A stretch of 59,587 bases of DNA, filler included, from Stramenopiles sp. TOSAG23-6 (lineage: Eukaryota): the NCBI GenBank assembly GCA_900128565.1. It is 2 parts of 2 records of this genome, joined end to end, with 100 filler letters (N's around TTAATTAATTAA, not from the genome) between each part and the next. Parts side by side here need not be neighbours in the genome. Positions count along the whole stretch, not along the records: positions 1 to 29,767 come from LT635968.1; positions 29,868 to 59,587 come from LT635969.1. One strand, given 5' to 3'. Of the stretch, positions 1-59,587 are shown one piece after another. The notes beneath the pieces are model-generated. The model saw only the letters and a list, made by a program, of their open reading frames with translations, did no database searches and had not been told where the DNA came from. How positions within the stretch are numbered: position 1 is the stretch's first letter; each line of letters starts with the position of its first letter. The translations under genes were made by a program, and so were the position numbers.

Positions 1-54
1 TTTATACCTAACAAATTTAAGTTTTTTTTTTTGAAATATTTTTCCAAAATACAT
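1..54 (+). other. Non-canonical intron, 3' part (runs off window start), ends CAT
   Basis: TATACCTAAC branch-like motif, GAAATATTTTTCCAAAATACAT family 3' end. Confidence 0.8.
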
Positions 55-354
55 GAAGTTACGGGTATTCCAAATGGTAAAATATTATGTACTACAATCG
101 ATGAGAATAGAGACATTATGTACGTTTTCATTATGAATTTCAAATTTATCTTTTTCATAGAAAATTTCGTACCTAATGAATTTCGAATTTGAAATATTTC
201 TTCATAATCCATGAAAGATTTGCTTGGTGTAAACCCTCAGAAATTTCGACCAAGTATTCCTAATCTTGTGTATCAATATTCAGTATATTGTAATTATAAT
301 TCAATACGACTTTCACAAAGAAATGAAGAAATTCCAGCTGACCCACAAGTATAA
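55..354 (+). CDS. Last two exons (55-119, 213-354) of an unidentified protein
   Basis: Removing 120-212 gives open frame EVTGIPNGKILCTTIDENRDIM|KDLLGVNPQKF...PQV*; no family recognised. Confidence 0.5.
120..212 (+). other. Non-canonical intron GT-AT (93 nt)
   Basis: AT|GTACGTTTT...TTTCGTACCTAAT...GAAATATTTC...CCAT|G. Confidence 0.75.
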
Positions 355-427
355 TTAAGTATTATTCTCATAAACATAAAAGAAATATCAAAAAAAGTCA
401 TTAGTTTAACATTTATTTTACATTTCA

Positions 428-515
428 AACAATTATTTCGTTCGACATGTGTTATAAGAACCACATCTATTAACAATTATTTCGTTCGACATGTGTTATA
501 AGAACCACATCTATT
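428..515. repeat. 44-bp tandem duplication spanning the RCHY1 stop codon
   Basis: AACAATTATTTCGTTCGACATGTGTTATAAGAACCACATCTATT at 428-471 and 472-515. Confidence 0.9.
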
Positions 516-1697
516 TGGATGTGTTCGTCTAGAAAGATGATTTGAAACGGGAGGTCTTGATTCGTGTGCTGCTATTGCAGTTCTTATAAGACTTGGACGT
601 CGATTTGATTCCTGTGCTGCTATTGCAGTTCTTATAAGACTTGGGCGTCGATTTTCTATTGGTGACGAAGAATTGGAATCTCCGCCGCCGACAACACTGG
701 CTGCAGCCACAGTAACCTCTAAAGATGGTGTTGAGTTTCCAAAACCAACAGAAATGGCAGCATTAGCAGCATCGCGGGCTACAGTTATATATTGTTGTTC
801 TCTATTCGTTTCAATTTGCTCCGAATCAGTCATGTTTCTAAATTGATCTGAAATAATTTCACTACTAGAGGTTTCATTAATCTCGGGAAGTTCAGATTGT
901 TTAGATTCGGTATATTCAATATCAGAAGATTGTCTATCAGATAATAATGCCATGCACTTTAACCCAACAACATGCCACTGTGTCATTGATTTTCTATTAC
1001 AATCGTAGCAAAGTACCTCAACCATTTTATCTCTATACTCTACTGGCATTGGAGTCCTCAAAATTTCCTGATCTAAACGAGTAAAGTAATCCGACAAGTA
1101 TTTATCTTGCACTAAAGACTTCGAACAAAGGGGGCACTTATATGTTGTTTCCAATAGTTTTTCAAGACAATCCTTGTGAATTCCATGACCACAACGCATT
1201 GAAGCAACTTCTTTACGGGAGTAAAAAAGCTCATCCATACAAATAGGACAATTTGAAAGCATGGCATTTTCTATACAGTTGTGTTCTCCATCAGTAGTGA
1301 AGCACGTGCCGCACTTTACGCAATGCTCATAATTCTCTCGGCCACCTACTCGACATATTCCACACTCATTGCAGTGGAATTGTTCTTTTGATGTGTCATC
1401 GTCAAAGAGCCGACAAGTCATACAGCTGTAATTTCCAAAGCATACACCACAATTTTTACAAGACTCGGACAAAGGTTGGCGTACATCACAAACCAAACAC
1501 TGAAGCTCTGTAACTGCAAAACGATCCAAACTATGCATCTTCTTCGGGTTCTTATAATCGTCTGCATACTTTTCATCGTGACAAAAACGGCATGTAAATA
1601 CTTCATTACAACAAGGTGCCACCAAGGCACAACTTCGCCTATAATGAGCACAACCATGTTTAACCGTACCCATTCTTGTAGTTGACAAATCCATCAT
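477..1697 (-). CDS. RCHY1: CHY zinc-finger/RING E3 ligase, Pirh2-like
   Basis: GCAHYRRSC..APCC..FTCRFCHD (CHY), QFHC..CGICRVG, CPIC..CGH.IH..C..CPLC RING-H2, C-terminal CYDC...GLKC / CGSYNT. Confidence 0.92.
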   Translation of the reverse strand: MMDLSTTRMGTVKHGCAHYRRSCALVAPCCNEVFTCRFCHDEKYADDYKNPKKMHSLDRFAVTELQCLVCDVRQPLSESCKNCGVCFGNYSCMTCRLFDDDTSKEQFHCNECGICRVGGRENYEHCVKCGTCFTTDGEHNCIENAMLSNCPICMDELFYSRKEVASMRCGHGIHKDCLEKLLETTYKCPLCSKSLVQDKYLSDYFTRLDQEILRTPMPVEYRDKMVEVLCYDCNRKSMTQWHVVGLKCMALLSDRQSSDIEYTESKQSELPEINETSSSEIISDQFRNMTDSEQIETNREQQYITVARDAANAAISVGFGNSTPSLEVTVAAASVVGGGDSNSSSPIENRRPSLIRTAIAAQESNRRPSLIRTAIAAHESRPPVSNHLSRRTHPNRCGSYNTCRTK

Positions 1698-2183
1698 CGG
1701 AAATCCAATAAAGTAAAGTATCCTATTGGGAAGTTAAGGCGAGCTAGGAAATTTTCTGCTTTAGGCTTTAGGCTTTCGTTTGTAATCTCAACTGGGACAT
1801 TCTGAATTCAAATATTCGGAGAGTGAGTGAATATACAGCTTCTTAGCGCCTTGTAATAGCCTGTAGTGCCTGTGCGACTGAACACAAATATCAATCAGTG
1901 ATGTTGACACGTGCCACGGTCAACCGACACAACCGTTTCAATCAACACAAATATTATTATTATTATTATTATTAACCGTTAGCTTGGGTAAAATAACGTT
2001 TTTTCAGTTCTGCATGTCATTTTTATGAACAAAATTCGATTATTAAAAGTCAACCAAAGGAACTCGAATTATTTTTATAACGAAATTTAACTCAATTACT
2101 CAAATCAAAATGCTTCCCGAACAAATATAGCATGTAATTTAAAAAAAAAAANCATTATTTTATTCAACAATTTAGACGTAAAT

Positions 2184-4953
2184 TTATTTTTCTTGCATAA
2201 AATGCTGAAAACCTTTTCGGAGTTTCATGTGTTTCCATCCATCTAGTAGTAGCTCATCATATTTCAACCATCTATTGGAAACATTGCAAAAGGGTTTCTT
2301 ATTCTCATGACATAGACCTTGTGTTTCAGCTTCCTTTACATTACAAGAGCAAGAATCAATTTCAGTGTTATCACGAAATAAGTTTTGTACTTTTGGCACT
2401 GCAATTGCTCTAAGCCAAGTATAATGCTTAAAATGATGATTTTCCCCTATACCATCAACAACTTCTTGTTGAGTCATTAATGCAGCGACGTCGAAGCCAG
2501 CTGCTTCTAAATGCCGTTCTAATGACTCTTCACTAAAACCTACAGAATGAATATCTCCAGGACTCTTCTGTCCACCAAATATATAGTATGAGGAAAGATC
2601 TGCCTTCCATACACCATTGACCAAATTCTTACACAAACCTGTCAATGATGGTACGATGACTTGTAATGTGCCACAACATGGTTGCAACACTCGATGCCAT
2701 TCTGATAGAACAGTTTCAACCTCAGCATGTTTGAAGTGTTCTAAAATGTCCTTTGCAAGTATCTGTGAAACTGAACCATCTGGCAATTCCCACATATTTC
2801 CTACATCAAGACCAACTACAATTTTTCTACGCTTTTGAAGTGTTTCTTTGGTATCATTATTTTTTCCTATACCAATACTATCCCAGAAAATTTTCACTGT
2901 TGGTGGGACACTTTCATAATTTGAGTTTTTTTCTATTCTTGAACCAACCCATTTGTCAATATTGATCCAAGGAGGAGGTAAAAGCATATCTCCAGCACCA
3001 ATATTCAGATAGATATTACTCGGTAAGGTACTTGGCAAATTTCCTAATGCATCATAAAATAACCGACCTCCGTATAATAATGGGCTATTCCCATGTGCTG
3101 CTACATAGTTTTCTTCGTATCCATTATATATAAGGCCACTGGTGGTATTCGAAATATTTTCATTCTTATTTAAATGTAATAAGTATTTTCCGGCTTGATG
3201 TTTCACTGTATCTGCTTTCAAAGTTGTATCTTTTAAGTAAAACTTGGTTATCTCAGATGGAAGCTTTGCCTTCCATTGCCTTGAAAGTTGGCCAAACAAT
3301 TCCGATACTTTTTTCCATTCCATTTCTTCAGTTTTTGTACTACGTTGTAGTGCGGCAATGGATGCATTTTCTAACTCATTTAATGCATACCACAATGTCT
3401 TAACAATGTCAATATTTCCATCAATACTAGAATGATTTTTTTTGTTTGCTTTATTTGTATGGCTCGCACTCGCTGTAGCAGCAGCAAGTAAAGTTGCGGC
3501 ACGGTCAACCGGATCTTGAATATCCTCCCAAAAATATTCCCTTAACCAATGACGAGTATTCAAATGTTTTGCAAAATATTCTGACTCACTCTTGAAATCA
3601 GTAACATCCACATTATTTATAGGATTGAAGTAAGATTTTGCCAGAATCGTAACTTTACTTGGTGCAATCCCAAAAGCCCGACTTAACAATCTTGGCCCAG
3701 TTGCGTTTAATACATCCTTCATATGTGAACTATTAATTGCTTCCACTAAAACGACTTCCCAGAAGGGGTGCCTTGGTGGTGATGCCATTAATGCATTTTG
3801 TACATCTTCATTCAAAGAATTTGCAGATGCAACAATATGAACATTCTCTTGGGACAAATATTTGTAAAAGTTTGCATTGCAGACATAGTCCATGTCTGCG
3901 TAAATTCCACCTATCTTTTGTAAAATAAGGTAACGCGCCAGATCTACTCTCATTATTTGTTTAGGATAACTATCATAAAGTTCTAACATATGCACTGCAT
4001 TATTTTTGACCCAAAGTCTTAAGGAAACATCCGTCCATAATATATGTTTATATTCAGTAGGTGGAAAATATAAATTCCAAGTTTTGTGTGCGTTAATCCA
4101 ATCAGTATGCCAAGTGGATATATTTTCACTGGGAACCATTTGATGAATTATCTTTGGAATGTTGTCAACTTTTTTATTTGGTATGTGTGGCTCTAATTGG
4201 GCGTCAGTGAGAAGTTTTGTGTATGACACTCCCACTTCTTTATTATCCGAAATAATTGTTGTTGCAAGAACAGGAAATAAACGAAGACACTCAACTGATT
4301 CATTTAAACAAACTGTAGAGAAAGCTTTTTTACATTCAATTTGAATGGGGCTCAGATCTTGTTGAGTTTCAATAATTGGGATCGTGTAATGTAAGTTAGA
4401 GGGCGTTGACCAAGAAATACCACGTATTGTGAAAAAATATTTCAAAAAAAAATCGTTAGGTACGAAATTTCGTATGCTGCTTGCAGAATGAATATATAAC
4501 ATCAACCGGTTGCTGTCCTTCCATAATATGCAAAATTCCTAAACTTATCTCATTTTCTTTAGTATCAATGGTACAATGACTTGTCAAAGTTGTAACTTCT
4601 TCTTCAGTGGTAAATGCACAGCGCCTATCAGTGTTTCTAAGAATAAAGTTTCCAGAACCATCAAGCAGAACTTCTGCCACAAATATGATGGGTTTCGTTC
4701 GATTGCACGAAACTCTATCAAAGCTACAAGCATCAATTAGAATATCATTTCTCAATGTCCATGGTAGATCTTGTCTATTTTTCATGAAATCAGAAATGAC
4801 GTCAACTGGTTCAAAGCCTTCATAAATAATAACTGTACCAATATCCTGGCCGTCTATCTCAATCTTTCTCTCATACAACAATTCAGGTATAGAACAAAGT
4901 ACATTTTTTGAAAGCAGGAGTAACACAATAAAACATAGTACTTGAGGCAGCAT
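2184..4953 (-). CDS. Secreted GT32 (Och1/SUR1-like DXD) glycosyltransferase with C-terminal class I methyltransferase-like domain; two exons
   Basis: Signal peptide MLPQVLCFIVLLLLS; IPKIIHQ, DLARY..GGIYADMD, ATGP; LNIGAG...DILEHF...EWHRVLQP. Exon joining across the 4422 intron is uncertain. Confidence 0.7.
4422..4500 (-). other. Non-canonical intron ending CGT; 5' end ambiguous (4500 or 4473)
   Basis: TACGAAATTTCGTACCTAAC...GAAATATTTTTTCACAATACGT|GGT; both candidate 5' ends give phase-0 in-frame joins. Confidence 0.55.
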
Positions 4954-5241
4954 TTTCTTTAGAAATATAGTTTTGTTTTGACGCACTGATAGGTTTACTT
5001 ACTCAATGAAGTGTTAATTGGTAACATTTGCATCAATAATGTTGATTAGATGCGAATAATTACAACAAAAATGAAAGATCGTAGTCGAGAGTACCAACGC
5101 GATTTCGGATTTCGATTTGATTTCGACGGTTTCAACTACCCTACCGTCCGTTGAAGCAAACAAGGTATTGTTCCCATTATTCTCAATATCATGTTATTGC
5201 ACAATGAACTGGTAGACTACGTATAATACTTATCGAAAAAT

Positions 5242-8200
5242 ATGGGACAGAAGATAGGCAAATGCCAGCTCCGGCCAGAGTTTCAAAACTCACTAATATT
5301 AGACATGGCTTTATTATCAAAACTTCAAGAAAATATACAGAAATGTAGAAAAGTCAATAGAGGTAAAAGCTATAATTGCACTTCCATAGTTTTCAATGAT
5401 GTCGCTGGGTTCTTCATATCTAATGAATACGATGAGAAGAAAGTGACTTCTCTACTCTTCGAGGTTTTGGATACAGATGGTGATGATACTATTGACTTAT
5501 TGGAATTTTACATCGTTATGGTTTTTTTATCTACTATATCTAGACCCAAGAAAATTGAGTTGATCTTCAATACTTATAATTTCCAGCAAAAGGAGCGCAT
5601 TAGTGTAGCTTTGCTCTTTATAATGATTTCAAGTTTGACTTCAGGCCTATCAAAGCTTGCAGACACTCCGAGTCCAAGTCCAATTGTATGCCAAAGTCAA
5701 ATTCTACTAATATTAGGTTTGAACATCGAACAAAGCAGACGTAAAATGCGCAAGATATTAAATAAAGGAGTTTCGATAGAAATGGTTGCAGAATATATGT
5801 ATAGCTCATCAAGTGTTCAAACTTGGTTTGATTATTTTAATCTCACGGCAACAGGCCGAATTTCAACTGATCGATATGAAGAAACACAAAACGCTTCAGC
5901 AATTGTTAGACAAATTCAACGCCTTTCTCACAAAGTTAGTCTTCTCACAGTAGAAATTAGTGATCGAAGCTCTGAGTTAGTGAATGAAATATGTGAGTAT
6001 CAAAAACAGCAATTAAGACACGAAATAACAATAGATACATTCAGGAAGCGTTCAAAGGAAGTGTTAAAAAATTTGGAGAATGAATTGGAAATGGAAGTAG
6101 CAGACAGAATTTTTTTTAGAGATAAATTGACTCATCTAAAACGAGGAATTAATTTTTCAAAACGAGACATCCTTGAAGTTAAACAAACAATAGAAACATT
6201 GAATAACACAGCGTATATACCAGGCTCGAAACTGAGTAGCACAGTTCAAGCACGTCGGGAAGCAATGAGATTGTTAGAGATTTGGTCTGCTTGTCAAATA
6301 GCCGAACAATTTACTAGACGTCCGACCAATCAGGCTGAATATTTGATCACTGAAGAAAACAGCAACCCTAGACCACCAGTAAAAGGTGTAATTATTCCAC
6401 CTGACGTTAACTTAAAACTAAGCTGGATATATGGGTATGATGGAAGTCTCGGAATGTGGCATAATGTGCGATATAATAAAAAACATGATATTGTATACAC
6501 TGCTGCACAGATAGGTGTAGCGTTAGACAAAGCTGCTTGGTCTCAAAAACATATGATAAGCCATAGTCATAAAATATCTGCATATACAATGCACCCAAAT
6601 AGAATTGATATTGCAACTGGAGAATTTGGCGAATATCCATCTATATTAATATGGTCATCTTTATTCCCAAAGGTTCCAAAAATACATTTAAGTGGATTCC
6701 ATGCTGTTGGTGTTGGCAATCTAGCATTTAGTCCATGTGGAAAACTACTCATTTCAATAGGAAAAGATCCTCTTCAGCATATTGCGGTGTATGAATGGGA
6801 AAAAGAATTAATAGTATTTGCAACACCAACTACATCATGTCGCATAAATGGTGTTATTTCCTGCTCATCTCGGGGCTTCATAACGTACGGCGAAGATCAT
6901 TTGTGCTTTTGGAAAGAAAAACCAACTGCATGTATGTTTTAATTTTTTTTCAATTTTTTGTCTAAATTTTTTTTATAGGAAATTTTGTACCTAACAATTT
7001 TTTTATGATTTTTTTTTGAAATATTTTTCCAAAATACATCTGACATTGAAAAAGAAAGAAATAGGATGAGAATGGAGAGGATAGCACGACGCGCATTACA
7101 TAGTCAAGCAAAAACCAATGCACGTGGGTCGGACTCGGATATATCTCCAATCAATTCTCCAAAGGTTGATCGTTTTAGAAAGCACAATATTTCTACAATA
7201 TCTGGCGGTAGATTCCAAAACTTGGATAATGATAAAAATAATGATAAAGAAACTGCAAAATCCAATAGAAATCCTCAAGATGTAACTGATAATCATACGA
7301 TAAAGTCAACGGAGTTTTATGGGATGTGTGGCCTTTCGCGAATGAAAAGTTCACCCAAAACATTCTATTGTGCTTCAGCAGTATTAGGCCCTGCAATCAA
7401 TGGAACAGTTTTAGAAAACGATAATAATGGTATGAGTATACTGGGATCTTCGTGTGGTAAGCTATGCTTATACCATGGCCAGCACATGCTTTGCTCGATA
7501 AGTGCTCATAAACAATCTCTGGGTGGTTGCACTTCTGTATTTTCATGCTCACATGGAATACTTAGTGGTGGTGGGGATGGTCGCCTTTTTGTATGGAAAT
7601 TAAAACATACAGAAGCGGACGGCTATAAGCTAATTATTCATAAAATGATTGAAGTTGCACAGTTTGGGTGTTTAACGCCATGTGTACAATCGTTGTGCTG
7701 GCATGATAATGGCGACACAATAATTCTTGGTGTTCTCAGTTGTGAAGTGTATGAAATATCCTTACTTCAAAACATTGATATCAATAACGGACCTATAATA
7801 CACTGCCATTCTGCGCGAAATGAAGTTGGGGAAATGTGGGCACTTGCTGTGCACCCGACGTTACCTCGTGCAGCAACGGCTGGAGATGATGGTATCGTAA
7901 GAGTTTGGGATATAAAAACACATAAACAAATAGCTGCTGTGCGAATGCGATGTATGTGTCGTTCGGCATCGTATTCCTCGAAGGGAACATGGTTATGCAT
8001 CGGTTTAGGTGGTCCCGAAGAGATCCGACCAAAATCATCACGTAAAGATGGCGCATTTTGTGTTGTGAACCCAAACAATTTGAAAGTAATATGTGAAAGA
8101 CGTTTCTCACATGCGTGGATATCCGCCGTTACATTTAGTGCAAATGATGAATTTCTTGTCGTGGGCACTGGAAGTGGTGAGATATTCTTACATCGATGTG

Positions 8201-11200
8201 TTATACATGGTATAGGATCTGCAACTGGTATAAAATTGGATTTTCCATTGATACACAAATTCAAAGTTCGAGATTCTGGTGCCGTGCGAAGACTTGACTT
8301 TGACAAAAGAAGTCGCTGGTTACAAGTAGAATGCCGACTTACTTTTGCAAGAAAGCGGTGGGTTGAAAGATTCGATATTAAAAAACTATTACCAGGAGAA
8401 GCCAAGGACAAGAAAAACGTCACGTGGCATACTTGGACTATGACTGTTGGAGATATGTTGGAAGGTATCTACTATGGACAAGTGCCTTTAGAAGTATGTG
8501 CTAAATCAAGATCGGGAAAATTAGTTGCTATAGGAAGTGGCGCTGGAGAAGTAATGCTTGCGCGATTTCCATGTAAGAATTCTGGACCGTTGGTAAAACA
8601 TTTCTGTGGCTCAGTTAGTCACATTTCCAACTTAAAATGGAGTTATGAAGACAAGTATCTAATGGTTTCCGGGGGCGATGATAAATGTGTATTCCAATAC
8701 ACTACACAGATTGATGATGCCGATCCAAATGCAGAAGGAAGGCGACAGAGGCTTGAGCTTCTTCACGAAGACCAAAAGAAATTAAATTTAGAATCCAAGA
8801 AGGTCTTCCGACAGACACGAGATATGTTGGCGCCTTTCATCAAAAAGAAAAATGCTCTTATTTCGCGCCAAGAAATTCTTGTAAAAGAAATANAAAGCCT
8901 TAAAGAACAAGCAAGTAAGTTCAAAGCTATTGGAAAGGAACCACTGTACATTACAAATATGTTGTTTAATGCGCGAAAAGAGTTGAAAGAGTTAAATCCG
9001 CCGTTGTCTTCGATACGTAGACGGCTTGCAGAACATACCGTAAAACTCAAAGGTAAAGATAGTCTTTATGTAGAATTGCAAACGAAACAAGCAAAGCTCA
9101 AGAGAGATATTGAAGAAATCTCAGGATATTCTGCAGATGCAATTATTGGGGGGGTTCTTATTGATAAGACTGATTCTTTAGATAATACTGAAGAAGCGAC
9201 AGCTGGTGCTTTAAGAGTTGCGTATTGGGCCAACACCAAAGAAAACTTATTGGATACCGAAGACTTCATCGGGGATCGTACAACTGCAGCTCCAAAAAGT
9301 ACACTTGAATTATCCTGGGTTTATGGGTTTGATGNTAGAGGAGTTCAAAACAATCTGATGTATGTGGGAACCAATCAAATTTTGTACACAATAGCCCGAG
9401 CCATTGTAATTTATGATGTTGTAACACACACACAGCGTCGCTTTGGCGAACACCATTTCGACATACTTAGTATTGCTTCACACCCCAATAAAGAACTTAT
9501 CGCGTCGGGAGAGCGGGGGGATATCCCCATGATAAAAATCTGGCGAATTGATGATCTTAGTGTTGTACAGACTATTGTAGGCTATCATCGAAAAGGTATC
9601 TCACATTTGTGCTTTTCCAAACAAGAGGGTCGATATTTACTCACCGTTGGTGAAGATTTTTGTCATTGCATTGCTATGTACGATTGGAAAGTTGGCGAAG
9701 TTCTTTGTCATGTAAAAGGTGGGGTTGAGACTATATATGCGGCTATATTCATGCCAGATACTTGTGGCTTCATCCAATGTGGGTATAAACATATTAAAGT
9801 GCATAAATTTCATGGTCGTCACGTAGAAACGAAACGTGTTTTATTTCATGGCAAAGGCGACCTTCAGCGGTTCTTGTGTGTATGTTTTTCCGGATCATAT
9901 CCAATCATTGGTACCGAAGATGGCCACTTGTATCAATTACGGAGTGATTCCCGGAATTTATGGAAGGTTGTCAAAGCACATATAGGTGCAGTGAACTGTA
10001 TACGAGGGTACACCAATTGTGTTATTAGTGGAGGAAACGATGGTCTTGTAAAAATTTGGTCAACAACGCTTGTTCTCCAGATAACATTGGATTTGAATGC
10101 TCTCGATCAAAATGTTGACGATACTTGTGACATAGCTGACGCATATAGTGGTGACGAAGCTACATCAAGTGATGATGTAAATGCATGTACAGACGATGAA
10201 CCCTTGTTAGCCGACGATTCAAAATTTAAAGGTCAACTTTTAGGGAATAATTGGAAAAAGGTCCTAAATGAACGAGCGCGTCGAAAGCAAGAAGCAAAAA
10301 CATCAACCCAACAAAGAGAGAAAGAGAGAAGGGAGCGTTCTGAAAGACAGGTTGATTTGTATGAAAAACGAAACAAAAAACAAATAAGAGAACTTGAGCG
10401 ACAAAAGCGTAAAGAAATAAAATTGTCTGAAAAGTTGAAGCGTAAAGAAGCCCGAGCACAGCGGAGGGCTTTAAAGGCGACTAAGAAAGCATTGAAACAA
10501 TCTAATTTAGATGATAATGCAGATGATGAAGCAACTGATATTTCTAGTGATCCCGAGGATACCGACGACATTACATCCGATTCTGATTCCGATTTGTCTA
10601 ATTTGTCATCTTCATCAGATGAAAATGCCGATGGCGGAGAAAAAAAAATGACTATCAGTAATACGGTGAAAGATCCAGAAGGGCCTGAAAAGTGGCAATT
10701 GTGTCTTCCTAGTAGTTTTAGGAAGATACGCGCATCAAAATTGCGTGAAATGGATTTTAAGGACTCAGGAGGGAACTTTGAAGGTGCCATTGAGTGTGAT
10801 TTATCTGGGGAAAAACTTGCTAACGAATATTTCGATTTCGAAACGAAGCTTAAGGAAATGGAGAATACGGGGAATGATAGTGAAAGCGAAAAAGAAGAAG
10901 ATGCCGAATTTTGGTACACTCGAATTAACAATGATGGTAAAGGTCGAGCATTCATCCTATCTTCGCACGCATATAATCTAGCATTTCCTACCAAAGCAAC
11001 AGATCTGAAAAAACAAAACTTTTTTAGAACTTCTTTGACTCGTATTGTGCAATCTATTCCTGGAAAAGTCACTGCTAAGTATAAAGAAATTAGCATCGAC
11101 GAGGACGCTGAATTTCTTTGTCCTCATTCAAATGAAGATCTCAAAGAAGAATTCTTTTATCATGCTTGGCTGAGAGACGATACACCAATAGATATATCAA

Positions 11201-14200
11201 TAAGTGCATTTGGAGAAGAATATTCAGACGGGGATCTATTGAAATTAGCTGAATTTAATATCGCCGAAACAAACTTTGAGAAAGACAAAGATTCAGATAC
11301 TAGAAGTTTATCAAGAACATCATCGCCTACAAATTTGGATAATTCTAAGCCCAATGAAAATGTCGATCTGGCATCTAAGAATAGCCCAGAAGATCCAAAG
11401 TTTGGTGTTGATTTTCCAGAATTACCAGATTTTATAGATAAGAATGATGTTAACGAAATTAACTTTGAAACTGAACATGAAGACAAGAATGAACTATCAA
11501 GTAGTGGAAATTATGAATTATATACATTGAAAAATCATCCAGATGCAAACACGCGCGAATGGCATTCAATATTACGTGAAGGTGGTGATGTTCGAGCGAT
11601 GATTGCTGAAAAAGCGCGAATGGATGCAATTGCAGACGCAATTCGTTTAGCATCGGAAGCCGATCAAAATATATTCGCAGGAGTTGACGATGACATGGTA
11701 AGCTCGGGTGAAGGGAAACTGTACAACTTCAAGACAGAGTTTCGCGCCGAAGGTGATTATCGTACAATGCAGCTATTAAATCTAGAAAACACTAATAAAA
11801 ACAAGAATGAGAATGAGTTTGAACGATTGTTAGGTAATCATAAGGCCAATGATAATAGTGACATTTCTTATGACTCTAGCTCTAACGACAGTATGGCAAG
11901 TTCCGGTGTTGAAAAACCATTCTGTATCCGTGATGGAGTACATTTGAATGGTGATAGTGATGAAGAAAATGTATATGGCACTGTCATGAGCGATTCATCT
12001 GCGTACGACAGTAATTGGTCTGGTCCTGGTGCAATTTCAGATAGCAGTGGTTTGTTAGATTTATTTGAGCTAAAGGATGGTTTATCGCCATTTGCTGAAG
12101 GTCGGTTAGCTCGGACCCAAAGACAAATCAGAAATGGAATTCTTGATGATGCGTATATACCAGGTGTATTAAATCATCCTAAACACATGCGAAGATTCGA
12201 CCCTAGACGCGTAGAAATTTTTGACCAGGAAGTTGTTTTGGCTAAATGTATTAAAGATTATGATTGGATGGTGGAGGGCGATATCGATGAAGTATTGGTG
12301 GGCACAATGGTGCTCGTTCTGGATAACAACTTTGATGCTCGTCCTGGTCCTTGCAGTCCCGATGATAAATGGATGGTACGTGATATCCACAATTCCAAAA
12401 ATGTTGGCACAGCCTTCGGTCATTGTTTCGAAGTAATTTCCAAGAGACCATTAGGAAAGTCACGAATGGGTTGCTTACAAAAGTTTTACGCAGAATATGC
12501 TCCAAGTCGTAAAGGTTTATTAACAGTAGAAAATACTCTATTGCGATATCAAAACAAGGAACAAAAGCTCTTCAACTTATTACATAAAAAGTATGGCAGT
12601 GCCCCAGAGGAATTAATTCTACCAATGTTCGAAGCTCCAAAATCTGAGGATTTATCAATTGGTATGCTTGTTGAAGTCAATGTCAGAGGTAAAGGCAAAT
12701 GGTTCAAAGGATTTATTCGTCGTCGTAGAGGTCGCCAACGATTTGATGTAGAACTAAAGGATGGCGATCCAGACTTAATTTTATATGCTAGCGACCTATA
12801 TAGTGCCGGAGAAGACGATGGAAGTTTATCTGATGAAACTCTTAATCAATCTGAAGATTCCGACGAATGGACTTCTGTAGGAACCATAGATGACGATGAA
12901 GTGAAGGTGATTGAACAAAAAGAAGTAAAGGTACCAAAATTTCTTCAATTAGCGAAACAAACTCAAAATAGAACCCCGACTAAACCAATTCTTGTGAAAA
13001 CAAAAGTGTCAAAGAGAACAAAGGACAACCTTTTTAGACATAAAATTGCATCACTATGTTGGGATGGAGGTGAAAAGGTCGTTGTCGGTACACTCAGTGG
13101 ACAAGTAAGAGAAGTATGGGTCAACGACGATAAAAAGACAATCGATGTTAATAAGAATCCAGTTGTACATGGTCAATGGCAATGGGATTGGGTCAGAAGG
13201 ATAACTACGGACAGCTATGATATGCATAAGCCTATTGCAATGTGCTTTCGTAATCGTCATAATGAGTTCTTTACAGTCGACGGGGCTTTACTTTCTGTCT
13301 ATACGTTTGAACATCATTTGGCTCCATTAAAAAGGAATAAAAGAAGAAAAGCAGTTTACATGAGACAGAATGGAAAACTACGATTATCTGAGTCATGTCG
13401 TTCTACCCCTGACGGAAAGCTTGTAGCTGTTGGGCACACAGGAATATTTGGTATTGGATTCTCAACATGCACACTATATGACACAGATACTTTGAAACCA
13501 ATGTACTTCTTTCGTGACACTGAAAGAAGCAACCTTAGCACAACGACTTGTATTCAGTTCAGTAAAGACGGGAAATTTATAGCAACTGGTATGAGCAATG
13601 GATATGTACACATCAGGCAAGTTGAAGAATTTTATGAAAACAAAACAAAACGGTTCGTACTAAAATGTTCAATAAATATGTCAGAAAATCACGAACGAAT
13701 TGAGCAAATGGATTGGTCCACTTCAAATGCTAACTTAAGAGCTACAGACAAACTAGGGAATTTAAGATATGCTAATTTGAAAAATTTAGAAACTGCAGAT
13801 TTTATATGGCAGAAAGACACTCTTGCAATTGTAGCTCAATCTACATCGTGGGTGACATTCACCTGTAGGGATTCATTTTGTAACATAAAACGACATAGTA
13901 CAAACAGACTAACATTTGACGGAAATCATATACCAACGACAGGTTGCAAAACAATGAAACATAATAAGAGACAATATATTGCTGCTGGTGCACCAGGTGG
14001 ATCATTGCTGTTTATGAGCTATCCTTGGATCAGGGGGAGAGCAAATTATAAATATCATTTACATACTTCAGGAATTCGTCAAATGGAATTTTCTTTTGAT
14101 GGCAAATCTCTTGCTGTTTGCGGAGGAATAGATAGAGCTATTTCGTTATGGTCAAAAGAGTATGTGGAACAAATGTTTGAGTGGGGAATTTCATTAGATT

Positions 14201-17200
14201 TTACACAATACTTATTAGAAAAAGATGCGTGGTATATGAGCCCAGAAGAAAATTCATTCGTCTCTAAATCAATGTTAGTAGAAGATGGAAAATTGCGAAA
14301 AGCAGGAATTCCTTTAAACATGTCTTTAGTATGGTGTTATTCCCCAGTTTGCTCCGATGTTTTCTACACACAAAATCATGAAGTTGTATTCTATTCAGAA
14401 TCAGTCGCTGTGGTATACAACAAGAAAAGACACCAACAGAAGTTTTTCGAGAAACATATGGCTGATATTTCGTGCATTGCTCGATCTAACAAAGGTGATG
14501 TTGTGGCCACAGGCGACGTGTATCATACCCCAATGATTCGTGTATGGAATAGCATGACAATGCAAGAGTCATGCGCATTAAAGTTAGATACAAAAGAAGG
14601 CGTAGATTGCATCGCCTTCAGTAAGGACGATTTGTCGTTGGCTGTAATCGGAAAAGATGCGGAGCATACATTAAGTATCTTCCGATGTAATGGCCCACAC
14701 TGGGGATTTGGAGGAAATCTTTTAGCATCACACGGAATTGGTCCCGCACCATGTATATCTGTTAGCTTTACTCCATGGTATGATTTGCCAATTATGACTG
14801 TTTCGTTAGACACCGTTAAGTTCTGGCAATTACGAGGGCGGAATCTGCGTTGGATATTTTCTATAGATGAAGATGAGGAAAACTTGAAAAAGCAACAAGA
14901 AGTAGATATTGAAATTGGTGATGGTCTTCCTACAAATATTCGATGGTTAGGAATGAATGACAATAATGACCTAGAAGTTGTCGATGGTGTACAAAAAATG
15001 TACAGATCTGACGGAAATGAACGTGCTGTAACACCTATCACCATCCTACGCACAGCAACTGAAGATAATAACACCAAAACTCAGGACGGCGAAACTGATG
15101 ATACAAGTCCAGAATACATTGCAGCGCAAATGAGAGACACATGCACACTGTTATTTGGTAAAGTTAATTCAGAAACAAAAAACGATGAAAGTAAAAACAA
15201 AGCACACAGGATTAACTCTGAAAAGAAAAAAAACGAATACGACTTTATACCTCTTCAAGGAGCTCAGTTGTTACCTATGACGAATAATGATTCTAAGTCA
15301 AGTGAAGATGACAATAAAAAGGGCGCGAAGAAGTCACGTCGTAAATCTTTATCAGGCGCCATAGTCCACGGGATTGATAGTGAAATATTAAACCCATTTG
15401 CATCTATTCAAGGGAAACATCGGAGTTCGATTGAAAAATTAGCAAAATCGAAAAAACAAAATTGGATAGCACCACCTGGATTAGGTGTCTGCTTGATTAG
15501 TAATCTTCGTTACATGGAAAATGAGATTGATGGGCTAATTTCTCTGAAAGGTCTTTCTAGTAATGTAGCTGGTGGAGTTGGCTCATTTGAGATAGGTTTT
15601 GGTGAAAGCTTATCAAGCGATAAAGAATATAAATTACAAAACGATAAAGATTCTTCAGCATCTTCTAGTTCAGATGAAATGGAATATGTAAATGAAGAAA
15701 ATAAGGATTTGGTTCTTCAACAAAGGAATGTTTTAGATACTTTGCGAAATAAAAACAAACCAGTTAGGCTTATTCAGCGAACAGACAAGCCGGGCAAGAG
15801 AAAACTAAAAATACATACTGGGCTAAGCATTGATACAGATTTAAACGAAGGATTAATTAGCCCGCCAGGGACTTTGAGTCCGTCAAGACCATCTACAAAT
15901 TCAAGCTTGGTAAGCCTACGACAGATGAGTTCTGTGTTGGAGAGTGACCGCTTTTCAAGAGACGGAAAAAAAAATAGTAGGTTCAGTTTTCAGCCAGATT
16001 CTCGAAGAAGCAGCGCTAAATCAGGAAAACGAAACAGTGGTGTACAAATGAGTTCCCCACAGTCATCTGAAGGAAGTCGGCGCCAGTCCGTTCAGTCGTC
16101 AAATAAGAGGAACAATCGTCGAATGAGTAAAGATCTCACTAATATAGGAGGAAACACATTGAAGCAAAACCTAAAGAATATAACAACTACAGCTGGGCAA
16201 ATAAATGAAAATACTTCATCAAACAGGCGGATGAGTAAGACTGGCAAGATGAGAAGATTGAGTAAAATCTCAGGTGGGCGTAGATTAAGTCAGTCAATAA
16301 AAATGAAAAATGTAAAAAGAAATACCAGAAGGTTGAGTAAAGAGTTGACTACTATGGCGAATGAAAGGCGAATGAGCAAAAAGGAAAGTACACGATATAT
16401 TCGACGCTTGAGTGAATCAGAATCAAAGCGAGTAAATTCGTTGGATAAAAATGGAATGCGAAGATTAAGCCGAGTTTGTGACTTGGGCTCTTATCAAGGA
16501 AGAAGTTCCCGTCAAAGTCACAGGCTTAGCTTTGTTAGAAAAGACTCGCGTGCGAGTAAGGCTCTGAAACGCATGAGTAGCATAAGTAACTCTTACGGCG
16601 ATGACAATGTTGTCGAGCAAGCATCCCATACTGCGGATATTCTAGACGAAGATGACACTGCAGTAGCCGCCCAGATACTGTGTATTACTCAATTTGGTGA
16701 ATTCATGATAGGTGGTGACGTAGATGGGTTTCTTGTTATATTTGAGTACGAGATCATAACAGAAAGAGTCAATGCGCATAATGATGAAATACTTTGTTTG
16801 CATTCAACTTCCATGGGCCTCGCAAGTGGCAGTACCGATGGTATAGTCAAACTTTGGAACCATCGCCTGATAATGACCCATCAGTATAATATGTATCAAA
16901 TGCCTAGTTCATGTATACGAAGTATCTTTTGGAACACCGAAGCGGATTCAATTCTGGCAGCGATGGAGGACGGTAAAGTTGTTGAGGTTACCATTCATAG
17001 TGGAACAGTTACAGAAATCATGGATGCTCACCATGATGATGTCATTATTGATTTAGCGACACACCCAGTAAACCCCCTGCTTGTGAGTATCGGTGCTGAT
17101 AGACGGATGAACATTATACATACCCAAAACCAAGGAATCATAAGAAAAACACAATTTGATACAGACCCAACTGCAGTGTGTTGGTTCCCCAAAAGCAATT

Positions 17201-18012
17201 TTATTGCCGTTGGCTTCAAAGAGGAATTTAGTTCTCAAAAAGCAACGAACCCATGTTGGGCAATATGTAGTGGAGTAAATCTTTCCATTTGTTTTGTCGG
17301 GGTGCAGACAAAAGAGACTATAACGTCACTATGTATATCACCCGATGAAAAAACTCTCGTTGCAATGACCAAAAAAAATAAGATTGTTTTATATTCAACA
17401 AGTCCTCAGAATAATTCATTGGTATCGAACATAACATGTAATTTGATCAGATGTATCGATGTTACGACAGTCTTACCTATCCATCATATGGGATTCCGAC
17501 CGGACGGAAGAATTCTACAATTTTTTCGTGCCCACGAATCAGGGAAGGCTCGAATACAAAGTGTTATTGACCTAGATGAAACGGATGAAGCGTTAAAAGA
17601 GTTTGATGCTGATAGCGGTGCTGCTTCAGAAGATTGGAGAGGAGTCTGGATTAGTATCGAAGCAGCAAATGACGCATTGCTGGTATTTACACGACCATCG
17701 CATCAAAATCCATCTTATACAAAACTTGTTGACGCAAGCCATGGGACTGATAAAGAATTGAACTTTAGAGGATTCAACATTGATCGTTATAAATGTAAAG
17801 CAAAGCTTGGATTTCCCCATGCTTCCGTCGCAAAGTATGATAGCTCAGGCAATGTTCTTTTCATTACAAATATGAATCGCCCGTCTTTGATGCAATATAG
17901 ACTGAAGGTTGTAGATTTAAGAACACAAAATAAAAAATCTGCTGGCCCAAAACGAGTTGAAATGCGAACTAGTATTGTGTATGGAGCTGAACGAGATGGT
18001 GTCAAATGGTAA
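5242..18012 (+). CDS. ~4220-aa EML5/6-like HELP-WD40 protein with N-terminal EF-hand region; exons 5242-6931 and 7040-18012
   Basis: MGQ start, DTDGDDTIDLLEF EF-hand, three HELP-like motifs (LKLSWIYGYDG, LELSWVYGFD, MSLVWCYSP) followed by WD40 repeats; intron removal joins KPTA|SDIEK in frame. Confidence 0.85.
6932..7039 (+). other. Non-canonical intron GT-AT (108 nt)
   Basis: GCAT|GTATGT...TGTACCTAAC...AAAATACAT|CT; the next three downstream AGs would each create a stop codon. Confidence 0.88.
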
Positions 18013-18091
18013 ATATTTATATCCATTAGTTCGAGTTAAGAATGCACTCTTACACGTTTTCAAATAAAGGAATATCAATTTATTTATTTAT

Positions 18092-19788
18092 TTATGATGA
18101 GAAAGAATCAATACTTGAAGAATTAATTCCTGCTTTTTTTTTCATTTTATCTTTACCCATCAATATATCAATTGAAGCACGTTCATGTGAAGGAACACCA
18201 TTGAATGAACTTTTATTAGAATAAGCCTTATCATCCGATTCAGATGTATTTGAATCTGAATGATAGTTGTCAACATCAGAAACGAAAGGGGATATAGCGG
18301 GAGATGTGGATACTGTAGAAGGTTCTATATTGGATTGTAACACTAATGCTCGAGGAACAATTGAAGCATCGGATTGAGTTCGTCTTAAGACTTTTTTTTT
18401 TTTTTTTGAGATTACTTCGATACTGTTTCGTCTTCGATTTTTTTTTGGTTGTTTCGATTTATTGCGAATATTTTTATAGAATGGGAATAAAGGTTTCTCT
18501 CCTTTCCTCGCATTATCCTTACATACTTTGGCAGCGTATTTGAGGATACGATGAAGTACTGTATAATCAATACCACTATTTCTAATACAGTGACTATATA
18601 TCTGTGGATTTGAATTAAGTTCAATAATATAGCCACCCCCTGATTTATACGATTTACTTAAATCTCCTAAGAAATCAATTCCAATCATCTTTTGGTCTGG
18701 AAACATTGCTGCTACAGTTTCACACATTTTAAAATTGTGTTTGTGCATAGCAGCAATAGGAAATCGAAATGCTTCAGCACCAAGTGACACATTTGCTTTA
18801 TCCTGTACTACTCGCCACTCATGTCTTTTGGAAAAATATTTCACAAAAAAAACTCGTTAGGTACAAAATTTCGTACAAAAAAAATCGAAGTTGAAAAAAA
18901 ATCAAACATACATCATTCTCGGGAACATCGTCAAATGGACCTAATGTTTTACTCACTTTTATTATTGATATCCGACTTCGTTTTCTAATTCGATTATGTT
19001 TAGCTACAAGTTCAGCAGTTGTGGATGAACCATCCCCTAAAACACGAGCTGGAACCCTAACAGCTATATCGCATATTACCCCTCCAAGCAGAAGAATCCT
19101 ATAGTCATGACCTGACACCTGTTTTTGAATTATACATGGTGATGAATTACTTTTCCATTCTTGTGACAAAGCAACCTTAATTTCTTGAAGCGAGCTTAAC
19201 CCCATAACAACTCCTTTCCCCTGAGAACCTTTAATTGGTTTTACCACATAGGGTGGAAAAGTTTTTTTTGGAAGTCGTGGTTCTACACCCAGGTCACGAT
19301 GAACAATAACAGTTGGACAAACAGGCATGTATTGTGAAAAAATATTACAAGAGTTTTGTTATTAGGTACAAAATTTTTCAAAAAAAAAAATAGGTAAAAA
19401 AAATAATGAAAACGTACATAGATTTGGCCGATAAGAATCGATGCGTTTCAAATTTATCTTTCATTACCTTTGCAGAACGTGTGCAACTCAAACACTGAAA
19501 CTTATGTTTCTTAATGATGAATCCAGGATCACCTCTTGGAGGTCTAATATACACTTGACTATTTCTTTTTGACATAACTTCGACATTCCAACCAGATAGG
19601 TGTTTAGCAGCATCAGCATACAGATTTGTGTACTGTGAACGACACCTTCGAGGAACACTGCGAAATTTTTTTTCAACCCTAGCCCAATTGATTCTGACAA
19701 AAAGTGAGTTATGTGGGTCCTCGCAATCCCCAAATTCGTTTATACTATTTTCAGTGGAAATATTTGGAGAACTCAAACACATTCCCAT
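18092..19788 (-). CDS. ATP-grasp ligase, cyanophycin synthetase (CphA)/GshF-like domain; 3 exons
   Basis: KDKFET, PYVVKPIKGSQGKGV, GHDYRILL, RVPARVLGDG, ANVSLG, GIDFL..DLS, IIELNSNP; three ORFs fused in frame by removing two family introns. Confidence 0.8.
18821..18911 (-). other. Non-canonical intron GT-AT (91 nt)
   Basis: GAT|GTATGT...AAAAGACAT|GAG joins PEND|EWRV. Confidence 0.88.
19327..19417 (-). other. Non-canonical intron GT-AT (91 nt)
   Basis: TAT|GTACGT...CACAATACAT|G joins AKSM|PVCP. Confidence 0.88.
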
Positions 19789-20113
19789 CTTGTGTTACAT
19801 GCACCAACTTCAGCACAATAGCAACATGGCCTTATCGGCCATAGTGGCAAAATATTTTTGACGCACTTATGCCACTGAGCTGAAACTAATAACTTCTGAC
19901 GCGTTATTATCTGAATGGATAAGCAAATCACACACACAGCTATATGTGCAGAAATATTAAATCAATTAAGTTTACAGAAAATATCACTAATATGGATGGC
20001 ACTGAATTAACGGAAAATTTAACGTAAAGAATATCGATATCTGTACCGGGAAACCGGGTACCTAGTAATCAAACTTTTATCTTTATTATGAGCAAATGGA
20101 TAATTATATTTTT

Positions 20114-22028
20114 CTACTCATCACTGTCATCGACAATAATATTAACTCTGTCCCACGAATTATTAAGGATTCCACGTAAATTCCAGATTGACGCAGGATT
20201 CTCAGGTTGTGTATTGAAAGATTCATCAATTGCTCTAACACAAAGTTCAACATTTCTACCTTTTTTGTCATTCACTACAGAAATTTCAGTGGGAAGACCA
20301 ATACTTTTATCACCATCTTCAGAAAGCACAACATCAGCCTCCCATAGAGTCCATGTACTGTGAAAAAAATATTTCAAAAATTTGAAATTCATTAATAAGG
20401 TAATTTGATGCAAAAAAAATATTTCAAAAATTTGATACAAAAAAAAATAAATTTGAAATTCGTGATGTAGACGTACATGCCCAGGCTTTGCCTAAAGGTT
20501 GTTGTGATCCTTCTTTTAATGTAGCAGTGTGCCAATTTTCACCACCATCAGCCGAGACATCAACCCGAACAATTTTTCTACCACCACCAGCCCAAGCATA
20601 GCCAGCAACTGAAATAGCTTCACCTTTTTCTGCTTCAATCACTTCACCTTCTTGAGGATAAGTGATTGCAGACTGTACAGGTAACTCTTGTACTGAATGT
20701 CCTTCATTCACATCAACACCAGAAAAATCTCGAATATTAGGACTATATCCTCTATATGCCTTACCTCTCTGCCATGTGCTATATGCCTCTTCATGACTTA
20801 AAGTGATCTTGTCCACCCATTTGACAGAACGAGCACCCAAATGACCTGGTACTAAAACTCGTACAGGATATCCATGTTCTGGTGGTAATTCTTCACCATT
20901 CATTTCAAAGGCAAGCAAAACATCTCCTTGGTGACTGCATGCCTTATGCACGGATACCGATGCGTCATATGGTTTATCTGTAGCAGTAAATTGAACATAT
21001 TTTGCACCCTTTTCCATTGCATCATTTTCAGAATCCACACCAGCAAGACGAAGAACATCACGTAACCAAACGCCACCAAATTCTGCAGTAGACATTGCAC
21101 CTCTGCCCCAAGGTAAACCTTGTGTAGGTCGAATCTCATTTAATCCAGAACGTCTGTTGCCTGCGCACTGTAAAGTCATCACAATTTTTTGTTTGTCAAA
21201 AAGATTTTTCAGATCGTCAATAGTCAAATCCAATTCAACTGAAAGAGATTTACCTCTTATCTTTAATCGATAATCTTTCGGATCAACTTTTGGAACAGGA
21301 AAATGATGACGACAATAAAACAATCCCTTTGGTGTAATATATTTTTCACCTATGAGCGAGGCAGGAGGTTCAGCATTAAAGGCACGCTCAGTATGCACGT
21401 TGAGTGCTGCGCTACGATGACCAGTACCAAATTTAGGTTCATCTATATAAGGATCATCCAATGCCATTGGCTTTGCCTCATTAGGTGCGACATTTCCGAT
21501 GCGCATTTGTCTCAGTGTGTCAGCTATTAGTGCAGCAGGTCCGCTAGCTAAGTGCTGTTGATAAATATCCCAATATGGACCAACATCGGCACCAGCGGCC
21601 ATTGCAATACGGTTCCCACCAGGATGTACGGATATGAAATCAGTAATATCATAAACACCATCTTTATAGGTAACCCATACACCGTTCTCGCTAGTCTTGT
21701 GTTCTGCAATCTCTGCTCTAGTGTATGTGGGAAGACCACTCTTACGCTGCCCAATACTATCTAAAGGATTCGTTTGAGATGATTCAGCAGCCGCTACTAA
21801 TGAAATAGATGACATCGATGATTCACCACCACATATAAATTTGTCGAAACCATTCAAAGCAAGAAACGAGCCTGCTGCAAACACAGAAGCAGCAACTCCA
21901 AGTTTTGAATAATTTGTTCCAGAAGAAGATCTAGAGCTAGAGCCAACAAAACGAACGCATGAACGATACTTACATATACTCGCTCGTAAAGGCTTCGCAA
22001 ATATACTTGAAACACCACGAGAAATCAT
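20114..22028 (-). CDS. SUOX: Mitochondrial sulfite oxidase (cytochrome b5 + Moco + dimerisation domains); 2 exons
   Basis: Transit-peptide-like N-terminus, VYDITDF..HPGG, FYCRHHFPVP, LQCAGNRR, HGYPVRV, KAWA|WTLW, WNLRGILNNSW. Confidence 0.95.
20353..20476 (-). other. Non-canonical intron GT-AT (124 nt) with internal duplication and degenerate branch motif
   Basis: Restores AWAWTLW; the CAG 5 nt upstream of the AT end would frameshift. Confidence 0.88.
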
Positions 22029-22292
22029 CCTGCTTCTATCAAGCCTTTCTATTAATAAATCGTTTGGTGGTTGTCGAGTTGTTTGCTACTAATATTCATC
22101 CGGTAATATCAGATAATCTTCGAAGAATCCATTCAAGGTTATTGATCAACAATGTCATTTTTTTGCAGGTCAAAACAAAAGCCTGATACCCGGTACCAAT
22201 AGTAGAATTCGAGTGATTCGAGTCAAAGTTTGTGTTCACAACAGCCAACACGTTCTCCATATACCTAGTAAATATAGTCGGAATACATATAA

Positions 22293-23235
22293 ATGTCAGA
22301 ATTTAGTTCAATTGAACAGGCATTAGCTGCTCTTCGCCGCGGCGAATGTATTATTGTTTTAGACGACGATAATCGAGAAAATGAGGGTGATTTGATTATC
22401 CCTGCAGATAATATCACGCCGGAAGTGATTAGTTTTATGTGTCGAACGTGTACTGGAATAATTTGTTGTGCCACAACAGAACAGCGAGTTTCAGAACTAA
22501 ACTTGCCTCTGATGGTTCCAAAGAATACAGAGAAACATGGATGTTCTTTCACAGTATCTGTAGATTATAGACATGGAACTACAACTGGAGTTTCGTCTCA
22601 TGACCGTGCGTTGACGATAAAACAACTTGCACCTGGCTCAGGAAGTGTGAGCAGTGATTTTAATAGACCGGGTCATGTATTTCCACTTCAAGCCCGTGAA
22701 GGCGGTGTATTGCAACGTGCCGGTCACACAGAAGCGTCCGTAGATTTGGCAAAATTATCAGGATACTCTCCTGCAGGCTGCATTTGTGAAATAATGAATC
22801 CAGATGGAACCATGGCTAGACTTCCGGAGTTAAGATTATTTTCGAAAAAACACAGTCTTCATATGATTACCATAGCAGATCTTATGACATATCGACTCAC
22901 TCACGAAAGTTTTTTGAGTTCCAATTTATTGAAAAATAATTCTGTTGTAAAAACACCATTTGGTTTGTTTAATAAAAGTGTTTTCCGATTCACAGTTGAT
23001 GGATCGGAACATCAAGTTCTAACAACAACTAGAAATACTGAACAACTATTCTCAAGAGGGTTAGGGTTATCTGAAAAAATTGGTGTGGTATTTGTTCACG
23101 TGGAAAGTATTGATGACAACTGTTTGTTTGGCACAAGCAATGACAAAGAAAATGACCCTACCTCTCGTTCTAGTCTCTTGCGTGGTATATCTGACGTTGC
23201 TAAATATTCTTCTAAAAGTGTTGGCGTTGTTATTC
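22293..23235 (+). CDS. ribB: 3,4-dihydroxy-2-butanone-4-phosphate synthase plus start of a degenerate GTP cyclohydrolase II-like domain; 3' part missing
   Basis: DDDNRENEGD, FTVSVD, TTGVSSHDRA, RPGHVFPL, GVLQRAGHTEA, ICEIMNPDGTMAR. Confidence 0.92.
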
Positions 23236-23338
23236 ATACGTTTTCATCATTCATTTCAATTATTTTTTTTTGTTTTTTGTAATGAAATTTTGTACCTAAC
23301 GATTTAATTTTTTTTTTTGCGTCATTTTCACAATATAT
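23236..23338 (+). other. Non-canonical intron AT-AT (103 nt), apparently chimeric ribB/PAN2
   Basis: ATACGTTTT...TGTACCTAAC...CACAATATAT; flanking exons belong to different genes and phases do not match. Confidence 0.65.
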
Positions 23339-26300
23339 GCGTGTTGGTTCTGCTGTTGCAACTTTACAAAATCATTCTGGAAGAGTCAATATGGTAGCTA
23401 GTGAATTCAATACTCTTGTGACATGTGGTTCTTCATTACTTGCCGAACGAACGTCACAACAAATTTGGATAAATGAAAATGTATGTTTTATATGAATTTC
23501 TAATTTAAATTTTTTTTTCATACGAAATTTTGTACCTAACAAATTTAAGTTTTTTTTTTTGAAATATTTTTTCACAATATATGGAAAGGAAGAAGTTAAA
23601 AAAAGACGTTTAGGACCGGACCCAATGATGAATGTGTATGATGTGCGAAGAATTCCACCGACTCTTCAAAAACCAGTAAATTTTAATACCATGGGCATGC
23701 CCTCTAATTTACGTGTGAAACCGTGTGTGCTGGAATTTCTTCCAGGGCATAGACTTCAATTAGTGGCTGCTTCAATATCTGGCATTGTACGTACTTTTGA
23801 TTTAAGTGGTCATTCATTTTCTCCTGGGGCCGATTCACAACTTGCAATGGCTCCAGGCGCACATGTTTCTAGTATTAGTGTATCAAGTTCTGGTAATGTT
23901 ATTGCTTTGGGAGATACTGCTGGTGTTGTGCATTTATGTACAACTACTCCAGAAGATTCTCAAAAACGACGAACAGATGGTAGTGTTTGTATACCAAGCT
24001 TAAATCCTACTGTATGGAGAGTTGATGATCCTCCTCCAATGTGTAGAAAACCGTTGTTATCTATTGATCCATCCGATTGTGCACCAGCTGGGAAATATGC
24101 AATGTTACCTCAATTAGGAGAGAGGATGCGTATCAAAGAAAATCCTCCTCTATTACTCTCTACGCCTTTACGATGGATGGAAAATCAAAGCATGTATGTT
24201 TCCAAAATTGAATGTTTGTACCTACATTTTTTTTTTTACGATTTCAAAAACAAATTGTACCAAACAAATTTCTTTTTTACTAAAAAAAATTTTTTTTTTT
24301 TTTCAAAAACAAATTGTACCTAACAAATTGTTTTTTTACTAAAAAAAAATATTATTTCACGATACATTCAACAGCAACCTGCTCGAGTTATTTCAAAGGC
24401 CGTATTATCTGCTGTCCTTAAAAGTCAACCTGGCGACTATATTAGTTTTGTTTCAAATCAAACATTTGGTTTCAAAAAGGGAACTTTGTTGTTTGGAAAT
24501 ACAGATGTAATCACAGTATCTGACCCCCGTGGTGTAACAAGTACGGAAGATGATGGTGATACTGATGACGTCGATGCAGATTTGCCTCGTGTTGAGTTGC
24601 CTGAAAATTATAAACCTGTTGTTATCGATATGAGAGCTTTGAGGTTTGGATTAGATACTTTTGATTTCGGTTCGTTTAATGGAACGAAATTTGCTGGACT
24701 TGAAAATGGTTTCTCGAATGATTATGTTTGTTCCGAGTTACAAATGTTATATCATATATCACCTATTCGGTCTTTGTTATTAAATCATCTTTGCGCTGAT
24801 CCTACCTGTATTTCATGTGAAACGGCGTTTTTATTTGATATGTTACTTCAGGCTCAAGGTGTATGTTTTATATGAATTTCTAATTTTATTTTTTTTTCAT
24901 ACGAAATTTCGTACCTAACGATTTTTTTTTGAAATATTTGAAATATTTTTTCACAATACGTGGCCCTCCAAAATCGAAAAGTTGCCAACCGACGAATTTT
25001 CTCCGCGCATTACGATTGGTCCCAGAAGCCGCAGCTCTTGGTCTATTGGAAACAAAGGGTAGTCCTTCACGTTTACCTCTTGGAATGCGAATTGAGGCTT
25101 TACATGAATTCTTACTCGAAAAATTTGTGAAGGAATGTGGTGATAACTCAAGAGTTCAAGATTTAATGGGAATCAAATTAAGATCTTTTTGTCAATGTTC
25201 TGAAGGTCACGGTAGTTCCCGTGATACTATTGCGTTAAACACACGACTTCAATATCCAAAATTACCATTGAAGTCAAATATCCCAAGTTTTAAGGATATT
25301 TTGAAACGTTCTTTGGTGAGAAAATTAAAGCAACCTAGAGCATGGTGTAATATATGTAAAAAGTATTCTGCAACGAAGCAAAATATTTGGCCATATTCTT
25401 TACCTGTATTTCTTAGTTTTACTGCGAATGTTAATGTTGGTGAAAAAGCTCGTAGGTTCTCTACCGATACCAAAGATGTTTTACCTGCTGAAAAGTTTTG
25501 GAGCGAGGGAGGTAAAGAATGGTTACCTTCATATATAGCTGTATCTGTCGATGCAGAGGATTCATTTTCTGCCAAAACAAAATGCGATGCTGTTAATTCT
25601 CATGCATCTGAAAACGTACTCATTGCTGAAGGATCATCCTTACAAGAAATCGTTGCATCGCTTGACGAGTTGGATGGACGTGGTAAACCTCCTTTTGTTT
25701 TCGCAAAGCCTAAAGCCGTGTATTTTTTACATACTGAATGTTCAAATGTTTTTTTTGTGTGTTGCATCCAACTGATTCAAATTTTGTAACATTTCTAACA
25801 ATTTTTTATAAACCAAAAAAAAATATTTTTTCACAATACATCGATCTGCTACGTACTCCTGTCAAGGGTAATATCTCTACTGGTAATTTTCCTAAAACGC
25901 CTATTAGTACAAATGACCAGAATAATTCGTGTCAGAGCAGCTGTAATAAAAATGACCAGAATAATTCGTGTCAGAGCAGCTGTAATAATTCTCGTCGTAT
26001 TTATCAGTTACAATCTGTGATATCTCATGTGAATCCTTGTCCTGGGTCTACAAGCACAAGTAGTGGGCATCTGATACTGCATACTCTTTCTAATGATAGA
26101 TGGTTGTTATTTAATGATTTTAAAATTATTGAAGAACCTTTATCAAAAGTTATTGACTTCACTTCACCATGGCGCACAGCATCTGTGGTTGTATACAAAG
26201 CAGTATCAGATGTTGATTCCGAAATGGCTACTGTATGGAAGCAGAGTAAACAAAATATGGTTGCCGCATCTATTTCACCTATCAAGCCACAATTATTTGG

Positions 26301-26438
26301 CGATAAAGATGGTCCTCTTATGGGTGAATATTCACCGACAACGTATCATAAGTCATTACGTCGTAAAGATAGTGGAGCAATGAATACTCCAATTGGAAAA
26401 TTAGCCTTAAGTTTCTTATCTAATCCTGAAATGGACAT
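23339..26438 (+). CDS. PAN2: PAN2 deadenylase, internal portion (end of WD40 and pseudo-USP domain); 5 exons; N-terminus and nuclease domain absent
   Basis: HSG...TLVTCG, DPMMNVYDVR, FGLDTFDFGSFNGTKFAGLEN, HLC...CISCE..FLFDML, SCQPTNFLRAL...EAAALGL, WLLFNDF. Confidence 0.9.
23481..23582 (+). other. Non-canonical intron GT-AT (102 nt)
   Basis: AAT|GTATGT...CACAATATAT|GGA, in frame. Confidence 0.85.
24194..24367 (+). other. Non-canonical intron GT-AT (174 nt) with internal tandem duplication
   Basis: GCAT|GTATGT...CACGATACAT|T, in frame (QSI|QQQP). Confidence 0.85.
24861..24961 (+). other. Non-canonical intron GT-GT (101 nt)
   Basis: GGT|GTATGT...CACAATACGT|GGC joins QAQG|GPPKSKSCQ. Confidence 0.82.
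25720..25841 (+). other. Non-canonical intron GT-AT (122 nt), diverged copy
   Basis: GT|GTATTT...TTCTAAC...CACAATACAT|C, in frame. Confidence 0.75.
25911..25988 (+). repeat. 39-bp in-frame tandem duplication in PAN2
   Basis: NDQNNSCQSSCN encoded twice. Confidence 0.9.
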
Positions 26439-26547
26439 GTATGTTTTATTTTTTTTTTTAAACAAAAAAATCGATTTTTTTTTCATACGAAATTTCGTAC
26501 CTAACGATTTTTTTAGATTTTTTTTTAAATATTTTTCCAAAATTTAT
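26439..26547 (+). other. Non-canonical intron GT-AT (109 nt) joining a PAN2 exon to an ILVBL exon
   Basis: CAT|GTATGT...CCAAAATTTAT|TCTTGCA; in frame but the exons come from different gene families. Confidence 0.7.
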
Positions 26548-28530
26548 TCTTGCAGGTACAGTCTGTGACTTTCGTATGAATTATGGTCGGTGTCTCAAAA
26601 GGAAATCACGAATTATTTCAGTAAATCGTTCAAAAGTTGATATACGTTTTATTATATTTTTTTTTAAATTTGAATTTTTTGTATGAATTTATTTTTTTCA
26701 AAAAATTTTGTACCTAACAAATTTTCAAAATTTTTTTTCAAATATTTTTCCAAAATACATTTAACTTTGAATTCTGATATGTTCTGGAAGCCTACTATAA
26801 CATCTCAATCTGATCCAGCCATGCATGTTTTTTTTTTTTCAAATTTGAATTTTTTTTTTATAGAAAATTTTGTACCTAACAAATTAAAAATTATTTTTTG
26901 AAATATTTTTTCACAATACATGTTTTTTATTTCTCTTGCCAAAATTCTTTGTGATTCTCAAGACAAACTTTCTACGATATGGGGTGTACGTTTTAATTTT
27001 TTTTTTGTAATTTTTTTTTCGTACGATATTTCGTACCTAACGATTTTTTACGTTTTAATTTTTTTTTTTGTAATTTTTTTTTCGTACGATATGTCGTACC
27101 TAACGATTTTTTTTTTTTTTGTAAAATTCGTGTTTTTTCACAATACATGTAAGTATACCTCCATCGAATCATCAAACTTCGATACAACATCCAAAAACAG
27201 AACACGCTGAGAGGAGATCAAAATGGGCTCAACAATTAAAGCAATCACAAAGAGAAAGAACGTTTTCACATTATGAATTTTTTACCTAAATTTTTTTTTT
27301 TTGGTTTCATACGAAATTTTGTACCTAACAAATTTCGAATTTAATTTTTTTTACAATATATGTGAAGCAAAGACTCGAAAAAAGGCGAATGAAATATCTA
27401 TCGGTCGTGGAAGTGCTAAAGGAGAAAGTCTCATCAATCCACTTGATTTATGTATGTTTTATTTTTTTTTGTACGAAATTTTGTACCTAACAATTTTTTT
27501 TAGAGTTTTTTATGTATGTTTTTTTTTTTTTTTAAAATTTGAAATTGAATTTTTTTTTTTTTTTTTTTATACAAATTTTGTACCTAACAAATTTAAGTTT
27601 TTTTTTTGAAATTTTTTTTTCAAAATACATGTTATCATTTAGATGCTTTATTACCTGACAATAGTATTCTTGTTGCAGATGGTGGTGATTTTGTCGGTTG
27701 TGCAGCGAATACAATGAGCCCTCGTGGTCCTCTCCGATGGCTTGATCCTGGTGCATTTGGGACTCTTGGCGTTGGTGGTGGTTTTGCACTAGCTGCAAAA
27801 TTATGTAAACCAGACGCTGAAGTATGGATTATGTATGTTTTATTTTTTTTTTCGGTAAAAAAAAAAATCGATTTTTTTTTTTTTTTCGTACGAAATTTTG
27901 TACCTAACAAATTTTTCTAAAATTTTTTTTGAAATATTTTTCCAAAATACATATGGGGAGATGGAAGTTCTGGCTATTCATTGGCCGAGTATGACACCTA
28001 CAAACGTCATAAAACACCCATTGGAGGTCTTATCGGAAATGATGCTTGTTGGATGTTTTATTTTTTTTGAATTTTTTTTAACTACATTTTTTTTTTTTTG
28101 AAAATTTTGTAGCTAACAATTTTTTTTTTTTTTTTTGAAATATTTTTCCAAAATACATGGACTCAAATTGAACGTGAACAAATACCAATACTAGATAGTG
28201 ACGTGGCATGTCCTCTTGACTATTGTGCGTACGAAAACGTTGCTAAAGGGTATGGTGGTAATGGTATTGAATGTCGAAAACCAGATGAGAAGGAAATACG
28301 TCAAGTGATCAGTTTGTATGTTTTAATTTTTTTTTTCAATTTTTTTGTCTAAATTTTTTTTTTGTAGTAAATTTTGTACCTAACAATTTTTTTTTTTTTT
28401 GGTAAAAAAATTTTTTTGAAATATTTTTCCAAAATACATGGCACAAAAGAAAATGGCATCAGGCGAACCAATGGTAGTGAATGCCTGGATTGGGAAAACA
28501 AATTTTAGAGAAGGTTCGATTTCTGTATAG
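26548..28530 (+). CDS. ILVBL: Acetolactate synthase-like/2-hydroxyacyl-CoA lyase (TPP enzyme), C-terminal half; 9 exons
   Basis: [95 protein letters not shown]; continuous only after removing 8 introns. Confidence 0.93.
26642..26760 (+). other. Non-canonical intron AT-AT (119 nt)
   Basis: GAT|ATACGT...AAAATACAT|TTA joins SKVD|LTLNSD. Confidence 0.82.
26823..26921 (+). other. Non-canonical intron GC-AT (99 nt)
   Basis: CAT|GCATGT...CACAATACAT|G joins SDPAM|FF. Confidence 0.82.
26986..27148 (+). other. Non-canonical intron GT-AT (163 nt) with ~62-nt internal tandem duplication
   Basis: GGT|GTACGT; two GTACGATAT.TCGTACCTAAC units; CAATACAT|GTA. Confidence 0.82.
27258..27361 (+). other. Non-canonical intron GA-AT (104 nt)
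   Basis: AA|GAACGTTTT...CAATATAT|GT, in frame ([11 protein letters not shown]). Confidence 0.75.
27452..27630 (+). other. Non-canonical composite intron GT-AT (179 nt)
   Basis: Joins INPLDLC|YHLD; second AT|GTATGT at 27514 and two branch motifs. Confidence 0.85.
27833..27952 (+). other. Non-canonical intron GT-AT (120 nt)
   Basis: Joins EVWII|WGDG (TPP motif). Confidence 0.9.
28051..28158 (+). other. Non-canonical intron GG-AT (108 nt)
   Basis: TT|GGATGT...AAAATACAT|GG restores GNDACWTQI. Confidence 0.85.
28316..28439 (+). other. Non-canonical intron GT-AT (124 nt)
   Basis: In frame (VISL|AQKK); 5' half nearly identical to intron 6932-7039. Confidence 0.88.
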
Positions 28531-28787
28531 ATCTTGAAAAATGTATGAAATGTACTTTCATGAAATATTGATTCCAAATGAAATTTTTTTAAAAAAAATC
28601 AACAAAAATCTTTAATTTTTATATTGTAGAGAGTATCATGAAAAATAAAAAATTGTGCTCTAGTCACACTTGTCACTTGATGACTTTTTCGTTTTATAGT
28701 AGATTTTTTTCTTTTTTGTACGAAATTTTCTTTTTGAAATTTTTTTTTTTGAAAATTTTTTTTTTGAAAAATTTCTTTCTGTTTTTT

Positions 28788-29690
28788 CTATCCAAGACTA
28801 AATACTCTGGCAATTCCATTATGAGTCTCAACTTGACATCTTCCATACGGCACATGTTCACCATCTAACGAGATATAACCAGTTTTATTTTGATCCAGAG
28901 GCTCTAATCGAAATGCGTCACATTCCAATGTAGTATGAAAAAATATTTCAAAACAAAAAACAAAAAATTGTTAGGTATACAATTTTGTATACAAAAAAAA
29001 AAAAAAAAAAAAAATTGGGTTAGGGTTAGGGTTATGGTTCAAAAAATAAAATGTACACAAAATTACACCTGGGAAATTTATATGTGTTCCTTCTTCTAAA
29101 GGTCCTGCAAACATTCTAAGCATGCTACATCTAGAAATCTTTTGAGCAATGAGAATTTTCCATTTTCCACCAGATAGCTTTGTACCAGGACATTGATGCA
29201 TGTATTGTTTGAAAAATATTTTTTTTTTTTTGTGTATAAAAATTTGTTAGGTACGAAATTTCGTACGAAATGTTTTGAAAAAAAAAAAAAAAAAAAAAAT
29301 TCAAAATTGAAATTGAAAAAAAATAAATAAATTCGAAATTGAAAAAAAAAAACATACATGTCATATGCTGCATGTGAAGTATTTGTTGCCCAAAATAGTT
29401 GAAATTTCCCCTCAATCATCTTCCATGTTTCTCCTTTGGATTTTTTTTGTAAAAGATTTTGGTGAAGTGATGGAAGAGTATATATTGTGGAACAATAAAT
29501 TCGAAATTGAAAAAAAACCCGTTAGGTACAAACTTTCGTACGAAAAAAAAAAATCGATTTTTTTTGTAAAAAAAAAAAAATAAAACATACATGAATAAGT
29601 GTGCCAGTAGGGTTAGTGGTAGACTTTGAATCACTGGGTACCCGGTAAAACAATCGACCTTCATATATCCGAAGATTTAAAATTCGAAGT
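28788..29690 (-). CDS. Sphingosine kinase/DAGK-family lipid kinase, last 4 exons
   Basis: LRILNLRIYEGRLFY, WKMIEGKF, SHAAYDM..CP, AFRLEP...GYISLDGE.VPYG..QVE. Confidence 0.85.
28928..29056 (-). other. Non-canonical intron GT-AT (129 nt) containing TTAGGG repeats
   Basis: Joins GVILL|ECDAFRLEP. Confidence 0.85.
29200..29357 (-). other. Non-canonical intron GT-AT (158 nt)
   Basis: CAT|GTATGT...CAATACAT|G; perfect GTACGAAATTTCGTAC palindrome at 29251-29266. Confidence 0.87.
29480..29590 (-). other. Non-canonical intron GT-AT (111 nt)
   Basis: CAT|GTATGT...CACAATATAT|ACT, in frame. Confidence 0.82.
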
Positions 29691-29767
29691 ATACATTTTA
29701 GAAAAATATTTCAAAAAAAATTTTAGAAAAAATTGTTAGGTACAAAATTTTTTTACCAAAAAAAAAA
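29691..29767 (-). other. Non-canonical intron, 3' part, truncated by gap; ends TAT
   Basis: TGTACCTAAC...GAAATATTTTTCTAAAATGTAT|. Confidence 0.75.
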
Positions 29768-29867
29768 NNNNNNNNNNNNNNNNNNNNNNNNNNNNNNNNN
29801 NNNNNNNNNNNTTAATTAATTAANNNNNNNNNNNNNNNNNNNNNNNNNNNNNNNNNNNNNNNNNNNN
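29768..29867. other. Artificial 100-nt contig spacer
   Basis: Symmetric N runs flanking TTAATTAATTAA (stops in all frames). Confidence 0.95.
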
Positions 29868-29921
29868 GTACGAAATTTTGTACCTAACGATTTTTTTTTG
29901 AAATATTTTTCCAAAATACAT
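29868..29921 (+). other. Non-canonical intron, 3' part, truncated by gap; ends CAT
   Basis: GTACGAAATTTTGTACCTAAC...CCAAAATACAT|. Confidence 0.8.
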
Positions 29922-30385
29922 ACCAAAAGACGGAAAGTTTGGATGTTGAAAATATGTGGTTTTGTGAACAATGTCAAAAACGAACTTTGGCTGAGAAAAC
30001 AATTGGATTTTGGGATATTTCTGAAATATTTATCATTTGTTTAAAACGCTTCCAAATTTCTTTTGATGGGTCATCTCGAATGATTTCTAGGAGTAAAATT
30101 TCTGGTCTAGTTGACTATCCTCTGTGTGGTTTTGATCTATCACCATATATTTTATCCAAAAATAGAGAAAATTGTATCTATGATCTATTCGCCGTATGCA
30201 ACCATTCAGGTAATTTAGATGGAGGTCACTATACATCATTTGCATGCAACTTCAAGACAGGTAAATGGTATGAATTTAATGATAGCAGTGTCCGAGAAAT
30301 ATTGGATCCAAATAATGAAATTATTACTGAAAAAGCCTACGTTCTTATGTACAGACGCCGAAGGGAAAAAAAAATTATAAATTAA
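29922..30385 (+). CDS. Ubiquitin-specific protease (C19), last exon
   Basis: WFCEQC, LKRF, YDLFAVCNHSG...GGHYT, WYEFNDS, AYVLMYRR. Confidence 0.92.
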
Positions 30386-30557
30386 TCCGCATTCATAATT
30401 TTTTTTGTTAGGTACAAAATTTGGTACAAACAAATGAATTCAAAATACGCTGTTACGAATTAATAAATGAATTTTAATGAACTCAAGTGATCATTTTATT
30501 GTTACTATTTTTTTTTTATAGTAGTAAATTTTCAAATTTTGTACCAAAAAAACGAAT

Positions 30558-31691
30558 TTAATTTTTTTTTCCAGTACCTTTTCTTGCTAATCCGTATATT
30601 GCCCAATTTCTCTGAATATATCGAATGGATCCAACCGTACTGTTTGTAGTTGTTGGCACAATGTCATACCCAATATTCTTAAACACATTTAGTTCTGGTT
30701 GTATCACTATTTCAATATCATTTCTTTCATTTTGAGATTCGTAAAGGTCATTTGAATATTTATTTGAATAATTCTTTGAATATTTATCGTCTAATGCTAC
30801 ATCTATTTCATTCACAAAGCCCGAAGATTTCAGCATTGTAAGATCTGCATTTAGGTCTATAGCGTCATGTATTTTGGAAAAATATTTCAAAAAAAAATCT
30901 AAAAAAAATGTTAGGTACAAAATTTCGTACGAAAAAATAAATTCGATTTTTTGTTTAAAAAAAAAAATAAAACGTACATACGCCGTGAGAAAAACAGGAC
31001 AAAAAGTTTTTTTTTTGAATATACAATCTAGACTTTCTTTCCAGCCCTTTGTATGTGCTGGATGTGCTAAACCTGGGTTTAACAGGAAAACAGCATCTGC
31101 TTCTTCTTTTTGAAATATTTCATGATATACACCTGTGTGATACTCAACGCTGACGCCTCTTCCAGTGCTTTCATCTTCTTGCAATGACTTAGTACCTATT
31201 GGAACTTGCGGTCCTATAACACGTATATGTAAAGGCTGATTTGGCTTACATAATGAAAGGCGTAACTCGCGCCATACCCAAAGTGGGGCTAGTGCTTCCG
31301 CGCGAGCCCCTACGATATCTATTCGTATAACTGTGTGGTGCTTTGTATTAACCACACGAGGAAAGATGTTAGCAATGGTCAGTGAATATGTTAAATAGGC
31401 AGACAGCTGACGGCCCATTGAACTTTCCGAAGTAACTGAGAAGCCACGACGTCGAAAGAAATTGTCCCAAGAAGGTGTTTCAGACACGAGTTCTTGTTTG
31501 GACAGGGACGCGACAGGAATCTTCATTTGCTTGGCTCGGAAATTTGCATCTTCTGCAAAAATGGAAGAGGCAAGTGCCACCGAAATATCCTCATGATTAT
31601 TTACTAAAGCTGAAACACCTGGAACAGAGGATTTTGATAGGGTTGATATCAATCTTCTCGCGGTATGTGATGCACTTGATAGCATGATCAA
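30558..31691 (-). CDS. MSS51 C-terminal-domain-like protein, probably mitochondrial; 2 exons
   Basis: LTYSLTI, IDIVGARAE, VIGPQV, GVYHE, LNPGL, NVF pattern; transit-like N-terminus. Confidence 0.7.
   Translation of the reverse strand: MIMLSSASHTARRLISTLSKSSVPGVSALVNNHEDISVALASSIFAEDANFRAKQMKIPVASLSKQELVSETPSWDNFFRRRGFSVTSESSMGRQLSAYLTYSLTIANIFPRVVNTKHHTVIRIDIVGARAEALAPLWVWRELRLSLCKPNQPLHIRVIGPQVPIGTKSLQEDESTGRGVSVEYHTGVYHEIFQKEEADAVFLLNPGLAHPAHTKGWKESLDCIFKKKTFCPVFLTAYVRFIFFFKQKIEFIFSYEILYLTFFLDFFLKYFSKIHDAIDLNADLTMLKSSGFVNEIDVALDDKYSKNYSNKYSNDLYESQNERNDIEIVIQPELNVFKNIGYDIVPTTTNSTVGSIRYIQRNWAIYGLARKGTGKKN
30867..30977 (-). other. Non-canonical intron GT-AT (111 nt, 3n and stop-free)
   Basis: TAT|GTACGT...AAAATACAT|GAC; hidden inside the computed ORF. 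Confidence 0.85.
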
Positions 31692-31993
31692 TACTTCATA
31701 TTCGTTTTGTTTGCTCGTTGTTGTTACTACTATATTTAAGTACCTATAATTATAGCCTAGAGGTGGTGACGTAAACTAAATTTGTACTGACAGACACCAG
31801 CAGCCGACCGGCTAATAAATACCGGTACCCGCCCCACTCGAAGCTACTTGACTGCGACTGGTGTGGAGTATTGAAAAGGTATTCGCTTTCTTATTACATT
31901 TTTTCAGTCAATATTTTCCTCTGTTGAGCAGTAAAATTTTCATACAAATGGTACAATAAAATAGGAATACAACAATTAAAATCAATAAATACT

Positions 31994-32305
31994 TTAATCA
32001 TCATCATTTCGAGTTGAATTTCTATCCCTATCAAATGTAACACGCTTTTTACCCCAGCGGCCTTCAAACACTGCAATTATACCATAATCATTTCCTGTAT
32101 GTTCCTCGAAACGTCGTTTGCCTTGAAGTATAGCGAGGCAGCAAAATACACCTGCCGCAGTTACGCCTAAACTCATTGTATCACCACTGCTACTGCCCTT
32201 GTTACTACTGCTATTACTCAAATATTTTTGCTTGAGGTGGTGTTGTGCAGGTTGCCGTAAAATCCACGGAGTGCATACCCTTCGATACACAAACATACTC
32301 ACCAT
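31994..32305 (-). CDS. Small hypothetical protein, possible mitochondrial single-pass membrane protein
   Basis: ATG start, Arg/Ser-rich N-terminus, one hydrophobic segment, fills an intergenic interval. Confidence 0.5.
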   Translation of the reverse strand: MVSMFVYRRVCTPWILRQPAQHHLKQKYLSNSSSNKGSSSGDTMSLGVTAAGVFCCLAILQGKRRFEEHTGNDYGIIAVFEGRWGKKRVTFDRDRNSTRNDDD

Positions 32306-32641
32306 ATATCTCTCACTTGTGATCTCGTCGACTTGCTTTGTACAATATGATAGCTAGCTAGGTCTTACTCTAGTAGCCACTGACACAAACATCGAAATGA
32401 CATGGAAAGTTTGGAAACGCGAAACAACGTGGCAATAAAAACACACGTGTCACGGTGACCGGTGAAGCGAAAAAATCGAAAACAATCAATCAATAATTTC
32501 ATTTGAAACAAAAAAGCGAAAAATAATTCCACAGAACGATAAAGAAACAATTTCAGCTTTTATCAGTATTCTAAATTGATAAATAAATGAATGCTGAATG
32601 AGATGCGTTTGCCGCAATTAAATTAGTTGATATAGTAGTAA

Positions 32642-35173
32642 ATGTTTGGATATTACGATAAAGATTGGACCGTGGTCACCGATGCTTCAGTTTTCCTCGT
32701 AGTCGCTTGTGCAATAATCAACTGTCTTCGTTGGATAAAGCGTGGAACTATTCATCCTAATAGAAATCGCAAATCACAAAGAGAGCATAATAGTCTATTG
32801 CTACGATATATTTTTCCATTTTTATGCTTTAAGGGTGCTGATTGGCTACAAGGTGCATATTTCTATGAAGTTTATGCTTCCAAAAACCTAAGTGATAGTG
32901 AAATTGCTATATTGTTTTTATATGGATTTGGTGCATCTGCTATTCTTGGACCTGTTGTTGGTGTGTGTGTAGACATTTTGGGTCGGAAAAACGGATGTAT
33001 CGCATACTGCTTTTTTTCTATATTTGCCGCTTTCAGTACACATTTTCAATCGTATACAGTTCTTGTAATTGGGAGATTCTGTGGTGGAACAGCCTCCTCG
33101 ATCCTTCACTCGGCTCCAGAGGCTTGGCTTGTTGCAGAGCATAGTAAAGCTGTGCGAAACAAAAAGGTTGCAACAGATGGTTCAGCGTTGCAATCGGCAT
33201 TAACGTGGTCGCATTTTGGTAATGGAGTTGTCGCTATTGTAGCAGGGCACGTTTTCATCATAAATTTCAAATTTATTTATTTTTACAATGAAAATTCTGT
33301 ACCTAACAAATTTCGAATGTAACATTTTATTTCACAACACATGCAAATTTCTTCAAGTGCAGAAATGCATTTTGGACCTTCTGGTCCTTTTCTTGCCTCC
33401 GTTGTTGTCTCTTTGTTAGGCGCGACGATTGCAACATGCTTATGGGAAGAGAATTATGTATATTTTTATCATTCATTTTTTAACTAAATATTTTTTATAG
33501 GAAATTTTGTACCTAACAATTTTTTTTTACGAAAAAAAAAAAAAAATATATTTTTTACAATTCATGGAAAGAACGTTGATATAGATCAAACTATACATAT
33601 CGTCGGTGAACTTAGTACCACATCCAACACATCCAAATATAAAATAACTGAGACGAAAGATAAACTGAAACAATCTTCACCTCAGCAAAATAATACTCAT
33701 TGCTCTCGTATGTGTTCATCATGAATTTTTTTTTTTTTGGTTTCGTACGAAATTTTGTACTTAAGATTATTTTTTTTGAAATACTTTTTTCACAATACAT
33801 GTGATGTCCTCCAAAAAATTACTTTCAGAACTCTAGCTGTACTTTCTGAAGGAATCGAAAAGATATCAATTACAGTTGACCTTGTGTTAAATGATTCACA
33901 CATATTCGCAGTTGGTGTAGTTCAAGCCTTTACTGAAGCATCGATGTATATATGTTTTCATCATTCAGTTCAAATAGTTTCTTTTGGTACAAAATTTTGT
34001 ACCTTTAAATTTTTTTTTTTTAAAGTGTTTTTTTTATATACGTTTTCATTATTGATTTCGATTTTTTTATACCAATTTCTTTAGCAAACTTCAAAAATAT
34101 ATTTCACTATAAAATATGTTTTATTTTTTTTCAATTTCGAATTTTTTTTAGTACGAAATTTCGTACCTAACAAATTTTACAAAAAAAAATATTTTCTCAC
34201 TATATATATGTTTGTTGTAATGTGGGGATCAGCTGTGAAAAAAGTGTCTAATTACGAGTCTACAATGAAAGAGACTACTCCAGTGAAAATTCCATTTGGT
34301 ACGTTTTCATTTGAATTTCAAATTTATTTTTTTTTCATAGAAAATTCTGTACCTAACAAATTTGAAACTTGAAACGTAAAATGTATTTTTTGTCCAACAT
34401 GTGATTTATTCTCGTGTTACATGCTTTCTTGTATGCTTGGTTCAAGTATTCTGGCATTGCTTTGCGCTCGTGTTTCTACGACCAAGACAGGTATAAGTGG
34501 GAAAACATTTAATAATGAGAGTAATGTCAAATTAATTCTCAAAGTGATATGTTCACCAATGTTCTATTGTACGAAAAAACTCTCTAACATATTTGCTTGT
34601 AGTATTTTTTGTGATAGATTATTAGAATGGTTATTACTAATTTCGCTTATAGTGGCGAGCATTGTACTGATGCTTAGTGCAGCTATTGTTAATAGCACAC
34701 AACCGGGTGCCTTCCCTTATATCACCGAAATCTTTAATAATATACCTGGCACAAATCTAAGGAATGCACGAATAGTCGGATCAAGTACAGGAAGAACGGG
34801 TCATCTTTTGATATGTTTCTTTATTTTTGAGGGAACAATTGGTTTATTTTGGCCTGCCATTAGCATGTTAAGAGCAAAATATCTTCCCAATACTTGTCGA
34901 TCAGCAGCCATGACTTTATTTCGTGTTCCGCTCAATATAATGGTTATGGGTGTGTCCATTGGTACACGATATCTCGGTACTGATGGCGCATTAGCCTGTG
35001 CAGCAATTACTTCATCATTTGGTGTCATAGCACAACTTTATCTTCTATTTTTAACTATATTTCATAAATCAAGAGAGGAATCCCGAGTGATAGTAAAGAA
35101 TGTGAATGATGGTAGCAAAATGAAAAAGAATATACATGGTACTACTGCAACAAAAACAATCAAGCAAGAGTAA
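32642..35173 (+). CDS. MFSD5: MFS molybdate-anion transporter (MFSD5/MOT2 family); 6 exons
   Basis: ADWLQGAYFY, GRKNGC, GRFCGG.ASS.L, GNGVVAIVAG, WEENYG, EASMY.FV..W, IPFG..FS..M...MLGS, FRVPLN. Confidence 0.9.
33247..33342 (+). other. Non-canonical intron GC-AT (96 nt)
   Basis: GG|GCACGT...CAACACAT|G keeps VAIVAG. Confidence 0.85.
33458..33565 (+). other. Non-canonical intron GT-AT (108 nt)
   Basis: Restores WEENY|G. Confidence 0.88.
33708..33800 (+). other. Non-canonical intron GT-AT (93 nt)
   Basis: TC|GTATGT...CACAATACAT|GT, in frame; branch motif variant TACTTAAG. Confidence 0.82.
33950..34207 (+). other. Non-canonical composite intron AT-AT (258 nt)
   Basis: Restores EASMY|MFVVMW; several internal donor-like and branch-like motifs. 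Confidence 0.75.
34299..34400 (+). other. Non-canonical intron GT-AT (102 nt)
   Basis: TG|GTACGT...CCAACAT|GT keeps IPFG. Confidence 0.87.
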
Positions 35174-35207
35174 TAACAATTAAACTTTATTATATACAAA
35201 TTTTCTA

Positions 35208-38200
35208 TTATATTACATATGTGCTATCCTTTTTATAATCTGCAACACCTGCTGTATGAATATCTACCTTCTCTGTACTATCGTTGTCATTTCCCTGTTC
35301 AGGGCCGCCGACATCCGATGTTTTTCCAGGGTCACTGTTATATAATTTTTCCACTTGATTAATCGAACTCCACACAGCCCTCTCCTGGGGTTTAATCCCA
35401 TGAGATCTACATACTTTACAGTATTTTTCGTATCCCATGTCACTAATCAGTTTTTTAGATGCACCACTAAATTTTCTTGATAGAGACTTCTTCTTGTCAA
35501 TTCGTCTGTTTGGCATTTTACACATCGGAATTCCATGAGTTTCTTTATCATTCCTTTGTGTATCATCCATATAAAACTCTACTGGAACCGTATCAACACG
35601 CTCCCAAGACATATACAAAATCACACGTCCATTTCGAGTCTTTTTCAAAGGGAATCCCTTCCTATTAGTCAATTGGAATGCTTTAGGAATTGGAGATCCC
35701 AAACCACTTCGAAGGATATTTCCTAAATCGTCCTTTGTTTCCGTCATGCGCACACTAAAACATCCGATGAAATCATCAGATTTTCTTTTGTCTTTATCCC
35801 ACACTGTAACAAATATTTCTGGGCATGCTAACATCTGGTCTGGGTCAGTAATATGGAAATAAAACACCTCAGACCAATTTGGATGAGATGAATTATTGAT
35901 CGTTTTAGATCTGCCACGTTGCTTTGAAGTAGCAGCATGACGCATGTCCTCAAAAGAAAGGCCCGTGTCACTCTCACTCAGCAAAATTTCACAATAACCA
36001 TCGGATAAAGTTGTTAAATCCTTTTTCGGTAAATTTTCTGCACGGATTAATGTAATCTTACACCAATCGCCTAATTTATTCTTCTCCGCTCCATTTAATT
36101 CATCGTCGTCAAACAAACCTATTGGTACAACTTTGTTGCGTTTCGCATAGTCTGTTGACATTCGGCGCATATGGTGTCTTTGATTGGACATTTTCTTATC
36201 GATAATTCCGAGTTCCTTCATTCTTCGTTCTCTATTGAAAAGACGTCGTTCCTTATTAATGCGACCATTATAACAACAACCACAACACATCTTTCCAATA
36301 CAACCACCACAACATAAACCAAACAAAGAAAGTACAATAAGAGCACTGATATCAGACTTGTCCGCGCTATAAGCTGACCAAAATCCAATTCCAGCGAAAC
36401 ATAATCCTAAAATAACACCCGTTGCTTTTTGACAATTTTTCTTCCTGCGAAGAACTGTCGATGATGCATTGAATGAAGTCTTTCCGTGTTTTGCTTCCCA
36501 CTCCCTAACCTTCAATTTTATCAATGTGTCTTGTTTTTTTCCATAATACTTCTTAGCCCAACCAGCTGACAAACGGGTTCCCATTGCAATTCCCACAAAA
36601 ATTCCAAATATAGAAGCTATAGATCCCACCGAGCTTCCTAAAAAAGCTCCAAAGCAACAACCAAACGCAGCACCAGCAACAGTAGCAAGCTGAATACCGT
36701 CATCACGTTTCCTATTGAATATTCTGCGCTCTTCGCCTTCTAACTCGGTTGGCATATCGTTCTTGTCCTTCACTTGCAAGGCTTTCTGAGCTTCACGTTT
36801 CTTCTTCTTTATGTCATCCAACTTTTTATGACATAATTCTAATTCTTTCTTAGTTGCTTTTGCTTCTCCCCATAACTCATACCAGGAGTGGGCAAGTATC
36901 AACACTGTACAAGCTACAACAATAAATGTAACGTATGTGACAATTGATTTTACTGATTCTTTTTCCCCTTTTTCTAAATTATCACCTGACACTTTGAGTA
37001 TAAGTGCCATGAGAACTACAAGGAAAATGTGTGCATTCCCAACAATCGATATAACAAAAGTAGTGTAATCATTATACGGTTGAATAACACACGTGATTAG
37101 TGTAAAAATAAATGTTGCAACTAAGGTGGCTAGAGCACGACCCACAGGTCCGTCATGTACTGTGAGCAAACCAGCAGTGAGTATAAGCTTTTGAAACATC
37201 ATCATGAACTCAAACCACCACTTGTCAGAAAGGTAATCTTCAAATATTCTGCCATAACGGCGCTGTAAAAGCAAATAAACACTATCTTTGAGCAACTCTG
37301 GGTTTCTCTTTTCGGCTTCCTCCAATGGCATAAGTTTAGCTCTATCTTTCCAAAGCATTATAATATATATCAATGGTATACCGATAACATATACAAACAT
37401 TCCAAAGATACCGATGCCCATCATAACCTTGTGCTTACCTTCATAACACTCGATTGACATGTCCACACGAAGCCAGTACTCACCTTCGACTTCAACACAT
37501 TGGAAAATCTGGAATAATTTCATTCCTAGTGATGGGTAAAGTAAAAATGTGAGAATGTTCACGAGTTTAACTATTCTATCTCCAACAGATAATCCGCTAT
37601 ATTGCAAACGAAATCTTTTCTGGATATGACAAGCTACGTGTAACGATTCCCAAAGGTGGCCAAATTGGAACAAAATAAATGAGATGATAACAGTCAATAA
37701 CAAATACATGGGTAAAATACCACAAGTAACAATGAAATTTTGTTCGAATGAAATGATTGCTTGGCAAGACTCAAAGAAATTAAAAATACCACCAACATCC
37801 AAATTCACAAGTTTCATAGCACCAAATATATTTCTAATACTATCTGGCCATTCAACATCAATTAAACTGGGAATATTTGATAGAATTTGTAAATATCCGA
37901 CAATCACCATTAATTGGCCGACAAATTTTCTAGACAACTCTGACATTACTATAGCAAGTTTACGGATAGACGACTTTACTTCATCTATCACATCAGCAAG
38001 TTCGGGCAAACCTCCCATATCTTCCATACTCATGGATGCAGAAAATTCAACCTCTGTTAATGCCATGCCACCACGCATAATTGCATCTTCCATTAGAACT
38101 TGTTCACCAGATGCTGGGCGAGATAAATAGTATACCAATGAAATTGTAAAAAATACAAACAGTAACGCGACAGAAGTCCAAACTAGTGCTTCTTGTCGCT

Positions 38201-41200
38201 CACCTGAGCACATCTTACAAGCACCAGAAGAATCCATAAACCAAGGTCCTGGTTCACACCAACCACACAGGGGACCAGTACTGCCTTTCCTACATTGCTC
38301 AGGAGTAAATGTTAGATTCAATGGATTTAGAGCAATAATTTCACTTGGGGTGATACCTCTACATTGGCCTAAAACAATGCAAGAATATAAATCTGTTGAA
38401 TTATTTGCGGGTCTCCAAAAGTTTTCTTTCACTATTATTTCATCACCATTTACACATACACCTCCATTAGGACATTTATTACAAATCGCTTCACCAGTTT
38501 TGTTTGTCGCCATATGTCCTGTCAGTCGCGACCAAGAGTACCTTCCTGGTGTACACATATAGCACTCATTGCTTCCCCTATCTTTAGTGTAGTAACCCCT
38601 GGCACATTCTTCACATGAATTCGCAGCTTCGGAACTTGAGAAGGTCATTTCTGGACACATCTCGCACTCACTTGAGGATGCTATTTTGGCATATTTACCT
38701 GGGCTACAGCCAAAACACTCCTTTAAACCCTTTGTAAGCCCATAGCGTCCAGGTAAACAATTTTTACATTTGCTTTCTCCAATTTTATCTTGAAATGTTC
38801 CTTCAGCACACTCATTGCATGCTTCTGAGCCTTCAGTGTTTGTAAATTTGCCAAAATCACATTTATTGCATTCTATTTGACCTTCAACATCAATAAATCT
38901 TCCTGTGGCACATTTCGAACATGTTTCTTTGCCTGTATTAGATTGATGCGTCCCTTTCGGACACATCTCACAATTAATCGTACCTTCTGCCGAAGCAAAT
39001 TTTCCCGCAGCACAATCCCAGCACGAATCTTTTCCTGTGGTTGACATATATTTACCCTTGCTACAATTCGAGCATATAGATGCCCCTTTCCCTCCGTAAT
39101 ATGTCCCAGCATTACATTCCTTGCACTCGGAAAGACCTTTTATATCGGCATAATTTCCAGGAAGACAATCGCGGCATTCTGTCGCAGCAGAACATTCATT
39201 GTACTTTCCTGTTTCACATTGAGTGCATTCAGTAGAACCAGTTTCTGGAGCATATACACCATACCCACATACTTTACATGCCACTGAGTTTTTTACACCA
39301 GTGTAATTTCCAGCATCACAAGCTTTGCATTTGGAAAATCCAATCTTGTCTGCGTAATGTCCCTCTTCACAATCTTTACATTTTGACATTCCCGTTGTAT
39401 CGGAGTAGTATCCTGCACTACACGAAGCACATTTTATCATGGAAGATCCAGCCTCACGATAACTACCCAAATCACATGGTGTACATGCCATCGAAGATCC
39501 CCCCACAGAATCACGACCAGCCGCGCACGCAATGCACTCAACCTGAGTAGTAGAATTCGCTTTCAATGATAAACGTTCATTTGTTTTACAACTAAGTGCT
39601 GTTGTAGTACACGGCCCTCCAAGATCCGATACAGGACTCCATCCATTGAGATTCCTTGCAGAATATCGAATGTAATATTGTGTACCAGGAACTAGATCTT
39701 TCAGGTCCAGAGAGTTAACTGTACCATCTGTTTTTTCTGTTTTTATCGCGTTGAAAGATGCACCAGCATTATATTCAATTTTGTACTCCTTAATCGCGTC
39801 GCCGCCGTCTTTAGGTGTAACCCATGCTAGCGACATACCTGTAAGCGTTATTTTTGAACACGATGGGCCCTTTTCTGGTTTCGATGGAATAGTAGAGTCC
39901 ATACTTACGGAGGATGATAAATTAGAAAACCCTGACCATCCTTTGAAATTATGTGCTCTGACGCGAAATCGAATGTTCTTGACACCTCCTAGATCTTCTA
40001 CAATTCCGATTGATGTCTTCGACTCTTTGATTACTTGAGACCACTGACTGTCTCCATCTGTATATGTGCACCCGCTAGCGTTGCCACAAAGTGTGCCATC
40101 ACTTTGCCAATCTGAATGTGTACATGGAATAGCAGAGCAACAAGCTGCGCCCACACAACTTCCGGAATTATCCCATGAACAAACTACGGGATTGTCACTT
40201 AAACATGCATCTTTATCTGCACCAGTACATGCACTAGTGGCAGACCCGGTGCATTTATTTTCTGGTGGAGGAGACTTAGTAGTCATATAAACGTCGTAGT
40301 AGTCGACCTCGAATCCATTTTCACGTGGTTGATCCCATCCAAGTACCACCATTCCTGACATGAGCATTAGTATTTTTGGTGTAATTGCTGGAGTACCGGG
40401 TGTAATAACCCAAGATGGTACATCAGCCAATGTCTCAACTGTGGGAGACCATACACTGTACACACTCGGAAAGTACTGGCTTCCTATTTTATATATAAAT
40501 CCGACGGCAAATCTGTATCTCTGCCCCGCGAAAAGGCCAGCCACTTGATAATTATCTTTCTGTACTGATATGAGAGCCAAATTGGAGAAATTGCAATTAG
40601 TAATGAATGTATTACAAGTTCCACTATTGAGAGAACGCGTCTTGATTTTATGTGAGTCCACAAGAGCTGGTTGTTCAACTTGCCAATTAATCGAAACAAA
40701 GGTTGAACCTTTTCGACCTTCTTTGGGAACGCCAGGGACGGGAAGAATGTTGATATAAATCTCATCAGTACCACCTGCGAAATCATTCGCTGCAATAGAC
40801 TTAGTAAAGAAGCCTCCTTGGTGTGCTCCCCATAATGCACCATCGTCTCGAATCGATATTTGTGTCTCACCGTAAAAAGAAATGGAAAGATACCGCGCAG
40901 TTGATGCACAAAAGTCCCAGCCGTTTCCTATACGAACAGTGTATGCACACTGACTTGCACTCTTTGGTAAGTCTTCTGCATTCGCAACATCTTCTAACTG
41001 CAACCATGCCCCAAGTTTCACACCGCTAACACTAAATGTTGTTGCATTGTCTACTGGTGTCTGTAATGCTTTGCTAAAAGTTGCTTTCATGCTATTGCCA
41101 TCGTAAGATGCAATTTTTGCAGCCTGAGTGACACCATTGGTGACAAGTGTAATATCTCTACCTACATAAAAGTCAGTCTTTCTACTTGCACCATCTGGTA

Positions 41201-44200
41201 AATGGGCTTCAGTAGTTGATTCTGATACATTTACTAAAGTCCCTGTATATGATGCTCCATTAGGGGTATCACCTGTTTCAAGCAACCAAATACGACCTTG
41301 GGATGTAATAAGCATTTGTGGCTCATTTGAGATACTCCCAGTTTTATTCACTTCATCAGCAATTACTGCAACATCGCCGTCTTTTGTAACACATACCTTC
41401 CAATTGCCATGATACGGCGTCCGAAACATTATTGCTTCCATTGTCTCGTCCCTACATTCAGCTTCAGAAGGCCTATCTCTACGATGCGCACCTGCCGTTG
41501 CAACAACTGATTGTGATGCTATGAGTTTCCCTGATTCAGACCCAGCAGAGCGTACCCAGAGACCAAAGTCGCGCCTAAAAGACATTTTAGTAATTCCATT
41601 TCGTTTGAAAGCTAACTCACGAGATTGAGTCGCAACAACTGTCCACACATCATTTGAACCTGCAGCAAGCGGGTCACTTGGTCCTGAATCTTTGGACGAA
41701 GAACCTTGAGTGTTTCCCAATTGATTCGAAAAAGGATTTCCCGAACTGGCAAGCTGCCGGTGCATTGCATAATGTTGGTCTTTTGTCAATGACTTTGTAT
41801 ACAAAATTCGTCGGTTATGGCGTTGAATTAAATCACGAGGATGAATATTTTCCATAATATCACTGTGCTCACTCATTTCGCCGTTTACTGAAACTTCCAA
41901 TGTTTGTACACGACGGCGGCTTTTGCATGCCGATGTTGGACAAACTACACATTGCAATGCTTTGAATCTCTCATTTACTAGTGTCTCGGACGAGTCACCA
42001 GCTTTAGTTGTCGCTATGAATGAAAGAGCTGAATAATTACTCCCAGTACATCCTGGGTTAGATTGGTCAGCACAATCGTTGCCCTGCATCGCTTTTCTCG
42101 CCTTTACTTCAATAGATTTCTCGTCGAAAGGAACAAAAAGGGCAACGCTAGACCTTAAACTTGCTTTCATTGTGTCATCAAAATTAGCATAAGGCATCTG
42201 AAATAAACAAGTAAATTCAACAATTTTAATATTGGAGTCGACAACTGTAATTTGAACAGAGTTCATGGCCAAAATATTACTATTATGGTCAAAAGCCTTC
42301 GCTGTTACAGACAGTTGGCCCGTTTTTGGGCCAAAAAGAATTGTTCCTTCTTCAAATGAAAATGATACATTTCCTGCTATATCTTGTGCTGTATCACCCG
42401 GCGACCCTGTACCATCTGAGCGACCAAGAGTCACTGTCAATTTACCATTATTATTAGATCTGTCTTTTATTGCAAGACCTTTTGCATCAATCTTAACACC
42501 ACTATCATCCGGATATTGACCACCTGGAATGGTGAACTCAATTGCGCTACCCACCCGCAATGATACTGGTGTCGTAAATGAGAAATCCAAAGCAGGTTTT
42601 GATTTCTGTACGACATTCTTCTGCTTGACATTAAAATCTCCTAATGGGGGTACTAAAATAAAATCAAATTTACCTGAAAACATTACTTCGGTGTCCTTCT
42701 TTATGGCAAGAATACAATGCATTGTCCCGGCGTACTCGCCTAACTTAATGACCCCTTCGGGAATAATGAGAGTAGCATCACCCGCTTTGCTCTGTTCAGA
42801 TGAAACTGTCAATTTTAAAGTATGATCTGAAAAATTTGCAGAATCAATATTTTCAGAATCAATTTGAAATAGAGTATCTGTGATACTTTCGTCATTCGGA
42901 TGTTTTATAACAAATCCATTTTTTGTAGTTTTTCTACTGATTCTCGACCCAACTACTGCCTCAGGAATAAATATTTCAATAATCCATGTAGACTTCACTA
43001 CACTAGGTGTGGTAAAAGTAATTTCCATCGATGGTTCTGTCTTAATTATTAAAGCTTCGGGTACAACGGAAACGCCAGATAGTTTTTCAGCCGCCACAGT
43101 AATATTACCCACTTGCCATTTAAATGATGAATTTCCTACAATACTCATACATAGAATCCAATCTCCGCCTTTTTCGAGATTAAATTTCACGTTAATGCTA
43201 TTTTTCTCGCTATTTACTTCGTTATTTATAGAAACTGGGTTAATGTAGTCCACATGTTTATTTGTATCATCAAGCACCGAAGCATCATTTTTATTTGCTG
43301 TGCTTGTGGAACATGTAACATTACTGCCAGCTTGTAATGGTAATGCAATTAATAGAGAATTTTGCGTCAGGGCTACACCTTCGATATTAATATCAAAAAG
43401 TGTACCCTTGGTACCAGTGAACTGCTGGTTCAGAGCCGGTCCAGCAACAACTACTTTGCCAACAAGAAACATCTGTTTTTCAGTTTCAGATCGTATAAAG
43501 CAAACTCTGTATATACCAGGCTTTTCCACAGAAAATGAAGACCACATTAGACTATTTCCAATAATAGTTGGTATTGCATTGATGCCCTTAACGACATCTG
43601 TAATAAAAGTGGTGATACCAAAAACACATGCATCGGCACGGGTTAATTTTAACATAAAACCGTCACCACCATACGTAGCCCAATTGCTTTGATTCAGATC
43701 GTTACCCGTGAGTGTATACTTTTTTACTTCGTTTGGCGTCGTTTGGAAACTTTGGTTAATATGTAATCCCGAAGCCTGAACTTTGCCAATTTTTTCATAT
43801 TTTGTGGTTTCATCAGACTGAAAACAAAGTGAGAATACATAAGTATTAGAACTAAGCGGAATTAACACATTATACCATGTCAGTTGCGATTTGTCACTTT
43901 GAAGTTGGGGTGTAACTGAATTAGTTATTCCTGCTACTTCCACAACATTTCCACCTTCACAATTGTCTTGTTCCAAGACAAGTTTAATTTTCGAAATGTT
44001 TTTTAGATTAATTCCCTTGATATAAAGATTTCCAGGAATACCGGCATCCAGTCGAAATACTTGTCCAACAAAAGGGCCGGCTACAACTAAATCGCCAACT
44101 TTCATAGAATAATCAGGAAGAGTTTTATTGGGAGCAAAGCACAATGAATAATCGCCACTAATATCTGCTTTAACAGAACCCCAAAGTAAACGATCTCCAC

Positions 44201-47200
44201 CTCCAGTTTTCGAATTAGGTATTTTTACTTCTGTCGGTACTGTATTGGATAAACCGGAAATGTGTTTTGAATTTACAGCTGTCGCTGAACACGGACCATC
44301 AACAGCTATAAGTGCCGACTTGTTAACATCCATTCCATATCCATTCAATTCAACTTTACCAGAAACACCTTTTGTGAGAGTAGGTTTCTGATCGGTTGAA
44401 GGTCCTTTGATAAGCAGTTGTCCTATATTATTCGAAAATGTTCGAGCACCATTATCTGCAAACGGAGAAAAACAAACAATATACCATCCGGCGCTCGGTA
44501 CGATGACAGTCTTCCAAGACACTGCCTCGCCTGCAGCAACTGCAGCAACTTCTTCTGGGGGGCACTGAAGACCTTTAATGGTCGGATCGTTTCTTGAGTT
44601 TTTTTCACAAGAACGATTTGCGTTATCATTAGAAAGAATGGCTACTCTGGTTTCCGATGTTAAACCTACACCATCTATACGTAATACGCTTGGTGTGTTT
44701 ACATTAAGTTGAAAATTTGGTTCATCTCCATTTTTATCATCGTTGGCTTTTGCTGTAACATTTATGCGTATTGGTACAACATCAGAGCCCCCGGCGTTTT
44801 TCACTGTTACAATATATACATTAGTACTACTCAAAGAATTTGGAGTTCCCGATATAGTTCCTGTAATCGAATGCAATGTCAGACCAGTAGGTAATGATGG
44901 CGCAATGCTATACGTCAGAGGATAATCACTAGTCACTGTAGGTGTAGTACCATTATATATTTCAGTCCTCGTTAATGTCAATAATTTATGCAAACATGCA
45001 TCTTTATCGCTGATACTCACATCAGAACATGTCCCACTTTGCCACGTATGATTTGTTTTGAGATTATACGATAGATTTTCGGGTGGTGGAACTTTATCTA
45101 ATGTGACGTTGTTTCCAATATCACTTAATATATTAGATGGCAGGCTTTTCAACTTTTCAGTAGGTGTTTTGTAGAAATGTTCACCTATTTTATTTTGAAT
45201 GGCATTTGCGTCTTCAATATTTCTTGCTGCAATCTCATAGTATACAATATCACTTGAAATTGCGGAAAAACTAGTAATAATGTCTGGTAAAATACTAAAT
45301 TCTTGGCCTAGAGCTTCCTTCAATACATTTCTCACTGTAGGATGGTTATTGAAAGTAGTAGATTTTTGAACATCCTGTACTAGTACTGGTATCGACACAT
45401 ATACTGGTTTTTCAAATTTGACATCAGGAGTTGGGGTTTTCACAGCAGTTGCAAGGTTTTTAAAAATATTGGTAAGGCGCGTATAAAAATCTTCTTGATC
45501 TCGTTTTGTAGAAATTGCGGCAAGAGAATTGTAATCCGATAAAATATCATACAGTAACAAACCACTACCTTTTTTTTCACCATCAGTCACTACAAGATTT
45601 TGAACCTGTGACGGCTTTGAATCGACACCATCATCATTATGTACCTTTACTATAGAGCTACGGATTATTTCATCCCATTCCTTCATGAAATTTCTGTATC
45701 CAAGTACAGTGAGTATGGTTGAATAACGGGAATAGAAAAGGGGTGTAAAGGAAACCAACGAGTAATTACTCTCAGATGCCATCATTTTTGTAATATAACT
45801 CGAACTAACTGATGAATAAAATAGTGCTGAACTTGCCAAACTTGTTAAAGTGCTATTGACACTTTCGAGGAGTGTCAGTGTTGCTGCGCCTATTAAGACT
45901 CTAATGACATCACCAGACGGTGACGCCGCCCCACCATAACGCACGTCTAATGCTTGAACATCCCCTTTTTGTTTAAGTTCGTCTGTAATACTTTGAAGTA
46001 GTACATTCTTTTCTTTTGTGTTAATAGTACCCTCTTGAATAGTTAGCCCAATTGCAACTGCATATACTCTAGACGTGTATAAGTCACAATGAGTGGTTTT
46101 GGCAGCCAATCCATCCGCACATATCTTTGGTGACTCTATTTCAATGTCAGGTTCAGTACCATTATCGATACTGAATAAAAGCGTATGCTCAACATTCTGC
46201 TCAAAGCCAATGTCTCCAAAACTAACGACGCCTTCTACAGCTGTTTTCTTAAGTGTTCCCTTCAGTGACCCCTCCCCTGACTCAATTTGAACTTCAACAT
46301 CATTATTAAATTTCTTAACTACATTTCCTCCAGCATCAACAACAGAGACGATTGGTGTAATATCAAACGTGATGCCACTTCCGCGTGCATTTTTTGGAAT
46401 ATTCATAATATTCAGGGTATGAGGTGGTCCCTCAACGACGTTAAATGAAGCCGATAATTGATCCTCAATGGTACCCTTGACATCAATGGTTGCAACAGCT
46501 TTAATTTTATACCCAGTACCAATTTTATCTATAGATAATTTATCTGAACTATCAAAAGAAACCTTGCCCTGAACAGCTTCTTTCTTGACAGAAGCGTTTC
46601 CATTCAAAAAGAGACTTGCCTGAGTATCCCCATCGCTTACAAGCGACAAAGTTACAAAATTTCCAGATCCGTTCAATGAAGTCACAATATTTTCACCTTG
46701 ATCGCGTATAACGAATGTGGGATGTTCAGATGAATTGAAAACCGAACCTCCCTCCAAATCACCTGTTGGCATTCCAGATAAAATATGAAGGGTTGCAGGT
46801 GCTCCTATGCTAACTTCCATTTCATTCGAAACAACCGTAATTTTATTAGATCCTACTTCAATTGATGCAGTAAAAGTGTAAGTACCGACTTTCTGTATCA
46901 CGACGCCGCTCCAAATGGCCCTACCACCTTCAGCTTTAATAACCTTTATCTCTTTCTCACCATCCGGACCATATTCTAACTTTACATCACCTGTATATGT
47001 CGATACTAAATTCCCTCCTGTATCAAGGACGATCACTGAAGGTTGTTGTCTTAAAACTTCACCACCAAAAGAATTCCCAGGTTGTGTAATGAAAGCAATA
47101 CTTGCAGGGACCCCAATTGTCACTTCAATTTTATTAGAGAGATTTGTAAATTTTGCATCCTCTTGGCCACTAGCTTGTTTCACAACGGCAGTCGCTTGTA

Positions 47201-50200
47201 GTTGATAAGTACCTGCAGTATTAATATTCAGATTTGAAAATTTTACGTCACCATTTACTGCTTTAATCGAAACTGTTCCATTCAATGGTTCATTGTTTGC
47301 ATAAATTGAGAGCGTTACTGTTGCATCTATATCATTATCTGTACAAATATTTTGTTCGGCATCTAAAATCTCAATTTCTGGTTGAGTTTGAAATACGATA
47401 CCACCAACAGCGCCCGAAGGTTGTGTTTTAAATTGTATCATTGCAGGTATGCCTTTCGTATCAGTCACACATTTAAAAGGATTTGAGGTTGTAGAAATTA
47501 AATTATCACTTACTAACGAGAACTTTAACGCATAAGATCCTTCTTCACTGATTGAGAGATCCGTAAATGTTGCCAGTCCGTCACTTAATGATTGTGTTTG
47601 TGCTCCACTTAATTTATTTGAAGGAATAGTACTATCCGAAAATTCAACTTTTATACTTCCAGAATTTGTAATGATGTTTCCTCCTTTATCCTTGAGTAAA
47701 ACTTTCGGCTGTTGAAGAAATACATACGCTACTTTCGCGGCCCCTGGTTGTTGTGTAAGTGACAGCGAGTGTGGTGTTCCAGCGGCTACATTAAAAGTAT
47801 CCGAATTCACTAATTTTGGCAAGTCTTCCATATACGCCTGAAGTTGGTAATTGTCATTTTTCTTGTCGACATGAAGATCATCAAAACTGACAGAACCGTT
47901 TGAATCGAGATCTTTCTGACTTGTCCCGGAGAGTGTTGCACCCGAGTGTTGACCATCTTTTTTTAGAGAGATGTGGACTTTACCTTCAAAACCTTTTACG
48001 GCATTTCCACCCGCATCATGCACTTCCAATTTTACTGGGGTTGCAAACGTTTCTGTGGATGTTACATTGTAGGGTTGAGTAGTAAACAAAAGTGTTGCAG
48101 GAGGGCCGATTGCACAATTAAACTTTTCTGAAATAGCTTGAAAGGTATTAGACGTTATCCGTATTTTGTAATCGTTTGATGTATTTATTGTGATTGTTAC
48201 CCCGTTGCTGGGTTTAAATTCTGCTTTTCCATTTTGAAATGATATTTGTTTTATTCCTACTAGTTGCTCTTCATTGTAGCTTTCGCATGATTCGATTGTA
48301 TTTTTCTCACCACAAAGCTTTAGTGAAACAGAATCATTGTATGACTGCACAATATTACCACCAGCATCAACCATACGCATGGAAAACATCTCCATTGTTT
48401 TAGCAGCGACAACATCCTTTGGCTGTTCTGTAAATTCAATTGCCGCAGCTGAACCATGTGTAACTTGTACCTCGACATAATTGCTCAGAATAATATTACC
48501 TGTACCAGATACCGCTTTTACATGCATTTGGTGTTTTCCTTCTAAATTAATTTTGATATCGCTCCATGTACCGTTTCCGCTTTGAACCTTGACGGTTTTT
48601 GTACCCAACATTTCCCCCTGACCAGTATGAATAAGTTCCATTGTCCCGGAGTATTGATCTACAAGGTTCATTCCCAAATCATACACTTTTGCTGTAGGCT
48701 GAGGAGACAAGAGAGATCCGCCAGTAGACGATGTTTTAATATTTTCATTGAGTTTTATAGTGTGTCCCGGACCAATATCCACAGTAAATTCATTAGAAAA
48801 TGTAGAAATTGAACATTTTTCATCGATAATTTCTGTGTCTTTTCCCAAATTACTATACAATGGAGGTGTTTGAATATTGCACAATATGGCTTCCAGTCTA
48901 TATTTTCCAAATTTATCAATAGTAAGATCACTGGAGCTAAAATCTGCGATACCTTTATCTGTAACTTTATTAAAATATTTTGCAGAGAGCGCTGCATTAT
49001 TTGCACCTGGAGGTTTAATCCGGATAATAATATCCTTTGGGGCGCTATTCTGAACAAGGTTTCCACCTTTATCTTTCATTTTCACCACAGGCATGACACC
49101 AAACGTTTGCCCACCTAGTGAAACTCCAACAGAAGGTTGCTGTGTAAATAAAATACTATGTACTTCTCCTTCATCTACACGAATTTCACTGGAGACTGCA
49201 GATATGTCACATCCTTTGTTGGATAAAACCTTACTTCCAAGTAGATACTCCCCTCTAGTATTAAGAATGAGGTTTTGGAAATGAGCAACGCCATTTGAAG
49301 CCTGCATAGTTATGGTATTTTCCATTTTGCCAGATACAAGTACACCAGGTCCTGCATTTTTGAAGATCTCAATATTATCATTATAATTTGTATCGATATT
49401 CCCACCCGCATCGCGAACTATAACTTTAAGTTCAAATGTTTCCCCACCAGAAGTATCTGTTGGTACTTCATCGAAAAGTAATTCATCCGATGGTGAGAGA
49501 TGAACTTCGAAAGACTTTGAAATGTCATACAAAGATACAACATTGCCATTTGGATCCTCAAAGACCAACGATGCATAGAGTTGATATTCACCAATCTTAT
49601 CAATAGCAAGGTCAGCCCACGCAGCTTTGCCATTCACAAAAACAATTGTCTTTGTGCTTGAGTTAGACAAATCACCTTTACCTGATAAAGTAGCTACTTT
49701 GTGCTTTCGAATACTGACACTTCCAGAAAATGTTGTGACAGTATTTCCCCCATTATCAACAACTCGAATGATAGGTTGTTGACCGAATGAGGTACCACCA
49801 AGTGCATCATCAGGATGAAGTACAAACTCCATCTTTACAGGTGTATCACTTGCACATGGGGTAGCGGGGTCGGAATCACCATCGCGATAACCTATAGGGC
49901 ATTTAGCAGCTGGAGCAGATCCACCCGAGCAATATTCCCCTACCATGCATTCTAAACAGCTATCAGCATTCCCATCTGTTGGTGGCTGTGCGCGATCTTT
50001 TTTACCAGGAGGGCAGGACACACAATTAGTCTCCCCTTCTTGGAATTTTCCATACACACAATCAGTACATTCTGTAGATCCTTTATCAGAAACTCTACCC
50101 ACGGGGCATGTTTCGCAATTAGTTGCTGTAGGAGATTTATATTTTCCAGCAGCACATATTTTACAATCACCTATTGCTCCTTCTTCATTTACGTGACCAT

Positions 50201-53200
50201 CAAGACATTGCAAACACTTTTGTGAGTCGATATCTGCAACAGTATTCACCGGACATGATCTACAACCGTCTTTTCCAAAACTACCAGGGTCTGATACCTT
50301 ACCAATGTCGCATTTCACACAAGCGCGTTCAGAAGATAAAGCAACATTATTATCATAATAGCCTTTCAAACACTTATCACACTGTGTAGATGCAGCTTGT
50401 GTACTAACTTCCCCAGGCGGACACCTTTTACATTCATTACTTTCCTCGTAAGTTCCTGCTTCACATGGATGACACATTACGGCACTTTCTTGAGATATAT
50501 ATCCAGGAGGACACTGTTGACAAGTACTAGCAGATGATGCATCTGTATCAGCTGAGCCAGCGGGGCACGTTTTTTTTACAGTCCCTCCACCAGGGCAAAA
50601 TGTACCACCTTCGCATGCCTCGCATGTCCATACACCATTATCAACAACCCACGTACCACCCGCGTCACATACTACAGGTGTACCAAATGCTCCACCACAT
50701 ACCCATCCTTTTTGGCATTCCTGGCACATTGTAGCAGGATTAAAGTCGTGATCGTATGTACCAGGAAGACAATACTCAACTTGATTGTCTCCTCCTGAAC
50801 AATAAGAACCAATAGGACAGTTTTGACATTCAGTCTTTGGATCCAAGTCATGATCACTTGTACCTTTTGGGCAGTTAGATGGGCCAGGAACTAATGATTT
50901 TTTAATTTTACATATTGTATGTGATTGTTGAGCGCCAGAATTTCCAGAAGTAAGACATCCATTGAAGCACTTGTTAAATTCCTTCATGAGATCAACACAA
51001 GTATCCAAATGTTCACAAGGAAGGTGAGGAATTTCGCCATTTTCTGCTTTATCGAATTCTAGTAACTGTGCTTCACAATCGTTATCGTTGTTACAATTAA
51101 CTCGTTGATCATAACATGTATCAGTTTGCGTCTTACCAAGACACTTATTATTTGAGCTTGGTGGTGTTTTACAATCTGATAAACCAGATTTATCACCACA
51201 AAAATCTGCTTTCAAAGGATGACCCAAAGTAATACTATCATTTTTACTCAATATTTGACAATAATATACGTTGCTACTGTCTTCAAAACCAGTGTAGCCT
51301 ACACAATCCTCTAAAGTTTCACAAAAACATTCACACATAGTACTGTCAAAATTTTGCCATGTTTGTGTTTCTACACAACTTTTGTACACCTGGCCAAATG
51401 AATCGCCATATGAATCGCCATATGAATCGCCATTATCTGTATTTTTGTTACCTTCTGTTCCATTAATTTCAAGTGTAAATTCTCCCCGGATTACACACGA
51501 CAATGTTGGAGCATCCTCGAATGTACTTGCTGGTAAAGAAGAATCATAACTTGGATTTGGATTACAATACGTACCAGAGGTACATTTCACACATGCTGTC
51601 GTCGTACTCGGAGAAAAACCTGTTATAGTATTTGTTTTCCAATCATGATCCCATGATCCATTTTCTCCACAATCTACTTTGGGATTATTCTCACCAGGAC
51701 AATATTCACCAACGATACAACTAATACAATGATCATTAGAAAAATATTTACCTAAAGGACATTCATAACATGGCGTGTCACTTTCACTATCGTGGTCTAC
51801 TGTACCTTGTTGACATTTGCATGTTTCAAGTGTATCTCCAGAACACTTACTTCCACCGGGGCAGAAATAGCCGCTCGGACAAGGTTTACACACTGTGATG
51901 GGTGAAGCATCATCGTCATATTCACCAGCATTACATGGATTCATTTCAGTATTACAGTTATCAATATTTTTCCAATCCGGATTATTTACAAGACATTTAT
52001 GATTTTCTGGTCCTTGACAAAATGAACCGGCAGGACAGACTAAACAAGCTGTTTCAGTATTTGAATCATGGTCATATGTCCCGACTGGGCATACTATAGG
52101 CTCCATTGACTGGGATGGGCAATGAGTTCCTGTTGGACATGTAATGCAAGGTTCGGATGGATCGACAGAAAATTCATTTGTTCCACATTTATGAGGTTCG
52201 TTATCACCACCAGAACAATATTCACCTTTATCACATGCAATACATTCAGTCGTACTGTCTTTGTCATCGTCCCACGTACCAGGAAGACATGTTGATAATG
52301 GGGAGTCGCCACCAGGGCAAAATTCTCCTGTTGTGCATGGTATACACGGAGTATTTGTACCATATCCTAATGCTTTGCCTTCATTTGATTCAGGCGTAGT
52401 GCATCCAGGGAATGAATGTGTATTGATCCATTCTAAGGCATCAGAATTGCAACTATCCGATCCAATCATTGATCGTAATTTTTTAACGCAGTCACAAGAT
52501 AAGTACGTAAATAATTCATCTCTAGCTTCTGGGCATATTTTAGATTCTTGTAGAGAATAATATGTATTCCAAATACATTGTGGTGGTCCCATGCCACATG
52601 TGGGAAACTCGCAATTTTCCCATATTGGAATTCCGTTCGAATTATGACCCACAACACACCCAGGAATGTCGGACTCAGGACGACTGGAAGTACATCGTTC
52701 ATATGTATTCCCAGCAAACTTGAATGGAAAAGTGCACTGATGTCCATTTCGTGCACCAAATGTATCAATTGTGTGACATGTAGTATCAATATCAACAATT
52801 GATTCTTCAGAACGAGAATAAATATTAAAACCCGTATTATACTCGACTTTGAAACAACCCGTTGTCGGGTCAGGAGATTGGGGAATCCCAATCATTGGAC
52901 TTGGATCCGTACAATCTGATGTCTGGTACAATTGAAGTTGATTTGAAAGAATTTTAACGAAATATGGTACTGATTCTCCAGTAGAGAGCGTAATCTGTGT
53001 ACAATTTGGTTCAACATTAGAACCAAAGACATAAAAATAGGGTGTGACATTATCCTGACACTCTTTTTCAGTATTCCAAGACCTAGAACGAATAAGCTTT
53101 TCCTGTTCTTCTTCAAAACTGACAATTTGATTACAATTTCCGCTGCCACAACATTCCAATTTTATACCCTCATTTGCCTCACAATTATGACCCGATTGAA

Positions 53201-56200
53201 AATTGCGGAACGTTAAATTTTCGCCACTAAGTTGAATATCATCAACAACATAACTAATGCCATTATTTGATTCTTCAGAGTTCCACGACTTGGCCTTACC
53301 TTGATTCATTTTTGTACAAATATAATCTGCTATTTCCAGGTTAAAACCATCATCGCATACAGGACCCCAGATACTACTTCCACTCAATTTGGCTTCTAGT
53401 AAATTATTTGAATTATGATTTATTTGAAATTGAATGCCGGCATCACTAGACCTAGAAGACCATTGTGAATGATGATCATCATCATAATATCCAGCGGCGC
53501 AGCTTTCTGGCATCTTATCAGAACCAGCACAATATAATCCATTACCAGTACATGCTTTACAAGGTGTCATTGGTGATAAATCATGGTCATATGTTCCTTC
53601 TCGACATATCAATTTGTCTTCGCACCCACCAGCACAATAATACCCTGAAGGACAAGGAATACATTGATCGTCTTGATAGTAAGTACCTATACCACAATAT
53701 TCAGGAACTGCATCACCACCTTTACATACGACTCCACAGTGATTGCAAATGTCGCTTTCACAGGAAGTTTTTGATGATCGGTCGTGGTCCCATGTATTTG
53801 CTTCGCATGGTGTTGCTTGATTGCTTCCTGCAAGACACTCTGTCCCTATAGGACATTCTAATGGTTTAGATGTACCACCGTTACAGAAAAATCCTTCGCT
53901 ACATGTTTCACATTCTGTAAGAGTACTTTCGACTATAGATGTACTACCATACTTGTTACCTTTACAAGTAAGCAACAGACCCTGGGAACTTGTGCATTTT
54001 GTCTCATAATCGAACGAGCAATCTTGAGGCCAAACACCCCCCTCATTGCACTCTACACTACCAAATGTTTCAATCGTACACCTGTTGTAACAGTGTTCTC
54101 TTCTCCCTGGATTATTCTCGACGTCTTGTTCTCCATCATCGCCAAAACAAGAATCTTCTCCCCATTTCTTACCCCTACAAGTTTCATCTGCAACATCAAA
54201 AAAGCATTTATTATCGCCACCACATCCATGTCTTATTCCCTGACCACACCATATACAATCAGCATCATTATCACAGTCAGTTGGAGTATCGTCACAAAAG
54301 TTATTTTTACCAATAGAGAAATTTTCTACCCCTTCGCTAAAACCCAGTGCATGACACAAAACATCTGCCGTTGAATTTGTAATCCCACCACCACATACAA
54401 TTGATTTTGTTACAGGAGAATAACTTGGATATGTTACATGTAGCGTTCCACATCGTCCATTATTTTGATCATCATCCGAGCAGTAACATCGCCCATTTGC
54501 TCTATCATCATCTGAACACAAAATGCCACCCAAATCAAATTTGAAATTACATGGTTCTCCATCATCACAACCCTTTTTTGCTGCATTCATCCTTTCTATT
54601 GAATTTGGCCATTGGGAATATAAATGTCCGCTCAACTTTGCATAATAGAGCGATCCATTGTAAACTAAAGGTTGACAAATGGAATTTTGATGATCTAATT
54701 GTAATGTAACATCAGGGTCTTTTCCCGTACAATCTGACTGATCACTAAAAGTGAAATCGATCGTACCAGTAACATTCGTTGAGTGAAGATTGATGGTCAA
54801 TCCATACCTACTTGTTTTTATTTTGCTCACGCTCTTTTCAAGCGGAAAGTCGTCAGTTACCTGAGAGCATGTGCCTACAAAATCAGTATGATAAAAAGTA
54901 AATTTCTCACACTTATTATCTGAAAATATTTCTAACTGATATGAGATTGGCATAGTAAAGTCGTCCCAGCTTACTATCTGATATGATGTTTCATAACACA
55001 CATCGCAGTTACCCCATCTAGGATTAGAGTTTGCATCTGTCGCTGTACAGTCTTTGTCTAGACAACACCTTTTAGTACCTTGTGGTGCCCCATCTGAAGT
55101 ACATGCATTGTAGGTTTTGTCGTTGTATGTAAAAGGAAAATTACACACTTCTTTATGTTCACCAACACCATCACCATCACCATCACCGCCACTCGTAATA
55201 CAAGTTGTAGTAAATATCTCTTTGATATTTGGAGTTATTGCGTCATGATCCCAAGTTCCAGGCGGACAAGATGTGACGTGAGATTTATCAACAACGCCAC
55301 CATCACAATAATTACCAGCCTCACACGCTATACAAGGAGTTAAACTTGATGAGTCGTGGTCATATGTCCCTTTTTTGCAACCTGATGAAAGCTTGGATTT
55401 CCCACCTAGACAAGTGATTCCCTTATTGTTATCATCATTGCACTGAACACATGGTGTTGTTGTACTTAGCGGTTCTATTTGGGCATTCGTATAACTAAAA
55501 GAACTATTTTTCTGTAAGAAAACGAGACTATTTGGAAATGGTTCGCAAGATTCTTCTGTTATCTCATTCAAATGTACACTGATCTTTTGACAATCAACTC
55601 CTTCTTGGAGATTTTCGTCTTTTTTAAGTCCTCTTTCCTTCAACCGAAAAGTTCTGAATGAAAGATCAATTTCATACATCTGTCCCGCGGCTACATCAGA
55701 GGGATTATTACTACTATCATTAACCGGGGATATGTCGGTTGCATTATACAAAACACAAGAAAAGCTCAATGTATTTTCCTCTTCCTCTATTATTGTTACC
55801 TCAAACCAGAAAGATAAACACTCTCTGTTCTCGATACAACTCTTACCACAGTCTGTAATTGCATCAGGTATTTTTGTACCATTTGTTATTGATATACTCT
55901 TGATTTTTATGGGTGAATCTTCTTCAGGCTTCGCCATTTCCGACAGATTATAGGGAGTCATATCATAGTGTATCCCTTCGTCTGCATCTGACGAATAATT
56001 TTCAGAACTAATAACATTTGAACTCTCTTTGAGCAAACAGCATGAACCATCATTATGAACAAACACACTTCTGCAATAATCCGTAGCAAGATCATTAATA
56101 TTGTTCCGCGCACATCGTGCAACACAAGACTCAGGGTCAATCTTATTATCGTCGTATGATTCTTTTTCATATAAACACGACTTTTGAAGTCTACAATTTT

Positions 56201-59200
56201 TGAGATTAATAGTAGCATCTGTACAGTTCTGAGATTTGTGACACTCCGGGTTTTGACTACAATCATTATCCTGAGTATTATTATTACACTCATTTAATTC
56301 AGCAATGCATGCACATGTACCTACTTTTGGAGGAGAGTTAGGCAAATAGCATGTATCTCCTATAAGAAAATTTTTAACATCTTGAGAAGAAATGTTTAAA
56401 GATGTTTTAACTTGTGGAACTCTCATCGAATAGAAATGTATTTTGGAAAAATATTTCAAAAAAAATTATAAAAAAATTGTTAGGTACAAAATTTCATACG
56501 AAAAAAAAATCGAAATTGAAAAAAAATAAAACATACATGAGTGGTACTTGTATCCGAATCTGTCTTGGCAGTCATACCTGGAATAGTTGATGAAAAGTAC
56601 AGATAACACTTGTGGTCATTTATGTCTATGAAAAATCCTCTGCAACCCGCTTCATCAAGACAGCGATTTCCACAACTCCATTCATCCGCACCGTCATGAA
56701 TATTTTGTGATGGATTCCAGTCGGTACTATTCTGAAAATAATCAAATGTAGTTGTAACCGGCATGACTAACTCATTGCGTTGTTCCCAGAGAGGTACTAT
56801 TGGTATTGGTAAAACATTGACACCGTTACAGTAAGTGCTTTTGCACTCTTCTACACATGTTTCTCGCGTATGCTGCTCTTTGACCATACATGTACGACTA
56901 TCAGATATAAATACTGCATTTATATTGTGTTCTATTCTACCATTATCCATGGTTGTATTGAGAGAAGTATCTTCCTGTAAAGATGGTTTTATATTTCCTG
57001 TTGTCCACTTCCAACCTTGTTCAATCAAATCTTGGTGATGTTTTGTAGTAATTAATCTACATGTATCATCGGGAGGTCTCCTTGGTGTTGGTGTCCATTT
57101 GTTGTCAATCTTTTCCCAGATGTTTGAACATCCAATATTGCTAATTCCCAAATATTCCTTTGCTGTATTACAACTTGAGTAATTGATTTTTTGATACCCA
57201 AGTCCAGTCATTAGAGCGTAACATGATGATAACATACAACCAGGACATGATGATGATGTACAATGTTCATAGAGTCTCCGAAGATCCTTTGCAGTACACG
57301 GATCATTCCATGTATCTATCCAAGTTACAGGGCGATTCCAAAACCTTACATTTGTAATAGTACCCCGAAAATTATTAGTCTTTTCGCCATCACTTCCAAT
57401 CCTCACAATGTTTCTCATTTTTTTTATCGGGATCTCATAATTATCTTTCACTTGAGAGTACAGTTGCCCATCACGCCACAATTCAAATATATTGCAACTA
57501 CTTGGGATTGTGTCTTTACAGTTTTCCGCGAATTTATCCGCGGAACATCCACTGCATAGACAATTGTCGCACATCAGAGTTCTAACATGACCTTGCCCCC
57601 CTAGACAATCTTGAGGACATTCATTATTATCTTTTTTCTCTGGATAAACTCTAAGTAAATAATTGTGTGATTGTTTTTCTGGAAATGCTGGTGTTGATTG
57701 TGCACCACCACTACCTAAATCGCTTTTCGAAAAAATAATACCTCCTCTAAAATAGCGACAACTCGTAGTAGCTTCACAAGCATCTTTTTTTGTTACACTT
57801 GCATCATCATCATCAGACCAAACTGTGTCACAACCAGTAGATGTATCATCTATAGGAAGACACTGCTCATCCGCAAAATTTGATGGAGGTATGTAACATT
57901 GACACTCTTTTTGAGTACCCTGAGGGCTACCTTGAAAGTTTTCTTGTTTGCACGAAACTTCTCCTTGAGGAGGACTTAACCATTCGGTCCATCCTTCATT
58001 GGAACCAAATCGAATATATCCTCCAGAACATTTACACATCGCAGATTCAGATTCGTCAGATTCAGATTCGTCGGCACATTTAGTAGTAAATTGACTCGTT
58101 GCAGATTCACCATTTGAGATAAAAAGTGCAGCTTCAGTAGATAACTCTGTTCGTACTTGTAGTCGTATCTGATCAAGTTTTGAATTAGATAATTCAAAAA
58201 TGACACCCACATTAGAAGTATCATCATGAACTACGTTGGCTGCAAAGGCAAAGCCATCTGTACTTCCACTTTCAAAGGCTGATGTATCTGACAATGATTC
58301 CTGTATATCACTACTCACAAAACCTACACTACTCGTTATACCAAAATAATCCGAGCTAGCATCAAGTGGTTCACTCGTTTCATTAAAAGTACCACCAAAA
58401 CTTGCAAGAAAAGCTCGATTTCGACAACTTGTTTGTGCACCTTTAGTAAAAGTATACGCTTGACAATATGCATCATTTTCACAAAGACTTTTGCAGTTAT
58501 CCTCACTTTCAGTTCCTTCTAATCCTCGAGGCAAGCGCATCGAATCTCCATCTCCATCTCCATATTCTATTGCACATGCTCCATCATAACAACTATCTCC
58601 TATGCACTTCCGTTTTCTAACGAAATGTGTTGACGCAACAGGATCAGTAGATGTACACTTATAACCAGACGTTTCAAATTCAAGACGATACGACGCATCA
58701 TGATCCCATTGTCCAAGTGGACAAATTTCGGGACTTGTACGATTCGCCGGACAGTGGGTACCTGGTTCAGTGCATGGTTCACATTTAGTCGAAGGGTCCG
58801 AGTCATGATCTATATAACCGACTTGACAAGAGACGATGTTATTTGTGCCTCCTTCACAGTACCTTCCAGCAGAACATGTATAGCATCTATTATAATATCG
58901 GTACGTCCCGGCTTCACAGTATAAAGCTGGTTTATTTTGTCCTTGACAGGCTAGTTCTGTCGGACATTGTACACACACAGTCGCTGGATCCGAGTCATCA
59001 TCGTAAAAACCAGATGGACACCACTGCAACGTTTCACCATTACAATATGATCCAATCGGGCATCGACCAAAGAGATTCGCACCCCCAGCGCACCACCAGC
59101 CAAGCCTTTTTTCACACGTGACGCATTCAGTCGCCGGATTCAAATCTTTATCTTCTGTTCCTTGAGGACAATAACTCGTCATTGTACTCTTGGGCCCACA

Positions 59201-59587
59201 GTAGTAGCCTCTCTGACAGTTTAAACATGATCCATATGTTCCTTCAAATGGTTGATATTTGCCAGCTTCACAATCCTCACAAGATGTTTTTGGATCTTCA
59301 TCTTTATCATAAGTTCCTGCCGGGCATTTATGATCAGGCCCCGTGCCCTCGGGACAGTATTCTCCATGCTCACAAGGGTAACAAACTGTTGAGTTTTCAA
59401 CAGGGGAATATGTCCCCTCTGGGCAAATCAAACATTCCACGTCTGAAGAAATGGTACCATGTTGATTGAGTTTGTATCCTTGCTTGCATACTTGATGATT
59501 TGTACAGTTGTCTTGATTGTTTTCAGAAGTAAATTTACCTGATTCACATTGACTACACTGATGATTTGCCGTAGTTGTACCATGTTC
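35208..59587 (-). CDS. Giant (>8090 aa, 5'-truncated) cysteine-rich multi-pass surface protein; exons 59587-56537 and 56435-35208
   Basis: Frame open to window end; CxxCxxGxY (GCC2/GCC3/TNFR-like) repeats, PAN-like, FN2 (CNFPFTY, CTFPFKF), SRCR (WGPVCDDGF), FxxQP Ig-like repeats, FN3, multi-TM region, C2 domain. Confidence 0.88.
56436..56536 (-). other. Non-canonical intron GT-AT (101 nt)
   Basis: CAT|GTATGT...AAAATACAT|TTC fuses the 986-aa and 7083-aa ORFs in frame. Confidence 0.9.

Follow-up and report, generated by a model that had tools for sequence, protein, structure and literature searches.

The window (the whole 59,587-nt stretch that was analysed, two contigs of a marine eukaryote in which public gene models are labelled GSMAST32) carries a family of AT-rich elements, 85–258 nt long and 18% GC, of which 30 copies are complete and 4 truncated or diverged; the original prediction had put their number at 33. 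A need for exact removal of these elements at the junctions described below is supported by the sequence. We consider them, with a probability of about 0.6, to be spliceosomal introns of one recently multiplied, introner-like family whose members end in U rather than G. The last intron bases AG are almost universal, and nearly all known introns end in G; we know of no major spliceosome that takes U as the last intron base by rule, and no published report of such an AT-ending family was found. If the reading is true, AT-ending introns would be a rare departure from one of the central rules of gene splicing.

Copies, signals and boundaries

The truncated or diverged copies, kept outside the n = 30 statistics, comprise 3' parts cut by the window start (3–54, +, ending ..CCAAAATACAT) or by a contig end at the N spacer (29691–29767, −, ending ..AAAATGTAT, and 29868–29921, +, ending ..CCAAAATACAT), and a candidate diverged partial copy (30347–30448, −, GTATTT..TACCTAAC..GTACAT) downstream of an MSS51-like ORF. 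When the clear copies were used to build a profile, it matched only in sense orientation relative to the flanking reading frames, and all 30 complete copies were co-oriented with these frames (p about 1e-9), as had been predicted. The motif TACCTAAC occurred 31 times against 1.02 expected, a count reached in 0 of 100 shuffles. The best pairs of copies were 80–90% identical, and the median identity was 63% versus 54% for shuffled copies. The elements form one family, which in our reading would be mobile and introner-like. The single family, the boundary ambiguity left by a 2-nt repeat and the U12-like motif features had all been missed in the earlier description.

With boundaries set as |RTAYGT ... 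YAT| (register 0), the 5' dinucleotide was GT in 23 elements, AT in 3, GC in 2, GA in 1 and GG in 1, so that 7/30 start with something other than GT; the first base was G in 27 and A in 3. The 5' site is yeast-like, (G/A)TAYGT followed by TTT, with G at +5 in 26/30, T at +6 in 30/30 and conservation up to +9 as (G/A)TAYGTTTT. A CTAAC-type branch motif (TACCTAAC) places the branch A 33–56 nt (median 43) from the 3' end, and a T-rich tract is also present. The yeast-like donor and branch-like motif of the original prediction were thus recovered, and both look spliceosomal. The motifs might be conserved only because the copies share a recent ancestor.

The 3' boundary, YAT|, lies within the conserved motif T(T/C)CA(C/A)AATA(C/T)AT. 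Elements ended in AT (28), GT (2) and AG (0), which bears out the prediction that AG is never used (31 AT and 2 GT had been reported); the last base was T and position −3 was C or T in every copy, and 28/30 ended in YAT. Between branch and 3' end, 24/30 lacked any AG. The first AG at least 8 nt past the branch A kept the frame in 10/30, the chance level. In 27/30 elements a further YAT follows the branch before the 3' end in use is reached, so a rule of the first YAT after the branch fails, and something more, such as distance or the longer 3' motif, must contribute. A 2-nt direct repeat at the boundaries of 19/30 copies, including all 10 of the best-scoring, leaves most copies with an ambiguous boundary, GT..AT, TG..CA and AT..AC yielding the same mRNA. 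The upstream exon typically ends ..AT| and the next begins |G, which, with T replacing G, mirrors the canonical protosplice site (AG|..|G).

Predicted exact removal from the host genes

Exact removal in register 0 left an open frame across the flanks in 29/30 cases, and in just 8–12/30 when the 3' boundary was shifted by ±1 or ±2 (p = 3e-13 versus exact removal). Element phases 0/1/2 were 11/9/10, and hence the elements are not read through. All 12 testable junctions matched homologues without gaps after removal: seven in HACL2/ILVBL against P0123, four in MFSD5 against 9 homologues and one in the sulfite oxidase gene. Restoration of the family motifs AWA|WTLW, WII|WGDG, NDAC|WTQI and WEENY|G, as originally proposed, was matched by homologues.

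Removal of 120–212 (+, at|GTACGT..ATCCAT|g) gave an open frame. The element at 4422–4506 (−, cg|GTTGAT..ATACGT|g) has a short, divergent 5' part and is one of the two ending in GT; the other, at 24861–24961 (+, gt|GTATGT..ATACGT|g), follows an exon that ends in GT too. An EML-like giant gene contains 6932–7039 (+, at|GTATGT..ATACAT|c). Further copies were located at 18821–18911 (−, at|GTATGT..AGACAT|g) and at 19327–19417 (−, at|GTACGT..ATACAT|g, branch motif TACCTAAT). The sulfite oxidase gene is interrupted by a diverged element at 20353–20476 (−, at|GTACGT..GTACAT|g), whose junction AWA|WTLW was gap-free against 6 homologues. The only out-of-frame element, 23236–23338 (+, tc|ATACGT..ATATAT|g), probably lies where the assembly joined a RibBA intron to a PAN2-like one. 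It is followed by 23481–23582 (+, at|GTATGT..ATATAT|g), 24194–24367 (+, at|GTATGT..ATACAT|t), in which the branch region is duplicated internally, and a diverged copy at 25720–25841 (+, gt|GTATTT..ATACAT|c, branch motif TTTCTAAC).

HACL2/ILVBL homology begins exactly at the 3' end of 26439–26547 (+, at|GTATGT..ATTTAT|t), which is probably another assembly join. Downstream on the same strand are 26642–26760 (+, at|ATACGT..ATACAT|t, junction KVD|LTLNSD), 26823–26921 (+, at|GCATGT..ATACAT|g, SDPA|MF), 26986–27148 (+, gt|GTACGT..ATACAT|g), with an internal tandem duplication and two branch motifs, 27258–27361 (+, aa|GAACGT..ATATAT|g) and 27452–27630 (+, at|GTATGT..ATACAT|g, LDL|CYHLD), also internally duplicated. 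In tblastn alignments of HACL2/ILVBL the gaps were exactly 40 codons at 27833–27952 (+, at|GTATGT..ATACAT|a, VWII|WGDG) and exactly 36 codons at 28051–28158 (+, tt|GGATGT..ATACAT|g, NDAC|WTQ); 28316–28439 (+, tt|GTATGT..ATACAT|g) restores VISL|AQ. Three copies on the other strand, 28928–29056 (−, gt|GTACAT..CTACAT|t, with a short CCCTAA-type repeat inside), 29200–29357 (−, at|GTATGT..ATACAT|g) and 29480–29590 (−, at|GTATGT..ATATAT|a), precede the contig end.

On the second contig, an MSS51-like gene contains 30867–30977 (−, at|GTACGT..ATACAT|g). The MFSD5-like gene contains 33247–33342 (+, gg|GCACGT..ACACAT|g, VAG|QIS); then come 33458–33565 (+, at|GTATAT..ATTCAT|g, WEENY|GK), 33708–33800 (+, tc|GTATGT..ATACAT|g, branch motif GTACTTAA), a composite intron at 33950–34207 (+, at|ATATGT..ATATAT|a, EASMY|MFVVMW), made up of about three copies of the element, and 34299–34400 (+, tg|GTACGT..CAACAT|g, IPFG|DLFSCY). 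A cysteine-rich gene of more than 8,100 codons has a single element, at 56436–56536 (−, at|GTATGT..ATACAT|t).

One candidate intron outside the family, absent from MFSD5 homologues, was located at 34491–34625 (+, cag|GTATAAGT..CTCTAAC..). It is in frame as GT-AT (129 nt, to 34619) or as GT-AG (135 nt, to 34625), and is also open if read through. The claim that the window has no GT-AG intron therefore holds for the family elements and overlooked this candidate, which can be read as GT-AG, so that the organism may use AG elsewhere. Likewise, the statement that every intron avoids AG stands for the elements, all of which are copies of one repeat family.

Mechanism and alternative explanations

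Each copy would bring its own splicing signals (5' site, branch motif, T-rich tract and 3' boundary motif), and cuts in the pre-mRNA would fall before the 5' G or A and behind the final U. The sequence itself establishes the exact junctions, the strand-specificity, the relationship of the copies and the lack of a usable AG. The elements strictly follow the orientation of their host genes, which points to removal at the RNA level; we infer that the spliceosome removes them, with a second step that accepts YAU. The last base is likely to be read differently in the catalytic core, rather than recognised via an intron fold. Spread may have occurred by reverse splicing or with a 2-bp AT target duplication, and the AT|..|G flanks fit either. 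The lineage-wide re-tuned spliceosome of the original prediction would be an extrapolation from a single repeat family within 59 kb. The 7 starts other than GT, the extra YATs, the copies on probable assembly joins and the candidate at 34491 that can be read as GT-AG weigh against our reading.

It is possible, if rather unlikely, that a transformed minor (U12-type) spliceosome splices the family, which would then be a U12-like introner expansion. The minor spliceosome accepts either A or G at the first position, as well as last dinucleotides that are neither AG nor AC, and GTATGT is the textbook yeast U2-type 5' site. The elements have G at +5 and T at +6 where the U12 consensus has C and C or T, and CTAAC agrees with the U2-type CTRAY consensus. 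The G or A first base and (G/A)TAYGTTTT resemble the [G/A]TATC[C/T]TTT of Physarum, and TACCTAAC agrees at 6/8 positions with the U12 branch consensus TCCTTAAC, as quoted in the excerpted Physarum paper; the branch A in that excerpt is 10–12 nt upstream of the 3' splice site, against 33–56 nt here.

Excision from DNA, as with ciliate internal eliminated sequences, or removal by a non-spliceosomal, structure-specific RNA enzyme is improbable. Both would accord with the short direct repeat at the boundaries and with the complementary consensus ends, which pair as an interrupted helix of 9 bp that takes in the final two bases of the exon (81% of cells paired). These ends showed no covariation, shuffles paired equally (81.1%), and RNAalifold predicted 0 pairs for a conserved fold in 17 copies; the structure-guided splicing route originally suggested thus found no support. 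Strand-symmetric excision does not need co-orientation with transcription, and neither route needs a 5' site or branch motif. Moreover, the element is kept in the assembled DNA and in a second assembly, from which a 99%-identical protein (P0391) reads into an element, which implies unspliced DNA or RNA. Protein searches turned up no near-identical spliced protein. Both this and the P0391 read-through weigh against our main reading.

Ordinary GT-AG splicing nearby, with proteins differing there by small insertions or deletions, is very improbable. In-frame, stop-free GT/GC..AG alternatives within ±15/±30 nt were available for 19/29 elements, and such sites are used by public annotation; the prediction that the nearest AGs give stops or frameshifts was therefore too strong. 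At 20353, for example, a GT..AG pair (+4/−5) keeps the frame, adds 3 residues and is used by a public model. Each alternative, however, costs or adds codons: at validated junctions conserved WGDGS or CYHL is lost, or 3 residues are put into AWAWTLW. For 10/29 elements, including 26823, 27258, 28051 and 34299, no such alternative exists, and the frame-keeping of the first AG past the branch is that of chance. At this locus the public GT-AG models (P0001, P0122, P0241, P0392) either lack conserved segments or run into elements.

A shift of the true boundaries to AT-AC (or TG-CA) introns, exon and element both usually ending AT, is hardly credible: copies with the 2-nt repeat yield an identical mRNA in registers −2 to 0, but register −2 (AT-AC) creates a stop at 28051, replaces conserved residues at 33247 (a G kept in 9/9 homologues), 34299 and 28316, and has less uniform 3' dinucleotides (AC, AT, TT, TC) than the AT of register 0, while −1 fails at 33247 and 34299 and +1 at 26642 and 27833, leaving register 0 as the sole one that fits all junctions.

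Comparison with known intron systems

Yeast-type U2 introns have the form GTATGT ... TACTAAC ... YAG. The elements share their 5' hexamer, CTAAC branch core and pyrimidine at −3; they differ in their branch motif (TACCTAAC), which has one additional C, in a last base T rather than G, and in a 3' site that is not the first YAT past the branch. In the non-canonical introns of tunicates (Fritillaria-type), GT and AG are both lost and an AG-AC/AG-AT pattern is found, whereas the 5' site here is still yeast-like and just the last base differs.

Introners of Micromonas, Aureococcus, fungi and dinoflagellates are similar in their many related short copies in unrelated genes, sense orientation, own splice signals in each copy and short direct repeat at the boundaries. 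In the excerpted text of PMC7789003, the splicing motifs of Aureococcus introners are canonical, and their direct and terminal inverted repeats are constant in length; here AG ends are found in 0/30, the repeat is just 2 nt and present in 19/30, and no clear terminal inverted repeat extends past about 9 interrupted bases. The same excerpts (PMC7789003) describe Amoebophrya, likewise marine, with repeated intronic elements, non-GT-AG borders, direct repeats overlapping the exon/intron boundary and complementary ends, all as here. Its introns are given there as having no clear dinucleotide signature, inverted repeats of 8–20 nt and predicted hairpins (PMC7789003), unlike the uniform borders (GT 23/30, AT 28/30), canonical-looking 5' site, branch motif and lack of a predicted fold in the present family.

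Physarum's non-canonical introns of U12 type, as excerpted from bioRxiv 10.1101/2020.10.12.336362, share GT-AT and AT-AT borders, a G or A first base, an extended 5' motif and a massive expansion of an intron class. There, GT-AT makes up 17% of a 0.8% intron minority, RTATC[C/T]TTT serves as the 5' motif and 10–12 nt separate the branch from the 3' end (bioRxiv 10.1101/2020.10.12.336362); the elements described here differ in having G at +5 and a branch about 43 nt away.

The locus and its repeated elements

The DNA of the window is eukaryotic nuclear, gene-dense, and has a GC content of 26-43%. Genes recognised were an RCHY1-like gene, a glycosyltransferase/methyltransferase, an EML-like giant, sulfite oxidase, RibB(A), a PAN2-like UCH protein, HACL2/ILVBL, a USP fragment, MSS51-like and MFSD5-like genes, and a cysteine-rich open reading frame of more than 8,100 codons. 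Four public gene models cover parts of the locus: P0001 (source name GSMAST32.ASY1.ANO1.2005), P0392 (.2006), P0122 (.2007), and P0241, which carries no source name and was grouped with the other three. Their identity to the exons of the window is complete over all aligned parts, and on this sequence match we take the window to be the GSMAST32 locus or a near-identical assembly of the same. The label presumably refers to MAST-3, a marine stramenopile group. Sequencing runs listed as containing the stretch are seawater metagenomes and small runs of a single organism.

The motif TACCTAAC occurs 31 times in the window against 1 occurrence expected, and is embedded in a conserved ~100-nt unit (GTATGTTTTA, a T-rich stretch, CGTACGAAATTTTGTACCTAAC and TTTTGAAATATTTTTCCAAAATACAT, in that order). 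A profile search of the window recovered 30 complete and 4 truncated or diverged copies of this element, all on the coding strand of the host gene. Copy length is 85-258 nt, and base composition is 18% GC and 52% T. Pairwise identity reaches 80-90% in the best pairs and has a median of 63%, compared with 54% in shuffled copies, and sub-families were recognised by internal blocks held in common. Hosts include the sulfite oxidase, HACL2/ILVBL, MFSD5, PAN2-like, EML-like and MSS51-like genes. Element density is very uneven: HACL2/ILVBL has nine elements within 2 kb, and each giant reading frame has one. The EML-like frame (7040-18009) has 3,667 codons; the cysteine-rich gene (35211-59587, minus strand; weak matches to Laminin_G_3 and PAN) is made up of 7,085 and 1,035 codons around its single element and continues past the end of the window.

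The elements at 24194-24367, 26986-27148, 27452-27630 and 33950-34207 either contain an internal tandem duplication carrying two branch motifs or are built of copies, nested or in tandem, that make up a single longer intron; the last is a composite of about three copies. These could be real, or could be artefacts of assembly collapse or expansion. The intron at 28928-29056 (minus strand) holds AACCCTAACCCTAACCC, a short telomere-type repeat.

The stretch at 29768-29867, read as N44-TTAATTAATTAA-N44 between the two contigs, looks like an artificial spacer. Both contig ends at this spacer fall inside element copies, as would happen if assemblies break at the repeat. Two further elements, 23236-23338 and 26439-26547, are probably assembly joins of unrelated introns through the repeat. 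After position 23236 the last ~60 residues of RibBA are missing and the gene runs into the middle of the PAN2-like gene; this element is the only one out of frame. At 26439-26547 the PAN2-like UCH domain passes into HACL2/ILVBL at about residue 446, the HACL2 homology starting exactly at the 3' end of the element, and the window contains none of the N-terminal 445 residues of HACL2/ILVBL.

Exact removal and the position of the predicted splice sites

When elements were removed at the cut originally predicted, |RTAYGT ... YAT| (register 0), 29 of 30 removals joined the flanks in an open frame (p=3e-13 against one third); with the 3' boundary shifted by 1 or 2 nt in either direction only 8-12 of 30 remained open. 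That list of 30 took 34114-34207 as a separate element, later superseded by the composite 33950-34207, the removal of which gives an open frame and agrees with homologues. Elements occur in phases 0, 1 and 2 (11, 9 and 10 copies) and their lengths are not multiples of three; therefore they are not translated. All 12 junctions testable against homologues matched without a gap: seven in HACL2/ILVBL against its homologue P0123 (89% identical in the query exon), four in MFSD5 against nine homologues, and one in sulfite oxidase (AWA|WTLW). In the tblastn alignment of HACL2/ILVBL with P0123, the gap opened at 27833-27952 is exactly 40 codons long and that at 28051-28158 exactly 36.

The last two bases of the upstream exon equal the last two of the element in 19 of 30 copies (AT in 18, GT in 1), so that for those copies GT..AT, TG..CA and AT..AC describe the same event. 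Copies lacking this 2-nt repeat broke the tie. Register -2, which gives AT-AC termini, creates a stop at 28051, and replaces at 33247 a G that is invariant in 9/9 homologues; at 34299 it turns FG into LC, and at 28316 L into M. Sites 33247 and 34299 are also incompatible with register -1, and sites 26642 and 27833 with register +1. The register first proposed thus holds, provided that all copies are cut alike relative to the conserved motifs. Under it the 5' dinucleotides (n=30) are GT (23), AT (3), GC (2), GA (1) and GG (1), and the 3' dinucleotides are AT (28) and GT (2), with AG in none. All 30 have T as the last base; at position -3, 24 have C and 6 have T. The original prediction of ends in AT or GT and never AG is borne out, far beyond chance, for the 30 complete copies of one repeat family within 59 kb, from which all of the evidence on non-AG ends comes.

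Use of a nearby AG was weighed in several ways. Downstream of the branch motif, 24/30 elements lack any AG up to the 3' end. If the cut is placed at the first AG at least 8 nt past the branch A, the frame is preserved in 10/30, the chance level. GT/GC..AG alternatives were sought within 15 nt either side of the 5' end and 30 nt either side of the 3' end (n=29). An in-frame, stop-free pair was present in 19/29 elements and in 10/29 there was none; each alternative costs 1-12 codons or adds 3, and zero reproduce any junction validated by homologues.

When the window was scanned for introns of canonical appearance (GT..branch..YAG with low GC and an open junction), 14 matches emerged, 12 of them overlapping family elements. 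Another, 34569-34652, lies inside or adjoins a candidate non-family intron that starts at 34491 (cag|GTATAAGT .. CTCTAAC ..; 27% GC) and is absent from homologues. This candidate can be read as GT-AT in frame (129 nt), as GT-AG in frame (135 nt), or as open read-through. Among the element-free low-GC islands of the window only 34502-34654 is intron-like. The 58-nt match at 43818-43875 was rejected as a canonical intron; it sits in a continuous giant open reading frame, and its removal causes a frameshift.

The public models of the locus are wrong, with exon segments cut, residues added or introns translated, because the pipeline assumed GT-AG. P0001 (20115-22085, minus strand) loses five conserved segments and has CTT inserted, and P0122 (27300-28530, plus strand) lacks an 18-residue conserved stretch and CYHLD. 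In P0392 (22293-23279, plus strand) and P0241 (32642-35170, plus strand) translation runs into elements.

Candidate splice signals and probable mode of removal

The 5' ends resemble a GTRNGT hexamer, with GT in 23/30, A at +3 in 29/30, G at +5 in 26/30 and T at +6 in 30/30; the other seven start with AT, GC, GA or GG. A CTRAY branch with a pyrimidine-rich tract is present, as CTAAC or CTAAT in 28/30 and as a weaker variant in 2, and the branch A lies 33-56 nt (median 43) from the 3' end. To judge from their sequence, the 5' hexamer and the CTAAC core correspond to the signals that a U2-type spliceosome reads. The terminal AG of U2-type introns is lacking from all 30 in the one register compatible with every junction. 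In 27/30 elements a further YAT occurs after the branch and before the 3' end that is used, so that choice of the 3' site must rely on distance or on the longer motif T(T/C)CA(C/A)AATA(C/T)AT. The best-supported reading, to which we give a probability of roughly 0.6, is that the elements are spliceosomal introns with a non-AG (YAU) 3' end.

Splicing in the manner of the minor (U12) spliceosome appears unlikely. A first base that is G or A, conservation reaching +9 and the AT terminus speak for it, and TACCTAAC agrees with the U12 branch TCCTTAAC (TTCCTTRAC type, near the 3' end) at 6/8 positions. Against it, G occupies +5 in 26/30 copies and the branch stands ~43 nt from the 3' end (range 33-56 nt); the elements begin RTAYGTTTT, with T at +6 in 30/30, and not with the U12 consensus RTATCCTT (as quoted in bioRxiv 10.1101/2020.10.12.336362). 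An Rfam search of the window gave 0 hits.

A structure-guided route had been offered as an alternative to a re-tuned spliceosome. RNAalifold predicted 0 conserved pairs among the element copies. The consensus ends are complementary over a 9-pair helix, of which 81% of cells are paired, equal to the 81.1% in shuffles, and the helix has 0 compensatory changes. Introns of the Amoebophrya or euglenid type have stable end pairing and variable borders; here the borders are uniform. With no conserved fold, end pairing no better than in shuffles and no covariation, the structure-guided idea was dropped.

Excision from DNA, as of ciliate-type internal eliminated sequences (TA-bounded and independent of orientation), is argued against by the strict co-orientation of elements with their host genes (30/30, p about 1e-9), which points to a strand-specific process at the RNA level, and the boundaries are AT, not TA.

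No near-identical spliced product was found among database proteins. The closest was P0391, a RibB protein of 99% identity from a different assembly (2,980-nt contig), which has an identical 15-residue read-through into the same element. The element must therefore occupy this site in another genome, slightly different from the present one, or in an unspliced transcript.

Spread of the elements and comparison with described systems

Many related copies stand in sense orientation in unrelated genes, each apparently acting as an intron, and the family behaves like introners. The upstream exon ends in AT in 18/30 copies (background 0.094, p=9e-12) and in T in 24/30, and the first base of the next exon is G in 20/30 (p=2e-7). 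The flanks AT|..|G mirror the canonical AG|..|G. The ten best-scoring copies all carry the 2-nt repeat, as do 9/20 of the others (Fisher p=0.004), which fits either duplication of a 2-bp AT target or a strong preference for AT| targets. The copy at 28051 sits in TGT|TGG, where an AT target is impossible; together with the exclusive sense orientation, this would fit reverse splicing.

Scans for related loci or empty sites in metagenome, genome and viral contigs with a 16-nt element core and a 22-nt 3' motif yielded none. The core gave 117 single hits in metagenome contigs, 0/117 being element-like, and 35 single hits in viral contigs; the 3' motif gave 0 hits in genome contigs and 0 in viral contigs.

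More tentatively, and at well below even odds, the 3' rule of the major spliceosome may have changed from YAG to YAU in this MAST-3-like lineage, and the protosplice site from AG|G to AT|G, the change being carried genome-wide by an introner through reverse splicing. The core that reads the last base (the partner of G(+1), Prp8, U6 and U2) would then have co-evolved, and U2AF35 may have been altered or lost.

Few signals in eukaryotic gene expression are as constant as the terminal AG. If the reading of YAU-ended spliceosomal introns is true, a free-living, abundant marine lineage has an intron family with a textbook 5' site and branch and an AU end, a natural experiment on how the last base is read in the second catalytic step that also bears on the spread of mobile introns. 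Standard GT-AG gene finders mis-predict element-bearing genes, as the four visibly wrong public models of this locus illustrate, and proteomes, completeness scores and functional inferences for the MAST-3-like group may be biased accordingly.

A literature search that included term searches of the accessible parts of MAST genome papers (PMC5778133, PMC12614181, PMC8163842 and 10.64898/2026.04.17.719054), the supplements of which could hold intron statistics, turned up no mention of MAST-3 introns or introners that are non-canonical, of introners in MAST-3 generally, or of a GT-AT-dominated genome. In the literature covered, the closest described systems are introners, the non-canonical introners of Amoebophrya, the non-canonical introns of tunicates, and the non-canonical U12 introns of Physarum. 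Canonical GT-AG borders, as in described introner families, are lacking in this family, of which no complete copy ends in AG.

Follow-up and report, generated by a model that had tools for sequence, protein, structure and literature searches.

Non-canonical introns derived from transposons have been described in the larvacean tunicates Fritillaria borealis and F. pellucida (PMC13326754, Soo et al. 2026; Henriet et al. 2019 via PMC11282704). According to these reports, nearly all Fritillaria introns lie outside the GT/AG class, their repeats are credited to MITE-like elements, and T-rich tracts are kept (PMC13326754; PMC11282704). AT is given there as the commonest 3′ end in two genomes, and the triplet YAY is frequent ahead of the 5′ site and nearly constant as the terminal three bases (PMC13326754). 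The introners of Micromonas pusilla and Aureococcus anophagefferens use canonical GT-AG sites and show inverted repeats as well as clear target duplications of 3 bp and 8 bp (Huff et al. 2016 via PMC11282704; Gozashti et al. 2022, PMC9860276). The parasitic dinoflagellate Amoebophrya has many introner families, whose inverted repeats measure 8 to 20 nt and whose splice motifs vary greatly (PMC7789003). The nonconventional introns of Euglena have no pyrimidine tract and rely on the pairing of their ends, and a transposon origin has been proposed (PMC11282704).

The window analyzed here, i.e., the whole stretch of 59,587 nt, contains 29 complete introns, mapped between positions 120 and 56536, which form one family together with 5 partial copies. 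The introns in the window are copies of a single T-rich repeat, ~100 bases long, with AT at its end and not the near-universal AG. The best explanation, to which we assign a probability of about 0.58, is that they are introner-like, all being copies of a single mobile sequence that is short and non-autonomous. The element would have inserted into coding DNA with a preference for YAT|G sites, and only the sense-strand copies would have survived. Removal would be spliceosomal, the machinery taking YAT for YAG at the 3′ end by analogy with Fritillaria. Homology shows that each copy brings along all of the signals by which it is removed from the transcript. Literature searches found no published report of such introns for this stramenopile lineage.

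An nhmmer profile built from 21 copies recovered all 29 mapped introns and the 5 partial copies (E < 1e-3), in support of the introner-like reading, and nothing further in the window at this threshold. The family is not confined to positions 6930 to 28440, as an earlier note on this DNA had it, since it spans base 5 to base 56536. Alignment revealed three common boxes, located on the 5′ side (NNA[TC]GTTTT), in the center (around GTACCTAAC), and on the 3′ side (with AATACAT as its end). The branch-like box of the element reads ..GAAATTT[TC]GTACCTAAC.. and its 3′ box TTTGAAATATTTTT[TC]CA[CA]AATACAT; T runs and an internal 16-nt palindrome (GTACGAAATTTCGTAC) are also present. When up to 2 mismatches were allowed, 18 occurrences of the 3′ motif TTTTCCAAAATACAT were counted in the window (0.89 expected); the 5′ motif occurred 19 times (1.92 expected). 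A motif scan of metagenome contigs gave 0 matches to the element motif, and no close relatives of this DNA were found among these contigs. The copies are about 90 to 125 nt long, or 160 to 260 nt when two or three units are present in tandem.

The sequence common to introns of unrelated genes is extended, as the earlier note had recognized, since the introns at positions 6932 to 7039 (EML-like gene) and 28316 to 28439 (ILV_i) share 95% identity across 108 aligned columns. The similarity goes well past short functional motifs. The P-I_a and MSS51 introns, located in different genes, are 94% identical over their full length (108 columns). Once the boxes were cut away, spacer 1 gave a mean nearest-neighbor score of 0.604, versus 0.290 ± 0.013 (maximum, 0.330) for 200 shuffles, an excess that is overstated because the mononucleotide shuffle is a lenient control that breaks T runs. 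Both results favor the introner-like reading, as do the tandem units within single introns (ILV_d, ILV_f, MFS_4, and PAN2_i2), the GT_1 copy without the 5′ half of the element, and the location of 33/33 intronic copies on the sense strand of their own gene. The nearest relatives are mostly found in other genes (geneA_i2 and MFS_5, AG_2 and GIANT, P-I_a and MSS51), pointing to dispersal rather than to local duplication. The single copy outside introns is a central fragment (30405 to 30444). The genic-only location of the family carries little weight since only about 4 to 5% of the window is intergenic, according to a rough estimate from the ORF map.

All ten gene models are open under the single rule that the intron is the element, again in support of the introner-like reading. 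At the start of the window, the 3′ part of an intron copy on the plus strand (5 to 54; nhmmer E = 2.4e-5, profile positions 55 to 103), cut by the window start, ends in ..CCAAAATACAT before coding sequence. Gene model and profile together identified geneA_i2 (120 to 212, plus strand, GT..AT, subfamily B), the intron of the EML-like gene (plus strand, GT..AT), and GT_1 (4422 to 4473, minus strand), a 52-nt intron that corresponds to the 3′ half of the element alone (AC..GT), the exact 5′ border of which is ambiguous. The ATP-grasp gene, on the minus strand, contains AG_2 (18821 to 18911) and AG_1 (19327 to 19417), both GT..AT and deduced from the gene model. The junction of the SUOX intron (20353 to 20476, minus strand, GT..AT) restores the conserved AWAW|TLWE, with the Trp codon split as T|GG.

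On the plus strand, the profile detected a full element copy between the tail of a RibBA-like ORF and a PAN2 exon (23236 to 23339), which probably marks a chimeric join, as it is out of frame with the upstream ORF. The gene model placed four introns in PAN2: PAN2_i1 (23481 to 23582, GT..AT); PAN2_i2 (24194 to 24367, GT..AT), a composite with repeated central boxes that was also found with the profile; PAN2_i3 (24861 to 24961, GT..GT), on both sides of which PDB PAN2 alignments extend without a large gap; and PAN2_i4 (25744 to 25841, AA..AT). Also based on the gene model, P-I_a (26439 to 26547, GT..AT) links the UCH part of PAN2 to the C-terminal half of ILVBL, and its site is possibly a chimeric assembly join. 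In ILVBL, gap-free junctions were obtained for ILV_b (26642 to 26760, AT..AT, NRSKVD|LTLNSD), ILV_c (26823 to 26921, GC..AT, SDPAM|FFISL), ILV_f (27452 to 27630, GT..AT, two tandem units, PLDLC|YHLD), ILV_g (27833 to 27952, GT..AT, EVWI-I-WGDGSS), ILV_h (28051 to 28158, GG..AT, relative to homologues), and ILV_i (GT..AT, VIS-L-AQKK). ILV_d (26986 to 27148, GT..AT, two tandem units) was assigned by gene model and profile and ILV_e (27258 to 27361, GA..AT) by spacing equal to that of homologue P0123.

Three GT..AT introns on the minus strand, K_4 (28928 to 29056, containing a telomere-like CCCTAA run), K_3 (29200 to 29357), and K_2 (29480 to 29590), were deduced from the gene model. The profile identified two 3′ parts of intron copies cut by the assembly gap, at 29694 to 29765 (minus strand) and, in a UCH (USP-type) gene, at 29868 to 29921 (plus strand), in addition to the central fragment mentioned above (minus strand), which lies in a 3′ flank common to the MSS51 and UCH genes. 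The MSS51 intron (30867 to 30977) and the only intron of an 8,093-codon gene (56436 to 56536), both GT..AT and on the minus strand, were based on gene models. In MFSD5 (plus strand), gap-free junctions flank MFS_1 (33247 to 33342, GC..AT, AIVAG|QISS), MFS_2 (33458 to 33565, GT..AT, ENY|G), MFS_4 (33950 to 34207, AT..AT, SMY|MFVV), which contains three tandem units and the border of which can slide by 2 within ATAT, and MFS_5 (34299 to 34400, GT..AT, PFG|DLFS). The fifth intron, MFS_3 (33708 to 33800, GT..AT, gene model), has its junction in a lineage-specific insert, outside the reach of the homology comparison. In all, 12 junctions align to homologues without any indel (SUOX, 1; MFSD5, 4/5; ILVBL, 7), in agreement with the introner-like reading. 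The same reading is favored by the two copies flanking one assembly gap and by the two joins of unrelated gene fragments that are located at copies.

Canonical GT-AG introns were rejected, as 0/29 introns started with GT and ended with AG. The ends were GT-AT in 20/29, and this non-canonical composition speaks for the introner-like reading. The first two bases are of six kinds (GT, AT, GC, GA, GG, and AA), and the final AT is nearly invariant (27/29). No AG was found within 15 nt of the 3′ end of 13/29 introns, 19/29 had no in-frame GT-AG alternative, and the existing alternatives would remove conserved residues, e.g., WGDGS. The excised piece is exactly the element, from the base matching G1 of GTATGTTTT through the final T of ACAT, and this is independent of the first two bases. 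In introns of the U12 type, the 5′ box reads ATATCCTT or GTATCCTT, and a branch box of sequence TCCTTAAC is located 10 to 20 nt from the 3′ end. This type (AT-AC) was rejected, since the 5′ box is GTATGTTTT and the CCTAAC box lies ~45 nt from the 3′ end; an AT..AC reading is moreover impossible for the 10/29 introns preceded by an exon without a final AT. GTATGT in the 5′ box is a good U2-type site, the central box looks like a branch site, and T runs lie ahead of the 3′ end. Rfam gave 0 snRNA matches in the window. A search for a transcript-derived protein of this organism found none, the best match showing 79% identity, and this counts against the preferred explanation.

The upstream exon ends in AT for 19/29 complete introns (2.7 expected, P = 2e-13) and in GT for 3 more, close to the 19 of 30 (plus 4 GT) counted previously; it ends in AG for 0/29, in favor of the introner-like reading. 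The downstream exon starts with G in 19/29 cases (6.5 expected, P = 8e-7), and the previous count of 21/33 is reached by adding, by eye, four partial copies that keep their 3′ end. The AT(G) echo described in the earlier note holds as an enrichment of AT and G, and its reading as a target-site duplication is tentative, since co-variation across the junctions was marginal (74/116 matching positions versus 69.5 in shuffles, P = 0.049), a result that argues against the introner-like reading. A passive duplicate is unlikely because the final AT of the intron is found in 27/29 cases but the AT of the exon in only 19/29. A direct echo and an inverted repeat are indistinguishable here since the junction word, CATG, is a palindrome. 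Individual junctions suggestive of duplication were observed (GG/GG, GC/GC, and GTG/GTG). As the earlier note put forward as an alternative, AT|G may be the proto-splice site of this lineage, in place of AG|G.

Inverted ends are present, as previously claimed, but they are imperfect, since ATGTAT and ATACAT match only if the AT of the exon is included, and the T run and A run of the two ends fit only with an indel. In a 9-pair end helix (helix 1), 74% of the cells can pair, versus 61 to 67% in registers slid by ±2. No co-variation was detected in this terminal helix, with no gain over shuffles and little over slid registers, and RNAalifold predicted no consensus base pairs. Weak inverted ends devoid of co-variation count against the introner-like explanation. 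Domain scans of 21 ORF translations revealed no transposase in the window, in agreement with the earlier note. Its proposal of a MITE burst is supported as regards one repeat family spread over unrelated genes; the nature of the element as a DNA MITE is tentative. We lean slightly toward spread as DNA, in a MITE-like manner, rather than as RNA.

The shared sequence could partly reflect a demand of the splicing machinery, every intron of the window being in the family, and this weakens the introner-like explanation. In its full form, this alternative, which we consider unlikely, holds that the introns are old, shrank, and converged on unusually long and strict splice signals, perhaps via gene conversion, with nothing mobile. 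It accounts for the boxes carried by all introns of the window, for the lack of co-variation marking the ends as transposon inverted repeats, and for a density that is highest in conserved housekeeping genes (8 introns in the 321 codons of ILVBL versus 0.51 expected) and lowest in two giant genes (1 in the 8,093-codon gene versus 12.9 expected). Such uneven density would likewise be compatible with old introns retained in old genes, to the detriment of the introner-like reading. However, the similarity extends through the spacers, where it defines subfamilies common to unrelated genes, two or three full signal sets in tandem per intron are superfluous for splicing, and no upstream exon has kept an AG end. 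Old introns show an excess of phase 0, whereas the phases are here nearly even (11, 8, and 10). Rather improbable, in our view, is the spread of the same family via RNA, the excised intron being reverse-spliced at YAT|G, copied to DNA, and recombined into a gene, a route involving no transposase, inverted repeat, or target duplication. The copies are indeed limited to the sense strand and to transcribed DNA, but sense-only survival is expected in any model because antisense copies in exons would be lethal. Insertion sites that fit the exon-junction consensus, mRNAs that by homology retain no extra bases, one 5′-truncated copy, one internal fragment, and a target duplication that is not demonstrable are all compatible with the RNA route, whereas tandem units are no obvious product of reverse splicing and palindromic features (the ATGTAT/ATACAT ends and the 16-nt palindrome) are commoner in DNA elements.

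Borders that are independent of the terminal dinucleotide, with six 5′ variants, and consensus ends that can pair as RNA are compatible with removal outside the ordinary spliceosome, either by structure-guided RNA excision, as proposed for Euglena nonconventional introns, or at the DNA level. We regard this as very unlikely in view of the U2-type 5′ box, the branch-like central box, the T runs ahead of the 3′ end, a terminal helix that performs no better than shuffles and little better than slid registers, and the lack of any structure in the RNAalifold prediction. Least credible of all is that the insertions are amplification or assembly artifacts absent from the living genome. The assembly gap and the two probable chimeric joins at copies are in keeping with artifacts, but these would ignore frame, strand, and YAT|G sites, and the 29 copies are at in-frame positions across ten genes. 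In addition, three seawater DNA runs (X3 to X5, all from one study, which is not that of organism A) contain 42 to 60% of the sampled words of positions 18100 to 28000.

Conventional splice rules yield wrong models for these genes. Database gene models labeled GSMAST32, which we read as designating a MAST-3 stramenopile, match the window block for block, yet they are mis-spliced: the GDG cofactor motif is cut out of ILVBL, intron sequence is translated in MFSD5, and three residues are added to SUOX. Proteomes of this lineage used in phylogenomic and functional surveys may be systematically damaged, and one simple rule can repair them. If genome-wide, the phenomenon would provide a new natural experiment of independent origin on the drift of splice-site rules and on intron creation by mobile elements, in a protist whose genome is small and compact. 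More tentatively, and with appreciable doubt, the whole intron complement of this heterotrophic marine lineage may have been replaced by one self-propagating ~100-nt element whose excision is set by internal sequence rather than by terminal dinucleotides. Genome-wide non-canonical splicing would then have arisen independently for a third time, the other two cases being fritillariid tunicates and Amoebophrya. The YAY...YAY border rule, the same as in Fritillaria, would then point to a general constraint of the catalytic core of the spliceosome and not to a lineage quirk.

Intron-poor genomes have strict splice signals, as in yeast (GTATGT/TACTAAC). The introns of the window resemble these in the 5′ site (GTATGT type), the branch box (CTAAC type), and the limited variation from one intron to another, but here whole introns are 90 to 95% identical, form subfamilies, and end in AT rather than AG. 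Relative to the systems cited above, variable borders and repeats at the junctions recall the nonconventional introns of Euglena, from which the present ones differ by T richness, a yeast-like 5′ box, a branch-like box, and an end helix for which no requirement is supported. Repeated non-canonical introns in a marine protist host are common to Amoebophrya, and the terminal inverted repeats, weak here, and the putative short direct repeats spanning the borders recall those of Amoebophrya, in contrast to the single family, long conserved internal boxes, and nearly fixed 3′ AT observed here. As in Micromonas and Aureococcus, many near-identical short introns with their own splice signals occur in sense orientation in unrelated genes of a marine host, but with non-canonical ends, a weak inverted repeat, and a marginal duplication signature. 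The parallel with Fritillaria is based on non-GT/AG ends, 3′ AT, YAY borders (16/29 before the 5′ site and 27/29 as the terminal triplet), repeat nature, and T-rich tracts. The host is, however, a protist and not a chordate, the 5′ end is mostly GT, with GT/AT as the main class, unlike the AG/AC and AG/AT introns of F. borealis, and a single family accounts for all of the introns observed. Because the YAY border rule of Fritillaria recurs here, T replacing G at both −1 positions, the question "why GT-AG?" becomes directly comparable across kingdoms.

The window is compact eukaryotic DNA in which very long exons (the ORF map includes open frames of 3,667 and 7,085 codons) are interrupted solely by short T-rich stretches. 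Reading each break between open frames mapped 29 complete introns between positions 120 and 56536. The end words of a single element of about 100 bases were strongly overrepresented, with 18 occurrences of the 3' word TTTTCCAAAATACAT (0.89 expected) and 19 of the 5' word (1.92 expected); a central word around GTACCTAAC occurred 36 times when up to 2 mismatches were allowed. The introns at 6932-7039 and 28316-28439 were 95% identical over 108 aligned columns. A profile built from 21 copies retrieved all 29 introns and five further copies at E<1e-3, and nothing else in the window at that level. These five, counted as partial copies, comprised one truncated at the window start, two truncated at the assembly gap, a central fragment in a 3' flank and a full copy at a suspect join. 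Since the profile recovers all 29, the family is every intron of the window and not a subset of them. An earlier note had proposed that the introns form one repeat family, which this profile confirms; the range that it assigned to the family, 6930-28440, does contain copies and is too narrow.

Intron borders were taken from the family alignment alone in 27 of the 29 introns; the reading frame was also used for MFS_4 (33950-34207) and for GT_1 (4422-4473, minus strand), a 52-nt intron. Short exons were assigned their reading frames by codon usage, scored with the two giant exons as the training set. Two border models were compared, one in which the intron is exactly the element and one, M2, in which it runs from GTTTT to ATAC and is 6 nt shorter. 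M2 was rejected, as it left two surplus residues at each tested junction, none of them present in homologues. According to the surviving rule, the intron extends from the base aligned with G1 of GTATGTTTT to the final T of the terminal AATACAT, and all 10 spliced gene models built in this way were open. Splicing of the SUOX intron (20353-20476, minus strand) joined the two parts of a Trp codon and restored AWAW|TLWE, matching every homologue. Four of the five MFSD5 junctions were gap-free against homologues (AIVAG|QISS, ENY|G, SMY|MFVV and PFG|DLFS), the fifth lying within a lineage-specific insert, and ILVBL provided seven gap-free junctions, including EVWI-I-WGDGSS. For the third PAN2 intron, alignments to PAN2 structures in the PDB were too loose for residue-level placement of the border. 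A search for short same-species protein fragments across the SUOX junction returned 76 proteins (best identity, 79%), none from the source organism.

With these borders, none of the 29 introns had GT-AG ends. The terminal dinucleotides were GT-AT in 20 introns, AT-AT and GC-AT in two each, and GT-GT, AA-AT, GA-AT and GG-AT in one each, the last intron being the truncated copy GT_1 (AC-GT). The final base was T in every case. At the intron start, conservation was higher at +3 and at +5 to +9 (A and GTTTT) than at +1 and +2. In 13 of 29 introns the 15 nt nearest the 3' end contain no AG, and 19 of 29 lack an in-frame GT-AG alternative; the alternatives that do exist would remove conserved residues. 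A canonical AG acceptor considered for 26439-26555 was ruled out on frame.

Three database gene models, P0001 (20114-22085, minus strand), P0122 (26548-28530, plus strand) and P0242 (32642-35176, plus strand), match the window sequence. For both the SUOX and the ILVBL exons, the source given for the best database match is GSMAST32, a label that we take, from the name only, to designate a MAST-3 marine stramenopile. Comparison of P0001 and P0122 with the window by tblastn revealed that the two GSMAST32-labelled models are identical to the window translation block for block, gaps being the sole difference; judged by sequence, they are models of the window's own DNA, built with canonical splice rules. 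This match, together with the presence in the window of a DHBP-synthase gene, a kind not known from animals, led to the rejection of a fritillariid tunicate as the host. The MFSD5 model, P0242, is unlabelled; across exon 1 of the gene it shows 100% identity to the window. All three are mis-spliced and lose conserved coding blocks, including four from SUOX and, from ILVBL, the GDG motif. To end an intron at an AG, the ILVBL model omits the cofactor motif WGDGS; in the MFSD5 model intron sequence is read as coding, and in the SUOX model a chance GT..AG pair serves as splice sites. In the SUOX copy, a single base of the 3' box has changed (20353-20362, minus strand; CACAATACAT to CACAGTACAT), which produces a canonical CAG acceptor in the same frame as an inner GT; the database model uses this CAG and thereby gains three residues absent from homologues.

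Fragments of three unrelated genes follow each other on one strand, a RibBA-like ORF, the middle of PAN2 and the C-terminal half only of ILVBL, and each of the two joins (23236-23339, out of frame, and 26439-26547, in frame) lies within a copy of the element. The RibBA-like ORF combines a DHBP synthase, a gene that to our knowledge is absent from animals, with a degenerate GTP-cyclohydrolase-II-like tail; the PAN2 fragment lacks both the N-terminal WD40 part and the exonuclease domain. Repeat-induced chimeric assembly seems likely for these joins, which real recombination between intron copies could also have produced. At the assembly gap (29694-29921), two runs of N surround the linker TTAATTAATTAA; an element copy lies on either side, the two on opposite strands and oriented toward each other, the arrangement predicted if contigs terminate in the element repeat. 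The nearby intron K_4 contains a telomere-like CCCTAA run of two and a half units (about 29017-29033, minus strand). Among the long genes, the EML-like one (5227-18012, plus strand) has about 4,226 codons, one intron and repeated HELP/beta-propeller modules. The giant gene (35208-59587, minus strand), whose 5' end lies beyond the window, has at least 8,093 codons, a single intron, and fibronectin type II and III, ephrin-receptor-like and C2 domains.

The element could owe its uniformity to strict splice signals or to copying. These were compared by cutting away the three boxes and scoring the first spacer, for which the mean nearest-neighbor score was 0.604 versus 0.290 ± 0.013 in 200 shuffles, an excess that is overstated because shuffling breaks T runs. 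Whole copies from different genes reached 90 to 95% identity. The spacers also define subfamilies (e.g., those containing CAATTTTTTGTCTAAA or AAACAAAAAATCGA or starting with GTACGTTTTCATYATGAATTTCAAATTTAT) whose members are distributed over different genes separated by up to 37 kb. In five introns two or three units stand in tandem, and a single intron is a 3' half only. Neither the spacer similarity and subfamilies nor the tandem and half units are required by splicing, and all speak for copying. The composite introns (24194-24367, 26986-27148, 27452-27630, 29200-29357 and 33950-34207) have their units head to tail; in some, a later unit lacks the first two bases that are usually present and begins at element position +3 (ACGTTTT or ATGTTTT). 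Old introns converted to the element sequence are a live alternative to new insertions. Intron density is very uneven, ILVBL having 8 in 321 codons and the giant gene 1 in 8,093, a pattern also expected of old introns in old genes, but the phases are near even (11, 8 and 10) and no exon ends in AG. Spread by an RNA route is likewise live. All 33 intronic copies lie on the sense strand of their gene, an observation that discriminates between no models since selection would yield it under any of them, and the lack of intergenic copies is uninformative because only some 4 to 5% of the window is intergenic (a rough figure from the ORF map). An introner-like origin is the best available reading of this one window, with a probability of roughly 0.6 in our estimate.

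The insertion of MITEs with target-site duplication, the specific mechanism put forward in the earlier note on the basis of an AT(G) echo at the junctions, is unproven. The echo itself is real, as the counts are far above expectation: AT closes the upstream exon at 19 of 29 introns (2.7 expected), G opens the downstream exon at 19 of 29 (6.5 expected), and splicing yields AT|G at 11 of 29 (0.8 expected). The upstream end was YAT in 16 of 29. Duplication is not established by this echo. The two junctions of an intron matched at 74 of 116 positions versus 69.5 when 3' junctions were shuffled among introns (P = 0.049), CATG is palindromic, so that direct echo and inverted repeat coincide, and the intron-terminal AT is constant where the AT of the exon varies. 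The non-consensus junction pairs GG/GG, GC/GC and GTG/GTG do resemble duplications.

The element ends could pair as RNA. Co-variation in the 9-pair end helix and in the internal palindrome GTACGAAATTTCGTAC was no greater than in shuffles, and RNAalifold predicted no consensus structure for the intron alignment. This 16-nt palindrome occurs in the central box of most copies (e.g., 26489-26504), just 5' of the branch-like CCTAAC box and overlapping it; a T variant has one G.U-type mismatch. Many copies start with a GTAC motif (GTACGTTTT).

An Rfam search of the window returned no matches. Scanning for the element pattern gave no match in metagenome contigs, one single match in viral contigs and just 25 single matches in genome contigs, all in prokaryote records, which we take to be chance on our own estimate for an 18-mer. 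The ILVBL exons identified 80 loci in metagenome contigs (best identity, 77%; tblastn match in 79 of 80); nearly all were one continuous frame, three had frame breaks, and they provided no usable intron positions. Literature searches on MAST, MAST-3, Nanomonadea, stramenopile introns, introners and GT-AT introns found such introns unreported for the lineage, although the species lists of Gozashti et al. 2022 or supplementary annotation notes could hold a mention. A word search within four MAST genome papers (PMC5778133, PMC12614181, PMC8163842 and preprint 10.64898/2026.04.17.719054) found splicing and non-canonical introns unmentioned.

Substituting T for G at both -1 positions of the canonical AG|G...AG|G yields exactly the junction pattern of the window. 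Introns reported from fritillariid tunicates are repeat derived and non-canonical with a 3' AT, and those of Fritillaria obey a YAY rule at their borders (PMC13326754). The junction pattern of the window follows the YAY rule as well.

Follow-up and report, generated by a model that had tools for sequence, protein, structure and literature searches.

Genes in the stramenopile DNA analyzed here are interrupted by introns that are copies of one repeat, and excising each copy, with the G or A that opens G[T]AYGTTTT as its first base and the final T of YAT as its last, yields uninterrupted, homologue-like proteins. The explanation that we consider probable, given the sequence evidence, is that a short AT-rich repeat family of the introner type serves as introns and is cut at GN...YAT by a U2-type spliceosome. 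The use of GT...AT in place of the near-universal GT...AG would be a rare change in the reading of splice sites, and one that public models of the genes concerned miss. Gene model P0002 is without WGDGS and a 13-residue stretch, and gene model P0121 runs through the intron at 33247; both faults are of the kind expected from unrecognized non-AG introns. We found no stramenopile report of such introns in the literature.

A repeat family within coding sequence

The window, by which we mean the whole 59,587-nt stretch analyzed, has a GC content of ~36%. The box GTACCTAAC, allowing at most one mismatch, occurs 38 times against 7.09 expected, a count reached by 0 of 100 shuffles, and a profile built from 16 copies of the family found 42 matches in the 59.6 kb, bearing out the intron positions given in an earlier, sequence-only reading of this DNA. 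We curated 29 copies of ~90 to 260 nt across the window, 23 of which lie within 23236-34400 (Table 1). The curated set omits nested copies (27048, 27514, 34038, and 34114), a contig-end piece at 3-54, the two cut copies that flank the spacer between contigs (29693-29767, minus strand, and 29868-29911, plus strand), a 5'-truncated copy (4423-4475), and non-coding fragments (30405-30442 and 30502-30564). Pairwise identity among copies reaches a maximum of 0.91, with interiors at 0.81 to 0.92 in the best pairs. We found no target-site duplication that was consistent among copies.

Family copies lie in sense orientation within coding sequence and share a layout of 5' GTAYGTTTT, a TACCTAAC box ~43 nt before the end, a T-rich tract, and 3' YAT. 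Sixteen of the 17 copies tested place a stop in the upstream frame and the 17th shifts the frame, so removal is needed for the protein. Removing them restores open frames in all 17 cases, with gap-free alignment to homologues at conserved motifs, and neither the order nor the conserved residues of the intervening exons are disturbed (identity to P0003 at 219 of 314 aligned positions and to P0131 at 423 of 811). These data leave hardly any credence for the view that the elements are never removed, the genes being pseudogenes or the insertions artefacts of amplification or assembly. That view draws on the construction of the window, a spaced concatenation of contigs, and on 2 of the 29 curated "introns" (23236-23338 and 26439-26547), which are frame-breaking joins of unrelated gene fragments. 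The PAN2 part after the first join starts at residue 233 of ortholog P0131; at the second, PAN2 runs to residue 1070 of P0131 and HACL2 begins at residue 447 of P0003, and the TTGCAG 3' of this copy is coding sequence (ILAG). The first of these copies starts with AT, as had been claimed, but its length of 103 nt breaks the frame. The two joins mark the assembly as unreliable around these repeats.

Table 1. Family introns and other features within 23236-34652, with termini in register 0 and the consequences of shifted registers
Position	Strand	Termini	Gene or context	Observation
23236..23338	+	AT..AT	DHBP-synthase ORF joined to mid PAN2-like gene	Frame-breaking copy; flanking exons both frame 2
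23481..23582	+	GT..AT	PAN2-like	Profile and register test
24194..24367	+	GT..AT	PAN2-like	+1 gives Met vs ortholog Ile; +2, +3 give stop
24861..24961	+	GT..GT		Sole copy not ending AT; preceding exon flank also GT
25720..25841	+	GT..AT		Diverged 5' part; junction in unconserved stretch
26439..26547	+	GT..(AAA)AT	PAN2 joined to HACL2 second half	Frame-breaking copy
26642..26760	+	AT..AT	HACL2	+1 to +3 give Ile vs Leu in 106/119 homologues
26823..26921	+	GC..AT	HACL2	Register test
26986..27148	+	GT..AT		Internal tandem duplication; -2 gives Asp vs Gly of P0003 (WG)
27258..27361	+	GA..AT		0, +1 give Ser; -1, -2 give Cys; homologues do not discriminate
27452..27630	+	GT..AT		Truncated copy, then full copy
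27833..27952	+	GT..AT		+1 gives Met vs L49, V36, I34 of 119; +3 gives stop
28051..28158	+	GG..AT		-2 gives in-frame TGA; Trp in 116/119 homologues
28316..28439	+	GT..AT		-2, Leu to Met; +2, Ala (110/119) to Ser; +3, stop
28928..29056	-	GT..AT	C-terminal part of kinase-like gene	Telomere-like run CCCTAA x3 inside
29200..29357	-	GT..AT	Same kinase-like gene as 28928
29480..29590	-	GT..AT	Same kinase-like gene as 28928
29768..29867	.		Between two contigs	Artificial spacer, two N runs around TTAATTAATTAA
30867..30977	-	GT..AT	MSS51-like
33247..33342	+	GC..AT	MFS_5	-1, -2 lose Gly of AGQ (8/8 aligned homologues)
33458..33565	+	GT..AT	MFS_5	Register test
33708..33800	+	GT..AT	MFS_5	Junction in unconserved stretch
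33950..34207	+	AT..AT (each copy)		Three abutting copies read as one intron
34299..34400	+	GT..AT		-1, -2 lose Gly of P[FY]G (8/8 aligned homologues)
34491..34652	+	GT..AG (GTATAAGT...GCTTATAG)	MFS_5	Conventional intron, not a family copy

The register of the cut

Microhomology of 1 to 5 nt (mean, 2.89) is present at every junction. In 19 of the 29 introns the preceding exon ends in AT (positions -2 and -1), and cuts at GT-AT and AT-AC lead to the same mRNA; for these 19 the register is assigned on the premise that every copy is cut in the same way. By comparing shifted junctions with sets of 119, 9, and 1 homologues, we were able to delimit the registers allowed at 26642 (-2 to 0), 27833 and 24194 (both -3 to 0), 28051 (-1 to +3), 33247 (0 to +3), and 34299 (0 to +2). 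These six sets intersect at 0 alone, and register 0 (GN...AT) is, as judged by homology, the only uniform register left. It produces a 10-residue stretch identical to ortholog P0003, a 19-residue stretch, and IPFG|D, and it gives the best alignment score for all four HACL2 homologues scored.

Homology rejects both of the alternatives, AT-AC and TG-CA, that the sequence-only reading had set aside. Its two arguments hold: the TGA that it placed at 28051 in register -2 is seen, and registers -1 and -2 each lose the invariant Gly of VAIVAG (33247) and of IPFG (34299), which is found in 8 of 8 aligned homologues, the ninth being gapped. Register +1 had been left open, and homology now adds evidence against it in the form of swaps at 26642, 27833, and 24194, where Leu or Ile is conserved, although these changes are conservative (L to I, I to M).

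AT-AC introns of either U12 or U2 type, cut before ATGTATG and after ...ATAC, are in our judgment highly unlikely. An AT before GTAYG together with a terminal ACAT permits AT...AC to be drawn for the 19 AT-flanked copies with the mRNA unchanged, but the reading is already contradicted for the 10 copies that lack the AT flank. Five junctions in all contradict register -2: besides the TGA and the two lost Gly residues, it turns the WG glycine at 26986 into Asp and the Leu at 28316 into Met. TGA does not act as a sense codon in this DNA, since ORFs of 3667 and 7085 codons run without a stop codon. The U12 donor RTATCCTT occurs 5 times in the window against 4.48 expected and at 0 intron starts. 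The branch-like box lies 33 to 56 nt from the 3' end, whereas that of U12 introns lies ~10 to 15 nt from it. On both counts the earlier conclusion that these are not typical minor introns stands.

A further possibility is that cuts are not uniform, each copy being excised at its own direct repeat or through pairing of its ends, as in nonconventional splicing of the euglenid type or DNA-level excision like that of ciliates. The ubiquity of the microhomology is in keeping with this, as are a match between intron start and next-exon start above that of permuted pairs (p = 0.023) and the copying of the next exon's first two bases by 3 of 6 non-GT donors (p = 0.022). The junction at 33950 also fits a shifted cut better: register 0 yields Met at a site that is Ile in 7 of 8 aligned homologues and Leu in the other, and Ile is obtained from TG..TG (+3) alone. 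The AT donor previously read at this intron calls for an acceptor at 34207|34208 to keep the frame. A short inverted repeat at the ends is paired in 15 of 27 minimum-energy folds, but the end duplexes are weak (mean, -3.7 versus -2.26 kcal/mol in shuffles; mean z, -0.89), and +4, which is T or C, does not covary with -4, where 26 of 29 copies have A. Left-side microhomology does not exceed that of permuted pairs (p = 0.26). The layout of GTAYGT, TACCTAAC, and T-rich tract is what a spliceosome reads, and nuclear dualism is not known from stramenopiles. We regard non-uniform cutting as improbable.

Splice signals and donor variation

In register 0 the 29 introns start with GT (22), AT (3; 23236, 26642, and 33950), GC (2; 26823 and 33247), GG (1; 28051), or GA (1; 27258), and they end with AT in all but one case, GT at 24961. 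This reproduces exactly the donor counts of the sequence-only reading, whose 29 is a count for the whole window; the 23 copies inside 23236-34400 include 16 GT starts. Position +1 is a purine, +3 is A, and +6 is T in every copy. Every copy also has T as its last base and Y at -3, and all but 1 of the 29 have A between them. The TACCTAAC box, with at most one mismatch, is present in 26 of the 29 introns at a median of 43 nt from the 3' end. AG is scarce within introns (23 observed versus 75.8 +/- 7.2 in shuffles), but because the copies are related, this scarcity and the conserved signals do not count as independent evidence. Non-GT donors, at 7 of 29, are far more frequent than the 1 to 2% that the excerpted text of PMC7789003 quotes for non-canonical introns in animals, fungi, and plants.

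Within the explanation that we favor, the major (U2-type) spliceosome would remove the copies by recognizing GTAYGT, a 5' site like that of yeast, together with the T-rich tract and a branch site within the TACCTAAC box, reading YAT in place of YAG at the 3' site. Conventional GT...AG introns would still be handled by the same machinery, given that one sits in the MFS_5 gene. That intron (34491-34652) outscores all other in-frame G[TC]..A[GT] candidates (summed score, 4722 versus 4349), its removal turns the alignment to 8 homologues gap-free, and it shares no more than 0.60 identity with any family copy. Variation in the first dinucleotide would reflect real tolerance at +1/+2, where the constant purine at +1 may face the terminal U, and conservation from +3 onward would stem mostly from shared descent of young copies and does not prove that recognition has shifted to U6.

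Such a shift had been proposed from sequence: loss of the 3' G would have removed the G(+1):G(-1) contact, leaving +1/+2 free to drift and 5' choice to the U6-pairing positions +3 to +6. We consider this unlikely, if less so than the alternatives above. Copies with non-GT donors are not simply those that have diverged most (Mann-Whitney p = 0.37), which suggests that drift at +1/+2 is tolerated in otherwise intact copies. The claim that +3 to +6 are much better kept is true of +3, +4 (always Y), and +6, conserved in 29 of 29 against 26 at +1 and 25 at +2; +5, however, is kept in 26 of 29, no better than +1, and deviations number 7 of 58 at +1/+2 versus 3 of 87 at +3, +5, and +6 (Fisher p = 0.089). 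Positions +7 to +9, on which the model makes no demand, are equally well kept (5 of 87; p = 0.22 versus +1/+2), and AYGTTTT also occurs in four nested 5' ends that are presumably unused as splice sites. Because all of the introns derive from one repeat, and the best pairs have similar interiors, shared descent explains the conservation, and the proposed loss and shift go unsupported. The absence of pyrimidine at +1 speaks for a purine(+1):U(-1) contact having been kept; together with the invariant terminal T, it is no less compatible with a changed first-last contact than with a lost one. No snRNA was found in the window.

Comparison with known intron systems

By analogy, the closest known case is found in Fritillaria, larvacean tunicates with non-canonical introns of U2 type that lack a terminal AG (PMC13326754, citing Henriet et al. 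2019). According to excerpts of PMC13326754, AT is the commonest 3' ending there (44% in F. pellucida and 34% in F. borealis), YAY forms the last three bases and often also stands just before the 5' site, and the phenomenon is tied to introner transposons with weak splice sites. A duplicated U2AF and changed m6A patterns on snRNAs are also shown there. As far as those excerpts go, our introns are alike in lacking 3' AG, in keeping a uridine-rich tract, and in having a canonical GT-AG minority alongside; they end in YAT in 28 of 29 cases, and in 15 of these 29 introns YAT also stands ahead of the donor. Fritillaria is an animal, however, whereas the host here is a protist, and its main classes as excerpted are AG/AC and AG/AT, in contrast to 22 of 29 GT starts and a strong GTAYGT here. 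Its many diverse classes also differ from our one dominant, uniform family.

Amoebophrya, a parasitic marine dinoflagellate, shows a transposon-like spread of intronic repeats, and >60% of its introns are non-canonical, with 3- to 5-nt direct repeats across exon/intron borders, no clear terminal dinucleotide signature, and inverted repeats of 8 to 20 nt at the ends that form hairpins (PMC7789003, in excerpt). Our family, likewise in a marine protist, shares the repeated introns, short direct repeats, and terminal inverted repeats, but its termini are uniform (G/A ... AT), its end pairing is weak, and its branch and T-tract signals are strong. The Amoebophrya genomes are GC-rich, with 53 to 58% quoted in that excerpt for some genes, as against ~36% in our window. 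Introners of Micromonas and Aureococcus are MITE-like DNA transposons (PMC11282704 and PMC12130899, both in part). They too are near-identical short introns in unrelated genes, numbering hundreds to thousands, with terminal inverted repeats and with copy boundaries that coincide with intron boundaries; in the portions cited they have canonical splice sites and a fixed 3-nt target-site duplication, unlike the 3' AT and the lack of a fixed duplication seen here.

The minus-strand gene at 28928-29590 looks, by eye, like a sphingosine/diacylglycerol kinase. Two near-identical library proteins bear a EukProt label starting GSMAST32, which we take to denote a lineage of marine stramenopiles (MAST-3).

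A dispersed family of AT-ending introns

The window is eukaryotic DNA with a GC content of ~36%. Its coding sequence is split by stereotyped AT-rich insertions of ~90 to 260 nt within the 23236 to 34400 interval and at six further sites. The insertions have in common a 5′ GTAYGTTTT, an internal ...ACGAAATTTTGTACCTAAC, a T-rich stretch, and a 3′ ...AAATATTTTTCMAAATAYAT. Their internal box (GTACCTAAC, at most one mismatch) occurs 38 times in the window against 7.09 expected, and an nhmmer profile built from 16 copies returns 42 matches in 59.6 kb. Copies are present in at least 10 genes, at unrelated positions. Their median pairwise identity is 0.67; the best pairs reach 0.83 to 0.91 over their full length, and for the six top pairs interior identity is 0.81 to 0.92, which marks the copies as true repeats and more than a set of shared signals. 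Profile positions 1 to 107 span the first to the last intron base, so the limits of the repeat are the limits of the intron, and excising exactly the repeat unit gives predicted proteins that resemble their homologues at 17 junctions. The AT-ending insertions described in the sequence-only reading are confirmed as an observation.

We curated 29 family introns, a set from which we excluded two non-coding fragments, one 5′-truncated copy, four copies nested in others, and three that contig ends cut short. Cut in the GN...AT register (register 0), they begin with GT (22), AT (3), GC (2), GA (1), or GG (1), and never with AG; they end in AT (28) or GT (1), with a terminal triplet of YAT in 28 and CGT in 1. 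This dinucleotide tally reproduces exactly the one in the sequence-only reading, only 23 of the 29 introns lying within the 23236 to 34400 interval to which it had been assigned.

Some introns are compound. The one at 26986-27148 carries an internal tandem duplication, and at 27452-27630 and 33950-34207 copies abut exactly end to start (...AT/ATAYG and ...AT/GTATG, with a slash at the boundary), as if fresh insertions tended to arrive directly at the termini of existing copies. A telomere-like repeat, CCCTAA three times over, lies at 28990-29020 on the minus strand within family intron 28928-29056, and a short telomere-like GTTAGGGTTA is found in coding sequence at 23060-23069. The 5′-truncated copy (4423-4475, minus strand) has ACGT as its 3′ end and interrupts a glycosyltransferase-like gene; its junction codes for His under a GT-ending reading and Arg under AT..AC, and the open reading frame (ORF) also reads through the copy.

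Microhomology totals 1 to 5 nt per junction, equal to that of permuted pairs on the left side (p = 0.26) and slightly above it on the right (p = 0.023); the favored exon context is AT/G, and no fixed-length target-site duplication was seen among the curated copies. A fixed 3-nt duplication that supplied positions +1 to +3 was rejected, since GTA opens just 1 of 27 downstream exons. The termini GTAT...ATAC make up an imperfect inverted repeat that is short and pairs weakly (mean −3.7 kcal/mol versus −2.26 kcal/mol for shuffles, z −0.89), which argues against a hairpin as the definer of the cuts and, together with the highly conserved borders, against the nonconventional introns of the euglenid type. 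Spread by a transposon without duplication and spread by reverse splicing are the candidates.

Genes, spacer, and conventional intron located in the window
Feature	Position	Strand	Basis or remark
DHBP-synthase ORF	22293-23234	+	Pfam/homologue searches; riboflavin pathway domain
PAN2-like gene (UCH_1)	23340-26438	+	Pfam/homologue searches
2-Hydroxyacyl-CoA lyase 2 (HACL2/ILVBL-like), second half	26549-28527	+	Pfam/homologue searches
Kinase-like gene	about 28780-29767	-	resemblance judged by eye
Artificial spacer N...TTAATTAATTAA...N between the two contigs	29768-29867		
USP C-terminus	29903-30382	+	Pfam/homologue searches
MSS51-like gene	30561-31775	-	Pfam/homologue searches
MFS_5 transporter	32642-35170	+	Pfam/homologue searches
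Conventional GT...AG intron, GTATAAGT...GCTTATAG	34491-34652	+	in the MFS_5 gene, beside five AT-ending family introns

The register of the cuts

The reading frame survives when the two ends of an intron are moved in step, so only the residues at the junctions discriminate among registers. We translated registers −3 to +3 at 17 junctions and compared them with homologues: a close HACL2 ortholog (P0003, identical at 219 of 314 aligned residues), an ortholog of PAN2 (P0131, identical at 423 of 811), and sets of 119 HACL2 and 9 MFS_5 homologues. The argument presupposes that all copies are cut identically.

The negative registers fail at several junctions. As the sequence-only reading had proposed, AT-AC cutting (register −2) creates a TGA at 28051, where 116 of 119 homologues have Trp; a sense reading of TGA is excluded by two very long ORFs (3667 and 7085 codons) that are free of stop codons. 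Its further claim that registers −1 (TG-CA) and −2 destroy a Gly in the MFSD5 motifs VAIVAG (33247; AGQ in the alignment) and IPFG (34299; P[FY]G) holds as well, and all 8 aligned homologues have that Gly. Register −2 also alters residues shared with the HACL2 ortholog at 26986 and 28316. Intron 28928 was dropped as a discriminating junction, register −2 being synonymous there.

Register +1 had been left open; evidence now stands against it at three junctions. The residue at 26642 is Leu in 106 of 119 homologues but Ile in registers +1 to +3; the one at 27833 is Leu (49), Val (36), or Ile (34) in the homologues and Met in register +1; and at 24194 that register puts Met in place of the ortholog's Ile, with a stop in register +2. 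An Ala found at 28316 in 110 of 119 homologues is replaced in register +2, and register +3 gives a stop. The sets of allowed registers intersect at 0 only, and when all introns are shifted together, register 0 yields the top alignment score for each of the four HACL2 homologues scored. The proposed GN...AT register is thus the sole intersection of the junction sets as well as the best-scoring alignment, and these homology comparisons support register 0 as the likely cut. One junction sits awkwardly with it: at 33950 register 0 gives Met where the homologues have Ile (7) or Leu (1), and Ile is obtained only with a TG..TG cut. In 19 of 29 copies the exon flank is AT, and there GT-AT and AT-AC cutting produce the identical mRNA, so that even cDNA would read the same.

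Putative splice signals and a possible first-to-last base contact

An upstream-frame stop lies inside 16 of 17 tested introns, and the 17th shifts the frame; judged from these reading frames, the copies must be removed if the proteins are to be made. Within GTAYGT, which is the yeast 5′ consensus, positions +1 (G/A), +3 (A), and +6 (T) are invariant or nearly so. The branch-site-like box TACCTAAC, one base off the yeast TACTAAC, is found in 26 of 29 copies, 33 to 56 nt from the 3′ end (median 43), and a T-rich tract lies 3′ of it. The layout is that of a spliceosomal intron except for the last base, the final YAT being YAG with its G replaced by T. We infer that the introns would undergo U2-type splicing in which YAT serves as the 3′ site. 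The stretch from the box to the end that is used contains a median of two other YAT and five other AT, so the dinucleotide alone is insufficient to define the 3′ site. AG is depleted threefold inside the introns (23 observed versus 75.8 ± 7.2), which is weak evidence because the copies share ancestry.

Minor-class (U12-type) splicing is rejected. The U12 donor RTATCCTT occurs five times in the window against 4.48 expected and at 0 of 29 intron starts, in agreement with its reported absence; the AT-AC register brings the stop at 28051 and the loss of conserved residues, and the box stands 33 to 56 nt from the intron end, whereas the branch site of U12 introns is close to it. As far as can be judged from frames, motifs, and homologues, an introner-type family with GT...AT splicing is the description that fits best, and confirmation by RNA data would give it real interest.

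AG ends are still used, given the conventional intron in the MFS_5 gene. No other in-frame candidate scores as well, and its removal makes the alignment to eight homologues gap-free. In its interior is TTGTACGAAAAAACTCTCTAAC, reminiscent of the family core. A canonical AG acceptor at 26556 was considered and rejected; the stretch is coding instead, with ILAG matched in homologues.

The donors deviate from GT in 7 of 29 introns, far above the 1 to 2% of non-canonical introns that the consulted portion of PMC7789003 quotes for animals, fungi, and plants. The sequence-only reading had explained them by a lost contact between G(+1) and G(−1), with donor recognition moved to the U6-pairing positions, on the ground that +3 to +6 were much better kept than +1 and +2. 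That ground gives way: deviations number 7 of 58 cells at +1/+2 versus 3 of 87 at +3, +5, and +6 (p = 0.089), +5 and +1 are each conserved in 26 of 29 copies, and +7 to +9 deviate in 5 of 87 cells (p = 0.22 versus +1/+2). Nested copies, whose 5′ ends are presumed unused as splice sites, keep AYGTTTT. In a young repeat family such a pattern can arise without selection; the proposed shift to U6-pairing positions is not supported. Nor are the non-GT donors simply the oldest or most diverged copies (Mann-Whitney p = 0.37). With a purine at +1 and a T as last base in all 29 copies, a purine(+1):U(−1) contact, either G.U or A-U, would fit at least as well as a lost one. The dinucleotide that opens the downstream exon recurs in three of six non-GT donors (p = 0.022), which hints marginally at a target-site origin of some 5′ dinucleotides.

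Parallels, gene models, and assembly

The GT-AG rule is, to our knowledge, close to universal, and the large-scale breakers of it (Fritillaria, Amoebophrya, and the euglenozoans) are the main natural experiments on the evolution of splice-site choice. A uniform AT-ending family beside AG introns in one gene would isolate the last intron base as the variable, and in such a protist 3′-site recognition and the contact between first and last nucleotides would be directly testable. We entertain, with somewhat more doubt than conviction, a scenario in which a whole lineage of uncultured marine stramenopiles acquired YAT as its main 3′ splice site through a single introner family, with purine(+1):U(−1) replacing G:G and GT-AG retained. 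If true, it would parallel Fritillaria independently and in a much cleaner form, and would predict altered readers of the 3′ site (U2AF1-like or step-2 factors, for example). The low gene counts reported from single-cell assemblies of such lineages, and perhaps their apparent pseudogenes, would then be partly artefacts of gene callers that expect AG.

Fritillaria is the closest parallel among the systems compared. As described in the sections of PMC13326754 consulted, 3′ AT is the commonest ending in two species, YAY closes introns and often precedes the 5′ site, canonical introns remain as a minority, and a duplicated U2AF and changed snRNA m6A are implicated. The window introns likewise agree with the YAY pattern, ending in YAT in 28 of 29 cases and carrying YAT directly before the 5′ site in 15 of 29. 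They differ from the mostly non-GT introns (AG/AC and AG/AT classes) of this larvacean tunicate in their 5′ GT (22 of 29, never AG), in being a uniform family, and in their host, for which the DHBP synthase and the GSMAST32 label on two library proteins point to a protist. The introners of Amoebophrya share the repeat nature and direct repeats of the window family but lack a terminal signature (PMC7789003, in part), whereas those of the Micromonas type have canonical sites and a 3-nt duplication (PMC11282704, in the excerpts available). The titles, abstracts, and main-text passages searched yielded no report of AT-ending introns in stramenopiles; PMC5778133, on single-cell genomes of such lineages, has "splice" zero times and "intron" twice, once in its gene-prediction methods.

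Two public protein models illustrate what such introns do to annotation. P0002 and P0121 are near-identical to window proteins and carry a EukProt label beginning GSMAST32, a pointer to an uncultured marine stramenopile lineage. P0002, the model of 27258-28527, drops WGDGS and 13 further residues; P0121, the model of the MFS_5 gene, reads through intron 33247. Both are wrong just as missed non-AG introns would cause, and gene sets of the lineage may be widely affected by such mis-modeling. For uncultured plankton of this kind, gene catalogues and the functional inferences drawn from them may have to be redone with splice-site-agnostic methods.

The repeats also carry a warning about assembly breaks and mis-joins. 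The contig is a mosaic of the DHBP-synthase ORF, PAN2 residues 233 to 1070, and HACL2 residues 447 to 768, with the joins inside repeat copies. Copy 23236-23338 joins the DHBP-synthase ORF to a PAN2 that starts at residue 233 of its ortholog, and copy 26439-26547 links a PAN2 that ends at residue 1070 of 1286, short of its exonuclease domain, to an HACL2 that starts at residue 447 of 768; the frame is broken at both. These two are probably mis-joins through the repeat, and each half of the mis-joined copies is still a valid donor or acceptor. The join at 6932 was suspected of being a chimera and cleared, as a second EML propeller follows it.

An Rfam search found no snRNA or any other Rfam family in the window, a 30-nt exon stretch beside two informative junctions had no matches in metagenome contigs, and the element pattern (box plus 3′ part) had none in metagenome or viral contigs. 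Nine seawater metatranscriptome runs from three studies contain 0.05 to 0.13 of the sampled words, to which we give no evidential weight.

Intron density is extremely uneven: eight family introns fall in 321 HACL2 codons and none in the giant exons at 7042-18009 (plus strand) and 35211-56435 (minus strand), of ~3650 and 7075 codons. Family intron 56436-56536 belongs to the second giant gene. After its DHBP synthase domain, the ORF upstream of PAN2 continues for 114 residues without a Pfam match, a tail that by eye resembles a degenerate GTP cyclohydrolase II half.
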